Positions 1-64,000 are shown, counted from the first letter of the stretch. The stretch is 64,000 bases of DNA from an uncultured Candidatus Binatia bacterium (GCA_965200965.1 OZ241744.1:1088001-1152000), one strand, 5' to 3'. Numbers and translations: made by a program. The notes: generated by a model from the sequence alone, not told the origin.

Positions 1-163
1 TCCACCCGCAAGGCTCTAGCCTGCTTGCCTGTCAAGCTGAGCCTCTGCCACACTTTGACACCGAGAGCGTAGAGGTCTATATCTTCTGCTGGTGCCCGTG
101 CGCCGCTGTTTATGCTCCCCAGCGTTCGTTCTGGATGCCGGGCTTTTCATGGGGAGGTCGCTA

Positions 164-772
164 GTGGACAGGTCAGTTGTCTTTCTTGATGGTGGATATA
201 TTGATGCTCTCCTCAAAGAGCACTTCAATGGGCAAAGAATTAATTATGAGGATTTCGTCTCGAAAATAGCGGCGGGTTCGAGCGTTGTGCGCACTTACTA
301 CTACCATTGTCCCCCCTACCAGAGTGACCAGCCTACCGAGGAGGAGCGAGAAATGTTGTCACGAAAGAAGAAATTTTTCGATGTCCTCTCTGAATTCAGC
401 CGCTTCCAACTGCGTCTGGGAAAGCTGGAGAAGCGGGATGAAAAGGCAGATGACAGTCCCGTCTTTGTTCAGAAGCGGGTTGACATTATGCTGGCAATTG
501 ACATGGTGCGGCTTGCGATGACCCGTCAGATTCAGCGAGCCATTCTCGTAACTGGAGACAGCGACCTGCTGCCAGCGGTTGAAGCAACGAAACAGCTTGG
601 CGTTGTGGTTTCACTTTGGCACGGTCCTCGTGGAGGCCAAGCCAACACTGTCCATAGAGATCTCTGGGATGCGTGCGATGATCGGGAGGAAATCAAACAG
701 AGCTTGATCGACTCGGTGCGCCTCCAAACGGACATCCACGCCGATAGACGGACATCCGCGCCGATAGCCTGA
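164..772 (+). CDS. NYN domain (LabA/DUF88, PIN-like) protein
   Basis: Motifs VFLDGGY, QKRVDIMLAIDM and LVTGDSDLLPAVE...GVVV. GTG at 164 follows a GGAGGT Shine-Dalgarno; the ORF track start at 92 is likely too long. Confidence 0.9.
   Translation: MDRSVVFLDGGYIDALLKEHFNGQRINYEDFVSKIAAGSSVVRTYYYHCPPYQSDQPTEEEREMLSRKKKFFDVLSEFSRFQLRLGKLEKRDEKADDSPVFVQKRVDIMLAIDMVRLAMTRQIQRAILVTGDSDLLPAVEATKQLGVVVSLWHGPRGGQANTVHRDLWDACDDREEIKQSLIDSVRLQTDIHADRRTSAPIA
728..767. repeat. 20-bp tandem duplication at the 3' end of the NYN gene
   Basis: acggacatccacgccgatag (728-747) followed by acggacatccgcgccgatag (748-767), 1 mismatch. Confidence 0.85.
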
Positions 773-789
773 GTTCGTTGCATCACAGT

Positions 790-2274
790 TCAGACACGCC
801 GGCGGGCTTTCCGCTCCGCGGCAATGCGCTTCAGCAGTGCCGACGCCGGCTCGTCATGCGGGTCGTGGGTGACAAGTTTGCCGCTGAAGGCGTGGCGCAG
901 GATTGACTGGCGCAGGTGCTGCGCCGCCTTCAGCTTGGCGTCAATATCGGCCTCTAGCCGCTCCACAACCGAAAGCTGCTCTTCGACAATGGCTACTTGG
1001 GCTACTTGTTCGCTCATCGAAGGAAGTGACAGCGGCAGCCTTTTAATTTTGCTTATACTGAGCGTGTAAAGACCGCTCGTAGAACTCGCCACATTTTGAA
1101 TGGCGAGCTGTCCTGTAGGCGAGTTCAGAAAGTATCCACCATACTTCGGAATCAGGCCGTCGGCTGGGCGAACCCGAATAATGTGGTTCTGATGAATACA
1201 GTCCGGGACTTCGCCCAGCCACAATGCGCATCTGCCAATCTCAGTCCGGCTCCCATTGCCCTCCACGATAAGAATATCACCCGGATCGAGCCGAAGTTTC
1301 TCCAACTCATCCGGTGTCAACTCGAAGCGGTGTAAATTCGAGAGATCGAGCGATCCTCGATGAACGTTAGCAACTCGAAGGTAAGGATAATGATTCCTCC
1401 TAGGCGCACGAGCAGGAGATTTCTGGAGCCCTCCTTGTATGTCCCCAAGCTGATCTACCGTCGCCCAGCACTGCCCCGCCGGCAGCGGGGGCAGGCTTGC
1501 CGTATCCGGGGCCACCGGCTCTTTGTACTTGGCCTGCCAGTACTTGGGCGGCGTTTTGCCTTTTTCCGCAAATGTACGGAGCTGGTCTTGCTCCCAGCGA
1601 CGGCGGCGTTCAATGAGGGTGCGCTTGAGCAGTGCGCTGGCCGGCTCGGCGTCTGGGTGCTGCTCGCGCCAGTCCGCGGTGAGCGCGCCTTCGACCGCGG
1701 CCTTGAGCACCGAAGCGCGATAGCGTGTGAGCTTGTCGCGCGCGCGTTCCAGGGCGGCAACGCCGGTGTTGAGGCCAGCAAAGAGTTCGTCCAGGGTGTC
1801 GGCTATGCGGCGTTGTTCTGATTTTGGTGGCAGAGAAAAAGCAAACTGGCTGATCTGACTGAAATCCACACGCGGGCGATCACCTCTGCTGAGGCGGCTT
1901 GCAAAATGAACAAAATCGCTGGCATTGAGACGATACTTCAAGAACTTTCCAGATACAGCGCTCGTCTCGGGCATCACGATGAACTCACCGGAACATAACC
2001 CTCCGAAATCAGGCTGATAGACTTTGTTCAGATATGATCCAAGACGACCATAGAGCACATCTCCAACTCGGAAAACATTGGCGCTACTCTTCATCAAACC
2101 CGCTGGAGTCGTTCCAAGCAGTTTCGTGGTGTGCGCTTCAATGTGTTGCAATCCGATAAACTTGGCGCTTGGCGTAGCATGGGGGTCAGCCTTTCCTGTT
2201 CTCGGTTTGACAATTTCCCCAAGCGTCGTTTCCACCCATCCGGCCGGCAGGCGTTGTTGGTCTAGGTCGTTCAC
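790..2274 (-). CDS. hsdS: Type I restriction-modification specificity subunit
   Basis: LPAGWVETTLGEI start, two TRD-like regions, conserved LPPKSEQRRIA and LPSMSEQ, and LRQSILRHAFSGKLV...DEPASALLKRIAAER C-terminus. Confidence 0.93.
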   Translation of the reverse strand: MNDLDQQRLPAGWVETTLGEIVKPRTGKADPHATPSAKFIGLQHIEAHTTKLLGTTPAGLMKSSANVFRVGDVLYGRLGSYLNKVYQPDFGGLCSGEFIVMPETSAVSGKFLKYRLNASDFVHFASRLSRGDRPRVDFSQISQFAFSLPPKSEQRRIADTLDELFAGLNTGVAALERARDKLTRYRASVLKAAVEGALTADWREQHPDAEPASALLKRTLIERRRRWEQDQLRTFAEKGKTPPKYWQAKYKEPVAPDTASLPPLPAGQCWATVDQLGDIQGGLQKSPARAPRRNHYPYLRVANVHRGSLDLSNLHRFELTPDELEKLRLDPGDILIVEGNGSRTEIGRCALWLGEVPDCIHQNHIIRVRPADGLIPKYGGYFLNSPTGQLAIQNVASSTSGLYTLSISKIKRLPLSLPSMSEQVAQVAIVEEQLSVVERLEADIDAKLKAAQHLRQSILRHAFSGKLVTHDPHDEPASALLKRIAAERKARRRV

Positions 2275-2299
2275 GCTGCCAGCCTCTCAGTCCATTCCG

Positions 2300-2413
2300 C
2301 TAGGAGCGGTTGGGGAATACATCAATGTCACGGCATTGCAGGAGCCGGGTGTCTGCTGTCACCAGCGTGAGGCCGAAGACCTTGGCGCTCGCGGCAATAA
2401 ATCGGTCCGCCGG
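2300..2413 (-). pseudogene. C-terminal remnant of a PIN-domain (VapC) toxin
   Basis: Manual translation gives PADRFIAASAKVFGLTLVTADTRLLQCRDIDVFPNRS*, the typical VapC DPADR..A....L.LVT.D end. The N-terminal part is missing. Confidence 0.8.
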
Positions 2414-2649
2414 GTAGTGAGCGCTTCCCAGTCGGCAGGGTCGGTGACGGGAGCGATGAGGTCGCCGTGGAGCTTGGCAGAGTCCTTCATGGCGTCGAGC
2501 CAGATCCCCGTCGGACTCGGCGGTGGAGGAAGGATGCGGGCGACCGGTTTGGCAAACCGGGTCACCGGTACCGGCTTGCGCGTTTTTGCTACTTGGTCAA
2601 GAACAGACAGGCAGGTCGCCTTGAACTTGGCTATCTGAATTTCTTGCAT
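2359..2649 (-). CDS. Phd/YefM family antitoxin, 3' end fused out of frame to the toxin remnant
   Basis: MQEIQIAKFKATCLSVLDQVAKTRKPVPVTRFAKPVARILP ... GDLIAPV..DWEAL. Confidence 0.85.
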   Translation of the reverse strand: MQEIQIAKFKATCLSVLDQVAKTRKPVPVTRFAKPVARILPPPPSPTGIWLDAMKDSAKLHGDLIAPVTDPADWEALTTRRTDLLPRAPRSSASRW

Positions 2650-2771
2650 ACAGGCAATGTACCACGGCCTGAGACGATAGGCCACGATGTTGATACCTCC
2701 GTTACGCTCGCTCAGTTCCCCCCGAAGGTCGTCGTCCGCCATGACTTGGCAGTGTGCGCCAGCCGCCTTAC

Positions 2772-5612
2772 TTACGCTGCCAGCCTCTCATTGAGTTCGG
2801 CCAGGAGCGGCGTGAGGGTGTCGCCGAACAGGGCGTGGGCACGGCCCAGGCTGCCCTGTTGGCCAAACCAGCCGGTCTCAAAGTCGGCCGGCTCTATAGC
2901 CAGGCTGCTGGCGATGTGCTCGGCTATGCGGTCGAGCCAGGCGTGCTGCTCGGGGCTGAAGGCGGTGGCGGCCTCGCGCTCGGCGAGCCAGGCGCGGTAG
3001 CGCTCCCGCAGCTCATCACGGTAGGGCACAAGCGTCAGGGTCGGAAGCAGGGCGTGGCGCACCAGGCTTACCAGGTCGGCCAGTTGATCGCCGCCCCTGC
3101 CCTTGACCGCGCCCGGCTCTGCGGTCTCAAAGGCGTGCCAGAGTTGGGCCGGGGTAGCGGACAGGGGTGGGCGGGCCAGGGCGTCCCGGAGCTGGCGCAG
3201 GTCTTTGAGGGATAGCCCGAGCGGGCGGCTGCCGGCGCACAGGGCTTGCAGGGCGGTGAGTTCGTCCTTGTGCCCGTCAATCCAGGCGCGGAAGTCCTGC
3301 ACCTTGGTGCGCGCTTTTTCCACAGCGGCGGCGTCAAAGCCGGCCGACAGCACGGCGTCGATGGTGTGGCGGTCAATGGTCTGCTCGTTGTGCTGCTGGA
3401 TTTCCAGCAGGCGGCGGCGGAAGGCCGGCTTGAGAAACGGCGTGACCGCGGCACGCGCGAGTTGGCTGGCCGCCTGGTCAATCTGCTGTTGTCGTGGTTC
3501 ATCAAGCGTGAACTGCGCTTTGGCGGCCGCAATCTGCGCGTCAGGGTCGCAGGCGTTCAGCAGCTCACGCGCCAGCGTGGGCAGGGATGTACCGGCGGCG
3601 AGCGTCTGGAGTTCGGCCAGTTGGTCCGGGCTGAACTGATGCTGGAGGCGGGCCAGCCGGCCGGCCAGGGTGATGAGGGCGTCCGGGTTTGTGCCGCCCC
3701 GGGCGATATAGTCAAGAAGCTGCTTCAGGCTCCTGCTATGCCGGCGGTTGAGCGGGCGGGATTCATTCCGATCCTGCTCGCACACGCCCACCGCATCCAC
3801 GATGATAAAGCGATCCTTGACCCGGGCACTGGGACTGACGGCCCGCAGCTTGTCGGGCGAGATGACGCGCACCCCACGGCCCTTCATCTGCTCAAAGAAG
3901 CCCGCGGACCTGACGTTGCGCATGAAGAACACGCACTCAATCGGCTTGACATCGGTGCCGGTCGAGATCATGTCTACGGTAACGGCAATACGCGGATGAA
4001 AAGTGTTGCGGAAGTTGGCCAGGATTTCGTCTGGGCTGAGTTCGGAGGTGCGTTTCCATTCCAGGACTTCGGACTGGGTGCCGTCGTCATGTTGCACCGT
4101 CGAGACGATCTTGGTGAAGCCGGTGCGGTAGGTGATCTTGCGGCAAAAGGCGTTGCCCTCGGCAAAGACCTCGCGGACTATCCGCACAATGTCGTCGGCA
4201 TGGGAGTCGTCTTTGGCAAAAATCAGGGTTTTGGGCACTTCCCGACGGTCGGGGAAGGCCTCGGGCAGCACGGCATCACGGAACTGCTGCAATACGGTGC
4301 GGAGTTGACTTTCTGAGACCACGTCGCGGTCGAGCTGCTTGGCGGTATAGGTCAGGTCGTCGCTAAGCCATTCCAGCCGCTCTTTACGCGTCAGCTTGTC
4401 GCGTTTGTCCACATACACGCCGGTGTCGTCCGCAGCGACAGTCGCCCCCTGCTCTGTCACCCTGGTGCGGATGCGGTATACGTCAAAGTCCACGTTCACC
4501 CCGTCAATCACGGCCTCGTCATGGCCGTAGTGCATGACCAGATTCTGCTTGAAGAAACCGATGGTCCGGCTGGCCGGTGTGGCCGTCAGGCCAACCAGAA
4601 AAGCGTCAAAGTACAGCAGCACTTGGCTCCACAGTTCGTAGATGGAGCGGTGACACTCGTCCACAATAATACAGTCAAAGAACTCGGGCGGGAGGGCGGC
4701 GTTATACTGCACATCGGGCGGCTCCTGCCGCCAAGCCGGCCCGGCCTCAAACGCCGAGCCTTCTTCATTGTCGGCGGCGTACTCGGCCTCACCCTTGAGC
4801 ATAGAGTAGAGCCGCTGGATGGTGGTAATGACCACCTTGGCCGCGGGGTTGACTGCGTTGGTCGTCAGCCGCTGGACGGTGTACAGTTCTGGGAATGTGC
4901 GGGCGTCGTCCGGCGGCTGGAAGTTGGCGAACTCGTCGTAGGTCTGGCGGCCCAGGTTGCTGCGGTCCACCAGGAACAGCACCCGCTTTGCCCCGGCGTA
5001 TGTCAGCAGCCGGTAGACGACATTGACCGCGGTATAGGTCTTGCCCGAGCCGGTCGCCATCTGGATCAGGGCACGCGGGGCGGCGGCGGCAAAGGACTGT
5101 TCAAGATTGCGGATAGCGCGGGCCTGGACCGGCCACAGCCTGGAGTCGTCCAGTGCCGGCAGCTCTCGGAGCCGCTCCCGGAGCTGGATGGGATGGGCGA
5201 GGAGCTCGGCCAGGGTTTCGGGCCGGGGGAAGTTGAAAACCTCACGGCTGCGCGGAGCCGGATCAAGCCCGTTGGTGAAGTACGTCACCGCGCCGTTGGA
5301 CTCGAACAGGAAGGGCAAGGGCCGGCTGTAGCTCGGCAGGTCTTCATGGACACCGACGGCATACTTCTCGGATTGGGCCTCTACGCCGCTCAGCGTCCCG
5401 GTGGCCTTGGCTTCAACCGCCCCGGCGGCTTGGCAGTCGAGATAGAGCAGGTAGTCTGCCGTGCCAAAGCCCGGCTTCATGGGAAACTCGCGCACAGCAA
5501 TGCCGCGGCCGGCACTCGGGTCAAGGGCGTCTATGTCCTGCACCAGCCAGCCGGCGTCCCGCAGCGCGGCGTCAATATCACGTCGCACCTGTTGTTCGGG
5601 TATCTGGCTCAC
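2772..5612 (-). CDS. hsdR: Type I restriction enzyme R subunit (EcoEI-like C-terminus)
   Basis: Nuclease motif ADYLLY...VEAK, Walker A MATGSGKT, DECH box, GLTATP, and QMKGRGVR. Confidence 0.93.
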   Translation of the reverse strand: MSQIPEQQVRRDIDAALRDAGWLVQDIDALDPSAGRGIAVREFPMKPGFGTADYLLYLDCQAAGAVEAKATGTLSGVEAQSEKYAVGVHEDLPSYSRPLPFLFESNGAVTYFTNGLDPAPRSREVFNFPRPETLAELLAHPIQLRERLRELPALDDSRLWPVQARAIRNLEQSFAAAAPRALIQMATGSGKTYTAVNVVYRLLTYAGAKRVLFLVDRSNLGRQTYDEFANFQPPDDARTFPELYTVQRLTTNAVNPAAKVVITTIQRLYSMLKGEAEYAADNEEGSAFEAGPAWRQEPPDVQYNAALPPEFFDCIIVDECHRSIYELWSQVLLYFDAFLVGLTATPASRTIGFFKQNLVMHYGHDEAVIDGVNVDFDVYRIRTRVTEQGATVAADDTGVYVDKRDKLTRKERLEWLSDDLTYTAKQLDRDVVSESQLRTVLQQFRDAVLPEAFPDRREVPKTLIFAKDDSHADDIVRIVREVFAEGNAFCRKITYRTGFTKIVSTVQHDDGTQSEVLEWKRTSELSPDEILANFRNTFHPRIAVTVDMISTGTDVKPIECVFFMRNVRSAGFFEQMKGRGVRVISPDKLRAVSPSARVKDRFIIVDAVGVCEQDRNESRPLNRRHSRSLKQLLDYIARGGTNPDALITLAGRLARLQHQFSPDQLAELQTLAAGTSLPTLARELLNACDPDAQIAAAKAQFTLDEPRQQQIDQAASQLARAAVTPFLKPAFRRRLLEIQQHNEQTIDRHTIDAVLSAGFDAAAVEKARTKVQDFRAWIDGHKDELTALQALCAGSRPLGLSLKDLRQLRDALARPPLSATPAQLWHAFETAEPGAVKGRGGDQLADLVSLVRHALLPTLTLVPYRDELRERYRAWLAEREAATAFSPEQHAWLDRIAEHIASSLAIEPADFETGWFGQQGSLGRAHALFGDTLTPLLAELNERLAA

Positions 5613-6442
5613 CGAGGAGTGGATGTGTCGCCCTCCTCTCGACCGGATGACACATTCACTCCTTCGAGAAAATCGGCCACCGCCTCCACAAAGGCCTCCG
5701 GTTGTTCATACGGCAGCATATGGCCGGCGGCCTCAATACACATCTTTTGGGCGTGGGGGATGTGGGCCTGAAAGCGGTCGGCGTACACCGGCGGGATCAG
5801 GCGGTCGCCCGTCCCCCAGACGATCAGCGTTGGCGCACGCAGCCGGTACAGCCGCTTGGACAGCCGACGGTTGGGGATCGGGAACAGCAGCTTGCTGGCC
5901 GTGCCCATCCGCCGGGTGTTGCCGATGTAGAACTCTTTGAGCGCCTCGGGGTCGCTGAGGTCAAGCCCGCCGGTCAGCATGGCCTCGCCGGCCGCCCGGT
6001 CGTGAAACAAATACCGGGCGTACTCGTGGGGCAGGAAGGAGAACAGGTCGGGAATCGGGTACTCAGCGATCCACAGGCCGGCCGCAGCCACCAGGATCAG
6101 TTTGTCCAGGTCGTTCGGTGCCACACAGGCCATCTCGGCGGCGATCATACCGCCCATTGAGTGGCCGAGCAGGTGGGGCCGGGACAAGTCCAGCGCACCC
6201 ACCACGTCCCAGCTGTGCAGGGCAAAGTCTTGCATATCCTCCAGTGCCTCTTCGCCACTCGACTCGCCAAAGCCGGGCAGCTCGGGGGCAAAGACCTGAT
6301 AGCGCTCGGCCAGGCGGTCCAGGAAAGGCTCTTGGCCGAACAGGCCGCCAGCCCCGTGCAAAAAGACCAGCGGTGCGCCTCGGCCGGCCTCAAAGACCCG
6401 CACCCTGACCCCGGGCCGGGTCTCAATCATCCGGCTGTTCAC
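5609..6442 (-). CDS. Alpha/beta fold hydrolase
   Basis: FLHGAGG, GHSMGG nucleophile elbow, AGHM. Overlaps its neighbours by 4 bp. Confidence 0.9.
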   Translation of the reverse strand: MNSRMIETRPGVRVRVFEAGRGAPLVFLHGAGGLFGQEPFLDRLAERYQVFAPELPGFGESSGEEALEDMQDFALHSWDVVGALDLSRPHLLGHSMGGMIAAEMACVAPNDLDKLILVAAAGLWIAEYPIPDLFSFLPHEYARYLFHDRAAGEAMLTGGLDLSDPEALKEFYIGNTRRMGTASKLLFPIPNRRLSKRLYRLRAPTLIVWGTGDRLIPPVYADRFQAHIPHAQKMCIEAAGHMLPYEQPEAFVEAVADFLEGVNVSSGREEGDTSTPR

Positions 6443-7701
6443 AGCGGAATCCTCCCGTTTTCGCGCGCTTTTTCAACAGTGGTCTCAGGCTCCAGGCGCT
6501 CAACCATTGGTTTGCACCACCAGCGCGTGTCATCCTTCCAGTCCGGCCACAGTTCGCGCAGATGGGGCATGACCTGCTCGGCAAAGAGTTGTGTGGAATA
6601 GCGCGTCTTCCAGTCCGGCATATTGCCAATGTGGATCAGACAGAACACATGGCCGACATGCAAGCCCTTGATCATCGCTTCCATGCGCTCGCGCACCGTG
6701 GCCGGGCTGCCGGCAATGACATAGCCCTCGTCAAGCAACTGCTTCCAGGTCAGGGTCGGAAAGGTCTTCTGCATGTCCTCGCTCAGGGCGTTCAGCACAT
6801 TGGCCTTGATGGTCTTCACCGTCCGATAGCCCGGGGCGTCGGCAAAGCCGTTGTAGACATGCAGGCAACGGTTGTAGAAATAGCTGACATGCTCGGCGTA
6901 CAGCTTTTCGGCCTCCCGATCGGTGTCGGCCACACACACAGTCTGGGCAAACGCCCCGCGGTAGGGCGACTCGTCTTTGCCGCGCGCCGCCACCCGATCC
7001 CAATAGCCGTCCATCAGCTGCTTGCCGCGCAAATAGCCGGTGAATGACAGGTAGGAGTAGTTGTAGTCGTTGTCCAGACAGAAGTCCCAGGTTTCGACCG
7101 AGCCGCCGCCGGGGATGTAGATCGGCGGGTGGGGCTGCTGGACCGGCTTGGGCCAGCAGTTGACCCAGCGCAGCTGGTTGTATTTGCCGTCAAAGGCGAA
7201 CGGCTCGTCTTCGGCCCAGGCACGCATGATGAGTTCGTGGGCCTCGGCATATTTGTCGCGGGTCAGGGACGGAATCTGGCCGTAGCAGTAGTTGGTGTCC
7301 ATTGAGGTGCCGACCGGAAAGCCGGCCAGCAGCCGGCCGCCTGAAAGTACATCCAGCATGGCGAACTCTTCGGCCACCCGGATCGGCGGGTTATAGAGGG
7401 CAATGGAATTGCCGATGACGGCCAGCGCAGCCTGCGAAGTCCGCCGGGCCAGGCCGGCGGCAATGATATTCGGCGAGGGCATCAGGCCATAGCCGTTCTG
7501 GTGGTGCTCATTGACGCCAATGCCGTCAAAGCCCAGCGAGTCGGCGTATTCGAGCTGGTCCATATACTCGTGATAGACAAAATGACCTTTCTTGGGGTCG
7601 TAGAGCGAGTTGGGCAGATCCACCCACACCGAGCGGTAGTCCTCGCGGAAATTATCGGGCAGATACGGCCACGGCATCAGATTGAACCAGGTGAACTTCA
7701 T
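6439..7701 (-). CDS. LLM class flavin-dependent oxidoreductase
   Basis: GFDGIGVNEHH, PIRVAEEFAMLDVLSGGRL, PKPVQQPHPP. ATG at 7701 follows GGAGGT. Confidence 0.92.
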   Translation of the reverse strand: MKFTWFNLMPWPYLPDNFREDYRSVWVDLPNSLYDPKKGHFVYHEYMDQLEYADSLGFDGIGVNEHHQNGYGLMPSPNIIAAGLARRTSQAALAVIGNSIALYNPPIRVAEEFAMLDVLSGGRLLAGFPVGTSMDTNYCYGQIPSLTRDKYAEAHELIMRAWAEDEPFAFDGKYNQLRWVNCWPKPVQQPHPPIYIPGGGSVETWDFCLDNDYNYSYLSFTGYLRGKQLMDGYWDRVAARGKDESPYRGAFAQTVCVADTDREAEKLYAEHVSYFYNRCLHVYNGFADAPGYRTVKTIKANVLNALSEDMQKTFPTLTWKQLLDEGYVIAGSPATVRERMEAMIKGLHVGHVFCLIHIGNMPDWKTRYSTQLFAEQVMPHLRELWPDWKDDTRWWCKPMVERLEPETTVEKARENGRIPL

Positions 7702-7912
7702 AACCGACCTCCTCACGTTCATTACATTCATTGCACCCTGCTCCCCACCTTAGACGACCGTGACGCCCGTGAAAAGTCACCGGCCTCCCTGCCCGCCGGT
7801 TCATCAGTCACCGACTCCATATGAAGCCCACCGGCTTGCATCTCTGGCCACGGCCAGGCATATTTGTCACCCGGGGTGCTCAGGCACCGCGACCCGCGAC
7901 AAGGAGGGAAGC

Positions 7913-8404
7913 ATGGCACTACCGCAAGACATTACCCCGTTCAACAGCGAGATCATGGACTCGCTGGCCCGGACCGCAGACATGGACTGGATTCCCAATG
8001 AGGCCGACCCCGAACGCGCCTTTATGAAGGTGTTGTGGACCGGCTCGGAGTCGGGCAGCTGGGCGGTGCTGTTCCGCTGGCTCAAGGGCTATGCCGCGCC
8101 GCCGCATAAACACCTGAGCGCCTCCCACACCTTCATTCTGAAGGGCAAACTCCAGGTCCGCGATGGCGTCCTGAACGCCGGCGATTATGTGTACGAGCCC
8201 AACGGCATGATCCACGGGGCGACCACCGCTCTGGAAGACACCGAGTACCTGTTCATCTGCAACGGTCCGGTGCTGTTCTTTGGCGAGGACCAGTTCGAGG
8301 GCTATATCAGCTGGGAAGAACTCAAACGCGCCCAGGACACATTTGAGGCGTCCAAGCGACGCACCAAGCGGACCAAAAAAGTCCAGCGCAAAAGAGCGGC
8401 CTAG
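7913..8404 (+). CDS. Cupin domain protein (ChrR-like / 2,4'-dihydroxyacetophenone dioxygenase-like)
   Basis: PPHKH...FILKG...AGDYVYEPNGMIH cupin motifs, with an AGGAGG Shine-Dalgarno upstream. Confidence 0.8.
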   Translation: MALPQDITPFNSEIMDSLARTADMDWIPNEADPERAFMKVLWTGSESGSWAVLFRWLKGYAAPPHKHLSASHTFILKGKLQVRDGVLNAGDYVYEPNGMIHGATTALEDTEYLFICNGPVLFFGEDQFEGYISWEELKRAQDTFEASKRRTKRTKKVQRKRAA

Positions 8405-8551
8405 CCGGCCGAGAGGCGATCCAACGGTCGCCTCTCCAGTATTCCGCGGTCTGCCGGGCCGCATGGCCGCGGCTCCATGCAGAGGCCGCCTCAGGAACCG
8501 GCCCGCTCTGACACGCCCGATAGCTGGCGTGAAGCCACCCCCTGGTGCGGC

Positions 8552-9304
8552 CTAGGACAGGCCCATCCCGCCGTCCACCAGCAGCATTTGGCCGGTCATG
8601 TATGAGGCCAGCGGCGAGGCCAGAAACAGGGCGATGCCGCCCATCTCTTCCGGCGTGCCCCAGCGGCGGAGCGGAATCTCGTTCAGGGAGTCTTCATAGC
8701 GACGCGGATGATTCCAGGTCACTTTGGTGATTCTGGTGGCGATCAGGCCCGGGGCGAGGCCGTTGACCCGAATGCCGTCACGCGCCCAGGCTTCGCCGAG
8801 TGTCATGGTCAGGGTCCGCAGCGCGCCCTTGCTGGCGCTATAGGCCGGATTGCCAAAGACGGCAAAAAAGCTCGCCCCCGAGCCGAGAATGATCACGCTG
8901 CCCCTGGTCTCCTTCAGCATGGGGTGAAACCTCATACAGCAGTTCATGACGCTCATAAGGTTCACGTCCAGGACTTTGCGGAAGTTCGGCATTGCAAACT
9001 CGGCCTGTTTGTACATCACCGTGCCCTGTGAGGCGACGAGCACGTCGAGCCGGTCAAACGGTGGCTGGAAAGCCTGGACCGTGTCGTCTTCCGACACGTC
9101 CAACTGGCAATAGTGCAAGCCGCTCAACTCTGAGCCGTCTTCGTCTTTATAGGCGTCGGCAGACGGCCGGGTGCCACACACATACACCTCCGCCCGGTGG
9201 TCTCGGAACTGCCGGGCAATCCCGTTGCCAATCCCGCTCGAACCGCCGATGACCAGAACCGTCTTGCCGCTGAAATCAAGCTCGTTCATGTTGTCGCTAC
9301 CCAT
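8552..9304 (-). CDS. SDR family oxidoreductase
   Basis: GGSSGIG, YSASK, IRVNGLAPG, VDGG. Alternative start at 9289. Confidence 0.92.
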   Translation of the reverse strand: MGSDNMNELDFSGKTVLVIGGSSGIGNGIARQFRDHRAEVYVCGTRPSADAYKDEDGSELSGLHYCQLDVSEDDTVQAFQPPFDRLDVLVASQGTVMYKQAEFAMPNFRKVLDVNLMSVMNCCMRFHPMLKETRGSVIILGSGASFFAVFGNPAYSASKGALRTLTMTLGEAWARDGIRVNGLAPGLIATRITKVTWNHPRRYEDSLNEIPLRRWGTPEEMGGIALFLASPLASYMTGQMLLVDGGMGLS

Positions 9305-9410
9305 CTGTCAGTATATTTCAACCCTGCTTGGCTGAGGATGCTTTGTAGCATCAATGCTGGTATACACCAACACGGTCGAAAGCGCCGGACAAACGAGGAG
9401 GAACACACAC

Positions 9411-10322
9411 ATGCGTATCGGTATGATGATTGGTGAAGGCGCGGGGGAGAGCCCGCATCTGGACGAGGTGATCCAACGGGCGCAGCGGGCGGAGGCGGCC
9501 GGCCTGCACTCGGCCTGGCTGGCCCATGCTGTGTCGCACGATGCGATAGGCATGCTGGGGATCGTTGGACGCGAGACAAGCCGGATCGAATTAGGTACAG
9601 CCGTAGTGCCCACCTACCCGCGTCACCCGGTGGTCATGGCGCAACAGGCGCTGACCACCCAGGCGGCCAGCCAGGGACGCTTTACCCTGGGTATCGGCCT
9701 GTCCCATAAACTCGTGATCGAAGACATGTATGGCCTGAGCTACACCCGCCACCTCAGCCATATGCGCGAATACCTGGCGGTCATGAAGCCGATCCTGCGG
9801 GGTGAAGCCGTAAAGCACGAAGGCCAGGAGTACCGGGCCAAGGTGCATCTCAGCGTCCACGGGGCAAGCCCGGTGCCGGTCGTGCTGGCCGCCTTAGGTC
9901 CCAAGATGCTCGACTTTGCCGGTCGCGAGTCAGACGGCACGGTGACCTGGATGGCCGCTCAGAAAGCGCTGCGTGAACATGTCGTTCCGCGTATCACCAG
10001 CGCCGCCAAAGACGCCGGCAGACCGGCCCCCCGCGTGATTGCCGGAATGCCGCTGGCCATTACCGACGACCCCGCCAAGGCCCTGGAGGTGGCGGCCAGG
10101 GTGTTCGCCATCTATGGCGAGTTGCCGGCGTATCGGACGATGCTGGATCGCGGCGGCCTTGAGCGGCCGACCGAAGTTGCTCTGCTGGGTGAGGCGGCAA
10201 CAATCGCAGGAGAACTCAAGCGCCTCGAAGATATCGGCGTGACCGATCTGTGCGCCTTTGTCTTTCAGGCCGATGAGGGGGCGTTCGATCGCACGGTCGA
10301 TTTTCTGAGTTCGCTGTGCTGA
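9411..10322 (+). CDS. LLM class, probably F420-dependent, oxidoreductase
   Basis: IELGTAVVPTYPRHP, GRFTLGIGLSH, AALGPKML. A GAGGAGG Shine-Dalgarno lies upstream of the ATG at 9411. Confidence 0.88.
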   Translation: MRIGMMIGEGAGESPHLDEVIQRAQRAEAAGLHSAWLAHAVSHDAIGMLGIVGRETSRIELGTAVVPTYPRHPVVMAQQALTTQAASQGRFTLGIGLSHKLVIEDMYGLSYTRHLSHMREYLAVMKPILRGEAVKHEGQEYRAKVHLSVHGASPVPVVLAALGPKMLDFAGRESDGTVTWMAAQKALREHVVPRITSAAKDAGRPAPRVIAGMPLAITDDPAKALEVAARVFAIYGELPAYRTMLDRGGLERPTEVALLGEAATIAGELKRLEDIGVTDLCAFVFQADEGAFDRTVDFLSSLC

Positions 10323-10382
10323 GCGCGTGAGACGCCCCGGGGGCAGACAGGTGGGTCGGCCCTCTGACCACCCTGCGCCAGC

Positions 10383-11237
10383 TTACACCGCGCCCTCGGG
10401 GGCCGGCCCGCTGCCCTGCACAATCCCCTCCATGCGCAGCCGTACCGCCCGCGTGGTCCACTCAGGATCGGCCATGATATAAAACCGGTCTTGTCGAATG
10501 CCCTGGACCGTAATCTCGGCCACCTGTTGGGGCGTCATGCCGGTTTCCTGCAGACGCTCGTGGCGGGTCTGACGCCGGTGAATCAGGGCAGCCTGGGCCT
10601 CTTCGTCGCGCGGCACCAGCATCTCATGGGGGCGGTTGCGGTCGGCGTACAGAATATTTGTCGCGGTTGCCCCGGGCACTAACAGGGCGGCTCTGAGTTG
10701 CGAGCCCGCCGCCCGCAGGTCGTAGTGCAGGCCCTCGGTCATGCGAGTCACCGCGTGTTTGGTGACGCCGTACACCGAGCTGGTACCGGTCGTCAGGCCC
10801 ACCACCGAGCTCGTATTGAGAATCAGGCCCTCCTCATCCCGATCGATCATGCGCGGCACAAAGGCCTGCATCGCGTACAGCACGCCGTACAGATTGACCG
10901 CCATGATCCACTCCCAGTCCTGGGCGGGGACTTCCCAGATAGGGCCTAGCCCGCCAGACACACCGGCGTTGTTACACACGAGATGCACTTGGCCAAAAGC
11001 CTCAAAGGCCCGGTCGGCCAGGGCAAAGACGGACTCCCGGTGTGAGACATCGGTCTTGACCGCCGTCACCGGCGTGCCGGCCTGCCGCAGCTCCTTCTCC
11101 ACCTCCAGCAAGGCCGCCTCTTCGATATCGGCCAGCACCAGCTTCATGCCCTCCTGAGCAAATCGTCGGGCCAAACCCTGGCCAATGCCGCTCGCCGCTC
11201 CGGTAATAACCGCCACCTTGTCTGCGAAGTCCTGCAT
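10383..11237 (-). CDS. SDR family oxidoreductase
   Basis: TGAASGIG, NNAG, YGVTK. Confidence 0.92.
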   Translation of the reverse strand: MQDFADKVAVITGAASGIGQGLARRFAQEGMKLVLADIEEAALLEVEKELRQAGTPVTAVKTDVSHRESVFALADRAFEAFGQVHLVCNNAGVSGGLGPIWEVPAQDWEWIMAVNLYGVLYAMQAFVPRMIDRDEEGLILNTSSVVGLTTGTSSVYGVTKHAVTRMTEGLHYDLRAAGSQLRAALLVPGATATNILYADRNRPHEMLVPRDEEAQAALIHRRQTRHERLQETGMTPQQVAEITVQGIRQDRFYIMADPEWTTRAVRLRMEGIVQGSGPAPEGAV

Positions 11238-11271
11238 GTCGCGCGCTCCTGTTCAGCAATTGCCGCTATCC

Positions 11272-12033
11272 TCAGGCCCAGAGCTGGTCAAGAAAGGTGC
11301 CGAACTCGCGATTGAAGACCGCCGCCCGCTCGATATTGGCCGCGTGTCCCGCGTTGGCCAGGGTCAGTTTTTTTGCGTGGGGAATTTTCGCCGCCATATA
11401 CTCGGTCGCGGCCAGGAAGGGCGTGTCGCGGTCGCCGCTCATCACCAACGTTGGGACCTCCACCGACCCGAGCGCATTCATGACCCGGGCGTCGTGCTGG
11501 GTCAGGATGCCACGGGCGGCATGGGCCAAGCCCTGGGCCGAGCGGTGCGCACCGGCCCGGACCTCGGGACTCCGCCCGAGCGCCCCAAGTCCCCTCTCCT
11601 CAAACGCGTCGGCAAAAGACCGTGCGTGCTGATTCCACGCCTCACGCGCCACGTCTTTGCGAAAGCCGGGCCCCGTGCCGAGCAGCATCAGGCCCTTCAC
11701 CCGCTCTGGATGGGCGCAATAGAACGCGAGCGACAGATAGCCGCCGAGGGAGTGCCCGCCCAGCACCGCCCGCTCAACGCCCCCGGCGTCCAGCACGGCG
11801 AGCATATCAGCCACCGACAGGGCCTCAGAATACGCTGCCGGCTCAGCCGGGCTGTCCGACTGACCGTGCCCCCGCAGGTCCCAGGTGATGAGTTGATAGC
11901 ACTCGGACAGGGCTTCGAGCTGCGGCTTCCAGGCGGCGGTCGTGGCACTGAAGCCGTGCGTCAGCAGCACGGCCGGTCCTGAGCCGTGCGTTTCGTAATA
12001 AATATGGACTCCATCACGATCGAGAGTTGGCAT
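11272..12033 (-). CDS. Alpha/beta fold hydrolase
   Basis: LLTHGF, DLRGHG, GHSLGG, AGHAA. ATG at 12033 has a GGAGG Shine-Dalgarno. Confidence 0.9.
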   Translation of the reverse strand: MPTLDRDGVHIYYETHGSGPAVLLTHGFSATTAAWKPQLEALSECYQLITWDLRGHGQSDSPAEPAAYSEALSVADMLAVLDAGGVERAVLGGHSLGGYLSLAFYCAHPERVKGLMLLGTGPGFRKDVAREAWNQHARSFADAFEERGLGALGRSPEVRAGAHRSAQGLAHAARGILTQHDARVMNALGSVEVPTLVMSGDRDTPFLAATEYMAAKIPHAKKLTLANAGHAANIERAAVFNREFGTFLDQLWA

Positions 12034-12197
12034 GACACGCCTCCGTTCAGAACAGGCCGCAATATGCTGGTCCCGGCATTGCATCACATTTGACCGACCA
12101 GGGAAACCGCTGAAGCCGAGGTGCCAGGGTCTGAGTTCTTCCGTCCAGCTACCAATCCCAGCCGGACTGTGGTATCAAAAACGTATCAGGAGGGACC

Positions 12198-12650
12198 ATG
12201 ATCGAGGTGAATGGGATGGCTCACGTCATTTTGACGGTGAGTGAGTGGGACCGTTGCCGGAGCTTCTACGAGGCATTGCTGCCCTTTCCGGGTCTCAAGC
12301 CAGCCTTCAGCGGCAAAGATATGATCTATTATGCAGGCGGTCGGACAGTGCTTGGAGTTGGCCGCTGTGCCGAGCCTTACGCCAAGGATCGATTTGTCCA
12401 GAACAGCGTCGGCCTGCACCATCTGAGCTTCCGGGCGCGGAGCCGGGCGGATGTGGATCAGGTGTACGCCTTCCTCCAGGACCAACACGCCACTATCGTC
12501 CATCCACCCGAAGAAGGTCCGTGGGCACCGGGCTATTACTCGGTGTTGTTTGAAGACCCGGTCGGCACCCGCCTTGAGGTGAACTCTGTTCCGGGCAAAG
12601 GGATTTTTGCCGCCGGAGCCGGTTTCAATCCGGCCGGGGAGTACCACTAG
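12198..12650 (+). CDS. VOC (glyoxalase) family protein
   Basis: HVILTV, GLHHLSFRA, YYSVLFEDPVGTRLE. Confidence 0.9.
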   Translation: MIEVNGMAHVILTVSEWDRCRSFYEALLPFPGLKPAFSGKDMIYYAGGRTVLGVGRCAEPYAKDRFVQNSVGLHHLSFRARSRADVDQVYAFLQDQHATIVHPPEEGPWAPGYYSVLFEDPVGTRLEVNSVPGKGIFAAGAGFNPAGEYH

Positions 12651-12685
12651 GAGGAGAATCCCTGGCAGCCGACAGGGGTACTGAT

Positions 12686-13357
12686 ATGGAGGAGCAGGCG
12701 CGCTCAAGGCCGGCCATGCCATGCATCTCGGTCATCCTGCCAACCTTCGAGCGGGCCCACCTGCTGCCGCGCAGCATCGGCTCGGTCCTGGCCCAGACCT
12801 TGACCGACTGGGAGTTGCTGGTCATTGACGACGGCAGTACCGACAATACGGCCCGGCTCGTCCGGGGCTGGAGCCGCAAAACGGCTCGGATGCGCTATCT
12901 GCACCAGGCCAATCGGGGGGTCGGCGCAGCCCGTAATCTTGGTATTCAGCGCGCCCGCGGGCGCTATATCGCCTGTCTGGATAGCGATGATGAGTACTTC
13001 CCCAAGCACCTGGAAACGCGGCTCAGCCTGTTACGCCGCCACAATCTCGACCTGGTACAGGGCGGCGTCCGCGTCCTGGGGAAAGACTGGACGGTCGATT
13101 TTTTTGACCCCCAGCGGCTGGTCCGGCTGTCCGAGTGTGTGATTGGCGGGACCCTGTTTGGCAAACGGGAGGTGTTTGTGGCCCTGGGCGGGTTTGGCGA
13201 TCTCAGCTACGGAGAAGACCTTGACTTGTGGCTCAGAGCCCGGCGACGCTTCAAGGTAGCGACGTTTCCGAACCCAAGCACCTACTGTCTGCACGAAACG
13301 CCCGACAGCCTGCGGCTCACGCGCTACAAGGAATGGGCCGACCGGCAGGACGCCTGA
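12686..13357 (+). CDS. Glycosyltransferase family 2
   Basis: ISVILPTFER, IDDGSTD, ARNLG, LDSDD, GED. Confidence 0.9.
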   Translation: MEEQARSRPAMPCISVILPTFERAHLLPRSIGSVLAQTLTDWELLVIDDGSTDNTARLVRGWSRKTARMRYLHQANRGVGAARNLGIQRARGRYIACLDSDDEYFPKHLETRLSLLRRHNLDLVQGGVRVLGKDWTVDFFDPQRLVRLSECVIGGTLFGKREVFVALGGFGDLSYGEDLDLWLRARRRFKVATFPNPSTYCLHETPDSLRLTRYKEWADRQDA

Positions 13358-13366
13358 GATCCGCTC

Positions 13367-14065
13367 CTAGCCAAGGCTGGGGAGTCGGTCGCGCAGCGCG
13401 TAGACGCCGAGGTAAAACAGCGGCGTATCCAACACGGCAAAGACACATTTGAACGCGTAGGACGACAAGACCAGCGGGAGCAGCTTGGCGACCGAGTCAA
13501 TCTCTGGGCCAAGCCCGCCCGAGGCGTACAACACCGCCGAAATCAGGACGGTATCGACAAGCTGGCTCAGCAGCGTTGAGCCGTTGTTGCGCAGCCACAG
13601 ATATCGCCCCCGGGTCAGCGTCTTCCAGAAGTGAAAGAGTTGCACGTCAACCGACTGGGCCACTAGATAGGCGATCATCGACGCCGCCACATTCGGCTTC
13701 ATAAATGCGTAGACCTGCTCAAACGTTGCCGTGGCACCCGACACCCCGGCAGCGTCCGGCAGCGCATGGCCACCCCACATCAGGAAGAGCATGAAGAGAT
13801 TCATGCAGAAGCCGACCCACACCAACGCTTGGGCGCGCCGGCGGCCATACAGCTCGCTGATCAGGTCGGTGGCCAGAAAGGTAAACGGATAGGCTAACAG
13901 GCCGACCGGAATCACAAACCAGCCCAGATCAACAAACTTGGTGATGCCAACGATATTGCCCAGGGTCAGCGAGGTGAGAAAAACACCGGCCAGGAAGGAA
14001 TAGAAGACGTGGCTGGAATGGACCGACCAGGTCGAGGCGGTGGTCTCAAGCGGAGAGTCCGGCAT
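13367..14065 (-). CDS. Queuosine precursor transporter (YhhQ/DUF165 family)
   Basis: YPFTFLATDLISELYG, ASMIAYLVAQSVDV, LWLRNNGSTLLSQLVDT; multiple transmembrane segments. Confidence 0.88.
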   Translation of the reverse strand: MPDSPLETTASTWSVHSSHVFYSFLAGVFLTSLTLGNIVGITKFVDLGWFVIPVGLLAYPFTFLATDLISELYGRRRAQALVWVGFCMNLFMLFLMWGGHALPDAAGVSGATATFEQVYAFMKPNVAASMIAYLVAQSVDVQLFHFWKTLTRGRYLWLRNNGSTLLSQLVDTVLISAVLYASGGLGPEIDSVAKLLPLVLSSYAFKCVFAVLDTPLFYLGVYALRDRLPSLG

Positions 14066-14151
14066 ACAAGCGGGACACACACAGACAAGCGGCAGTAGTT
14101 TGGCAAGCCGCCCGGACACAGGGTCCGGGCACGGCTCAGAGGCGCGGCTGG

Positions 14152-15288
14152 CTATTTGGCCGCAGCCTGCTGCTCGGCAAAGCGGACATCAATGTCAGTC
14201 GCAATTTTCTGGTGCGGGTTGTACCGGGGGACGAGGTGTTCCCCGATACGCCGAATGGAGCGCATAATGTACTGGTGCGGAATCCGGCCGGCCTGTTTGA
14301 AGAAGATGACCTGATCGAGCCCGCCCTGCTCAAATTTTTCGAGCTTGCGAGCGACCTCGTCCGGGTTGCCGACCGTAACCATCGGATGGTCTTTGATCTG
14401 CTGATCGTTCAGGTCGTTGGCGTCCGCGCCCAGATCAAACAACTGGCGCAGGTATTCGTAGGAGTACAGATTGTTCTTGGCCATCAGCGGCTCAAACAGC
14501 TTGGCGACATGGTGCAGGAACCAGCGCGCACCCTCAATCCCGGCCTGCTCTTCGTCCTTGCTCTCGGCCACATGACAGATGGCCACCCCGGCAAAACGGT
14601 CGTTGATGACCTTGCTGACCACATCGTTGCGGTCCTGGCAGGCGGTCCGGTAGATATCCACCGTCTTCTGGACCTGCTCCCAGTTGAAATTGAAGCTGAG
14701 CACGCCAAGCCCACGGTTGGCGGCCATCTCGTAGCTGTCCGGGGCCACACAGGCCATCCACATCGGCGGGTGCGGCTCCTGTATCGGCTTGGGCACGACC
14801 ATCCGGGGCGGAACGCTGATCGTCTCGCCCTCGTATTCGAGAATCTCGTCGGTCCAGGCTTTGACAATCACATCAAGCGCTTCCCGGACTTCGAGGCGGG
14901 TGCGCTCATAATCTACCCCGAAGCCGTCCAACTCCTGGGCGGTAGTCGAGCGACCGGTACCGAGGTCCATGCGGCCGTTGCTCAGAATATCGAGCACTGC
15001 GGCCTGCTCAGCCACCTTGATCGGATGGTTGAAACGATGGGGCAGCAGGCGCACACCGTGGGCGATGCGGATATTCTTGGTCCGCTGCGAGACGGCCCCG
15101 TAGAACACCTCGGGCGCTGGGCTGTGGGAGTATTCTTCCAGAAAATGGTGCTCAACCTCCCACACATAGTCAAAACCGACTCTGTCGGCCAACTCAACCT
15201 GGGCCAGGGCCTCGTGGTACACATTATAGCTGCTGTGTTTGTTCCACGGCCGGGGGGTTTCCATTTCGTACAAAAGACCAAATTGCAT
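14152..15288 (-). CDS. LLM class flavin-dependent oxidoreductase
   Basis: GFDYVWEVEHHF, HPIKVAEQAAVLDILSNGR, PKPIQEPHPP. AGGAGG lies upstream of the ATG at 15288. Confidence 0.92.
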   Translation of the reverse strand: MQFGLLYEMETPRPWNKHSSYNVYHEALAQVELADRVGFDYVWEVEHHFLEEYSHSPAPEVFYGAVSQRTKNIRIAHGVRLLPHRFNHPIKVAEQAAVLDILSNGRMDLGTGRSTTAQELDGFGVDYERTRLEVREALDVIVKAWTDEILEYEGETISVPPRMVVPKPIQEPHPPMWMACVAPDSYEMAANRGLGVLSFNFNWEQVQKTVDIYRTACQDRNDVVSKVINDRFAGVAICHVAESKDEEQAGIEGARWFLHHVAKLFEPLMAKNNLYSYEYLRQLFDLGADANDLNDQQIKDHPMVTVGNPDEVARKLEKFEQGGLDQVIFFKQAGRIPHQYIMRSIRRIGEHLVPRYNPHQKIATDIDVRFAEQQAAAK

Positions 15289-15444
15289 GTGAACCTCCTT
15301 ATATGTTGCAGATACGGCTTTTGGCTCGGGCTGTAGTTTGCCTGGATCAGACGCACATATCCAGCCCTCTTTCTCCACCGACGCCTGCGGTGGCAGAGTG
15401 CAGGGGCAAGAGATGAGGAGGGCGAGATGGAGAGAGCGAAGCCC

Positions 15445-17250
15445 ATGCAGACGGTGGTGTTGCTGGCGGCCCTGGTTGTCGGCATCCGGCTTGCCGCCGC
15501 GGCCCAAGCCTTGCCTTCCCTGCCACGGCCTGCCGCCTATGGCGACTACGCCGTAGGCGTAGCCACCGGCTTCGCCGCTGACAACCGGCAGCGCTTTGAT
15601 CCCTGGAACAGTGCCTATGGCCGGCCCGCATACCGCGCCCTGCTGCGCCGGGTAGAGGCTGCCGGGCAGACCCGCACGGTCGTGTTTCAGCTATGGTATC
15701 CGGCACCGGCAGACACGGCCCGGGGACGGCTGGCCGGGCCGCGCTCGCCCTTCCCGGCGCTCAGCGGCCGGCGCGCAAACTACTTTGACTTCTATTTTCA
15801 GGACGGCGACATGGCCCGGCAACTCGGCACCGCGGCGCAGGTCGTGCCGCCCGAGTTCATCCACCTGCGCGGCGACGACATTCTGGCCGAGGCCGACGCC
15901 ACAACCCGGCGGGCGGCCCTTGACGACATCGCCCAGCGAATTCTCAATACGCCGCGCGGTGCCTACCAGGACGCCCGGGCCGCGCAGGGCAAGTTCCCGC
16001 TGGTCCTCCTCGCCCACGGGCTGGGCGGCAACCACGGCATGTGGAGTTCGCTGGGCGAGTTTCTGGCCTCGCACGGCTATGTGGTGGCGGCCCCCACCTT
16101 TATTTCTGACGGCAGCCTGCCGGTGGTGTTTCACGACGAAGACTCCCCGTTTGCCAAACAGGTCTCACCAGAGGAGCTGCAACAGGCCTATGAACTGCTC
16201 CTGGGCGAGGTCAAGGTCGTCCCCTATTTTTACCGCCTCCTGTTCGGACAGCAGGGCGAGGGGTTTACGCCGCCGGAGGGCTTTGACCCGGCCACGGCGA
16301 CACTTGTCCCCCGCGGCGTGGAGCGGACCACCACCATGATGCGCAACCTGTTCCGCCAGCGGGTGGCCGATGTGGGGCTGGTGCTGTCCACCGTGCGCCT
16401 GCTCGGCGCGGACAAGGACACCTGCCGGACCGCTTTGGCCGTCATGGGCGCGACGAGCGCCGCCCGGAACCTGTGTGGGCTGCTGGCGGGGCGCGTTGAC
16501 GGCGGGGCGGTGGGCGTGGCCGGCCACTCCTTGGGCTCCATGACGGCGCAGCTAGCGGCCAACCACCTGCCTGGCGTCAGCGCGGCCCTGGGGCTGAACA
16601 ACGCCCCGCCCTTCTCCTGGACGCCCGAGGAAATGTTCGGCGCTGGCACGACGCGGGACGGCCTGCCGATTGGCAGCCATGCGCCTCTGCTACTGCTGGT
16701 TGGCGACGAGGATGACTTTGTCCAGGGGATATTCATCGGTCTGTTTCAGTCGGCGGTGGCCCGGGCCGGGGGCGACCCCTCCCTGGCCTTTCCTCTGGCC
16801 GCGGAGCGCGTCGCCCCGGATCGGCTGGAAAACCCGCAGCCGGTCGCGCTGAGCGCCTGGCAGCGCGCCACCTCTGAGCGCATGCTGGTGATTGTCCGCA
16901 ATACCGACCACGGCACCCTGGCCGAGGACTTTGCCCGGCTCTTCCCCTGGCCGCAATTCCAGGAGGGAGAGCTGCCCTTTGGCCAGACCCCGGAGCGTAC
17001 CCGCAAGCCCACGGGCGAGCAGGCCTTCGGCCAGCCGGGAGAGGTCGGAGAATCGTACACCCAGCTGGGTTGGGCCACAGTTGGTAAGGCCGGCCAAGTC
17101 TATCTGCCCCACCTGATCCGGGACTGGTATGTGCTGACATGGTTTGACTGGCACCTCAGGAAAGACCTCGAGGCCGGCCGCCGGCCGCGCGGCAAGGACC
17201 CGTTCAGAGCCATGACCGCGGTGCGCCGCCAGTACGCCAGGGAGTGTGTT
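15445..17250 (+). CDS. Secreted alpha/beta hydrolase (PAF-acetylhydrolase/dienelactone hydrolase-like); 3' end uncertain, frame stays open to 18732
   Basis: Signal peptide, QLWYPA, FPLVLLAHGLGG, GHSLG, VGDEDD, TDH. The hydrolase-like sequence ends near 17200-17250 with no in-frame stop. Confidence 0.7.
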
Positions 17251-17313
17251 GAGGCCGGTTTTGCCCCGTCCGCTACCGTCCACGGTGACAGGGGTGCGCC
17301 GGTGTCCACGGCC

Positions 17314-18561
17314 TCAGAAGACGACCGGCAGGTGCCGCAGCCCGCGCAGCGTTATCATTTCGCGCCATTCAACCCGGTCTGTTGCCAACCGCAGCCGCGG
17401 CATCCGCCGCAGCAGGGTCGTGATCGCCAACTGGGCTTCAACCCGTGCCAGGGGCGCGCCCAGACAGTGGTGGATACCGTGGCCGAAGGTGATATGCGGG
17501 TTGTCCTGACGGGTGATATCGAGCCGGTCGGGTGCGGCAAACTGCGCCGGGTCATGGTTGGCCGCGCCGAGCACAATCAAGACCTGCTGGTTTTGCTGAA
17601 TACGCTTGCCGCCAATTTCGATCTCGCCAAGCGCAACCCGGGCCGTCATCTGCACCGACCCGTCGTATCGCAGGAACTCCTCAACCGCGGTCCGAATCAG
17701 GCCGGGGGCGGCCCCGAGTCTGGCCAACTGCTCGGGATGCCGCAACAGGGCCAGCAGCCCGTTGCCAATCAGATTCATCGTCGTCTCATGGCCAGCCGCA
17801 AACAGGAGGATGATGTTGGACAGCAACTCGTCTTCGCTCAGCCGGTCGCCGGCCTCTTCAGCCGCGATCAGGCTACTGAGCATATCCTGCCGCGGCCGAG
17901 CCCGCCGCTCAGCGATCAGGCGGATAAAATAGGCCACAAAGGACTCGGTCGCGCTGTTAGCGGCCTCGATGATTTCGGGCGTAACAACCGGGTCAAGCGA
18001 GCGGGCCAGCGTCCCGGTCCAGTCTTTGAACTGCTCCCGGTCTTCAAGCGGCACGCCAATCAGTTCGGCAATCACAATGACCGGCAGCGGAAAAGCCAGC
18101 TCACCAATAATGTCGCAGCCGCCCCTGGCTGCTACCCGGTCCAGCAACTCGTCAACAATCGTCTGGATATGGGGCCGCATGGCCTCTACCACTCGCGGGG
18201 TAAACGCCTTGGTCACCAGTTTGCGCAGCCGGGTGTGATCGGGCGGGTTTCTGAACAGCATCCATTGCTGCTCCATATCCGCGGCCGGCCCCTGCCCGCC
18301 GAGGGCTTCGACATAATCGTTATAGCGCTCCCAGTCACGCGGATTAGCGCTGGCCTTGGAATGGCGCAACACACGCACACAGTCGGCATAGCGGGTCAAT
18401 ACCCAGAAGTTGAAGGTGTCGCTCCAGTGTACCGGGTCAGCCTGGCGCAACTGCCGATACAAGCGGTAGGGATTGTCCCGGAACTCGGGCACAAAAGGAT
18501 TGAACTCAACCGGGCTGGCCGGGGGTCGTGCTTCGTCGGTCGGGGGCTGCGCATCGGTCAT
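17314..18561 (-). CDS. Cytochrome P450
   Basis: AAGHETT (I-helix), EEFLR (ExxR), FGHGIHHCLG heme ligand. A Shine-Dalgarno lies upstream of the ATG at 18561. Confidence 0.96.
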   Translation of the reverse strand: MTDAQPPTDEARPPASPVEFNPFVPEFRDNPYRLYRQLRQADPVHWSDTFNFWVLTRYADCVRVLRHSKASANPRDWERYNDYVEALGGQGPAADMEQQWMLFRNPPDHTRLRKLVTKAFTPRVVEAMRPHIQTIVDELLDRVAARGGCDIIGELAFPLPVIVIAELIGVPLEDREQFKDWTGTLARSLDPVVTPEIIEAANSATESFVAYFIRLIAERRARPRQDMLSSLIAAEEAGDRLSEDELLSNIILLFAAGHETTMNLIGNGLLALLRHPEQLARLGAAPGLIRTAVEEFLRYDGSVQMTARVALGEIEIGGKRIQQNQQVLIVLGAANHDPAQFAAPDRLDITRQDNPHITFGHGIHHCLGAPLARVEAQLAITTLLRRMPRLRLATDRVEWREMITLRGLRHLPVVF

Positions 18562-18721
18562 GGGACACTCCCTCCTTCGGGCACGACTGTAGAATACCGC
18601 CGGCCCTGGATCAAGGCAGATAGCGGCTTGCCTTTTGGGGCGGAATTTTATAGGTGGGGCAAAGACGGCACCTGCACAGGAGCAAGGCCGGACCAGGGCC
18701 GGAGCCGCAAGGAGGAAAACC

Positions 18722-20434
18722 ATGCACTATGACTTACTGATTCGCAATGGCAGCGTTGTCGACGGGTCGGGAATGCCGCGCTTTCGGGCCGAGGTCGGGA
18801 TTGTGGCCGGAAAAATCGCGGCAATCGGCAAACTGCGCGACAGCGCCAGGCAGGTCATTGACGCCGAGGGCCATGTGGTCGCCCCGGGCTTTATCGACGG
18901 CCACACCCATATGGACGCCCAGGTCTTCTGGGACCCGCTCGGCACCTGCTCGTGCTGGCACGGCATTACCAGCGTGGTCATGGGCAACTGCGGCTTCTCG
19001 CTGGCCCCGTGCAGCGAAGACAAGAAACTCATGGTCATGCGCAACCTGGAGCGGGCCGAAGACATCTCGCCCGAAGCGATGGAAGCCGGCATCCGCTGGA
19101 GTTGGACGACCTTCCCCGAATATCTCAACACGGTTGACCGCCTGCCCAAGGGCATCAACTACGCCGCTTACATGGGCCACTCTGCGCTACGCACCCACAT
19201 CATGGGTGAGCGCGCCTTCACCGACGAGGCCAGCGACACCGAGCTGCACGCCATGAAAAACGAACTCCGGGCCGCGCTGCGGGCCGGCGCTATCGGCTTT
19301 ACCACCTCGCGGACGCGCAACCATCAGACCCCCGACGGCCAGCCGGTCGCCAGCCGCCTGGCCAGTTGGGAAGAAGTCCGGCAGCTCGTCGGCACAATGG
19401 GCGAGATGGGCAGCGGCGTGTTTGAGATTGCCGGCGAGGACACCGGCCTCAACCCCAAGCGCATCCAGGAGTACCTGGACCGGCTCAAAGCCCTGGCCGT
19501 CGAGAGCGGCGTTCCCGTCACCTACGGGATGTTCAGCACCCCAAAAGCGCCCGACTACTGGCGGCCGTTCTTTGCCCTGGCCGACGAGGCAGCCGAGGCT
19601 GGCGGCCGTATCTTTGTCCAGGTCCACAGCCGTTCCATCAGCGTACTGCAATCGTTTGAGACAACGACCTCGTTCGACAAACTGCCGGTGTGGCGCGACC
19701 TCCGCAGCCGCCCGCTGGCCGAACAAGAATCCGCCCTGCGCAGCCCAGACCTGCGCCGCCGGCTGATCGAAGCGGCCAACACTCCGCCCCAGGACCGCAG
19801 CCGAGCGGTAGGGGCCGAGGCCCGGGCCGCCAACTTCAAATGGCTCTTCCCGATCATGGACCGGGCGGTCCCTCCCTACCAGTCGGTTCAGGATATCGCC
19901 CAGGACCGCGTCCAGGACCCGGTTGAGGTCTACATTGACCTGGCCCTGGAAAAAGGCTTGAAGCGCTTCTTCATGCAGCCTCTGACCAACACCAACAACG
20001 ACCATGTTCTGGAGATGATGCGCCACCCCCGCTCGGTCATTACCTTCTCCGACTCGGGTGCCCATGTCTCGCAGATCATGGATTCATCGCTGCAAACCCA
20101 CCTGCTGAGCTACTGGGTCCGGGACCGGGAGGCGATGAGCCTGGAAGAGGCGGTGCGGCAGCTGAGCTTCGTGCCGGCCTCACACTGGGGCCTGAGCGGC
20201 CGCGGCCTGCTGCGTGAGGGCTGGCAGGCCGACATGGTAATCTTCGATCCCGACACGGTCGCCCCCCAAGTGCCGACCCTGAACTACGACCTGCCGGCCG
20301 GTGCCCGGCGGCTCAAGCAAAAAGCCGACGGCTTCCTGGCCACCATCGTCAACGGCGAGGTCGTGCTGCGCAACAACGAACACACCGGTGCCCTGCCCGG
20401 CCAACTCCTACGCGGCCCGCTGGCCGGCCGTTAG
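18722..20434 (+). CDS. N-acyl-D-amino-acid deacylase family amidohydrolase
   Basis: APGFIDGHTHMD, GITSVVMGNCG, SDSGAH, ADMVIFDP. Confidence 0.9.
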   Translation: MHYDLLIRNGSVVDGSGMPRFRAEVGIVAGKIAAIGKLRDSARQVIDAEGHVVAPGFIDGHTHMDAQVFWDPLGTCSCWHGITSVVMGNCGFSLAPCSEDKKLMVMRNLERAEDISPEAMEAGIRWSWTTFPEYLNTVDRLPKGINYAAYMGHSALRTHIMGERAFTDEASDTELHAMKNELRAALRAGAIGFTTSRTRNHQTPDGQPVASRLASWEEVRQLVGTMGEMGSGVFEIAGEDTGLNPKRIQEYLDRLKALAVESGVPVTYGMFSTPKAPDYWRPFFALADEAAEAGGRIFVQVHSRSISVLQSFETTTSFDKLPVWRDLRSRPLAEQESALRSPDLRRRLIEAANTPPQDRSRAVGAEARAANFKWLFPIMDRAVPPYQSVQDIAQDRVQDPVEVYIDLALEKGLKRFFMQPLTNTNNDHVLEMMRHPRSVITFSDSGAHVSQIMDSSLQTHLLSYWVRDREAMSLEEAVRQLSFVPASHWGLSGRGLLREGWQADMVIFDPDTVAPQVPTLNYDLPAGARRLKQKADGFLATIVNGEVVLRNNEHTGALPGQLLRGPLAGR

Positions 20435-20654
20435 CACCACTCCACCTTGGTCTTAGCGGGTCTGCATTCCCTGCCGGCCTGCCTTTTCCACTCGTCCAGG
20501 TGCCCATCTTTTACCCAGGAAGAGCGGCCCTTCCCCGGCCAGGGACATGTGTCTCCAGCCTCAACCACGCGCCAAGCAGGACTGGCCCCGGCTTCTTTTC
20601 TCGTGCGCCGCTTCCGGCTACAATCCTTGCACCAGACAAAAGGAGGGACAACAG

Positions 20655-21854
20655 ATGCCAGCAGCACATTTTTTTGCCGAAAGTCTTGAGGAAGTCGGCC
20701 TTGACCCGGACAAGGTCCAGGCCCTGTTTGACCGGGCCGAACGCGAGGTCAAAGCAGGTCTCCTGCCGGCCAGCCAAGTCGCCATTGCTCGCAACGGCAA
20801 AATCGGCGCGATGCAGACCTTTGGCACAGCGGTCCAGAGCGGTGCCGAGAAGCCGGCGACCAACGACACCCATTTTGTCATCATGTCTTCAACCAAGGCG
20901 CTGACCGCGGCCGCGGCTTGGCTTATGGTGCAGGAAGGCAAGCTGCGCCTTGACGACCGTATCGCCGCGTATATCCCGGAGTTTGGCACCAATGGCAAAG
21001 ACGCGGTCACGGTTGAGCACTGCCTGGTCCACACCTCGGGCATGCCCTACGCCCCGCACTGGCAAAAAGAATGGGCCGACCCCCAGCGTCGCCTGGACCG
21101 CTTTGCCCAATGGCGGCTCAGCCATAGGCCGGGCGAAAAATTTGAGTACCACATCTCGTCCAACTTCTGGGCGGTCGCCGCGGTCATCGAAAAACAGACC
21201 GACCAGAGCCTGAGCGACTTTGTCCGGACGCGGATCGCCGAGCCTCTGGGCCTGCCAGAACTCCGGCTCGGCCTGCCGGCCTCGGGCAACGCGCAGGTTG
21301 CCGACGGGGTATGGGTCGGCCACGCCCTCAGCCCCGCAGAGTACGAAAAAATGGGGCTCACAGGCTTTGGCAAGACGACGAGCGCGATTAGTGAGGACGG
21401 CGTACTCGAACTCAACGAGACCATCACCCGTCAGGCCGGCTCGCCGTCGGCCGGATGTATCACCACCGCCGGTGATATCGCCCTGTTCTATCAGGCCCTG
21501 CTCAACGAGGGTCGGGCGCACAACGGCACGCCGGTGTGGCAGCCCGAGATGCTCACCGAGGCACGCCGGCCGCGCACCGGCGACCTCAGAGACCCCTTTC
21601 TGGGCCACCGCGCCCTGCGCGCCTTGGGCATCGCCATAGCCGGCGGGGACGGCAAGGCCAACCTGCGGGCCTTTGGCAAAACCAACTCGGCCGAAGCCTT
21701 TGGCCATCCGGGCTTTGGCGGCCAGAGCGGCTGGGCCGACCCGGAGACGGGCATCTCGTTCGGCTATCTGACCAACGGGTTTGACCGCAACGCCCTGCGT
21801 GAGGGCCGCCGTCGGGTCGCCCTGTCGAGCCTGGCGGCTTCGTGCGCGGCCTGA
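20655..21854 (+). CDS. Serine hydrolase (beta-lactamase/class C esterase fold)
   Basis: SSTK (SxxK), LVHTSG, PGEKFEYH, FGHPGFGG. Confidence 0.88.
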   Translation: MPAAHFFAESLEEVGLDPDKVQALFDRAEREVKAGLLPASQVAIARNGKIGAMQTFGTAVQSGAEKPATNDTHFVIMSSTKALTAAAAWLMVQEGKLRLDDRIAAYIPEFGTNGKDAVTVEHCLVHTSGMPYAPHWQKEWADPQRRLDRFAQWRLSHRPGEKFEYHISSNFWAVAAVIEKQTDQSLSDFVRTRIAEPLGLPELRLGLPASGNAQVADGVWVGHALSPAEYEKMGLTGFGKTTSAISEDGVLELNETITRQAGSPSAGCITTAGDIALFYQALLNEGRAHNGTPVWQPEMLTEARRPRTGDLRDPFLGHRALRALGIAIAGGDGKANLRAFGKTNSAEAFGHPGFGGQSGWADPETGISFGYLTNGFDRNALREGRRRVALSSLAASCAA

Positions 21855-22047
21855 GAAACCGGTGAGCTGCCTTTTCAGGAGTTTCCTTGAAAAACTTCCG
21901 AAATTCCCAATACACGGTCAGGGTTATCTCTTCGGTAATCGCCGCAATCCAGTTGCGGATGACTTTGACTGAAACAGGGTCAAACGCCCGGGCCCTACTG
22001 CCTCCCACACCGCTGGTGACACCAGCGTACTCTCGAGAGGGCCGGGC

Positions 22048-22482
22048 TTAGCCCTCGTTCTCGGGACCAAAGGAGTCGGTGGTGATCCGGCGCGACTTGA
22101 ACTTCCACTCACCGTCAACCTTGGCGTATACATCGTCATACCAGCCCCGCATCTCCCACTTCTTGCCGTCACGCTTCATATGCACCTCGACGTAACACGT
22201 CCCGGTCGCCGAGTCCGGCCCGGTCAGCTCAATCACATGGTTATGAATGAACGGGCGGGGCTGCATGTCGTCCAAGCCGTTGGCGATCATGTTGCGCAGA
22301 TTGTCCCGCCCCTGGGCACCCGGCAGGTCGGGGTTATCAACCGAGAACGAGCCGTCTTCGGTGAACAGCTTGGCGTAGCCGTCCAAGTCCTTTTGCCATA
22401 CACAGTGACAGTACTGGAGCGGCAGGTTGCGGATCGCTTCCCGGTCAATCACGGCCTGCATTTGGGTCTCTAGGTCTGCCAT
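22048..22482 (-). CDS. NTF2/SnoaL-like family protein
   Basis: DREAIRNL..YC, LFTEDG, GWYDDVY..VDGEWKFKSR. Confidence 0.88.
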   Translation of the reverse strand: MADLETQMQAVIDREAIRNLPLQYCHCVWQKDLDGYAKLFTEDGSFSVDNPDLPGAQGRDNLRNMIANGLDDMQPRPFIHNHVIELTGPDSATGTCYVEVHMKRDGKKWEMRGWYDDVYAKVDGEWKFKSRRITTDSFGPENEG

Positions 22483-22562
22483 AGCTCCCTCCTTGCGGCG
22501 TATTTCGTGCCCGAGCATAGTCCGACCGAGGCCGGCGCGCAACGGTTTTGCCGCGCCCCGGC

Positions 22563-23354
22563 TCAACCCTCGGTCAGAAACGACGGGCTACCCGTTTTGG
22601 CCGTCTGTCCGCCGTCGGCCACAAACGCCGAGCCGGTCACAAACGAGGCCAGATCGGAGGCCAGAAAGAGCACTACATTGGCGATCTCTTCCGGCTCACC
22701 CAGACGGCCGAGCGGAATGGCGGCGTCGAACTGGTCCTGAAAGCCGGCGATCTCCAGGGCCGGCGCGATCAGCGGCGTGTTAATCGCCCCCGGACACACA
22801 CAGTTGGCCCGAATCCCGTTGCGCGCATACTCAACCGCTACCACCCGGGTCAGGTTGATCACCCCGGCCTTGGCCGCATTATAGGCGGCAATGCCGTAGT
22901 CGGCGTACAGACCCGAGATTGAGGCGGTATTGACAATCGCCCCGCCGCCGTTTTTGCGCATCTCAGGAATGGCGCGCTTCATGGCCTGAAAGACCGCGGT
23001 CAGCCCCAGGTCAAGGGTTTTGTCCCAGACCTCGTCATCAAGCTCGCCGGTCCGGGCGGCCCAGCGGTCGCCCGGCAGACCAAAGGCGTTATTGTGCAGA
23101 AAGTCGAGGCGGCCAAACTTGCCAACGGTCTGCGAAATAATGGCATCAATATCGGCCTGCTGGGTCACGTCGGCAACCAACGCCAAGGCCCGGCCGCCGG
23201 CGGCGCGAATCTCGGCTTCCACCTGCTCGGCCTTCTCCCGGTTGATATCGACGACGGCAACCGCGCCCCCACGTCTGGCAAATCCAAGCGCGGTGGCGCG
23301 TCCAATGCCCGAAGCCGCTCCTGTCACCAGACCGACTTTTGTGTCAAACTTCAT
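22563..23354 (-). CDS. SDR family oxidoreductase
   Basis: TGAASGIG, NNA, YNAAK, DGG. Confidence 0.92.
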   Translation of the reverse strand: MKFDTKVGLVTGAASGIGRATALGFARRGGAVAVVDINREKAEQVEAEIRAAGGRALALVADVTQQADIDAIISQTVGKFGRLDFLHNNAFGLPGDRWAARTGELDDEVWDKTLDLGLTAVFQAMKRAIPEMRKNGGGAIVNTASISGLYADYGIAAYNAAKAGVINLTRVVAVEYARNGIRANCVCPGAINTPLIAPALEIAGFQDQFDAAIPLGRLGEPEEIANVVLFLASDLASFVTGSAFVADGGQTAKTGSPSFLTEG

Positions 23355-23425
23355 GCTGCTCTCCTGTTGAAAAAACGCCGGCACCTGACCGGCACCAGCG
23401 TGATGGGGGGCGAGCGCCGGCCGGC

Positions 23426-24544
23426 TCAGCCCAGATTGAAGACCCGTGCCGCATTATCCCATAACAGTTTACGCTTGGAGACCTCTGGAATCGGCTGATC
23501 GAGCATGGCCTGTACGCCCCACGGGTAGGTTCCGTCGGGATGCGGGTAGTCAGAGTCCCAGGTGAAGTTGTCGTCGCCGACCAGCTCCACCGCGGCTTTC
23601 ATAGTCGGCTCGTCGCCCCGGAAGGCCACGCACACATTTGTTCTGAAGTATTCGGTTGGACGCCGGGTCAGGTATTCGTGCTCGGCGTTACCGCTGAAGT
23701 TCCAGTGCTGTTCCATGCGTTGCAGCCAGTACGGCGTCCAGCCGCCGTCTCCCTCAACATGGATCACTTTCAGCTTGGGAAACTTCTCAAAAATACCGAA
23801 CCAGATCAGCCCGGCCATTGCCGCCATCGCCTCAAACGGGTGCGACAGAATATGCCCGCTGGTATGGGTGTCCATCCGGTCGCCAAACGACGGCACAGAG
23901 GCCGAGGCCGAGTCATGGGTGGAGAGGGGCTTGCCGATCTTCTCGATCGCGGCCCACAGCGGGTCATAGTCGGTGTGCCACAGGGTCCGGCCGCGGACCG
24001 GATTGGGGCGCATGTAGTAGCTGACGCAGCCAGCCTCCGCGGCCCGGCAGGCTTCGGCGATTGCTTCTTCGACATCCTGCATCGGCAGGGCTGCGGCCCA
24101 GCGCATGCGTTCCGGGGCCAGCGAGGTATAGTCGGCGGCCCAGTTGTTATAGGCCCGCACGCAGGCGGCCAGCAGTTTGGTATCGCGGAACTCGCGGCCC
24201 AACATCTGTCCGGTATAGGTCGGGTACAGAATCTGGACATCAACCCCGTGCTCGTTCATATCGTCGAGCCGGCTCTGGGGGCTGAACTCGGTGCGGCGGG
24301 CCTTGTCAAAGCGGTCCATGGCCTTGGCCGCGGCCTTAAGAAACGCCTTGGCCGCCATAGGGTACTTGCCCTTCTCGCGGGTGAACGACTCCCCCTCCAC
24401 CAGGAAGGTCCGCCGTCCCGAGCCCGGTGCCTCGCCCATCCGGGGGGCCTGCGACCGGTAGGCGTCCTCCATATGCCGCTCCCACAGCCATTCCGGCTCC
24501 ATCATGTGAGAGTCAGTATCCACAATTTTGAATCCATCGCGCAT
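23426..24544 (-). CDS. Amidohydrolase family 2 protein
   Basis: VDTDSH, AYNNW, FPKLKVIHVEGDGGW, SDYPHPD. Confidence 0.9.
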   Translation of the reverse strand: MRDGFKIVDTDSHMMEPEWLWERHMEDAYRSQAPRMGEAPGSGRRTFLVEGESFTREKGKYPMAAKAFLKAAAKAMDRFDKARRTEFSPQSRLDDMNEHGVDVQILYPTYTGQMLGREFRDTKLLAACVRAYNNWAADYTSLAPERMRWAAALPMQDVEEAIAEACRAAEAGCVSYYMRPNPVRGRTLWHTDYDPLWAAIEKIGKPLSTHDSASASVPSFGDRMDTHTSGHILSHPFEAMAAMAGLIWFGIFEKFPKLKVIHVEGDGGWTPYWLQRMEQHWNFSGNAEHEYLTRRPTEYFRTNVCVAFRGDEPTMKAAVELVGDDNFTWDSDYPHPDGTYPWGVQAMLDQPIPEVSKRKLLWDNAARVFNLG

Positions 24545-24597
24545 TGTCGTGTTCCTCCATTCTGGCTGGACGCTCACGGTCTGAAGCGTCATCAGCG

Positions 24598-25785
24598 TCA
24601 GCCCTTGGGCAGGCCGAGCACCCGTTCGCCAATGATGTTATGCTGAATTTCGTTGGTTCCGGCCGCAATCGTGCCGCGCCGGGCGGCCAGCATCCGGTGC
24701 GACCATTTCCCCCGGTCGAGGGCCACCTCGGCCCGATATGCAAATTGACTGTAGGGCCCCAGCAGTTCCATCGCAAACTCCTGGATACGGTGGTTCAGGG
24801 TGCTGGTGCCGAGCTTCATTATTGAACCCTCGGGCCCGGGCGGAACCCCCTGGAGTTGCCGGGTCAGCTGCCGAAAGCTGGTATACTTGAGGGCCGACGC
24901 CTCGCAGGCGAAACCGGCCACCCGTTGGCGCACATAGCTATCCTGCCAAGCCGGCCGGCCGTTGCATTCAAGCTGCCTAGCCAAGTCCATGAGTTGCCGA
25001 ACCTCAACCATCATGTCAGTCCGCCCGCCATGAATTGTACGCTCAAACATCATGTTCGTCATGGCCACCATCCAGCCCCGGTTTTTCTCGCCCACCAGGT
25101 TGGCCAGCGGGACTTGGACATCTTCAAAAAACACCTGGTTGAAACCGCGCTCGCCGGTCATCTGGATCAGCGGGCGGACGGTGATGCCCGGGCTTTTCAT
25201 ATCCACCAGCAGATAGCTGAGACCCTTATGTTTGGGGGCTTCGGAGTCGGTTCGGCACAGCAGCGTTGTATAGTCGGCGTGGTGGGCGTTCGAGGTCCAG
25301 ACCTTGGAGCCGTTGACCAGGAAATGGTCGCCCTGGTCAATCGCCCGGGTCTCTACCGCGGCCAAGTCAGAGCCGTGGTTGGGTTCGGACAAGCCCTGAC
25401 ACCAGATCTCTTCGGCCGGCGGAATCTTGGGGATAAAGCGCTGCTTCTGCTCGGGCGTCCCCCACTGCATCAGCGTCGGCCCGACCCGGGCAATGCCCTG
25501 GAAATTGACCGTAGGGGGGGCTTTGGCCCGGTCAAGTTCTTCGTGGTAGATGACCTGCTGGATCAGGCTGGCCCCGCGCCCGCCGTACTCTTCGGGCCAG
25601 TGGATGCACATCCAGCCGCCGTCGTACAGCTTGCGGTGCCAAGCCCGGCGGCGCTCAAACTCCTCTGCGGAGTCGGGATCGTGCAACTCGCCGTCGTCCC
25701 GCCAATCACGGGGGATGTTGGCGGCCAGCCAACTCCGAAACTCCCGACGAAAGGCTTCCTCTTCTGGGCTGAAACTGAAATCCAT
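24598..25785 (-). CDS. Acyl-CoA dehydrogenase (FadE26/29-like)
   Basis: WCQGLSEPNHGSDLA, NGSKVWTS, FNQVFFEDV, TIAAGTNEIQHNIIGERVLGLP. Confidence 0.93.
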   Translation of the reverse strand: MDFSFSPEEEAFRREFRSWLAANIPRDWRDDGELHDPDSAEEFERRRAWHRKLYDGGWMCIHWPEEYGGRGASLIQQVIYHEELDRAKAPPTVNFQGIARVGPTLMQWGTPEQKQRFIPKIPPAEEIWCQGLSEPNHGSDLAAVETRAIDQGDHFLVNGSKVWTSNAHHADYTTLLCRTDSEAPKHKGLSYLLVDMKSPGITVRPLIQMTGERGFNQVFFEDVQVPLANLVGEKNRGWMVAMTNMMFERTIHGGRTDMMVEVRQLMDLARQLECNGRPAWQDSYVRQRVAGFACEASALKYTSFRQLTRQLQGVPPGPEGSIMKLGTSTLNHRIQEFAMELLGPYSQFAYRAEVALDRGKWSHRMLAARRGTIAAGTNEIQHNIIGERVLGLPKG

Positions 25786-25909
25786 AGCCGTGCCCTTTCT
25801 TCAGAACTGAGGATGAATCGGTATGGACACTGCCAGCCGCGTCATAACAGACTCCATCCTTTTTCTCTGGCCATAGCATTTTGGACCGCGCCGGCCAAGG
25901 GACTGGACC

Positions 25910-26002
25910 GAGAGCGCCTGCGTCCAGCCGACGCAAGTGGTGGCGCTTCGCCATCGCCTCGAGCTTGAGCAAGTGCGCAAAAACTGTAGTATTGTGCGTC
26001 AT
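25910..26002 (-). mobile_element. Possible remnant of an IS4-family (DUF4372-type) transposase N-terminus
   Basis: A GGAGGA Shine-Dalgarno precedes MTHNTTVFAHLLKLEAMAKRHH, which resembles IS4/DUF4372 starts from memory. There is no catalytic domain and no clear terminal repeats. Confidence 0.45.
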
Positions 26003-26040
26003 GATCCTGGAGTTCCTCCGTTCATCAGGAACGCATACAA

Positions 26041-26949
26041 ATGTCCAATACCCCGCCCCTGTCGTTGCCCCCGGTTTCCAGCCTCGTGGCCTCGGATCGT
26101 CCATCGTATGACTACCTCCTTGGCGTCGGCCCCGGCCGCTCGGGCACGACATTTCTCCACAAAATCCTCACCAGTCACACGGCTTTCCACGCGCCGGAGA
26201 TCCAGGATGCGTACTACTACCGTTCGTTCCGGCGCTTCAACAGGGTGCTGCGACACATCCGCACCAGCGTTCCGTCCGCCATGCTTGTTGACGTGGCAAA
26301 CCACGCCTACCGCGACCCGTCGCTTGCCGCCGGCCTTGAGGGTCTGGGAAAACATGGGCACAGAACCTTGCTCGTCGTGCTCTTTCGGGAGCATCGGGCC
26401 AGGGCCGTCTCCATGATGAGATTCCGCAAGAGCCGGGGACACCCTTCGGCGCTCTTTGGCGCAAAGGTGCTGGAACGCGCCGTCGTTCGGCACAGCCTCA
26501 CCCCCGCGGATCTGTTGAGGCTCTACGGACTCCCCGTGGATGTCCTGACCGTGGACTTCTCCACGCTCGTCGAAAACACCGAGCGACTGCTCAAGGTACT
26601 AACCGATATCTGCCGGACCCCCGCCTTCGGAGCCGTCCCCCACCACCCCCTCAACAAGTCGGTGCACGCCAGGAACCTGCTCCTGGCCGTGGCCGGCAAA
26701 CTGGCCGCGGTCGTGCTGCGGAGGGCGGGGTTTCGCAAAACCTTGCACGGTCTCAAAGAACACCCCCGGATACAGCGCGCCTTCTTTGCCCCCCTCGGCG
26801 AGAGCCCGGACGAAGTCCGCTTCAGCGAGCAGGCTGAACGCCTCTTGCAGAGCTGCCACGAAGCCTGCCGCGGCGTCATTCACACTTCAGGCACGCGCCT
26901 CGCCGAGGGTATCTGGCTGAAGCGCGCCGGGCCGAACTCGACGGCCTGA
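26041..26949 (+). CDS. Sulfotransferase-like (P-loop fold) protein
   Basis: GVGPGRSGTTFLHKIL..H resembles the 5'-PSB motif; FREHRARAVS resembles the 3'-PB motif. Confidence 0.65.
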   Translation: MSNTPPLSLPPVSSLVASDRPSYDYLLGVGPGRSGTTFLHKILTSHTAFHAPEIQDAYYYRSFRRFNRVLRHIRTSVPSAMLVDVANHAYRDPSLAAGLEGLGKHGHRTLLVVLFREHRARAVSMMRFRKSRGHPSALFGAKVLERAVVRHSLTPADLLRLYGLPVDVLTVDFSTLVENTERLLKVLTDICRTPAFGAVPHHPLNKSVHARNLLLAVAGKLAAVVLRRAGFRKTLHGLKEHPRIQRAFFAPLGESPDEVRFSEQAERLLQSCHEACRGVIHTSGTRLAEGIWLKRAGPNSTA

Positions 26950-26972
26950 ATCTGCGACCGGGAGGGCATGGC

Positions 26973-28250
26973 ATGGCAGGCAGCAGGAAGCAGCGTTGGC
27001 TGGTGCTGACACAGTACTACCCACCCGAGATTGGAGCGGCTTCGATTCGGCTGCGTCACCTCGTCGGGCAACTGGTGGCGAACGGCAAGGAGGTGCGCGT
27101 GGTGACCGCGCTGCCCAACTATCCGACGGGCCTCATCTTTCCCGCATACAGGGGAAAACTCTACCACAGGGAGGTGATCGATGGCGTGGAGGTCAGGCGG
27201 ACCTGGGTGTACGCTGCGACGGGCCGCTCGCCAATCGTCCGTCTGGTGAACTACTTCAGCTTCACCGTTTCGGCCACCCTGGCCGTCCTGTTCGGCCCCA
27301 GACCCGACATCCTGTTCGTTGAATCGCGGCCGTCACTGGGGTTGGCCGCGATCCTGATGAAATTGTTGCGAAGAGTCCCTTACATCTACAATGTAGCGGA
27401 TTTACATCTTGGCTTGGCGATCGGCACCGGAATTTTCAGCAACACCGTAGTACGTTCACCAGCCCTGAAGCTGGAAGACTTCTTCTTGCGCCATGCCTGG
27501 AGGGTCTCCACCGTCACGCGGGAATTTGCCGAACATATCGCTGACCGCGGAATTCCCAGAAATCGAATTACCTTCCTGCCGAATGGTGCCGACACATCCT
27601 TCCTCAAGCCACAGCCTCCTGAGCCCGAACTCCAGGAGCGGTGGAAACTGAGCGACAGAAAAGTCTTCCTGTACGCCGGAACCTATGCGTATTATCACGG
27701 CCTGGAGACGCTCATCGAAGCGGCCACCTTATTGAAGGAGCGGCCGGACCTCGTCTTTGTACTGTGCGGCGATGGCCCGGAGCGTCATCGAATCGAACAA
27801 CTGGCTTTGAACTATCGAGGGTCCAACCTCATATTCGATCAGCTTCCATACGAGGAAATCAATCGCCTGTATTCGATTGCCTACGCATCCATCGCTATGC
27901 TGAAAAACATGCAGGTGTCGAAAGGCATGCGTCTCGCCAAGATTTTTCCCTCGCTCAGCTGCGGCGTGCCGGTCATTTATGCCGGTCATGGAGAAGGAGC
28001 TGACCTGCTCGAGGAACATGAGTGTGGCTTGATGACCGCCCCGGAAGACCCCGAACAATTGGCCGCCGCCATCTGCAATTTGGCCGATAATCCAGACTTG
28101 AGAAACCGTATGGGACGGGCTGGCCGAAGTCTGATTGAAAGAGAGTACGATTGGACGTCGATTGTTGCAAGGTGGCTGGACGAGCTTTCCGGCACCCGGC
28201 CCCTTCATGGGTGTGGACGGGGTTTGGCCTCTTCGTGCTGGCCCGGATGA
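26973..28250 (+). CDS. Glycosyltransferase family 4 (WbuB-like)
   Basis: LTQYYPPEIGA, TALPNYPTG, RLVNYFSF, PNGAD, YAGT, GDGPER. Confidence 0.92.
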   Translation: MAGSRKQRWLVLTQYYPPEIGAASIRLRHLVGQLVANGKEVRVVTALPNYPTGLIFPAYRGKLYHREVIDGVEVRRTWVYAATGRSPIVRLVNYFSFTVSATLAVLFGPRPDILFVESRPSLGLAAILMKLLRRVPYIYNVADLHLGLAIGTGIFSNTVVRSPALKLEDFFLRHAWRVSTVTREFAEHIADRGIPRNRITFLPNGADTSFLKPQPPEPELQERWKLSDRKVFLYAGTYAYYHGLETLIEAATLLKERPDLVFVLCGDGPERHRIEQLALNYRGSNLIFDQLPYEEINRLYSIAYASIAMLKNMQVSKGMRLAKIFPSLSCGVPVIYAGHGEGADLLEEHECGLMTAPEDPEQLAAAICNLADNPDLRNRMGRAGRSLIEREYDWTSIVARWLDELSGTRPLHGCGRGLASSCWPG

Positions 28251-29245
28251 GGAAGACCACCGGCAAATCCTTTCGATGAGCCATTGGGCTGGGCGCGGGC
28301 TGATCTCCTGCGGCCGGGCAGTGCGACGAAGATGGCTCTCGTCGTTGCAAGGTCCGTCGCTTCCAGACCACGGAATTGTTCTGCCAACTCCAATTCCCCT
28401 GATTCGATAAGATTGAGGGCAGACATGTCCACTTCGGAATCCCAGTCCAGAACATCGAATCCACAATTCTCGAAAATGCGGCGGTATTGGGACCCACGCA
28501 GCCGGTTCATGTACATAAACGCACTGCTGTGGGAGTCCCACGCTTCCTGGTCAAACCTCAGGAAGTTGACGGAAGAGATTGCTGGATCGGAAGCAGCAAA
28601 GTGGTCGCTGAGGTCGATCGTATGTACGCAGAGACCGCCCGGCTTGAGCAATCGGCGGGCAGTGCCCAACAGGCGATAAAGCGACTTCGGTGGAACATGT
28701 TCCAACACGTTGTTGGAACAATGAATATCAATACTTCGGGCAGGCAGGTCGATATCGCCGGCATCCGCCGGAGCAAGGTACGAGATGTTGCAAAGAGCGA
28801 GTACCCTCTGGACCAGCCTCTTCGGCGACTTCTCGGCCAATGCCAGAAGCTTGTCAAGCCGATGGACGGATGTTCCCTTCCCCCGCATCGCTTCAACCAG
28901 CCATGTCCTGTGCGCCCGGTAGAAATCCAGCTGGGAGCGCACGCGCGTGGGCGTAATATTGCGTTGCAAATCAAGGCATATGATCCTCTCGGCCCCAAGG
29001 ACCCACAATAAGATGGGGATGTTCAGGCTTTGACCTGTTCCGACCTCCATGGCCGCGGCACCCTGCAAGCTCCCGCAGGTTCGGATCGCGTCCGCCAGGG
29101 CGAGTGCGCTGCGGATCTTTTCCTCCGGCGGTCGCGGCTGCCAACGGTAGTGAAGCCATTGAATCCGGCGATAGAGGAGCCGGCCCAAGGGGTGGGGCAT
29201 TACTGATAACAGCCTCTGCAATTTCGTCTTGGTCGTCCACCTCAT
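28205..29245 (-). CDS. Class I SAM-dependent methyltransferase
   Basis: MEVGTG, SNNVLEHV, LLKPGG, IDLSDH, NRLR. Confidence 0.85.
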   Translation of the reverse strand: MRWTTKTKLQRLLSVMPHPLGRLLYRRIQWLHYRWQPRPPEEKIRSALALADAIRTCGSLQGAAAMEVGTGQSLNIPILLWVLGAERIICLDLQRNITPTRVRSQLDFYRAHRTWLVEAMRGKGTSVHRLDKLLALAEKSPKRLVQRVLALCNISYLAPADAGDIDLPARSIDIHCSNNVLEHVPPKSLYRLLGTARRLLKPGGLCVHTIDLSDHFAASDPAISSVNFLRFDQEAWDSHSSAFMYMNRLRGSQYRRIFENCGFDVLDWDSEVDMSALNLIESGELELAEQFRGLEATDLATTRAIFVALPGRRRSARAQPNGSSKGFAGGLPHPGQHEEAKPRPHP

Positions 29246-29260
29246 GATGCAGTCCTTTGG

Positions 29261-30576
29261 CTACCCCCTCCCGGTACCGGCACAGACCTCCGGGTGCTGC
29301 TTCAGCCATTCGAGCAAGGTCTCCGCGGCCCAGCGGTGGCCAGTGACATTCCAGTGAGGGTCGTGACGCCACTCCGCATCTCTGAGTGTGGCCCCCTGGC
29401 GGAGGATATAGTCAGCCTGATCAATCACGGGAATGCCAAGCGCCGAGGCCAAGGCCTGCGTCCGGTCAAATACGCCAGTTCCCGAGAACTTCATCTTCAT
29501 GCGGTGGGACGCCAGAATGACCAGCCTGGCCCCGTCACGGGCGGCGCGCGCCTTGAACTGCTCAAGCGCAAAGGCCGTGTAATCCAGGGCCTCCTCAATC
29601 ACTGGCGGCAGGTCACCTTGCGGGAACATCAGCATCATGCTGCCCATGCTGGCCGGTTGCCATCCTTCAAGCATCGTGGCATAGCCAGGCAGTTGCCGCA
29701 ACGCGTCCATTCTCCTTTTGAGCCGGTAATAGTGGTACCCGCGGCGGAAGCTATTCCCCGACTTGGCATTCAACCAGTTGACGAACCAGGACATCTTGTT
29801 CGCTTCTTCTATGACGCGAACGCTCCAGGATTGGGGGGGGGGGTCAGAAAGGCTGGGCAACTTGACATAATCGGGATGGGGGGGACGTAATGTCAGCGTC
29901 CCATCCGGGTGCCTTGCCACGCTAGGCTCCGGAAGGTGTGCTGGATCGTATCCCGTCCCCAGTGCCCGCAGAATTGGAGCGTTGTTCTTAAAATCGTTCG
30001 GCACGAACACCAGGACCACCAGCTTGGGACGGAGAACCCGGACATAGGCATCGTAGAACGCGAGTTGCCAGACTTGGCCGGTGTCCTCAAGCCCAAAGGC
30101 CGAGGTGGTGATGTGCAGGTGGGGCAGGTCACGGGCAGCGAGTGCCTCAAGCCGGATGTGGAACTTGTCGGCGATGGGGACCTGCCTCGCCTCCACATAG
30201 GAGTCGCCGATCATGGCAAGGTGGCAGCTTGCCGCGGCGCGCGCAGGACTCAGGGGCTCCCGGTCAAGGAAGCCCAGGCGGTTGGCGCGGGAGACGGTCC
30301 AGTAGTCAAGCCGGTTCGTAGAGTGTACCTCGCTATGGGGCTTCCGCAGGAATCCAACCCCAGGGATGAAGTGGGCGGAGCTACGCTGAGTCATAAACGG
30401 CGTCGTCAGCCGGAAGTACGCCTCTCCGCCGAGCACGATCAGGCTCAGACCCCCGAGGAGCAGGAGCACATTCCAGCCCATCACACGCACGGCGCTCAGC
30501 CACCCGCACCCGCAACTCCCCCGAGGAGCAGGAGCACATTCCAGCCCATCACACGCAAAGCACGGCAAAGTTTCAT
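29261..30576 (-). CDS. SGNH/GDSL hydrolase-like protein (AlgX/AlgJ-like), paralog A; 5' end disrupted by a duplication
   Basis: IGDSY, FG, PNDF, DPHWN and an N-terminal TM anchor. The ATG at 30576 hits a stop after 26 codons; the main frame can restart at 30481. Confidence 0.75.
30450..30557. repeat. 40-bp direct duplication within the 5' end of SGNH paralog A
   Basis: cccccgaggagcaggagcacattccagcccatcacacgca at 30450-30489 and 30518-30557 (68-bp offset, frame-breaking). Confidence 0.9.
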
Positions 30577-30784
30577 GCTTTCCTCAAAAAAGCACTGGCG
30601 GTGGCCTCGTTCTTGCCACACCGCAGCACACTGCCCGGCTGATGTCGCCCGCGCCCGCGCCTATGATAGGCCGCCATATCCACCGGCAGGAGCACACGGT
30701 GTTGGACCACCTCCCTTGTAGAGGAGGCGATCCAGAGGGACTGGGTGCGCGTACTTGGCGAGCAGCGGCACACCCCGCAGACTT

Positions 30785-32053
30785 TCAGGGTGCGCCCTTG
30801 GCTGCCGCACCGGCACAGACCTCCGGATGCTGCTTCAGCCACTCGAGCAAGGCCTCCGCGGCCCAGCGGTGGCCGGTCACATTCCAGTGAGCGTCGTGAC
30901 GCCACTGCGCATCTCTGAGCGTGGCCCCCTGGCGGAGTATATAATCAGCCTGATCAATCACGGGAATGCCAAGCGCCGCAGCCAGGGCCTGCAGCCGGTC
31001 AAATATGCCAGTTCCCCAGAACCTCATCTTCGTGCGGTGGGACGCCAGAATAACCAGCCTGGCCCCGTCACGGGCGGCGCGCGCCTTGAACTGCTCGAGT
31101 GCAAAGGCCGTGTAATCCACGGCATCCGCGAACACAGGCGGCAACGCAGCTTGCGCGAACATCCCGACCATACTGCCCGTAATCGGCTGCCACCCCTCCA
31201 ACACTGTGGCATAGCGCGGACGTTGGCCCAGCAACTCTACTCGCCCGCTGATCCGCTGCGACCAGTCGAGGGCCCGGCGGAAAGGAATCCAGCGCTTGGT
31301 GTTCGGCTTGGCAGCCAGCCACTTCGCAAACCAGGACAACTGGATCGCTTTCTGTGCAGCGTGAAAGCGCCAGGGTTGAGGAGAGGGGGGGGGGAAGGGA
31401 GGCAACCAGCCAGGATTGGGAGAGGGGGGACGGAGTGCCAGCGTCCCATCCGGGTGCCTTATCGCGCTCGGCGATGGGAGGCGGTCCGGGTCTTCGCCCA
31501 TGTCCAATGCCCAGAGAATGGGAGCGTTGTTCAGAAAATCGTTCGGCACGAACACCAGGACTACCAGCTTGGGACGGAGAACCCGGACATAGGCGTCGTA
31601 GAGCGCGAGTTGCCAGACTTGGCCGCTATTGTTCCGTCCAAAGGCCGAGGTGGTGATCTGCAGGTGGGGCAGGTGGCGGGCAGCGAGTGCCTCAAGGCGG
31701 ACGTGAAACTTGTCGGCGATGGGGACCTGCGTCGCCGCCACGAGGGAGTCGCCGATCATGGTGAGGTGGCAGCTTGCCGCGGCGCGTGCGGGACTCGGGG
31801 GATCCCGGTCAAGGAAGCCCAGGCGGTTGGTGCGGGAGATGGTCCAGTAGTCGAGCCGGTTCGTAGAGCGCACCTCGCTATAGGGCTTCCACAGGCGTCC
31901 AACCCCAGGGATGAAGTGGGAGGGGCCGCGCGAGGTCATGAACGGCGTCGTCAGCCGGAAGTACGCCTCTCCGCCGAGCGCAATCAGGGCTAAGCCCCCG
32001 AGGAGGAGCAGCGCGTTCCAGCCGACCACGCGCAAGGCGGGGCGAAGTGTCAT
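30785..32053 (-). CDS. SGNH/GDSL hydrolase-like protein, paralog B
   Basis: IGDSL, PNDF, DAHWN. Start placed by alignment with the paralogs (MTLRPALRVVGWN). Confidence 0.8.
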   Translation of the reverse strand: MTLRPALRVVGWNALLLLGGLALIALGGEAYFRLTTPFMTSRGPSHFIPGVGRLWKPYSEVRSTNRLDYWTISRTNRLGFLDRDPPSPARAAASCHLTMIGDSLVAATQVPIADKFHVRLEALAARHLPHLQITTSAFGRNNSGQVWQLALYDAYVRVLRPKLVVLVFVPNDFLNNAPILWALDMGEDPDRLPSPSAIRHPDGTLALRPPSPNPGWLPPFPPPSPQPWRFHAAQKAIQLSWFAKWLAAKPNTKRWIPFRRALDWSQRISGRVELLGQRPRYATVLEGWQPITGSMVGMFAQAALPPVFADAVDYTAFALEQFKARAARDGARLVILASHRTKMRFWGTGIFDRLQALAAALGIPVIDQADYILRQGATLRDAQWRHDAHWNVTGHRWAAEALLEWLKQHPEVCAGAAAKGAP

Positions 32054-32147
32054 GGAGAAGAGAGGATACACCTGTTTCCTTGCTACTGTCGTTGACCAGC
32101 GCGTTCCAGAGCGACTGAACACGCGTATTTGCGCACCCCGCAGACTT

Positions 32148-33416
32148 TCACGGTGCGCCCTTGGTTGCCGCACCAGCACAGACCTCCTGGTGCTGCCTCA
32201 GCCATTCGAGCAGCGCCCCCGCGGCCCAGCGGTGGCCGGCGATGTTCCAGTGTGCATTGTGACGCCACTGCGCATCTCTGAGCGTAGCCCCCTGGCGGAG
32301 GATGTAGGCGGCCTGATCAATCACGGGAATGCCAAGCCCCGCGGCCATGCCCTGCAGTCGGTCAAATAGGCGAGGTCCCCAGGACTTCAGCTTCATATCG
32401 TGGGACGCCAGAATGACCAGCCTGGTCCCGTCACGGGCGGCGCGCACCTTGAACTGATCGAGTGCAAATGCCGTATAATCCAGGGCATCCTTGAACAATG
32501 GCAGCAGATCAACTTGCCCGAACATCTGCATCATCTCATTCCGTGTAGTCGGCAGCCTCCCCTCTAGCAGTGCGGCATAGCGTGGGCGTTGACGCAACAA
32601 CTCTACTTGTTGGGCGAATATCTGTTTGGAAGCCGGGCGGGAAGAAAACCACCGCTTCATATGCCCATCCATCTTTTTAGCCAGCCAACTCACAAACCAG
32701 GATAGCTTGCTGGCTTCCTCTATAGCACGAACGCTCCAGGATTGGGGAGGGGCAGGGAGGCCAGGCAACCTGGCAGGAGCGGGATGGGGGGGACGGAGTG
32801 CCAGCGTCCCATCCGGGTGCCTTGCCACACTGACTTCCGAGAGGCGGTCCGGGTCCCAGTCCCTGCCTAATGTCCGCAGAATTGGAGAGTTGTTCAGAAA
32901 ATCGTTCAGCACGAAAACCAGGACTACCAGCTTGGGACGGAGAACCCGGGCATAGGCATCGTAGGACGCGAGTTGCTGGACCTGCCCGGTACCGTGCCGT
33001 CCGAAGGCCGAAGTAGTGACATTCAGGTGGGGCAGGTCGCGGGCAGCGAGTGCCTCAAGCCGGACATGGAACTTGTCGGCGATGGGGACCTGCCTCGCCT
33101 CTACGAAGGAGTCGCCAATCATGGCGAGGTGACAACTTGCCGCGGCGCGTGCGGGACTCGGGGGCTCCCGGTCAAGGAAGCCCAGGCGGTTGGCGCGGGA
33201 GACGGTCCAGAAGTCGAACTGGTTCGTATAGCGCACCTCCGTGTAGGGCTTCCGCATGCGCCCGACCTTGGGGACGAAATGGAACTGATCGCGTACTGTC
33301 ATAAACGGCGTCGTCAGCCGGAAGTACGCCTCCCCGCCGAGCACAATCAGGATCAGCCCCCCGAGGAGGAGCAGCGCGTTCCAGCCCACCACGCGCAAAG
33401 CACGGCGAAGTGTCAT
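32148..33416 (-). CDS. SGNH/GDSL hydrolase-like protein, paralog C
   Basis: IGDSF, LNDF, NAHWN. Confidence 0.8.
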   Translation of the reverse strand: MTLRRALRVVGWNALLLLGGLILIVLGGEAYFRLTTPFMTVRDQFHFVPKVGRMRKPYTEVRYTNQFDFWTVSRANRLGFLDREPPSPARAAASCHLAMIGDSFVEARQVPIADKFHVRLEALAARDLPHLNVTTSAFGRHGTGQVQQLASYDAYARVLRPKLVVLVFVLNDFLNNSPILRTLGRDWDPDRLSEVSVARHPDGTLALRPPHPAPARLPGLPAPPQSWSVRAIEEASKLSWFVSWLAKKMDGHMKRWFSSRPASKQIFAQQVELLRQRPRYAALLEGRLPTTRNEMMQMFGQVDLLPLFKDALDYTAFALDQFKVRAARDGTRLVILASHDMKLKSWGPRLFDRLQGMAAGLGIPVIDQAAYILRQGATLRDAQWRHNAHWNIAGHRWAAGALLEWLRQHQEVCAGAATKGAP

Positions 33417-33760
33417 GGAGAAGAGAGAGGATAAGATTTCCTTAGAGAAACACTTGCAGCAGCATCATTCCTGTTACACCGTAGCACACTGCCCGGCCAA
33501 TGTCCCCCCCCTCCCCCCGCCCGGCACCGTAGCCACTAATGGACCGACAGGGTGAGCCGTATCCACCTGTCAGGAGCACGCGGTATTGGACCACCTCCCT
33601 TGTCCGGTTTCACAGACCCGGCTCGGCCTTGTCGCCCTGCCGCTCTGCTGTTACCCTGACGCTCCACCTGCGGAACGCATGTCAGCACCCCATGCCTGGC
33701 GACGAGAGAACGAGCGACGTGCAGGAAACCGCACGAGACCTTCAATTCCCAAGGCGGTCC

Positions 33761-35158
33761 ATGCCGGTCCCGCCCGACATGCGCCACTTGAAGACAGCGT
33801 TCGTTTCCCGCGCACTGGACGCTCTCGTCATCCTGCTTGGGCTGTGGGCTGGTGTCGCGCTGCGCGGGATAGCCTGGACCGACCGCTACACCATCGCCGG
33901 CGTTCTTGCCGTGCTCTTCTTTCATGTCTGCGGGGAGAGTGTCCGGCTCTACCGTCCTTGGCGCGGTGCCTCGCCCCGTCAATATCTGTGGCCGGTGCTC
34001 ATCGCCTGGCTATGGACAGGATTCGGCCTCTTCGTGCTGGCCTGGGTCATGAAGACCACCGGCCACTACTCGCGGATAGCCGTCGGGCTGTGGATGATCT
34101 TCGGCCTGCTCGGCCTGACGGCGTGGCGGGTGTCGAGCCGCGCCTTGCTCGGCGTAGTGCGGGCGCACGGCCACGATACACGGCGCGTCGTGATTGCCGG
34201 TACCGGCGAGCACGGCCAGCGGCTCGCGCATGTCATGCGCTCAACCCCTTCCCTCGGCCTGACCCTGGCCGGCTTCTTCGCCGACCCGGAAGATGAAGAA
34301 CTCCAGGGGGAAGCCCTGCCCACGCCGAGGCTCGGAGACCTCGCCTGTCTGGTGAAACGGACCGAGGCGGGCGAGTTCGACCGCGTCTATGTCGCCCTGC
34401 CTCTGAAGGCCGAAGAACGGGTCAGGGAGTTGGTCCTGGCCTTGTCCAATACCAGCGTAGCCACCTGCATTGTCCCGGCTCCCTTCGTCCACGATCTGGC
34501 CCATTCCCGCTGGACCGCGGTCGGGCCGATACCAGTCATCAATGTCTTCGAAGCGCCGTCCTCGGGCATCACTGGATGGGTCAAGCGAGCGGAAGACCTC
34601 CTGCTCTCGATCCTCATCCTGAGTGTCGCCGCGGTCCCCATGCTGCTGATCGCAGCTGCCATCAAGCTCACGTCTGTCGGCCCGGCGCTGTTCAAACAGC
34701 GCCGGGCCGGGCTCGACGGCCGCGAGATCACGGTGTGGAAGTTTCGCACTATGACCGTGCAGGAAGACGGCGACGACGTGACCCTGGTCGTCAGGGGGGA
34801 CAAACGGGTGACCCCATTCGGCGCGTTCCTGCGCCGTACCTCACTCGACGAGTTGCCCCAGTTTCTCAACGTCCTGCGCGGCGACATGTCCATCGTGGGT
34901 CCGAGGCCCCACGCCGTTGTCATCAACGAAGAGTATCGCCGACTGATTCCTGGCTACATGTTGCGGCACAGGGTCAAGCCCGGACTCACCGGCTGGGCGC
35001 AGGTCCACGGCTGGCGCGGACCGACCGACCGGCTCGAGCAGATAGAGCGGCGGGTCCAGTTCGACCTCTGGTACATCCGCAACTGGTCCCTGTGGCTGGA
35101 CTTGTGGATCATCGCCAGGACGGCCCTGTGCGGATTTGCCGACGACAACGCCTATTGA
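33761..35158 (+). CDS. wcaJ: Undecaprenyl-phosphate glucose phosphotransferase (WcaJ-like priming transferase)
   Basis: Four N-terminal TMs, KRAED, KFRTM, RRTSLDELPQF, SIVGPRP, VKPGLTGWAQVHG, DLWYIRNWS. Start codon uncertain. Confidence 0.88.
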   Translation: MPVPPDMRHLKTAFVSRALDALVILLGLWAGVALRGIAWTDRYTIAGVLAVLFFHVCGESVRLYRPWRGASPRQYLWPVLIAWLWTGFGLFVLAWVMKTTGHYSRIAVGLWMIFGLLGLTAWRVSSRALLGVVRAHGHDTRRVVIAGTGEHGQRLAHVMRSTPSLGLTLAGFFADPEDEELQGEALPTPRLGDLACLVKRTEAGEFDRVYVALPLKAEERVRELVLALSNTSVATCIVPAPFVHDLAHSRWTAVGPIPVINVFEAPSSGITGWVKRAEDLLLSILILSVAAVPMLLIAAAIKLTSVGPALFKQRRAGLDGREITVWKFRTMTVQEDGDDVTLVVRGDKRVTPFGAFLRRTSLDELPQFLNVLRGDMSIVGPRPHAVVINEEYRRLIPGYMLRHRVKPGLTGWAQVHGWRGPTDRLEQIERRVQFDLWYIRNWSLWLDLWIIARTALCGFADDNAY

Positions 35159-35233
35159 CGCCCCCCCGGCGCGGCGTCACTGATGATGTCAACGACCCGG
35201 TGCGAAGATATGGCAGCCCCTCAAAGAAGCGCC

Positions 35234-35392
35234 ATGGCACACCGTAAACTGCCCAGCGGCATTCAGACCTTCCGGGAATCCGCGAGGACGGCAGCTACGC
35301 CGTTGACAAGACCGCCTACGCGGCGCGGCTGACGGCGGAGGGCAAACGCTCCTCTCTGTCCCGCCCGCGTCGCTTCGGCAAGAGCCTGTTCG
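35234..35392 (+). pseudogene. N-terminal remnant of an AAA-ATPase-like / PD-(D/E)XK nuclease gene
   Basis: Manual translation with one frameshift: MAHRKLPSGIQTFRE / REDGSYAVDKTAY...SLSRPRRFGKSLF, matching the LPxGIQTF..YVDKT..SRPRRFGKS signature. Confidence 0.8.
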
Positions 35393-35518
35393 GTGAAGCG
35401 GGCGGCTTGACGCTCTCCCTTAGCCGTGGCAACAGAAGGCAATGATAACGCCCGGTAACAGAGTCTCGACGATGTGGACCGTGCCCCTGGGCAACTCATC
35501 AGGATAAAGATTCGATAG

Positions 35519-36187
35519 ATGATCATTTCTGTTCATGTACCCAAAACAGCAGGCGCGAGCTTCGCGAAGGGTCTCGAATCACGATTGGGGAAACGTTTGC
35601 TGATTGACATGGCAGAGGACCGGCCTTTGGGGCCTTCTCTCTACTCTTGGCCATCGCGCTGGCGGGGTCGAATCCGAGTTCGCTCCCGGGTGGATGAGTT
35701 GCTTGGCAAGTACGACGCTGTCCACGGTCACTTCATGGCATCCAAATACTTCCCGCTAGGCGATCGCGCCGTCTTTTGCATATTTTTTCGCGATCCGACA
35801 GAGCGGATTCTTTCACAATATCGCTATGCGCTGAAGTCTACATCGAGACACTGGTATGGAAGATATAAGGCCACGCTCCTGTCTCCTCTCCAGTATGCGT
35901 CTCTGCCTCGTCATCAACGGCTCTATGCGTTGATGACCAGCGGCTTGCCCCTTGAGCGGTTCGCCTTCGTCGGCATAACAGAAGAATACGAAGCCAGCTT
36001 GACGCTTTTCAAAGCGATCTTCGGCATTGACGTTCCGTATCACCGGACCAACGTCAATGAAGAAATCCCGGACAAATTCAGCCCTCAAGAGAAAGCAGCG
36101 CTCAGAACGACTCAAGGGGCGAATGCTCGCATTTACGATGCGGCGCGGAGGCGATTCGATAGCCTCTACCGTCAGTGGTGCAGCTGA
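35519..36187 (+). CDS. Sulfotransferase family 2 domain protein
   Basis: HVPKTAGAS (5'-PSB), FRDPTERILSQY (3'-PB), FVGITE. Confidence 0.85.
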   Translation: MIISVHVPKTAGASFAKGLESRLGKRLLIDMAEDRPLGPSLYSWPSRWRGRIRVRSRVDELLGKYDAVHGHFMASKYFPLGDRAVFCIFFRDPTERILSQYRYALKSTSRHWYGRYKATLLSPLQYASLPRHQRLYALMTSGLPLERFAFVGITEEYEASLTLFKAIFGIDVPYHRTNVNEEIPDKFSPQEKAALRTTQGANARIYDAARRRFDSLYRQWCS

Positions 36188-36220
36188 TCCAAAGCAGGCA
36201 GACGGCGAACCGGGGTCCTC

Positions 36221-37027
36221 ATGCAGATACTCACGTCCACCGTCAATGCGCGTTTCGACACGGCGCGGGCGGGTCTGGATCCAACACGCTGCGTCGTGGT
36301 CAACCAACTCATCCCCGAAGGCAGCGACGAGGAGAGATGCGTGCGCTATGACCGGTCCGTCGCCGCCGGGTTCGCCGCCTTCGACGAACGGCGCGAACGC
36401 GGCGTGTCGCGCAGCCGCAACCGGGCGATTGATCTGGCGGCGGCGGAGATTTGCCTGATCGGCGACGACGATATCGTCTATGTTCCCGACGTATGTGATC
36501 GTGTGGAGGACGCTTTTGCCAGGTTCCCGCAAGCGGATATCATTACCTTCAGGCAGAAAACGGCCCCCGACGGGGTGCTGCGCAAACCGTATCCGTACCG
36601 TCCCCGCCCACACTCCCTGGTCAGCGTCTGGCACGTCGGGGGGCCGGAAATCGCCTTTCGACGGTCTCGCGTCCGGGAGGCCGGCCTGTCTTTCGACGAG
36701 GCATTCGGCCTTGGGTCCAGGTACGGATCGGACGAAGAGCCCATATTTCTGGCGGACGCCCTCCGCAAGGGCCTGAAACTCATCTTCGTCCCCGACACCA
36801 TCTCCTTCCATCCCATGAACTCAACGGCGTCGCGCGGCACCACCGATACAACCCTGATGTCCTCCAAGGGAGCGGCGATGAAGCGCATTTATGGCAGACT
36901 CGCTCCTCTTGCCATTTGCGTATTTGCCGGCAGGAAGATGATGCAGAGGCGAACCCTGTCGCCGACACTCCTGTGTCGGATGTTCAGGGCATGGGCCGAT
37001 TATGAAAACAGGAAGCACCAGGCTTGA
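36221..37027 (+). CDS. Glycosyltransferase family 2
   Basis: VVNQ, GVSRSRNRAI, IGDDD, FDEAFGLGS...EE.IFL. Confidence 0.85.
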   Translation: MQILTSTVNARFDTARAGLDPTRCVVVNQLIPEGSDEERCVRYDRSVAAGFAAFDERRERGVSRSRNRAIDLAAAEICLIGDDDIVYVPDVCDRVEDAFARFPQADIITFRQKTAPDGVLRKPYPYRPRPHSLVSVWHVGGPEIAFRRSRVREAGLSFDEAFGLGSRYGSDEEPIFLADALRKGLKLIFVPDTISFHPMNSTASRGTTDTTLMSSKGAAMKRIYGRLAPLAICVFAGRKMMQRRTLSPTLLCRMFRAWADYENRKHQA

Positions 37028-37148
37028 CAAGCAAGTTGGTTTCGGCCCATGCGGCACCCAATCCATCGCCCGATTTTTCAAAGGGACAGGCCGATTGATT
37101 CCCGGATGCCATGGCATAATCCCGAAAAGCTCCTGTGGAGCGACTCGG

Positions 37149-38390
37149 TCAAGGCCGTTTGACGGCGTTCGGCGGCCCGTCACAGACCTTCGGGTGCTGC
37201 CTCAGCCATTCGAGCAGCGCCTCCGCGGCCCAGCGGTGGCCGGTCACATTCCAGTGAGCGTTGTGGTGCCACTCTGCATCTCTGAGCGTGGCCCCCTGGC
37301 GGAGGATGTAGGCAGCCTGATCGATGACGGGAATGCCGAGCGCCGCGGCCATGCCCTGCATCCGGTCAAATAGGCGAGGTCCCCAGAACTTCATGCGGTG
37401 GGACGCCAGAATGACCAGCCTGGCCCCGTCACGGTCGACGCGTGCCTTGAATTGCTCAAGCGCAAAGGCCGTGTAATCCAGGGCCTCCTCAAACAATGGC
37501 GGCAGTTCAGCTTGCCCGAATGTCCGGTCTATCTCGCGTAGCGTACTCGGTGGCAATCCTTTGAAGAGCGCAGCATAGCGCGGGCGTTGGCGCAACAACT
37601 CCGCCCGCCTCCTGTGGTTGAGGTCCCGGGCGATACGGCCCGGCCTCATCCTGGCCGCCAACCAGCTCCCGAACCAGGGGCGCTTGGCTACTGTCTCTAT
37701 GGCGGATGTAATACGGCCGGCCCGGGATTGAGGCAACCTGAGCCTCGCACGGTCGGGATGGGGGGGACGTAATGTCAGCGTCCCATCCGGGTGCCTTGCC
37801 ACGCTCGGCTCCGGAAGGTGTGCTGGATCGTATCCCGTCCCCAGTGCCCGCAGAATTGGAGCGTTGTTCTTAAAATCGTTCGGCACGAACACCAGGACTA
37901 CCAGCTTGGAATGCAGAGGCCGTGCGTAGGCGTCGTAGAGTGCGAGTTGCTGGACTTGGCCGGTGGCTCCGAGCCCAAAGGCCGAGGTGGTGATGTGCAG
38001 GTGGGGCAGGTCGCGGGCAGCGAGCGCCTCGAGGCGGATGTGGAACTTGTCGGCGATGGGGACCTGCATCGCCTCCACGAAGGAGTCGCCGATCATGGTG
38101 AGGTGGCAGCTTGCCGCGGCGCGCGCGGGGCTCGGAGGGTCCCGGTCGAGGAAGCCCAGGCGGTTGGTGCGGGAGACGGTCCAGAAGTCGAGCCGGTTTG
38201 TATGGCGCGTCTCTGTATGGGGCTTCCGCAGGAATCCAACCCCAGGGATGAAGTGGACGGAGCTGCGCGGGGTCATGAACGGTGTCGTCAGCCGGAAGTA
38301 CGCCTCCCCGCCGAGCGCAATCAGGACCAAGCCCCCGAGGAGGAGCAGCACATTCCAGCCGATGAGGCGCAAGGCAGGGCGAAGCTTCAT
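37149..38390 (-). CDS. SGNH/GDSL hydrolase-like protein, paralog D
   Basis: IGDSF, PNDF, NAHWN. Start MKLRPALRLIGWN placed by alignment. Confidence 0.8.
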   Translation of the reverse strand: MKLRPALRLIGWNVLLLLGGLVLIALGGEAYFRLTTPFMTPRSSVHFIPGVGFLRKPHTETRHTNRLDFWTVSRTNRLGFLDRDPPSPARAAASCHLTMIGDSFVEAMQVPIADKFHIRLEALAARDLPHLHITTSAFGLGATGQVQQLALYDAYARPLHSKLVVLVFVPNDFKNNAPILRALGTGYDPAHLPEPSVARHPDGTLTLRPPHPDRARLRLPQSRAGRITSAIETVAKRPWFGSWLAARMRPGRIARDLNHRRRAELLRQRPRYAALFKGLPPSTLREIDRTFGQAELPPLFEEALDYTAFALEQFKARVDRDGARLVILASHRMKFWGPRLFDRMQGMAAALGIPVIDQAAYILRQGATLRDAEWHHNAHWNVTGHRWAAEALLEWLRQHPKVCDGPPNAVKRP

Positions 38391-38424
38391 GGAGCGGAAG
38401 AGAGGCACACCTGTTTCCTTGTCA

Positions 38425-40467
38425 CTAGGGCGGCGACTGCCAAGTGTGCAAGCTCCTCCGCGCATCGCTGAAGGTGAATGTGCCCTTCCAGATATCCCCT
38501 CCGCGATCAAACTGGCCGGTCTCGATAGCAGCGATAGCGTAGGCAGGCAGAGAGCGCATCGCGATGCAACGCCAGCCAATTGACCCCCCATAGTGGTTCA
38601 AACTGAAATCGAACGCATTGAACGCGTCCCGCTGACGATGCCCCGGCAGATCGGCCGGGTCTACCGGGAAGATGTGCAGGAAAAACCGCGGTCCGGTATA
38701 GCCGGCGTCGCCGTCACCGCAGGCATCCCGAACATAGATCAGTCTGTTATGTTTCTCGTCCAGATACACATCGAAATGAGAACGGATGACGGGGCGGGCA
38801 TCCTTCAGCAGGGCGTGAAAGGCGTGAACAACCGAATCGTTGTGCTGTGCCGCGGAACCGCTGTCGGATGGCGGACGGCTCTGGAGGATGACGCCATCTT
38901 CCAGGATGGCTGCGACTTCCATTCCCGGCAGGGCACCCAAATCTTGCAGGTCATAGTCGTAGTTGCGCCGCCAGAAATCTCTGTAGAACACGGCGAACAC
39001 GATCTCTTCGCCACCCGGGTGCCTGTGTCTGTTGTCAAGCCGATATTTCACATCCGAAAAACGGAGCCCCAAACCGATCGTCTCCCCATCCCGAAATGCT
39101 TTCAAAAAATAAAACAGCGGGGCGGCGTTGCTCACGATGGGGTGGGCAGGTGGGTGAGCCTTCAGATAACGAACAAGCTCGGATTCAGCCCACTGCCTGG
39201 AGTTGTATCCAACTCCGTTATCGATCCACTCTCTTATATCATCGTAATTTGCGCCGACCTGTAACACAAGCCAAAGAGAGACGAGAATCCATCCGGGTTT
39301 CCCTGTTATCATCTTCTTCAACGACGGCGGTCTTGATGCATGAGAGTTCGAGATGAACTCGCCCAGGATGATCGTCGCCGCTACTAATAATGGTGGAAAC
39401 ATGGGCTGCAGATACCTGCTCGGAAGCGTAACGTCGGCAAGGGGAAGGTAGATCATCAGGAAAAGCGCATACACCGACAGAAAAACGATGGAGACGGTCA
39501 GGATGTCACGATTTCTCCCGAGAAATCCGGGGCGGTAGTATGCCAGCGCGTATCCGACACCGATGACCAACATGAGCAAGACGGCAATTTTCAACACAAC
39601 GGCGGCTGTCGTGACATCTCCGGTGCTCTCGACACCCGCCAGTCTCTGCGGGATCCCGTTCAGGAAATGAAATCCGGTTTCTCCGAAAATCCACCTCGTC
39701 ATTTCATCTGTGGCCACATGGAGACTGATCAGGGCAGAAAATCCGTTGGGTCCGGGTTTTCCAAGAAATGTCCCGATAACGAACACATTTCTCAATGCCC
39801 ACAAGCTGAAAGGCACCGCCGCCACGACAAACCAGACCGCGGCGTTCGTCATTTTCGTCACCACAGTGTTTCTCTGGAATACAAGAACGAGCAGACCGGT
39901 CCCGATCAGCGTCACGCCGATATAACGAGTCAGACAGGCGGCGGCGGCGCTGACCGCCGCCAGGAAAAGAAGAGACCTGTTTCCGGTCCCCAGGAACCGA
40001 TCCAGGGCAAAAAGCGAGACAACGACGAGCAAGATGAACAGCATATCGGTCAGTGCGCACGCCCCAAAAAGGGCCAGCCGGATTGACAAGATGCAGGCGC
40101 AGCCTGCCCAAACAGCCAGAACCGGTGACTGGACGCGACCTTTCAACCACAGGGAGACGACGAAGACCGTCAACCCGAACGCAGCGGCATTGGCATAGCT
40201 GGCGGCCTCCATGACTTCCAAACCGAACAGGCGAGCGACAATGGCCAAAGTCACGGGGAAGAGCGGGCCCGCGCTCTGGTATGGGCGGTCGAGGCTCGTG
40301 ACCAAGCCGTTGCCGTCCAACAGATTCTGCGCGGCCGATATGTACCGGTGCGAGTCCCAGTTCAGCCCTATCCCGTATGTCGTTTGCCGCAACAGAATAA
40401 GCAGAGCGCCGACCCCGCCGAGCGCGACCGGAAACGCCGTCAACCAGTCTCTCTTGAACCTTGTCAT
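38425..40467 (-). CDS. GT-C-like (ArnT/PMT-type) membrane glycosyltransferase with a C-terminal two-Cys domain
   Basis: Many TMs, WDS..Y in the first loop, GPLFP, LTRYIG, RYLQPMFP. The C-terminus reads FDVYLD...C...RFFLHIFPVD...FDF...C...LPAYAI..IETGQ. Confidence 0.75.
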   Translation of the reverse strand: MTRFKRDWLTAFPVALGGVGALLILLRQTTYGIGLNWDSHRYISAAQNLLDGNGLVTSLDRPYQSAGPLFPVTLAIVARLFGLEVMEAASYANAAAFGLTVFVVSLWLKGRVQSPVLAVWAGCACILSIRLALFGACALTDMLFILLVVVSLFALDRFLGTGNRSLLFLAAVSAAAACLTRYIGVTLIGTGLLVLVFQRNTVVTKMTNAAVWFVVAAVPFSLWALRNVFVIGTFLGKPGPNGFSALISLHVATDEMTRWIFGETGFHFLNGIPQRLAGVESTGDVTTAAVVLKIAVLLMLVIGVGYALAYYRPGFLGRNRDILTVSIVFLSVYALFLMIYLPLADVTLPSRYLQPMFPPLLVAATIILGEFISNSHASRPPSLKKMITGKPGWILVSLWLVLQVGANYDDIREWIDNGVGYNSRQWAESELVRYLKAHPPAHPIVSNAAPLFYFLKAFRDGETIGLGLRFSDVKYRLDNRHRHPGGEEIVFAVFYRDFWRRNYDYDLQDLGALPGMEVAAILEDGVILQSRPPSDSGSAAQHNDSVVHAFHALLKDARPVIRSHFDVYLDEKHNRLIYVRDACGDGDAGYTGPRFFLHIFPVDPADLPGHRQRDAFNAFDFSLNHYGGSIGWRCIAMRSLPAYAIAAIETGQFDRGGDIWKGTFTFSDARRSLHTWQSPP

Positions 40468-40775
40468 GTGTCTGAGCCCGCTGGCGAGTCGAATCTTCCC
40501 GTCAGGTGAGCCCATGCCCGCTCGTTGAGTGGCGTTGTCGGGAAGACCTGTTCGCAGAGGTTCAGCGCGTTGTCACCTTCCATGATCTTCACATGATCTT
40601 CAGGTACTCCAACGGCGTGTCGATGTTGTCGAGGTCGGCCTTCTGCCACCCTTCGGCGACCGCGTCGCTGTAGTCTGAAGTCTCAGGAATCGTCCTCCGG
40701 GTCGGCAGCCGACGAAAGAATGACCGAAGCCAGGGACAGGATCAGAGTCAAGGATAGATCGAAGCACTGCCGCAT
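40464..40775 (-). pseudogene. Possible decayed gene for a small secreted protein
   Basis: Signal-peptide-like MRQCFDLSLTLILSLASVILSSAA, then protein-like frames broken by a shift and an 11-bp tandem duplication (catgatcttca x2, 40581-40602). Confidence 0.35.
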
Positions 40776-40795
40776 ATCGTTACCCCCCTGGTTCT

Positions 40796-42745
40796 TCACC
40801 TGCCGATGGCGACGAGGACGTTCCATTGATGGCGAGCCTGATCCGTAACACCCGCAAGCGACGTCGAGCCGGACGGACCGATGAACACCGCGTGGACCGT
40901 CGCTTGTGGCCTCCAGTCCGGTGGGCGAGAGACGCGCAGCTTGAATCCGGTGAACAACAGGTCGAGGTTCGGCAGGCTGGATGTCCGTTGCGGGTCAACA
41001 CGGGTATATCCCGTGCGGGTCGCGCCGAGCAACCCCGCGCCGTTAAAGACCAGCACCTGAACGGCTTTGTCGGTCGCCGCGGGATCGTATGCCCAGCCGC
41101 TCACCGTGAAGGTGCCGTCGCCGTTGCGCCACACCCCATCCACATGACCGGGCACATGCCCCTCAAGAGCAATCTCCCTCCCGCGGTGTTGGAGCACGCC
41201 CCGTTCGACATCGAACCGCGTGTGCTCCGGTGTATAGCGGCTGTCGGCCAAGCGAATTCGTGCGCTGTCCCCGGCAACCACGAGCAGACCGATCAACAGC
41301 ACGGCCAGGATCAGGAATCTCTCGCATCGCAACGTCAGTCCCGGCAGCGCGAGCGGCGGGCGTCGGCGGGCGTCGGCGGTCAGCGTCCCCGCGGCAAGCC
41401 CGGCCGTCAGCACGAATTGAATGACATTCTGCGGGGTCCACGCTGAGCGATCGACACCGAAGACGAGCAGCACGGCCGCCAGCAGGGCGACTCGGGCGGC
41501 CGCGCCGGTGTCCCGCGGCCTCGTGGGAATTGTATTAACGAGCAGACTGGCGACAAAACCCGTGACAAGGAGAATACCGAACGTTCCGAGTTCGCCCCAG
41601 ACATGCAGCGGAAAATTATGGGGAAACGAGGTCACGAACTTCTGGCGCAGCCATGGCGAGCTCCAGGTCGGCAGCGTCTCCGGATAGGGCAGTCTCGCGC
41701 CGAAGACCTCGCGGAATGGCATCCTCGGCAACTCCCAGTAAGCCCCGAACCCGAGACCGGTCCAGGGACGCCGTTTGATCAGTTCAGCCCAATACTCCCA
41801 TCGAACGAGCCGCTTCACAATGCGCCGTTTCACGGTGCGGGACCAGCTGGCACCGGATTCGTCGTAAGAAACAACCTTGGAAACAACCTTTGGGTGGGCC
41901 GTGAACCAGAGCCAGCCCGCTTTCGCTCCGAGCGGAGCGCCGAGGAATGCTACGAGGAGTGCGACCAGCGCTATTCGATGCACGAACCGAGGCACCCAGC
42001 ACGCCGCGAAAAACACACCGATGCTGACAACGAATATCAACTTGGTTGACCCCGAGTATCCGGTGGCGATAACAAGCGCGGTCAGAACGAAGACGCTCGC
42101 CGCGGCGAGCCAGCTTCGCCGGGTCGCCGGCCGCAGCGCTGCCAGCGCTATCCAGGCCAGAAAGAGAGCCCAAACCGAGGTCGCCCTCTCAGTGTAATGG
42201 CTGAATTGCATGTTGGTAACGCTCTCGATCCGTAGCCCTCCTGAGGCCAGGCCCGAATTCAGCAGGCTCCCAATACCAGCCCGCACGTCGAATCCAATGT
42301 TGTCCAGCACACCGGCCAGGGACAGTGCGATGCAGATTCCACACAGAATACGGGCCCCGAGCGCTGCATGGTTCAGCGCGAGCAGAATAGGCAGGCCGAG
42401 CGCGACTGACAGCAAAAAGTCACTCACACGCCCCCACGACGAAAAAACGGACGGATTGAGCGTCGTCCCCAACGCTGCATACACCAGCAGCGCACCGAAC
42501 CAGTATCCCCAGGGCGCAAAGCGAATCCGACAGCCGGCGGCGGCAATCGCCGTGAGTCCAAGGAACGATAAAACGGGGAAAAATATGAGCTCCTGCTGTC
42601 GTAGATGTGCGTGCTGGAAGAGAAACGTCCAGATAGAGACCCACGACAGAATCGCGAGAGATGCCCAGTGCAGCGGTCCGGTTCGGTCGAACATCGGGGT
42701 TGGTGGACCGTCTTTCAATTCCAACGCCATGCGGAGCTTCACCAT
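40796..42745 (-). CDS. O-antigen ligase/polymerase-like (Wzy_C) membrane protein with a C-terminal soluble domain
   Basis: About 12 TMs, RPWTGLGFGAY, PHNFPLHVWGELGTFG. The C-terminal extension reads GHVD...VSGWAYDP...TGF. Start uncertain (42811/42745). Confidence 0.8.
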   Translation of the reverse strand: MVKLRMALELKDGPPTPMFDRTGPLHWASLAILSWVSIWTFLFQHAHLRQQELIFFPVLSFLGLTAIAAAGCRIRFAPWGYWFGALLVYAALGTTLNPSVFSSWGRVSDFLLSVALGLPILLALNHAALGARILCGICIALSLAGVLDNIGFDVRAGIGSLLNSGLASGGLRIESVTNMQFSHYTERATSVWALFLAWIALAALRPATRRSWLAAASVFVLTALVIATGYSGSTKLIFVVSIGVFFAACWVPRFVHRIALVALLVAFLGAPLGAKAGWLWFTAHPKVVSKVVSYDESGASWSRTVKRRIVKRLVRWEYWAELIKRRPWTGLGFGAYWELPRMPFREVFGARLPYPETLPTWSSPWLRQKFVTSFPHNFPLHVWGELGTFGILLVTGFVASLLVNTIPTRPRDTGAAARVALLAAVLLVFGVDRSAWTPQNVIQFVLTAGLAAGTLTADARRRPPLALPGLTLRCERFLILAVLLIGLLVVAGDSARIRLADSRYTPEHTRFDVERGVLQHRGREIALEGHVPGHVDGVWRNGDGTFTVSGWAYDPAATDKAVQVLVFNGAGLLGATRTGYTRVDPQRTSSLPNLDLLFTGFKLRVSRPPDWRPQATVHAVFIGPSGSTSLAGVTDQARHQWNVLVAIGR

Positions 42746-42771
42746 CCCCTCCCCGGACAAAGATTCCACAT

Positions 42772-43752
42772 TCAAAGACGATCCAACCACGGCGCAAGTT
42801 CTCGAATCCATGCCTTTCTGAACTTCTCAAACGTGTACCCGGCCGCGGTCCGTCTGCCGCGGCGCACGAGCTTCATGGCCAGCGCATCGTCCAACAGCAG
42901 GCCGGCGAACAGATCGGCGAGCCGCGGAAAATCAGGATAGCCGCACGCCAAGGCATTCTTCCGGTTTCGGAAATAGCTTCCGCCACATCCGTGAAACCCG
43001 ACGACCGCGGTTCCACACAGCATGGCTTCCAGCGGTGGCAGCCCGAACCCTTCGATAGCGGACAGCCACAGAAAGTAACGGTGCCCGGACATCATGCGCA
43101 GCACCTCGGGATGTGGAGTATTGGGCGGGATGTGCGTCGGCGAAAACGTCACGCCAGGATGTCTGGCGTTCAGCATCGACGTGAAGTGATCGAGAAACTG
43201 CTCGCCGTACACCTTGACGCCGACCAGCACCGACCCTTCCGGCCGGTCTTCCCAAGTGGGCAAGGGCTGCGGCAGATGATCGTGATGGATGAACGGTGCG
43301 ATGACCGGCAGCCTCATGCCATAGGTCCGCCGAACGAACGCAGCGACGAACGGTGACACGGCGACATATTTATCGAAGAATCCATCAATGATCTCGAAGG
43401 TTTTCACGTCCTGGACATACATCAACTTCGAGCCGGGAAACGACAACCCCAGCATGAGACCGGAGAACGAAGGATTGCAGATCAGGACATCGTTTCGACC
43501 GGCCTGTTGTATCATCTCAGGCAGGCTGACTTTCCGGTTTGGTGGCTCATACGACCAGACGGCGTGGCTTTCCCTTTCCGCATCAACCTCTACCGCGACA
43601 AATTCATACCCCCATTCGTCGCATATGATTCTGCCCAGGTGGTAGGCCATGTAGGTGCCGCCATTCGGGATATGGGCACCCACGACATACAGGCGTCCTT
43701 GGCTGCCGCCAGCCGGCCTGGTATCCGTGCCTCGAATGTCGGCGTGTCTCAA
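42772..43752 (-). CDS. Glycosyltransferase (GT4/GT-B like)
   Basis: EGFGLPPLEAMLCG nucleotide-sugar-binding motif, GGTYMAY, YVQD. Confidence 0.8.
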   Translation of the reverse strand: MRHADIRGTDTRPAGGSQGRLYVVGAHIPNGGTYMAYHLGRIICDEWGYEFVAVEVDAERESHAVWSYEPPNRKVSLPEMIQQAGRNDVLICNPSFSGLMLGLSFPGSKLMYVQDVKTFEIIDGFFDKYVAVSPFVAAFVRRTYGMRLPVIAPFIHHDHLPQPLPTWEDRPEGSVLVGVKVYGEQFLDHFTSMLNARHPGVTFSPTHIPPNTPHPEVLRMMSGHRYFLWLSAIEGFGLPPLEAMLCGTAVVGFHGCGGSYFRNRKNALACGYPDFPRLADLFAGLLLDDALAMKLVRRGRRTAAGYTFEKFRKAWIRELAPWLDRL

Positions 43753-46272
43753 GAGCGTGCTCCCGATGAGGCCGGAACGGGCCAGCTCACCTGATCGGCC
43801 ACAGGAAATTCAACTGCCCAGACCGGCTTCTCGCTGGCAACCTGCCCGGTGCGGAGCCGTGCCAGAGGATAGGCCGGCAGCCGCACCGTCGCCAGACACT
43901 TGTCAGCAAACCGCGCCGCCTGCTGTACATGCGGCAGGTGCCGCCGGTGGAAGCTGAAATCCAGGACCGCAAACCCCAAGGACCGCTGCGCAGCGGCCAG
44001 CACCGCCCGGTCCCGGGGGAAGACATGCAGGAAGAAGCGCCCCCGCGTGTCCGCCCGCTGACACCCCTCTTTGACATACGTCAGGGTCCGCCCCTCCAGG
44101 TACAGGGCAAAGGCAGAGCGGGCCACCGGCGGGGCCGCCACCACCGCCCGGTATCGCGCCTCAAGCAGGTCGGTCGCACGCACGCCAGCAGCCGACCACG
44201 CCAGGGCAACGTGCCAGCGATCCACGCCCCCGGGGGCGATCAGGCGGGCTTCAAGGGTTTGGATCGCATACGGGGGCAGCAGGGGCCGGAGCAGACACGC
44301 CCCGTCAACGCGGACCCCGTAATCGGAAAAAATGAAGCCTCGCATCCAACGCCACGCGAGGCGGCCGGCAGCAGGACCCACCGTTTGCCTATCCCAGCCC
44401 TGGCCGAGGTTTGGCCTCCAACGCCACCCGGGGCGGCCAGCAGCGGCAGCGGGGTCCACGGGCACGACATGGACCACGAAACGCCCCCGCACATCGGCCG
44501 GCCGGCAGGGGGCCTTCACCCAGGTCAGGGTGGTCCCGTCCAGGTACAGGTCGAACGCCGAGCGGAGGAGGGGCGGCCCGGCGGTGGTGGCCCGGTAGAG
44601 TTGCCGGTAGCGCTCGACGGTGGCCGCGTCCACCAGGGCCGGGTCGCTTGCGCTCACCGTGAGGATGGTGTTGTTGTAGACTTGGCGGGTGTAGACAACG
44701 GGTGCGAAGGGGTGATCAAAGCGGTCTCCCCACCCAGTGAACACATGAGAGGTCACATAAAAGTCCCCCTCCTCCTCCATTCCATCGGCAAAGACGAGGC
44801 GACGCCGGTCTGCCTTGGGCAGGATGTCCCGGTTCATGGTGTACTGGAAGCCGGGACGGCCGCGGGGACGGTCCGGCACGAGAGAGATGGGTGAGGCGGG
44901 ATAGTGCTGGAGCAGATATTCCAGCCCCTCCCGGTACACCATCCGCCAGTAGTCCATGCCGTACTGCCCACGCAGATACTCGGGCGTACTCCGGTCCACC
45001 AGCCGGTTGAAATAGATGTACTGATGGGGATGAATCCCAACCATTTCGATGACCACGCCAGCCAGGCCAGCCACGGCCAGGCCATAGACACCGGCCCGCA
45101 GGGCCGGCCAGCGGCACACGCCAGCCAGCCGCCGCAGACCAGCCACGGCCAGCACACACAGCGGGGCGTAGAGGAAATACATCTGCCGCCAGCCGTTGTG
45201 GACATTGGCATTGAGGACGATGACGGCCCCAACGGGCAGGAGCACACAGGCCGCGAGCAGCCCCTCAAAGCGGGTGGTGGGGTTGCGGAGCAGCTCGCCG
45301 GGGTGGGTCAGAGTACGCCAGAGTACGCCAGCCGCCCCGATGAGGCTCAGCAGCAGCACGCCCGGCGGGGTGGTGATGGCCAGCCAGGTCGGAATGTAGT
45401 GCGCCGGAATGGCCGGCCAGTGGATGAGTTCGCCTTGAAAGAGCATAGGAGGACGGGTAGGGTGCTGGGAGAGGACTGCAATCGCGTCAAGCAGTTCCAG
45501 GGGATTGCTCCACAGATGGGGCGAGACCGCATACAGCGTCAAGACACTGGCCAGCCCGAACACCCCCAGCGTCCTCCCCACCTGCCGCCGCTCCGCCCGA
45601 TTTCCCGCCCGCACCCAATCCACTACCCGCATCACCATCACCGCCACAAACAATCCCCCACCCATGATGCGTAAGTTCGTTGCGACCCCCACCCCCACCC
45701 CACACAGCGCATACCCCCCCCCCCCGCTGCCACGCCCGGTGAATCAGGGCCAGACAGCCCAGGAAGGCCACCAGGAAGGGGATGTCCTTGGTGTTGAAAA
45801 ACGAGTGGGCATACAGCCGGGGATGGAGGACGAAGAGGCCGAGGGCCAGCAGGGCCAGCCAGCGGCTGCCGAACAGCCGGGCGGCCAGCCAGGCCGCGCC
45901 CCCGCCGCCAGCCAGAAAGCACAGGTGGGTGAGCAGATGGCGGCTCAAGTAGATGGCGCGGCTGTCGGTGAGGCCGAGCAGCCGCTCAACCAGCACCAGC
46001 GGCACTTCGAAGACAACGCCGTAGTAGCGGTTGTGGGGGGGACCGGGGGGGCCCAGGGTCTCGGTGTCGCCCAACGCATAGGCGACTGCCGTCTGGACAA
46101 TTCGGCGCTGATCTGTCTCGTCCCACGTCACCCCGTAATCGTCAAGGACGGCCATACCCACTACGGCCAGGACCGCCAGGGCCAGCAGAACACTGTGGCG
46201 GGCCACGAAGGCCACCGCCGCCGTGGACCAGCGGCCCACGCCCCGGACGACAGAGGGACGGCCGCTGGTCAT
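43749..46272 (-). pseudogene. Array unit 8 (last): GT-C-like glycosyltransferase with 2 C-terminal domains, frameshifted in a G12 tract
   Basis: Split into ORFs 45487-46272 and 43749-45698. The break is at C12 (45714-45725, + strand). Confidence 0.75.
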
Positions 46273-47966
46273 TGAGGGACTCCCGGCAGGGGCGGCCCGG
46301 CGGTGGTGGCCCGGTACAGTTGCCGGTAGCGCTCGGCGGTGGCCGCATCCACCATGGCCGGGTCGATCACGCTCACCGTGAGGATGGTGTTGTTGTAGAC
46401 TTGGCGGGTGTAGACAACGGGTGCGGAGGGGCGATCAAGACTGTAGCTGTGATCGGGCACATGAAAGTCTCCCTCCTCCTCCATTCCGTCGGCAAAGACG
46501 ATGCGACGCCGGGCTGCCTTGGGCAGGATACCCCGGTTCATGATGTACGGAGGGATGTGGCTCAGCACTATAGAGATAGGTGAGGCGGGATGGCGCTGGA
46601 GCAGATATTCCAGCCCCTCCCGGTACGCCGTCTCCCAATAGTCCATCTGGTACTGCCCACGCAGGTACTCGGGCGTGTGCCGGTCCACCAACCGGTTGAA
46701 ATAGAGGTACTGATGGGGATGAATCCCAACCATTTCGATGACCACACCAGCCAGGCCAGCCACGGCCAGGCCATAGACACCGGCCCGCAGGGCCGGCCAG
46801 CGGCACACGCCAGCCAGCCGCCGCAGACCGGCCACGGCCAGCAGACACAGCGGGGCGTAGAGGAAATACATGTGCCGCCAGCCATTGTAGACATTGGCAT
46901 TCAGGACGATGACGGCCCCAACGGGCAGGAGCACGCAGGCCACGAGCAGGCCCTCAAAGCGGGTGGTGGGGTTGCGGAGCAACTCGCCGGGGTGGGTCAG
47001 AGTCCGCCAGAGCACACCAGCCGTCCCGATGAGGCTCAGCAGCAGCACGCCCGGCGGGGTGGTGATGGCCAGCCAGGTCGGAATGTAGTGGGCCGGAATG
47101 GCCGGCCAGCGGATTGCCTCGCCTTGAAAGAGCATAGGAGGACGGTAAGGGTGCTGGGAGAGAACTGCAATCGCGTCAAGCAGTTCCAGCGGATTGCCCC
47201 ACAGATAGGGCGAGACCGCATACAGCGTCAAGGCACTGGCCAGCCCGAACACCCCCAGCGTCCTCCCCACCTGCCGCCGTTCCGCCCGACTCCCCGCCCA
47301 CACCCAATCCACCACCCGCATCACCATCACCGCCACAAACAATCCCCCACCCATGATGCGTAAGTTCGTTGCGACCCCCACCCCCACCCCACACAGCGCA
47401 TACGCCCCCACCCCCCCCCGCTGCCACGCCCGGTGAATCAGGGCCAGACAGCCCAGGAAGGCCACCAGGAAGGGGATGTCCTTGGTGTTGAAAAACGAGT
47501 GGGCATACAGCCGGGGATGGAGGACGAAGAGGCCGAGGGCCAGCAGGGCCAGCCAGCGGCTGCCGAACAGCCGGGAGGCCAGCCAGGCCGCGCCCCCGCC
47601 GCCGGCCAGAAAGCAGAGGTGGGTGAGCAGATGGCGGCTCAAGTGGATGGCGCGGCTGTCGGTGAGACCCAGCAGCCGCTCAACCAGCACCAGCGGCACT
47701 TCGAAGACAACGCCGTAGTAGCGGTTGTGGGAGGGACCGGGGGGGCGCAGGGTCTCGGTGTCGCCCAGCGCATAGGCGATTGCCGTCTGGGCAATTCGGC
47801 GTTGGGCTGTCTCGTCCCACGCCACCCCGTAATCGTCAAGGACGGCCACGCCCACCACGGCCAGGACCGCCAGGGCCAGCAGGACACTGTGGGCGGCCAC
47901 GAAGGCCACCGCCGCCGTGCCCCAGCCGGCCACGGACCGGGGAACGGAGGGACGCCCGCTGGTCAT
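46269..47966 (-). CDS. Array unit 7: GT-C-like glycosyltransferase, 565 aa, no C-terminal domain
   Basis: DDYG..WDE, YYG, HPRLYAHSFFNTKDIPF, YNGWRHMYFLY; ends TTAGPPLPGVPQ. Confidence 0.8.
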   Translation of the reverse strand: MTSGRPSVPRSVAGWGTAAVAFVAAHSVLLALAVLAVVGVAVLDDYGVAWDETAQRRIAQTAIAYALGDTETLRPPGPSHNRYYGVVFEVPLVLVERLLGLTDSRAIHLSRHLLTHLCFLAGGGGAAWLASRLFGSRWLALLALGLFVLHPRLYAHSFFNTKDIPFLVAFLGCLALIHRAWQRGGVGAYALCGVGVGVATNLRIMGGGLFVAVMVMRVVDWVWAGSRAERRQVGRTLGVFGLASALTLYAVSPYLWGNPLELLDAIAVLSQHPYRPPMLFQGEAIRWPAIPAHYIPTWLAITTPPGVLLLSLIGTAGVLWRTLTHPGELLRNPTTRFEGLLVACVLLPVGAVIVLNANVYNGWRHMYFLYAPLCLLAVAGLRRLAGVCRWPALRAGVYGLAVAGLAGVVIEMVGIHPHQYLYFNRLVDRHTPEYLRGQYQMDYWETAYREGLEYLLQRHPASPISIVLSHIPPYIMNRGILPKAARRRIVFADGMEEEGDFHVPDHSYSLDRPSAPVVYTRQVYNNTILTVSVIDPAMVDAATAERYRQLYRATTAGPPLPGVPQ

Positions 47967-50112
47967 TGAGAGACTCCCGGCAGGGGCCGCCCAGCCCCGC
48001 CTCGCTCCGGCAACGCCACGTCCACCGCCCAGCCCCCGCCCGCCTCAGCGACCTGCCCGGTGCGCAGCCGTGCCAGAGGATAGGCCGGCAGCCGCACCGT
48101 CGCCAGACACTTGTCAGCAAACCGCGCCGCCTGCTGCACATGCGGCATGGCGTGCCACCCGTCAAAACCGAAATCCAGGACCGCAAACCCCAAGGACCGC
48201 CGCGCAGCGGCCAGCACCGCCCGGTCCCGGGGGAAGACCTCCAGGAAGAAGCGCCCCCGCGTGTCCGCCGGCTGACACCCCGCTTTGACATACGTCAAGG
48301 TCCGCCCCTCCAGGTACAGGGCAAAGGCAGAGCGGGCCACCGGCGGGGCCGCCACCACCGCCCGGTACCGCGCCTCAAGCAGGTCGGTGGCACGCACGCC
48401 AGCAGCCGACCACGCCAGGGCAACGTGCCAGCGATCCACGCCCTCAGGGGCGACCAGGCGGGCTCTAAGGGTTCGGATCGCATAGGGGGGCAGCGGGGGC
48501 CGGAGCAGACACGTCCCGTCAAAGCGGACCCCGTAATCGTAAAAATCGAAATGCAGGATTTCAATGCCTAGCCCCGGCCGCCACCCGGGGCGGTCGGCAG
48601 CGGCAGCGGGGTCCACGGGCACCACATAGACCACGAAGCGCCCCCGCACATCGTCCACGCGGCAGGGGGCCTTCGCCCAGCCCAAGGTGGCCCCGTCCAG
48701 GTACAGGTCAAACTCTGAGCGGAGGAGAGGCGGCCCGGCTGTGGTGGCCCAGTAGAGTTGCCGGTAGCGCTCGGCGGTGGCCGCCAGCCGGCTGAAATAG
48801 AGGTGCTGGTAGGGATGAAGCCCAACCATTTCGATGACCACGCCAGCCAAGCCAGCCACGGCCAGGCCATAGACACCGGCCCGCAGGGCCGGCCAGCGAC
48901 ACACACCAGCCAGCCGCCGCAGACCAGCCACGGCCAGCACACACAGCGGGGCGTAGAGGAAATACATGTGCCGCCAGCCCTCGTAGACATTGGCATTGAG
49001 GACGATGACGGCCCCAACGGGCAGGAGCACACAGGCCACGAGCAGCCCCTCAAAGCGGATGGTGGGGTTGCGGAGCAACTCGCCGGGGTGCGTCAGAGTC
49101 CGCCAGAGCACGCCAGCCGCCCCGATGAGGCTCAGCAGCAGCACGCCCGGCGGGGTGGTGATGGCCAGCCAGGTCGGAATGTAGTGCGCCGGAAGGTCCG
49201 GCCAGCGGATGACCTCGCCTTGAAAGAGCATAGTAGGACGGTGAGAGTGCTGGGAGAGAACTGCAATCGCGTCAAGCAACTCCAAGGGATTGCCCCACAG
49301 ATAGGGCGAGACCGCATACAGCGTCAAGACACTGGCCAGCCCGAACACCCCCAGCGTCCTCCCCACCTGCCGCCGCTCCGCCCGATTTCCCGCCCGCACC
49401 CAATCCACCACCCGCATCACCACCACCGCCACAAACAATCCCCCACCCATGATGCGTAAGTTCGTTGCGACCCCCACCCCCACCCCACACAGCGCATACG
49501 CCCCCCCCCCCCCCGCTGCCACGCCCGGTGAATCAGGGCCAGACAGCCCAGGAAGGCCACCAGGAAGGGGATATCCTTGGTGTTGAAAAACGAGTGGGCA
49601 TACAGCCGGGGATGGAGGACGAAGAGGCCGAGGGCCAGCAGGGCCAGCCAGCGGCTGCCGAACAGCCGGGAGGCCAGCCAAGCCGCGCCCCCGCCGCCAG
49701 CCAGAAAGCACAGGTGGGTGAGCAGATGGCGGCTCAAGTAGATGGCGCGGCTGTCGGTGAGACCCAGCAGCCGCTCAACCAGGACCAGCGGTACTTCGAA
49801 GACGACACCGTAGTAGCGGAGGGGGGGACCGGGGGGGCGCAGGGTCTCGGTGTCGCCCAGCGCATAGGCGATTGCCGCTTGGCCGATCCCACGTTGATCC
49901 TTCGCCGAGTCCAGCGCCACCCCGTTCCAATATTCCCGATCCCCGTATTCCCGATCCCCGTCCCACAACACCCCGTAATCGTCAAGAACGGCCACGCCCA
50001 CCACGGCCAGGACGGCCAGGGCCAGCAGGACACTGTGGCGGGCCACGAAGGCCACCGCCGCCGTGCCCCAGCCGGCCACGGACCGGACGACAGAGGGACG
50101 CCCGCTGGTCAT
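47963..50112 (-). pseudogene. Array unit 6: GT-C-like glycosyltransferase, frameshifted in a G14 tract, with an internal deletion and a loop insertion
   Basis: Split into ORFs 49417-50256 and 47963-49711. The break is at C14 (49501-49514, + strand). Confidence 0.75.
49931..49960. repeat. 15-bp in-frame tandem duplication (GDREY x2)
   Basis: tattcccgatccccg twice. Confidence 0.9.
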
Positions 50113-53100
50113 TGAGAGACTCCCGGCAGAGGTCGCCCAGCCCCGCCTCGCTCCGGCAACGCCACGTCCACCGCCCAGCCCCCGCCCGCCCCAGCGACCT
50201 GCCCGGTGCGGAGACGCGCCAGAGGATAGGCGGGCAGCCGCACCGTCGCCAGACACTTGTCAGCAAACCGCGCCGTCTGCTGTACATGCGAAATGTCATG
50301 CCGCCACCAGTCAAAACCGAAATCCAGGACCGCAAACCCCAAGGACCGCCGCGCAGCGGCCAGCACCGCCCGGTCCCGGGGAAAGACATGCAGGAAGAAG
50401 CGCCCCCGCGTGTCCGCCCGCTGACACCCCGCTTTGACATACGTCAGGGTCCGCCCCTCCAGGTACAGGGCAAAGGCAGAGCGGGCCACCGGCGGGGCCG
50501 CCACCACCGCCCGGTATCGCGCCTCAAGCAGGTCGGTCGCACGCACGCCAGCAGCCGACCACGCCAGGGCGACGTGCCAGCGATCCACGCCCCCGGGGGT
50601 GATCAGGCGGGCTTCAAGCGTTTGGATCGCATACGGGGGCAGCGGGGGCCGGAGCAGACACGCCCCGTCAAGGTGGACCCCGTAATCGAAAAAGTCGAAA
50701 CGCAGGATCTCACGGCCTGACCTCGGCCGCCACACAGGGCGGCCGGCAGCAGCAGCGGGGTCCACGGGCACCACAGAGACCACGAAGCGCCCCCGCACAT
50801 CGGCCGGCCGGCAGGGGGCCTTCACCCAACTCAAGGTGGCCCCGTCCCGGTACAGGTCAAACGCCGAGCGGAACAGGGGCCGCCCGGCGGTGGTGGCCCG
50901 GTAGAGTTGCCGGTAACGCTCGGCGGTGGCCGCCACCACCGGGTTAAGCACGCGCTCGGTCGCAGTCACCCCAGCAGGGGTCCACTCAATGGCGACGTGC
51001 AGGCGCTCTATGTTCCCGGGGGCGACCATGTGGACTTCAAGGGCCCGGATCGCATAGGGGGGCAGCGGGTGCCGGATCAGACACGTCCCGTCAAGGGAGG
51101 CCCCGTAATCGGAGAAGTCGAAATGCAGGATCTCACGGCCTGCCCCCGGCCGCCACCCGGGGCGGCCGGCAGCGGCAGCAGGGTCCACGGGTATGACATC
51201 AACCGCAAAGCGCCCCTGCACATCGGCCGGCCGGCAGGGGGCCTTCACCCAACTCAAGGTGGCCCCCTCCCGGTACAGGTCAAACGCCGAGCGGAACAGG
51301 GGCCGCCCGGCGGTGGTGGCCCGGTAGAGTTGCCGGTAGCGCTCGGCGGTGGCCGCCACCACCGGGTTAAGCACGCGCTCGGTCGCAGTCACCCCAGCAG
51401 GGGTCCACTCAATGGCGACGTGCAGATGCTCTATGTCCCCGGGGGCGATCATGCGGACTTCAAGGGTTTGGATCGCATAGGGGGGCAGCGGGGGCCGGAG
51501 CAGACACGCCCCGTCAACGCGGACCCCGTAATCGAAAAAGTCGAAATGCAGGACCTCACGGCCTGCCCCCGGCCGCCACCAGGGGCGGCCGGCAGCAGCA
51601 GCGGGGTCCACGGGTATGACATCGACCACGAAGCGCCCCCGCATATCGGCCGGGTGACAGGGGGCCTTCACCCAGGTCAGGGTGGCCCCGTCCAGGTACA
51701 GGTCAAACGCCGAGCGGAGCAGGGGCCGCCCGGCGGTGGTGGCTTGGTAGAGTTGCCGGTAGCGCTCGGCGGTGGCCGCATCCACCACGGTCGGGTCGAT
51801 CGCGCTCACCGTGAAGATGGTGTTGTTGTAGACTTGGCGGGTGTAGACAACGGGTGCGAAGGGGAGATTACGGCTCTTGTCCCGCGGGCTGGACATGTGA
51901 AAGTCCACTTCCTCCCCTATTCCGTCAGCGAAGACAATGCGACGCCGGTCCGCCTTGGGCAGGATAGCCCAGTTCACGGAATACTCCGCTAGAGAGATGG
52001 GTGAGGCGGGATAGTGCTGGAACAGATATTCCAGCCCCTCCCGGTACGCCGTCCACCAGTAGTCCATGCTGTACTGCCCACGCAGGTACTCGGGCGTATT
52101 CCGGTCCACCAGCCGGTTGAAATAGAGGTGCTGGTAGGGATGAAGCCCCACCATTTCGATGACCACACCGGCCAGGCCAGCCACGGCCAAGCCATAGACA
52201 CCGGCCCGCAGGGCCGGCCAGCGGCACATGCCAGCCAGCCGCCGCAGACCGGCCACAGCCAGCAGACACAGCGGGGCGTAGAGGAAATACATCTGCTGCC
52301 AACCGTTGTAGACGCTGGCATTGAGGACGATGACAGCCCCAACGGGCAGGAGCACGCAGGCCACGAGCAGCCCCTCAAAGCGGGTGGTGGGGTTGCGGAG
52401 CCACTCGCCGGGGTGGGTCAGAGTCTGCCAGAGCACACCAGCCGTCCCGATGAGGCTCAGCAGCAGCACGCCCGGCGGGGTGGTGATGGCCAGCCAGGTC
52501 GGAATGTAGTGGGCCGGAATGGCCGGCCAGCGGATGAGTTCGCCTTGAAAGAGCATAGTAGGACGGTGAGAGTGCTGGGAGAGAACTGCAATCGCGTCAA
52601 GCAACTCCAAGGGATTGCCCCACAGATAGGGCGAGACCGCATACAGCGTCAAGACACTGGCCAGCCCGAACACCCCCAGCGTCCTCCCCACCTGCCGCCG
52701 CTCCGCCCGATTTCCCGCCCGCACCCAATCCACTACCCGCATCACCATCACCGCCACAAACAATCCCCCGCCCATGATGCGTAAGTTCGTTGCGACCCCC
52801 ACCCCCACCCCACACAGCGCATACGCCCCCACCCCCCCCCGCTGCCACGCCCGATGAATCAGGGCCAGACAGCCCAGGAAGGCCACCAGGAAGGGGATGT
52901 CCTTGGTGTTGAAAAACGAGTGGGCATACAGCCGGGGATGGAGGACGAAGAGGCCGAGGGCCAGCAGGGCCAGCCAGCGGCTGCCGAACAGCCGGGCGGC
53001 CAGCCAGGCCGCGCCCCCGCCGCCGGCCAGAAAGCAGAGGTGGGTGAGCAGATGGCGGCTCAAGTAGATGGCACGGCTGTCGGTGAGACCCAGCAGCCGC

Positions 53101-53387
53101 TCAACCAGCACCAGCGGCACTTCGAAGACAACGCCGTAGTAGCGGTCGTGGGGGGCACCGGGGGAGCGCAGGGTCTCGGTGTCGCCCAGCGCATAGGCGA
53201 TTGCCGCCTGGCCGATCCCACGTTGCTGATCCCCGTCCAACCCCACCGCGTAATCGTCAAGAACGGCCACGCCCACCACGGCCAGCACCGCCAGGGCCAG
53301 CAGGACACTGTGGCGGGCCACGAAAGCCACCGCTGCCGTGCCCCAGCCGGCCACGGACCGGGGAACGGAGGGACGCCCGCTGGTCAT
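50109..53387 (-). CDS. Array unit 5: GT-C-like glycosyltransferase, 1092 aa, 4 C-terminal domains
   Basis: Same scaffold as the other units. The ATG at 53387 overlaps the upstream stop. Confidence 0.82.
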   Translation of the reverse strand: MTSGRPSVPRSVAGWGTAAVAFVARHSVLLALAVLAVVGVAVLDDYAVGLDGDQQRGIGQAAIAYALGDTETLRSPGAPHDRYYGVVFEVPLVLVERLLGLTDSRAIYLSRHLLTHLCFLAGGGGAAWLAARLFGSRWLALLALGLFVLHPRLYAHSFFNTKDIPFLVAFLGCLALIHRAWQRGGVGAYALCGVGVGVATNLRIMGGGLFVAVMVMRVVDWVRAGNRAERRQVGRTLGVFGLASVLTLYAVSPYLWGNPLELLDAIAVLSQHSHRPTMLFQGELIRWPAIPAHYIPTWLAITTPPGVLLLSLIGTAGVLWQTLTHPGEWLRNPTTRFEGLLVACVLLPVGAVIVLNASVYNGWQQMYFLYAPLCLLAVAGLRRLAGMCRWPALRAGVYGLAVAGLAGVVIEMVGLHPYQHLYFNRLVDRNTPEYLRGQYSMDYWWTAYREGLEYLFQHYPASPISLAEYSVNWAILPKADRRRIVFADGIGEEVDFHMSSPRDKSRNLPFAPVVYTRQVYNNTIFTVSAIDPTVVDAATAERYRQLYQATTAGRPLLRSAFDLYLDGATLTWVKAPCHPADMRGRFVVDVIPVDPAAAAGRPWWRPGAGREVLHFDFFDYGVRVDGACLLRPPLPPYAIQTLEVRMIAPGDIEHLHVAIEWTPAGVTATERVLNPVVAATAERYRQLYRATTAGRPLFRSAFDLYREGATLSWVKAPCRPADVQGRFAVDVIPVDPAAAAGRPGWRPGAGREILHFDFSDYGASLDGTCLIRHPLPPYAIRALEVHMVAPGNIERLHVAIEWTPAGVTATERVLNPVVAATAERYRQLYRATTAGRPLFRSAFDLYRDGATLSWVKAPCRPADVRGRFVVSVVPVDPAAAAGRPVWRPRSGREILRFDFFDYGVHLDGACLLRPPLPPYAIQTLEARLITPGGVDRWHVALAWSAAGVRATDLLEARYRAVVAAPPVARSAFALYLEGRTLTYVKAGCQRADTRGRFFLHVFPRDRAVLAAARRSLGFAVLDFGFDWWRHDISHVQQTARFADKCLATVRLPAYPLARLRTGQVAGAGGGWAVDVALPERGGAGRPLPGVSQ
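50901..51746. repeat. Two 423-bp (141-aa) in-frame domain repeats in unit 5
   Basis: The ERYRQLY-encoding anchor recurs at 50901, 51324 and 51747. Confidence 0.9.
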
Positions 53388-55870
53388 TGAGGGACTCCCG
53401 GCAGGGGCCGCCCCGCCCCGCCTCGCTCCGGCAACGCCACGTCCACCGCCCAGCCCCCGCCCGCCCCAGCGACCTGCCCGGTGCGCAGCCGCGCCAGAGG
53501 ATAGGAGGGCAGCCGCACCGTCGCCAGACACTTGTCAGCAAACCGCGCCGTCTGCTGCACATGTGGCAGGCGGTGCCGCCGCCGGTGGAAGCTGAAATCC
53601 AGGACCGCAAACCCGGCTGGCCGCCGCGCAGCGGCCAGCACCCCCCGCTCCCGGGGAAAGACATGCAGGAAGAAGCGCCCCCGCGTGTCCGCCCGCTGAC
53701 ACCCCGCTTTGACATACGTCAGGGTCCGCCCCTCCAGGTACAGGGCAAAGGCGGAGCGGGCCACCGGCGGGACCGCCACCACCGCCCGGTATCGCGCCTC
53801 AAGCAGGTCGGTGGCGCGCACGCCAGCAGCCGACCACGCCAGGGCAACGTGCCAGCGATCCACGCCCCCAGGGGCGATCAGGCGGGCTTCAAGGGCGTGG
53901 ATCGCATAGGAGGGCAGTGTCCGCCGGATCAGACACGCCCCGTCAACGCGGACCCCGTAATCGGGAAAGATGAAGGTCAGGACCTTAACGCCTGGCATCC
54001 GACGCCACGCGAGGCGGTCGGCAGCGGCAGCGGGATCCACGGGCACGACAGAGACCACGAAACGCCCCCGCACATCGACCGGACGGCAGGGGGCCTTCAC
54101 CCAGGTCAGGGTGCTCCCGTCCAGGTACAGGTCGAACGCCGAGCGAAGGAGGGGCGGCCCGGCGGTGGTGGCCCAGTAGAACTGCCGGTAGCGCTCGGCG
54201 GTGGCCGCGTCCACCAGGGCCGGGTCGATCGCGCTCACCGTGAGGATGGTGTTGTTGTAGACTTGGCGGGTGTAGACAACGGGTGCGAAGGGGAGATCAA
54301 AGCCGTCTCTCCACCCACTGAACACACGATCGGCTACATAAAAGTCCCCCTCCTCCTCCACTCCGTCGGCGAAGACAATGCGACGCCGGGCTGCCTTGGG
54401 AAGGATACCCCAGTTCCGTATGTAATGGCCACTAGGCTGGCCGTTGCCGGTGGGGTTGCCCAACACCAGGGAGACGGGTGAGGCGGGATAGCGCTGGAGC
54501 AGATATTCCAGCCCCTCCCGGTACGCCGTCCCCCAATACTCCATGTCATACTGCCCACGCAGATACTCGGGCGTGTGCCGGTCCACCAACCGGTTGAAAT
54601 AGAGGTGCTGGTAGGGATGAAGCCCAACCATTTCGATGACCACGCCAGCCAGGCCAGCCACAGCCAAGCCATAGACACCGGCCCGCAGGGCTGGCCAGCG
54701 GCATACGCCAGCCAGCCGCCGCAGACCAGCCACGGCCAGCAGACACAGCGGGGCGTAGAGGAAATACATCTGCCGCCAGTTGTTATAGACGTTGGCATTG
54801 AGGACGATGACGGCCCCAACGGGCAGGAGCACGCAGGCCACGAGCAGGCCCTCAAAGCGGGTGGTGGGGTTGCGAAGCAACTCGCCGGGGTGGGTCAGAG
54901 TCCGCCAGAGCACGCCAGCCGCCCCGATGAGGCTCAGCAGCAGCACGCCCGGCGGGGTGGTGATGGCCAGCCAGGTCGGAATGTAGTGGGCCGGAATGGC
55001 CGGCCAGCGGATTGCCTCGCCTTGGAAAAGCGTAACAACCCGGAAAGGATGCTGGGAGAAAACCGTAAACGTTTCGACCACCTCCAGGGGATTACCCCAC
55101 AGATGGGGCGAGACCGCATACAGCGTCAAGACACCGGCCAGCCCGAACACCCCCAGCGTCCTCCCCACCTGCCGCCGCTCCGCCCGACTCCCCGCCCACC
55201 CCCAATCCACTACCCGCATCACCACCACCGCCACAAACAATCCCCCGCCCATGATGCGTAAGTTCGTTGCGACCCCCACCCCCACCCCACACAGCGCATA
55301 CGCCCCCACCCCCCCCCGCTGCCACGCCCGGTGAATCAGGGCCAGACAGCCCAGGAAGGCCACCAGGAAGGGGATGTCCTTGGTGTTGAAAAACGAGTGG
55401 GCATACAGCCGGGGATGGAGCACGAAGAGGCCGAGGGCCAGCAGGGCCAGCCAGCGGCTGCCGAACAACCGGGAGGCCAGCCAGGCCGCCCCCCCGCCGC
55501 CGGCCAGAAAGCAGAGGTGGGTGAGCAGATGGCGGCTCAAGTAGATGGCACGGCTGTCGGTGAGACCCAGCAGCCGCTCAATCAGCACCAGCGGCACTTC
55601 GAAGACGACACCGTAGTGGCGGTCATGGGGAGGGAGACCGGGGGGCGCGTGCAGGGTCTCGGTGTCGCCCAGCGCATAGGTGATTGCCGCCTGGGCAATT
55701 CGGCGCAGGGCTTGCTCGTCCACCCCCACCCCGTAATCGTCAAGAACGGCCAGGCCCACCACGGCCAGCACCGCCAGGGCCAGCAGGACACTGTGGCGGG
55801 CCACGAAAGCCACCGCCGCCGTGCCCCAGCCGGCCACGGACCGGGGAACGGAGGGACGCCCGCTGCTCAT
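53384..55870 (-). CDS. Array unit 4: GT-C-like glycosyltransferase, 828 aa, 2 C-terminal domains
   Basis: Same scaffold; ATGA overlap. Confidence 0.82.
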   Translation of the reverse strand: MSSGRPSVPRSVAGWGTAAVAFVARHSVLLALAVLAVVGLAVLDDYGVGVDEQALRRIAQAAITYALGDTETLHAPPGLPPHDRHYGVVFEVPLVLIERLLGLTDSRAIYLSRHLLTHLCFLAGGGGAAWLASRLFGSRWLALLALGLFVLHPRLYAHSFFNTKDIPFLVAFLGCLALIHRAWQRGGVGAYALCGVGVGVATNLRIMGGGLFVAVVVMRVVDWGWAGSRAERRQVGRTLGVFGLAGVLTLYAVSPHLWGNPLEVVETFTVFSQHPFRVVTLFQGEAIRWPAIPAHYIPTWLAITTPPGVLLLSLIGAAGVLWRTLTHPGELLRNPTTRFEGLLVACVLLPVGAVIVLNANVYNNWRQMYFLYAPLCLLAVAGLRRLAGVCRWPALRAGVYGLAVAGLAGVVIEMVGLHPYQHLYFNRLVDRHTPEYLRGQYDMEYWGTAYREGLEYLLQRYPASPVSLVLGNPTGNGQPSGHYIRNWGILPKAARRRIVFADGVEEEGDFYVADRVFSGWRDGFDLPFAPVVYTRQVYNNTILTVSAIDPALVDAATAERYRQFYWATTAGPPLLRSAFDLYLDGSTLTWVKAPCRPVDVRGRFVVSVVPVDPAAAADRLAWRRMPGVKVLTFIFPDYGVRVDGACLIRRTLPSYAIHALEARLIAPGGVDRWHVALAWSAAGVRATDLLEARYRAVVAVPPVARSAFALYLEGRTLTYVKAGCQRADTRGRFFLHVFPRERGVLAAARRPAGFAVLDFSFHRRRHRLPHVQQTARFADKCLATVRLPSYPLARLRTGQVAGAGGGWAVDVALPERGGAGRPLPGVPQ

Positions 55871-58311
55871 TGAGAGACTCCCGGCAGGGGCCGCCCAGCC
55901 CCGCCTCGCTCCGGCAACGCCACGTCCACCGCCCAGCCCCCGCCCGCCCCAGCGACCTGCCCGGTGCGCAGCCGTGCCAGAGGATAGGCGGGCAGTTGTA
56001 CCGTCGCCAGACACTTGTCAGCAAACCGCGCCGCCTGCTGTACATGCGGCATGGCGTGCCGCCACCAGTCGTCAAAACTGAAATCCAGGACCGCAAACCC
56101 CAAGGACCGCCGCGCAGCGGCCAGCACCCCCCGGTCCCGGGGAAAGACATGCAGGAAGAAGCGCCCCCGCGTGTCCGCCCGCTGACACCCCGCTTTGACA
56201 TACGTCAGGGTCCGCCCCTCCAGGTACAGGGCAAAGGCAGAGCGGGCCACCGGCGGGACCGCCACCACCGCCCGGTATCGCGCCTCAAGCAGGTCGGTCG
56301 TGCGCACGCCAGCAGCCGACCACGCCAGGGCAACGTGCCAGCGATCCACGCCCCCGGGGGTGATCAGGCGGGCTTCAAGCGTTTGGATCGCATACGGGGG
56401 CAGCGGATGCCGGATCAGACACGCCCCGTCAAGGTGGACCCCGTAATCGGAAAAGCGGAAGGGCAGGATCTCACGGCCTGGCCCCGGCCGCCACCGGGGG
56501 CGGCCGGCAGCAGCAGCAGGGTCCACGGGCACCACATAGACCGTGAAGCGCCCCCACACATCGGCCAAGCGACAGGGGGCCTTCACCCAACTCAAGGTGG
56601 CCCCGTCCCGGTACAGGTCAAACGCCGAACGGAGCAGGGGCCGCCCGGCGGTGGTGGCCCGGTAGAGTTGCCGGTAGCGCTCGACGGTGGCCGGGTCGCT
56701 CGCGCGCACTACGAGGATGGTGTTGTTATAGACTTGGCGGGTGTAGACAATGGGTGCGAAGGGGCGATCATAGTGTGCTCCCCACCCTCTGAACCCACTA
56801 CTGTCCAGAGAAAAGTCCCCCTCCTCCACTCCGTCGGCAAGGATGATACGACGCCGGTCCGCCTTGGGCAGGATAGCCCGGTTCATGATGTACGGAGGGA
56901 TGCGGTCCGGCACTAGAGAGATGGGTGAGGCGGGCTGGCGCTGGAGCAGATATTCCAGCCCCTCCAGGTACGCCGTCTCCCAGGAGTCCATCTGGTACTG
57001 CCCACGCAGGTACTCGGGCGTACTCCGGTCCACCAGCCGGTTGAAATAGAGGTGCTGGTGGGGATGAAGCCCAACCATTTCGATGACCACACCGGCCAGG
57101 CCAGCCACGGCCAGGCCATGGACACCGGCCCGCAGGGCCGGCCAGCGGCACACGCCAGCCAGCCGCCGCAGACCAGCCACGGCCAGCAGACACAGCGGGG
57201 CGTAGAGGAAATACATGTGCCGCCAGCCATTGTAGACATTGGCATTCAGGACGATGACAGCCCCAACGGGCAGGAGCACGCAGGCTACGAGCAGCCCCTC
57301 AAAGCGGGTGGTGGGGTTGCGAAGCAACTCGCCGGGGTGGGTCAGAGTCTGCCAGAGCACGCCAGCCGCCCCGATGAGGCTCAGCAGCAGTACGCCCGGC
57401 GGGGTGGTGATGGCCAACCAGGTCGGAATGTAGTGGGCCGGAATGGCCGGCCAGCGGATTGCCTCGCCTTGAAAGAGCGTAGGAGGACGGCTAGGGTGCT
57501 GGGAGAGAATTGCAATCGCGTCAAGCAACTCCAAGGGATTGCCCCACAGATAGGGCGAGACCGCATACAGCGTCAAGACACCGGCCAGCCCGAACACCCC
57601 CAGCGTCCTCCCCACCTGCCGCCGTTCCGCCCGACTCCCCGCCCGCACCCAATCCACCACCCGCATCACCACCACCGCCACAAACAATCCCCCACCCATG
57701 ATGCGTAAGTTCGTTGCGACCCCCACCCCCACCCCACACAGCGCATACGCTCCCACCCCCCCCCGCTGCCACGCCCGATGAATCAGCCCCAGACAGCCCA
57801 GGAAGGCCACCAGGAAGGGAATGTCCTTGGCGTTGAAAAACGAGTGGGCATACAGCCGGGGATGGAGGACGAAGAGGCCGAGGGCCAGCAGGGCCAGCCA
57901 GCGGCTGCCGAACAGCCGGGAGGCCAGCCAGGCCGCGCCCCCGCCGCCGGCCAGAAAGCACAGGTGGGTGAGCAGATGGCGGCTCAAGTGGATGGCGCGG
58001 CTGTCGGTGAGACCCAGCAGCCGCTCAACCAGCACCAGCGGCACTTCGAAGACAACGCCGTAGTAGCGGTTGTGGGGGGGACCGGGGGGGCGCAGGGTCT
58101 CGGTCTCGCCCAGCGCATAGGCGATTGCCGCTTGGCCGCGCCCGCGTTGCAGCTCCTCGTCCACCCCCACTCCGTAATCGTCAAGGACGGCCAAGCCCAC
58201 CACGGCCAGCACCGCCAGGGCCAGCAGGACACTGTGGCGGGCCACGAAAGCCACCGCCGCCGTGCCCCAGCCGGCCACGGACCAGGGGACAGAGGGACGC
58301 CCGCTGCTCAT
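55867..58311 (-). CDS. Array unit 3: GT-C-like glycosyltransferase, 814 aa, 2 C-terminal domains
   Basis: Same scaffold; ATGA overlap. Confidence 0.82.
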   Translation of the reverse strand: MSSGRPSVPWSVAGWGTAAVAFVARHSVLLALAVLAVVGLAVLDDYGVGVDEELQRGRGQAAIAYALGETETLRPPGPPHNRYYGVVFEVPLVLVERLLGLTDSRAIHLSRHLLTHLCFLAGGGGAAWLASRLFGSRWLALLALGLFVLHPRLYAHSFFNAKDIPFLVAFLGCLGLIHRAWQRGGVGAYALCGVGVGVATNLRIMGGGLFVAVVVMRVVDWVRAGSRAERRQVGRTLGVFGLAGVLTLYAVSPYLWGNPLELLDAIAILSQHPSRPPTLFQGEAIRWPAIPAHYIPTWLAITTPPGVLLLSLIGAAGVLWQTLTHPGELLRNPTTRFEGLLVACVLLPVGAVIVLNANVYNGWRHMYFLYAPLCLLAVAGLRRLAGVCRWPALRAGVHGLAVAGLAGVVIEMVGLHPHQHLYFNRLVDRSTPEYLRGQYQMDSWETAYLEGLEYLLQRQPASPISLVPDRIPPYIMNRAILPKADRRRIILADGVEEGDFSLDSSGFRGWGAHYDRPFAPIVYTRQVYNNTILVVRASDPATVERYRQLYRATTAGRPLLRSAFDLYRDGATLSWVKAPCRLADVWGRFTVYVVPVDPAAAAGRPRWRPGPGREILPFRFSDYGVHLDGACLIRHPLPPYAIQTLEARLITPGGVDRWHVALAWSAAGVRTTDLLEARYRAVVAVPPVARSAFALYLEGRTLTYVKAGCQRADTRGRFFLHVFPRDRGVLAAARRSLGFAVLDFSFDDWWRHAMPHVQQAARFADKCLATVQLPAYPLARLRTGQVAGAGGGWAVDVALPERGGAGRPLPGVSQ

Positions 58312-60779
58312 TGAGGGACCCCCGGCAGGGGTCGCCCAGCCCCGCCTCGCTCCGGCAACGCCACGTCCACCGCCCAGCCCCCGCCCGCCCCAGCGACCTG
58401 CCCGGTGCGCAGCCGTGCCAGAGGATAGGCGGGCAGTTGTACCGTCGCCAGACACTTGTCAGCAAACCGCGCCGCCTGCTGTACATGCGGCATGGCGTGC
58501 CGCCACCAGTCGTCAAAACTGAAATCCAGGACCACAAACCCCAAGGACCGCCGCGCAGCGGCCAGCACCGCCCGGTCCCGGGGGAAGACCTCCAGGAAGA
58601 AGAGCCCTTGCGTGTCCGCCCGCTGACACCCCGCTTTGACATACGTCAGGGTCCGCCCCTCCAGGTACAGGGCAAAGGCAGAGCGGGCCACCGGCGGGGC
58701 CGCCACCACCGCCCGGTACCGCGCCTGAAGCAGGTCGGTGGCGCGCACGCCAGCAGCCGACCACGCCAGGGCGACGTGCCAGCGATCCACACCCCCGGGG
58801 GTGATCAGGCGGGCTTCAAGGGTTTGGATCGCATAGGGGGGCAGCGGGGGCCGGAGCAGACACGTCCCGTCAAGGCGGCCTCCATAATCGGAAAAGCCGA
58901 AATGCAGAATCTCACGGCTTGGCCCCGGCCGCCACCCGGGGCGGCCAGCAGCGGCAGCGGGGTCCACGGGCACGACATAGACCACGAAGCGCCCCCGCAC
59001 ATCGGCCGGCCGGCAGGGGGCCTTCACCCAGGTCAGGGTGCTCCCCTCCAGGTACAGGTCAAACGCCGAGCGGAGCAGGGGCGGCCTGTCTGTTGTGGTC
59101 CGGTAGAGCTGTTGGTAGCGCTCGGCGGTGGCCTCATCCACCAAGGCCGGGTCACTCGCACTCACCGTGAGGATGGTGTTGTTGTAGACTTGGCGGGTGT
59201 AGACAATGGGCATGAAGGGGCGATCATAACGCTCTCTCCACCCTCTGAACGCACGACTGTTCAGAGAAAAGTCCCCCTCCTCCTCCTCCACTCCGTCGGC
59301 AAAGATGATGCGACGCCGGTCCGCCTTGGGCAGGATAGCCCGGTTCATGGTGTACGGATGACCATTGGGATGGTCCGGCACTAGAGAGATAGGTAAGGCG
59401 GGATAGTGCTGGAGCAGATATTCCAGCCCCTCCCGGTACACCGTCCGCCAGTAGTCCATGCCGTACTGCCCACGCAGATACTCGGGCGTATTCCGGTCCA
59501 CCAGCCGGTTGAAATAGAGGTGCTGGTAGGGATGAAGCCCAACCATTTCGATGACCACACCGGCCAGGCCAGCCACGGCCAAGCCATGGACACCGGCCCG
59601 CAGGGCCGGCCAGCGGCACATGCCAGCCAGCCGCCGCAGACCAGCCACGGCCAGCAGACACAGCGGGGCGTAGAGGAAATACATGTGCCGCCAGCCATTG
59701 TAGACATTGGCATTCAGGACGATGACGGCCCCAACGGGCAGGAGCACGCAGGCCACGAGCAGGCCCTCAAAGCGGGTGGTGGGGTTGCGGAGCAACTCGC
59801 CGGGGTGGGTCAGAGTCTGCCAGAGCACACCAGCCGTCCCGATGAGGCTCAGCAGCAGCACGCCCGGCGGGGTGGTGATGGCCAGCCAGGTCGGAATGTA
59901 GTGCGCCGGAATGGCCGGCCAGCGGATTGCCTCGCCTTGAAAGAGCATAATGGGATGGTGAGAGTGCTGGGAGAGAACTGCAATCGCGTCAAGCAACTCC
60001 AAGGGATTGCCCCACAGATAGGGCGAGACCGCATACAGCGTCAAGACACTGGCCAGCCCGAACACCCCCAGCGTCCTCCCCACCTGCCGCCGTTCCACCC
60101 GATTTCCCGCCCGCACCCAATCCACCACCCGCATCACCACCACCAGCACAAACAATCCCCCGCCCATGATGCGTAAGTTCGTTGCGACCCCCACCCCCAC
60201 CCCACACAGCGCATACGCCCCCACCCCCCCCCGCTGCCACGCCCGGTGAATCAGGGCCAGACAGCCCAGGAAGGCGACCAGGAAGGGGATGTCCTTGGCG
60301 TTGAAAAACGAGTGGGCATACAGCCGGGGATGGAGCACGAAGAGGCCGAGGGCCAGCAGGGCCAGCCAGCAGCTGCCGAACAGCCGGAAGGCCAGCCAGG
60401 CCGCCCCCCCGCCGCCAGCCAGAAAGCACAGGTGGGTGAGCAGATGGCGGCTCAAGTAGATGGCGCGGCTGTCGGTGAGACCCAGCAGCCGCTCAACCAG
60501 CACCAGCGGCAATTCGAAGACAACGCCGTAGTAGCGGTTGTGGGGGGGACCGGGGGGGCGCAGGGTCTCGGTGTTGCCCAGCGCATAGGCGATTACCGCC
60601 TGGCCGCGCCCGCGTTGCTGATCCTCGTCCCACGCCACCCCGTAATCGTCAAGGACGGCCACGCCCACCACGGCCAGCACCGCCAGGGCCAGCAGGACAC
60701 TGTGAGCGGCCACGAAAGCCACCGCCGCCGTGCCCCAGCCGGCCACGGACCGGGGAACGGAGGAACGCCCGCTGCTCAT
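58308..60779 (-). CDS. Array unit 2: GT-C-like glycosyltransferase, 823 aa, 2 C-terminal domains
   Basis: Same scaffold; ATGA overlap. Confidence 0.82.
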   Translation of the reverse strand: MSSGRSSVPRSVAGWGTAAVAFVAAHSVLLALAVLAVVGVAVLDDYGVAWDEDQQRGRGQAVIAYALGNTETLRPPGPPHNRYYGVVFELPLVLVERLLGLTDSRAIYLSRHLLTHLCFLAGGGGAAWLAFRLFGSCWLALLALGLFVLHPRLYAHSFFNAKDIPFLVAFLGCLALIHRAWQRGGVGAYALCGVGVGVATNLRIMGGGLFVLVVVMRVVDWVRAGNRVERRQVGRTLGVFGLASVLTLYAVSPYLWGNPLELLDAIAVLSQHSHHPIMLFQGEAIRWPAIPAHYIPTWLAITTPPGVLLLSLIGTAGVLWQTLTHPGELLRNPTTRFEGLLVACVLLPVGAVIVLNANVYNGWRHMYFLYAPLCLLAVAGLRRLAGMCRWPALRAGVHGLAVAGLAGVVIEMVGLHPYQHLYFNRLVDRNTPEYLRGQYGMDYWRTVYREGLEYLLQHYPALPISLVPDHPNGHPYTMNRAILPKADRRRIIFADGVEEEEGDFSLNSRAFRGWRERYDRPFMPIVYTRQVYNNTILTVSASDPALVDEATAERYQQLYRTTTDRPPLLRSAFDLYLEGSTLTWVKAPCRPADVRGRFVVYVVPVDPAAAAGRPGWRPGPSREILHFGFSDYGGRLDGTCLLRPPLPPYAIQTLEARLITPGGVDRWHVALAWSAAGVRATDLLQARYRAVVAAPPVARSAFALYLEGRTLTYVKAGCQRADTQGLFFLEVFPRDRAVLAAARRSLGFVVLDFSFDDWWRHAMPHVQQAARFADKCLATVQLPAYPLARLRTGQVAGAGGGWAVDVALPERGGAGRPLPGVPQ

Positions 60780-63640
60780 TGAGAGACTCCCGGCAGGGGC
60801 CGCCCAGCCCCGCCTCGCTCCGGCAACGCCACGTCCACCGCCCAGCCCCGGCCCGCCCCAGCAACCTGCCCGGTGCGCAGCCGTGCCAGAGGATAGGAGG
60901 GCAGTTGTACCGTCGCCAGACACTTGTCAGCAAACCGCGCCGCCTGCTGTACATGCGAAATGTCATGCCGCCACCAGTCAAAACCGAAATCCAGGACCGC
61001 AAACCCCAAGGACCGCCGCGCAGCGGCCAGCACCGCCCGGTCCCGGGGAAAGACATGCAGGAAGAAGCGCCCCCGCGTGTCCGCCCGCTGACACCCCGCT
61101 TTGACATACGTCAGGGTCCGCCCGTCCAGGTAGAGGGCAAAGGCGGAGCGGGCCACCGGCGGGGCCGCCACCACCGCCCGGTACCGCGCCTCAAGCAGGT
61201 CGATGGCACGCACGCCAGCAGCCGACCACGCCAGGGCAACGTGCCAGCGATCCACGCCCCCGGGGGTGATCAGGCGGGCTTCAAGCGTTTGGATCGCATA
61301 GGGGGGCAGCGGATGCCGGATCAGACACGCCCCGTCAAGGTGGACCCCGTAATCGGAGAAGTCGAAATGCCGGATCTCACGGCCTGGCCCCGGCCGCCAC
61401 CGGGGGCGGCCGGCAGCAGCAGCAGGGTCCACGGGCACCACATAGACCACGAAGCGCCCCTGCACATCGGCCGGCAGGCAGGGGGCCTTCACCCAACTCA
61501 AGGTGGCCCCGTCCAAGTACAGGTCGAACTCTGAGCGGAGGAGGGGCGGCCCGGCGGTGGTGGCCCGGTACAGTTGCCGGTAGCGCTCGGCGGTGGCCCC
61601 GTCCACCGGGTCAAGCACGCGCTCGGTCGCAGTCACCCCAGCAGGGGTCCACTCAATGTCGACGTGCAGGCGCTCTATGTCCCCGGGGGCGACCATGCGG
61701 ACTTCAAGGGCGTGGATCGCATAGGGGGGCAACGGGTGCCGGAGCAGACACGCCCCGTCAACGCGGACCCCGTAATCGGAAAAGCCGAAATGCAGGACCT
61801 CACGGCCTGCCCCCGGCCGCCACCTGAGATGGCCGGCAGCGGCAGCGGGATCCACAGGTATGACATCGACCGCGAAGCGCCCCCGCACATCGGCCGGCCG
61901 GCAGGGGGCCTTCACCCAGGTCAGGGTGGCCCCCTCCAGGTACAGGTCAAACGCCGAGCGGAGCAGGGGCGGCCCCGCGGTGGTGGCCCGGTACAGTTGC
62001 CGGTAGCGCTCGACGGTGGCCGCATCCACCACGGTCGGGTCAATCGCGCTCACCGTGAAGATGGTGTTGTTGTAGACTTGGCGGGTGTAGACAACGGGTG
62101 CGAAGGGGCGATCACGCCTCTTGTCCCACGGGTTGGATATGTGATCGGTCACATGAAAGTCCACCTCCTCCTCTATTTCGTCAGCGAAGACAATGCGACG
62201 CCGGTCCGCCTTGGGCAGGATAGCCCGGCTCATGGAACGATTCACTAGAACGGGTGAGGCGGGATAGTGCTGGAGCAGATATTCCAGCCCCTCCCGGTAC
62301 GCCGTCTCCCAGCGTCCCTCGTCATACTGCCCACGCAGGTACTCGGGCGTGTGCCGGTCCACCAGCCGGTTGAAATAGAGGTGCTGGTAGGGATGAAGCC
62401 CGACCATTTCGATGACCACGCCAGCCAGGCCAGCCACGGCCAGGCCATAGACACCGGCCCGCAGGGCGGGCCAGCGGCACACGCCAGCCAGCCGCCGCAG
62501 ACCAGCCACGGCCAGCAGACACAGCGGGGCGTAGAGGAAATACATCTGCCGCCAGCCATTGTAGACATTGGCATTGAGGACGATGACGGCCCCAACGGGC
62601 AGGAGCACGCAGGCCACGAGCAGCCCCTCAAAGCGGGTGGTGGGGTTGCGGAGCCACTCGCCGGGGTGGGTCAGAGTCTGCCAGAGCACGCCAGCCGCCC
62701 CGATGAGGCTCAGCAGCAACACGCCCGGCGGGGTGGTGATGGCCAGCCAGGTCGGAATGTAGTGCGCCGGAATGGCCGGCCAGCGGATGACCTCGCCTTG
62801 AAAGAGCATAGGAGGACGGTAAGGGTGCTGGGAGAGAACTGCAATCGCGTCAAGCAGTTCCAGCGGATTGCCCCACAGATAGGGCGAGACCGCATACAGC
62901 GTCAAGGCACTGGCCAGCCCGAACACCCCCAGCGTCCTCCCCACCTGCCGCCGCTCCGCCCGATTTCCCGCCCGCACCCAATCCACTACCCGCATCACCA
63001 TCACCGCCACAAACAATCCCCCACCCATGATGCGTAAGTTCGTTGCGACCCCCACCCCCACCCCACACAGCGCATACGCCCCCACCCCCCCCCGCTGCCA
63101 CGCCCGGTGAATCAGGGCCAGACAGCCCAGGAAGGCCACCAGGAAGGGAATGTCCTTGGTGTTGAAAAACGAGTGGGCATACAGCCGGGGATGGAGGACG
63201 AAGAGGCCGAGGGCCAGCAGGGCCAGCCAGCGGCTGCCGAACAGCCGGGAGGCCAGCCAGGCCGCCCCCCCGCCGCCGGCCAGAAAGCACAGGTGGGTGA
63301 GGAGATGGCGGCTCAAGTAGATGGCGCGGCTGTCGGTGAGACCCAGCAGCCGCTCAACCAGCACCAGCGGCACTTCGAAGACAACGCCGTAGTAGCGGTT
63401 GTGGGAGGGACCGGGGGGGCGCAGGGTCTCGGTGTCGCCCAGCGCATAGGCGATTGCCGCCTGGGCAATTCGGCGCAGGGCTTGCTCGTCCACCCCCACC
63501 CCGTAATCGTCAAGAACGGCCAGGCCCACCACGGCCAGCACCGCCAGGGCCAGCAGGACACTGTGGCGGGCCACGAAAGCCACCGCCGCCGTGCCCCAGC
63601 CGGCCACGGACCGGGGAACGGAGGGACGCCCGCTGCTCAT
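60776..63640 (-). CDS. Array unit 1: GT-C-like glycosyltransferase, 954 aa, 3 C-terminal domains
   Basis: Same scaffold, with one extra 423-bp repeat (anchors at 61568 and 61991). Confidence 0.82.
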   Translation of the reverse strand: MSSGRPSVPRSVAGWGTAAVAFVARHSVLLALAVLAVVGLAVLDDYGVGVDEQALRRIAQAAIAYALGDTETLRPPGPSHNRYYGVVFEVPLVLVERLLGLTDSRAIYLSRHLLTHLCFLAGGGGAAWLASRLFGSRWLALLALGLFVLHPRLYAHSFFNTKDIPFLVAFLGCLALIHRAWQRGGVGAYALCGVGVGVATNLRIMGGGLFVAVMVMRVVDWVRAGNRAERRQVGRTLGVFGLASALTLYAVSPYLWGNPLELLDAIAVLSQHPYRPPMLFQGEVIRWPAIPAHYIPTWLAITTPPGVLLLSLIGAAGVLWQTLTHPGEWLRNPTTRFEGLLVACVLLPVGAVIVLNANVYNGWRQMYFLYAPLCLLAVAGLRRLAGVCRWPALRAGVYGLAVAGLAGVVIEMVGLHPYQHLYFNRLVDRHTPEYLRGQYDEGRWETAYREGLEYLLQHYPASPVLVNRSMSRAILPKADRRRIVFADEIEEEVDFHVTDHISNPWDKRRDRPFAPVVYTRQVYNNTIFTVSAIDPTVVDAATVERYRQLYRATTAGPPLLRSAFDLYLEGATLTWVKAPCRPADVRGRFAVDVIPVDPAAAAGHLRWRPGAGREVLHFGFSDYGVRVDGACLLRHPLPPYAIHALEVRMVAPGDIERLHVDIEWTPAGVTATERVLDPVDGATAERYRQLYRATTAGPPLLRSEFDLYLDGATLSWVKAPCLPADVQGRFVVYVVPVDPAAAAGRPRWRPGPGREIRHFDFSDYGVHLDGACLIRHPLPPYAIQTLEARLITPGGVDRWHVALAWSAAGVRAIDLLEARYRAVVAAPPVARSAFALYLDGRTLTYVKAGCQRADTRGRFFLHVFPRDRAVLAAARRSLGFAVLDFGFDWWRHDISHVQQAARFADKCLATVQLPSYPLARLRTGQVAGAGRGWAVDVALPERGGAGRPLPGVSQ

Positions 63641-64000
63641 TGAGAGACTCCCGGCAGGGGCCGCCCAGCCCCGCCTCGCTCCGGCAACGCCACGTCCACC
63701 GCCCAGCCCCCGCCCGCCCCAGCGACCTGCCCGGTGCGCAGCCGTGCCAGAGGATAGGCGGGCAGTTGTACCGTCGCCAGACACTTGTCAGCAAACCGCG
63801 CCGCCTGCTGTACATGCGGCATGGCGTGCCGCCACCAGTCGTCAAAACTGAAATCCAGGACCGCAAACCCCAAGGACCGCCGCGCAGCGGCCAGCACCGC
63901 CCGGTCCCGGGGGAAGACATGCAGGAAGAAGCGCCCCCGCGTGTCCGCCCGCTGACACCCCGCTTTGACATACGTCAGGGTCCGCCCCTCCAGGTACAGG
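63637..64000 (-). CDS. Array unit 0 (partial, C-terminal domain only; start outside the window)
   Basis: LYLEGRTLTYVKAGC...RFFLHVFP...LRTGQVAGAGGGWAVDVALPERGGAGRPLPGVSQ*. Confidence 0.8.
   Translation of the reverse strand, partial: LYLEGRTLTYVKAGCQRADTRGRFFLHVFPRDRAVLAAARRSLGFAVLDFSFDDWWRHAMPHVQQAARFADKCLATVQLPAYPLARLRTGQVAGAGGGWAVDVALPERGGAGRPLPGVSQ

Follow-up and report, generated by a model that had tools for sequence, protein, structure and literature searches.

The window analysed here, a stretch of 64,000 nucleotides (G000:C1:1,088,001-1,152,000), comes from the single-contig, 3.62-Mb and 99.3% complete genome of a bacterium labelled as uncultured Candidatus Binatia. On its minus strand, the interval 43,749 to 64,000 carries part of an array of 13 head-to-tail GT-C glycosyltransferase genes (array B, genome positions 1,131,700-1,165,200): eight units in full, together with the end of one more. 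A second set of 13 genes (array A, 271,700-305,600) lies about 860 kb from array B, giving 26 almost identical genes in all for a predicted membrane enzyme that transfers sugar, and the arrays take up about 1.9% of the genome (3% in the congener described below). In searches of the genome by blastn and tblastn, no further copies of the membrane part were found outside arrays A and B and no silent partial cassettes were found elsewhere. Ten sequencing runs, four of them labelled sponge metagenome, contain 0.35-0.44 of the sampled words. The features of the window are collected in Table 1, in which B05-B13 correspond to units 0-8 of an initial annotation made from the sequence alone.

Table 1. 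Genes, G runs and variable segments of the window (window coordinates).
Feature	Position	Strand	Remarks
PMT_2 gene, distant	38425..40515	-	one copy of the same beta-sandwich domain
O-antigen-ligase-like (Wzy_C) gene	40796..42811	-	overlaps GT4 gene
GT4 glycosyltransferase gene	42772..43752	-	coupled to array end (B13 stop overlaps its start)
Unit B13, last of array	43749..46272	-	frameshift in G12 run; stop overlaps GT4 gene start
G run of B13	45713..45735	-	out of frame
Unit B12	46269..47966	-	565 aa; without beta-sandwich domain
Unit B11	47963..50112	-	frameshift in G14 run; periplasmic domain (segments 5-7) deleted
G run of B11	49501..49524	-	out of frame
Unit B10	50109..53387	-	1092 aa; 4 beta-sandwich domains; 442-nt tract identical to A03 of array A
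Unit B09	53384..55870	-	828 aa
Unit B08	55867..58311	-	814 aa
Unit B07	58308..60779	-	823 aa; GT-C core and 2 beta-sandwich domains; modelled unit
Variable loop, last beta-sandwich domain of B07 (DDWWRHAMPH type)	58485..58514	-	few alleles, common to several units
Segment 7 in B07 (after GDF)	59202..59267	-	residue 512 aligns to AglB K618, 507 to PglB 568 (DK/MI position)
Segment 6 in B07 (YLL..ILPK)	59334..59411	-	model residue 470 aligns to AglB 550 (WWDYG position)
Segment 5 in B07 (after RGQ)	59433..59465	-	overlaps the family's DYWG motif
Segment 4 in B07 (VLN..MYF)	59682..59711	-	surrounds W363-R364
Segment 3 in B07 (NPLE..SQH..FQGE..PAHY)	59910..59996	-	long outer loop after helix 7
Segment 2 in B07 (TETL..RYYG)	60534..60560	-	first outer loop
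Segment 1 in B07 (after DDY)	60591..60641	-	surrounds invariant D51
Unit B06	60776..63640	-	954 aa; GT-C core and 3 beta-sandwich domains; stop overlaps next start (ATGA)
Unit B05, 3' end	63637..64000	-	array runs on past the window with B01-B05

Each unit combines a membrane domain of PMT_2 type with a periplasmic domain and with zero to four copies of a domain of about 130 residues. At most junctions the stop of one unit and the start of the next overlap as ATGA (18 of the 20 units that have a standard start, at resolved junctions). The reading frame is open to the end in 22 of the 26 units; A08, B11 and B13 are out of frame, all at the same G run (3/26), and B02 is out of frame near its 3' end. 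The periplasmic domain is absent from A08 and B11, and the terminal domains are absent from B12. The G run reads G9-T-G5 or G9-T-G3 in most units. In a sister assembly, the equivalent of A08 carries an interrupted, in-frame G run and the equivalent of B01 has the same pure in-frame run; the frameshifts at this site may be the result of slippage or of sequencing error.

Past the GT4 and Wzy_C genes, the window continues with SGNH acyltransferases, an initiating sugar transferase, a methyltransferase, a further GT4 and a sulfotransferase, while array A is flanked by pheS on one side and an Omp85/TamB-like pair on the other, with no glycan genes adjoining. A carbamoyltransferase-like gene (by a Pfam match for the congener's gene) lies upstream of array B, and directly upstream stands a broken PgfS/GtrB-like gene whose remnant matches PgfS best (E 3.8e-21). 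About 40 residues of this gene are left in the congener (G007); it is intact in G014, and at three further loci (L030, L032 and L065) an intact copy lies immediately upstream of the family's gene. The two genomes with the largest arrays have thus lost their cognate synthase of the lipid-sugar donor. More distant candidates for a polyprenyl-sugar synthase are present in this genome at 625,365 and 2,284,820, and no match to a GtrA-type flippase (PF04138) was obtained in the 99.3% complete genome. According to one study (10.1101/2024.05.05.592596), PgfS-type enzymes make the undecaprenyl-phosphate sugar that is used by GT-C enzymes on proteins or polysaccharides, and PgfS together with the GT-C enzyme PgfM1 glycosylates Ser/Thr-rich protein regions in streptococci.

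The initial annotation had claimed that variation is concentrated at fixed short sites and that its sharing among units is not tree-like, and both observations were borne out. In 24 units, A08 and B11 having been excluded because they have no periplasmic domain, amino-acid variation is clustered, the variance of 10-residue window means (0.0235) lying above that of all 10,000 shuffles (maximum 0.0091; p=1e-4). Seven fixed variable segments were delimited, with 17-25 distinct alleles per segment among the 26 units, and in the DNA each allele is pieced together from patches a few codons long, with in-frame indels; segment 1 of B11 is longer through a local duplication. All seven cases of sharing that had been listed are present in the sequence: GVGVDEQALRRIAQ is common to B06 and B09 (units 1 and 4), GPSHNR and SQHPYRPPM to B06 and B12 (1 and 7), SQHSHRPTM to B10 and B11 (5 and 6), YQMD and IPPYIMNR to B08 and B12 (3 and 7), FDWWRHDISH to B06 and B10 (1 and 5), FDDWWRHAMPH to B05, B07 and B08 (0, 2 and 3) and FSFHRR to B09 and B13 (4 and 8). 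Not in that list were the segment after TETL, the one in VLN..MYF, the continuation of the array past the window (to 1,165,200) and the second array.

A single tree does not fit these units. For the 24 units, the PHI statistic was reached in none of 3000 permutations (p=0.0003), and it also fell below all 3000 permutations for the seven full units of the window, for each array alone and for the framework codons alone. The observed PHI z was -15.3, as compared with -2.8 to 1.4 in 25 single-tree simulations in which site rates were kept in place. AU tests rejected all 30 cross-segment trees as well as the whole-gene tree for all six segments (p<0.003), but since such tests overfit on short segments, the case for recombination rests on the single-tree simulation. 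The proportion of incompatible site pairs rises from 0.35 at less than 10 nt to 0.57 at 30-60 nt and reaches just 0.64 beyond 800 nt, the signal being mostly gone within 30-60 nt. In 98 of 276 pairs, the longest identical run exceeds that of all 200 permutations (uncorrected), the longest being the one between arrays shared by A03 and B10 (442 nt) and that of B05 and B08 (274 nt). Units of different arrays are on average as alike (mean identity 0.915) as units of the same array (0.916-0.919), regardless of distance, and neighbour-biased exchange was rejected, adjacent units being no more alike than distant ones. Furthermore, the tails of A10-A12 consist of the tail of B13 and the first bases of the GT4 gene after B13 (shown for A10, the tails of A11 and A12 being the same), and array B has therefore passed DNA from its end to array A. 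The PHI tests and the single-tree simulations thus demonstrate the segmental exchange between copies that had been proposed. With regard to its cause, loss of mismatch repair was rejected because MutS (2 matches), MutL (2) and RecA are all present, and a pilE-like G-quadruplex trigger found no support, such motifs being enriched in the arrays (49 in 67.6 kb) at positions that are not common to the congener. Internal promoters (3 vs 1.8 by chance) and terminators (11 vs 12.5 by chance) were uninformative.

A protein search returned 19 proteins without a whole match to a unit of this genome, two of which are pieces of its own broken genes. The longest contig behind the 17 compared has 3,603,827 bases, and they therefore come from a different assembly, that of a very close strain. 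Seven of these match one unit in every segment, six differ in one or two segments (one of them being A13 with segment 5 of A06) and four are new mosaics. Run contigs from three studies carry single segments without difference (e.g. 49,862-49,975, 56,735-56,878 and 59,197-59,333), although one run may be the source of the genome, and the contigs of four runs, at most 168 nt among the 32 pieces listed, are too short to span two segments. The loop panel is probably slow to change, with strains sharing most of their units.

The family was detected at E<=1e-30 in 3 of 40 relatives. The congener carries at least 49 units, spread over three stretches, and 41 of these are intact; the count is a minimum because its second array is cut by the starts of two contigs. 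Scattered one-base insertions in the congener look like sequencing errors. Its arrays occupy the same loci as here, array 1 lying between pheS and the Omp85/TamB-like pair and array 2 between the carbamoyltransferase and GT4-Wzy_C-PMT_2 genes, so that the arrays must be older than the species split. The units of the two species are about 58% identical, and all 24 units of this genome form one clade apart from the 41 of the congener (support 1.0); such grouping by species within old arrays implies concerted evolution across both loci. The PHI z of the congener is -16.1, and site variability is correlated between the two species, with a rho of 0.55 across 502 columns where a shifted null reached no more than 0.26. 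Of the 51 loci that lie in named genomes (Spirochaetia, Gammaproteobacteria, Vicinamibacterales, Dehalococcoidia, Caldilineaceae and Longimicrobiales, all lineages typical of sponges), 15 hold at least three copies, and in nine of the ten other genomes examined the paralogues vary preferentially at the same sites (rho 0.25-0.45; one set has only 2 sequences). The initial observation is confirmed, and there is very little doubt that short tracts have been exchanged within and between two old arrays, a mechanism that is well supported.

The accompanying claim of diversifying selection held in part. In this genome, pN/pS is 0.225/0.227 (0.99) for the seven segments together and 0.022/0.093 for the framework, pS also being raised in the loops (0.227 vs 0.093). 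Circularity was avoided by defining the variable sites in one species and measuring dN/dS in the other. In the most variable class, selection for amino-acid change is clear in the congener (dN/dS 1.83, bootstrap 1.29-2.56, 29 codons) and marginal here (1.41, 0.98-2.11, 42 codons), where the interval includes 1; looser thresholds gave 0.93-1.34, and conserved sites 0.40 in the congener and 0.21 in this genome. An ML codon model on one tree gave 2.84 and 1.08 for the variable sites of the congener and of this genome respectively, and 0.25 and 0.15 for the conserved sets, tree-based values of this kind being liable to bias by recombination. The framework is under purifying selection (dN/dS 0.15-0.40), and positive selection at the loops has support in the congener but is not established here.

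The AlphaFold2 model of B07 (pLDDT 91.4, pTM 0.88) has 11 membrane-length helices and resembles chicken ALG12 (Z 23.6, 426 aligned, rmsd 5.3), ArnT (Z 22.7, 352 aligned, rmsd 4.2), AglB (Z 21.4, 418 aligned, rmsd 7.2), Stt3 (Z 21.4), Pmt4 (Z 20.9) and mycobacterial Emb/AftD (Z 12-17). Sequence searches against solved structures gave no match; Pfam assigns PMT_2, and among the 23 array units listed PF13231 exceeds its threshold in 22. The model thereby places the units in the GT-C superfamily (PMT_2/ArnT clan), with its multi-helix membrane fold and outer loops. In the topology derived from the helices, 261 of 502 columns are extracytoplasmic, and the 38 sites that are variable in both species all lie outside, with none in the membrane or inner parts, as the initial annotation had supposed for the loops. 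LpxC is present in the genome, and the loops are therefore likely to be periplasmic and shielded by the outer membrane.

Eight residues (D45, D51, R152, N160, K162, D163, R203 and W363) are invariant in all 65 units of the two species, while R364 is kept in 63 and E52, next to D51, in 56, being changed in the other 9. D51 is also found in 37/37 shorter relatives and opens the first outer loop, as does the conserved acidic residue of the GT-C superfamily; from this position it would be the equivalent of AglB D47. Segment 1 flanks D51 and segment 4 flanks W363-R364. The DYWG motif is kept at each position in 31-34 of the 37 shorter relatives, and in the array units its D is kept in only 39/65 and its Y in only 20/65. 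Neither WWDYG nor DK/MI occurs in the units, the aligned positions being variable segments 6 and 7: end points of the structural alignments pair model residue 470 with AglB 550 (7e9s), 512 with AglB 618 (5gmy) and 507 with PglB 568 (3rce). According to two structural papers, AglB Asp552 and Lys618 are near the peptide site, WWDYG and DK/MI making the Ser/Thr pocket (PMC8342417), and AglB K618 is equated with PglB I572 (PMC7226087). Taken together, these alignments and papers predict that segments 6 and 7 occupy the acceptor pocket, a placement derived from alignment end points and not from coordinates. The terminal domain is modelled as a beta-sandwich (pLDDT 92.3) without clear relative: it has no Pfam family, its best structural match is CBM9 at Z 7.1 with none at 8 or above, and Foldseek found none at E<=0.001 (Atlas 0.76).

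In the reading that we favour, with a probability of roughly 0.45, the arrays encode near-identical predicted GT-C transferases whose exchanged loops likely confer different acceptor specificities for the decoration of a cell-surface glycan. Tandem amplification produced the two arrays of 13 genes each, in which stop and start codons overlap. Tracts of tens to a few hundred bases are exchanged, presumably by RecA-dependent gene conversion and unequal crossing-over, in a pattern seen in the sequence, in which the framework is homogenised within a species and the loop alleles are re-dealt. Amino-acid change is favoured in the loops, clearly in the congener and marginally here, with the catalytic-type residues held fixed, and the loops are predicted to encircle the periplasmic active site and acceptor pocket. 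The copies would be co-expressed as an operon and would add sugar from a polyprenyl-phosphate donor to different positions or modified forms of a surface polysaccharide made by the neighbouring genes. The resulting cell would hold a standing enzyme panel whose make-up shifts slowly from strain to strain. Counting against the surface-glycan reading, one polysaccharide has few positions for 26-49 enzymes; the cognate synthase is broken, no GtrA was found in the genome and array A is without glycan neighbours; and dN/dS at independently defined sites is here 1.08-1.41, in an interval that includes 1, with pS raised as well.

The same genetics could instead serve protein acceptors, the copies forming a panel of protein O-glycosyltransferases that prefer different peptide stretches of surface or secreted proteins. 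This is unlikely, but it carries some weight: peptides supply enough distinct targets for dozens of enzymes, segments 6 and 7 are predicted at the acceptor-peptide site of oligosaccharyltransferases, and the upstream remnant is closest to PgfS (E 3.8e-21), for which PgfS/PgfM1 of streptococci offers a precedent. The pocket motifs WWDYG and DK/MI, however, are not conserved, and array B is coupled to polysaccharide genes. The top fold matches, ALG12 and ArnT, have a lipid-linked glycan or lipid A as acceptor, and the top Z scores are close.

A far broader scheme, which we consider rather doubtful, would make the arrays part of a general system of sponge symbionts, in which an enzyme family, its acceptor cleft bearing antibody-like loops, was multiplied in several phyla separately and reshuffled through gene conversion. 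It would give each cell dozens of specificities for the glycosylation of variable targets, such as its own surface proteins or incoming phage and host molecules, and in this genus it would have been uncoupled from the original donor synthase.

Alternatively, all copies may catalyse one reaction while their loops evade an antagonist that binds the active-site face, such as a phage protein, a competitor toxin or a host inhibitor, the copy number serving for dosage and cover. Positive selection around invariant catalytic-type residues also fits such an escape, and the deeper synonymous divergence of the loops fits long-kept alleles. This nevertheless appears improbable, since LpxC is present and the loops likely lie behind the outer membrane, and since escape would usually proceed by replacement of the susceptible form, not by keeping 26 forms per cell.

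It is also quite improbable that redundancy has merely freed the surface loops from constraint and that ordinary concerted evolution shuffles neutral variants. The value of 0.99 for the seven segments in this genome, the ML omega of 1.08 at independently defined sites and the damage to several copies are what relaxation would produce. The congener, on the other hand, shows dN/dS of 1.83 (1.29-2.56) and ML 2.84 at sites chosen in this genome, and the altered sites include the family-conserved DYWG within a framework under purifying selection (0.15-0.40).

That the copies are former transferases, now binding proteins or decoys with antibody-like loops on a GT-C scaffold, would be in line with the donor synthase being broken in the two largest-array genomes and intact in G014, and with the change of E52 beside D51 in 9/65 units. 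It is made very unlikely by the eight catalytic-type residues invariant in 65/65 units across species about 58% identical, and other polyprenyl-sugar synthase candidates are present in the genome.

An antigenic-variation design, either with one expressed locus rewritten from silent copies or with on/off switching at the G run, is hardly credible. The few-codon mosaics do resemble those of vlsE and tprK, as described in PMC4534519, and one and the same G run puts 3/26 units out of frame. However, 22/26 units are open to the end and coupled by stop-to-start overlaps, no partial cassettes were found elsewhere in the genome, the congener does not conserve the G run, segment alleles are unchanged in runs of three studies and 7/17 sister proteins are unchanged in all segments. 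Finally, the chance is close to nil that the mosaics are an assembly chimera, even though 90%-identical repeats can be mis-joined and some G-run frameshifts look like sequencing errors, since 7/17 proteins of a different assembly carry the exact segment combination of one unit here and the pattern recurs in another species, or that they result from adenine-targeted mutagenesis by a diversity-generating retroelement, which was rejected since all four bases vary (columns A 48/60, C 80/117, G 80/107, T 43/64) without adenine bias, alleles differ by indels and the only reverse transcriptase match (PF00078) is a broken gene with an internal stop 1.25 Mb away.

Literature searches that covered titles and abstract openings outside the subscription journals brought up no description of the family or of the array. 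The arrays bear on the open question of surface variation in dense communities of sponge symbionts as a defence against phages and phagocytosis by the host. Arrays of such repeats break short-read assemblies, and the 65 natural variants on a fixed scaffold are a ready test set for the acceptor specificity of GT-C enzymes.

Among known systems, the solved GT-C enzymes (ALG12/ALG9, ArnT, AglB/PglB/STT3 and PMT; PDB 9s6t, 5f15, 3waj, 6p25) are alike in membrane fold, in the acidic residue of the first outer loop and in the periplasmic alpha/beta domain (Z 20-24). Unlike them, the array units are without sequence match, are hypervariable at the WWDYG and DK/MI positions, append zero to four beta-sandwich domains and are present in 26-49 copies per genome. 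Mycobacterial EmbC/EmbA/EmbB and AftD arabinosyltransferases have the GT-C fold in common with the units (Z 12-17) and are likewise tandem paralogues with appended carbohydrate-binding domains; EmbC/EmbA/EmbB are, however, three old paralogues with fixed roles and are not known to form a hypervariable recombining array, and the domain appended here matches CBM9 weakly (Z 7.1). GtrB/GtrC is a system of O-antigen glucosylation. In both Gtr and PgfS/PgfM1 (10.1101/2024.05.05.592596), the gene for a polyprenyl-phosphate sugar synthase lies immediately upstream of the GT-C gene, as it does in this family at L030, L032 and L065, but they comprise one or two GT-C genes. Here, amplification and shuffling have affected the GT-C gene, the synthase gene is present but broken, and the genome yielded no match to GtrA. 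The vertebrate UGT1 variable-exon clusters are alike as a tandem panel of glycosyltransferase variants, and the UGT1 study treats gene conversion and hypervariable regions (PMC1885805); UGT1 nonetheless consists of eukaryotic soluble-donor enzymes with spliced variable exons, unrelated in fold and organisation to the present arrays.

In pattern the arrays resemble vlsE, tprK and msp2, which (PMC4534519) have fixed variable regions in a constant framework, short tracts and mosaics within regions, silent cassettes feeding one expression site of a surface antigen. The arrays differ from these in consisting mostly of whole coupled genes for a predicted inner-membrane enzyme that changes slowly; being without silent cassettes, they fall outside the expression-site class of antigenic variation, although segmental exchange into fixed regions is common to both. 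Diversification by gene conversion in bacteria is known mainly for the exposed antigens of pathogens, and in these arrays its target is an enzyme's predicted acceptor cleft.

Units A11-A13 and A02 of array A, the other 13-gene GT-C glycosyltransferase array of the source genome, open with what remains of the beginning of a GT4 gene, the one located just after B13, the last unit of array B. This remnant records that DNA from the terminal part of array B was passed to array A.

Every array unit of the source genome carries a G run of the G9-T-G5 type, and the two arrays together hold 26 of the 84 G/C runs of at least 9 found in this genome. The T of the run is gone in 4 units, 3 of which are out of frame; either slippage or sequencing error may account for this. 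In the congener the G run is not conserved. Two separate mutS-mutL pairs are present in the source genome. Its single PF00078 match is a reverse-transcriptase-like gene that is broken and has a lower GC content.

Positions of the features (window positions refer to the 64,000-nt stretch; G000, source genome; L, fetched loci)
Feature	Position	Strand
Junction A10/A11	G000:C1:279,150-279,500	
G runs	window 49501-49524 (B11) and 45713-45735 (B13); also in unit A08	
Disulfide-type beta-sandwich domain, roughly 130 residues	window 58350-58748 (within B07); window 38425-40515 (distant PMT_2 gene); G000:C1:790,082-794,962	
Broken PgfS/GtrB-like polyprenyl-phosphate sugar synthase gene	G000:C1:1,165,200-1,165,700 = L083:1170-1786	minus
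mutS-mutL pairs	G000:C1:1,238,627 and 3,305,706; 1,235,469 and 3,301,126	
Broken reverse-transcriptase-like gene	L082:1048-2421	
Type I restriction-modification genes (specificity, restriction subunits)	window 790-5612	

The beta-sandwich domain, for which there is no Pfam family, is present in 0-4 copies per unit and in three further proteins of the source genome outside the array units, with 306 occurrences in the fetched loci. Within the glycan cluster downstream of array B, an initiating sugar transferase gene lies amid four SGNH/AlgX-like acyltransferase genes (window 29261-38591). In G014, another relative, one of three small arrays is flanked by TMEM260-like mannosyltransferase genes (L022:6302-7861, L023:3983-5542).

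In the source genome, the common tail of the array stands in place of the 3' end of the broken PgfS/GtrB-like gene, which is down to about 40 residues in the congener. This gene is intact in G014, as it is in loci L030, L032 and L065, where it is positioned upstream of genes of the array-type GT-C family.
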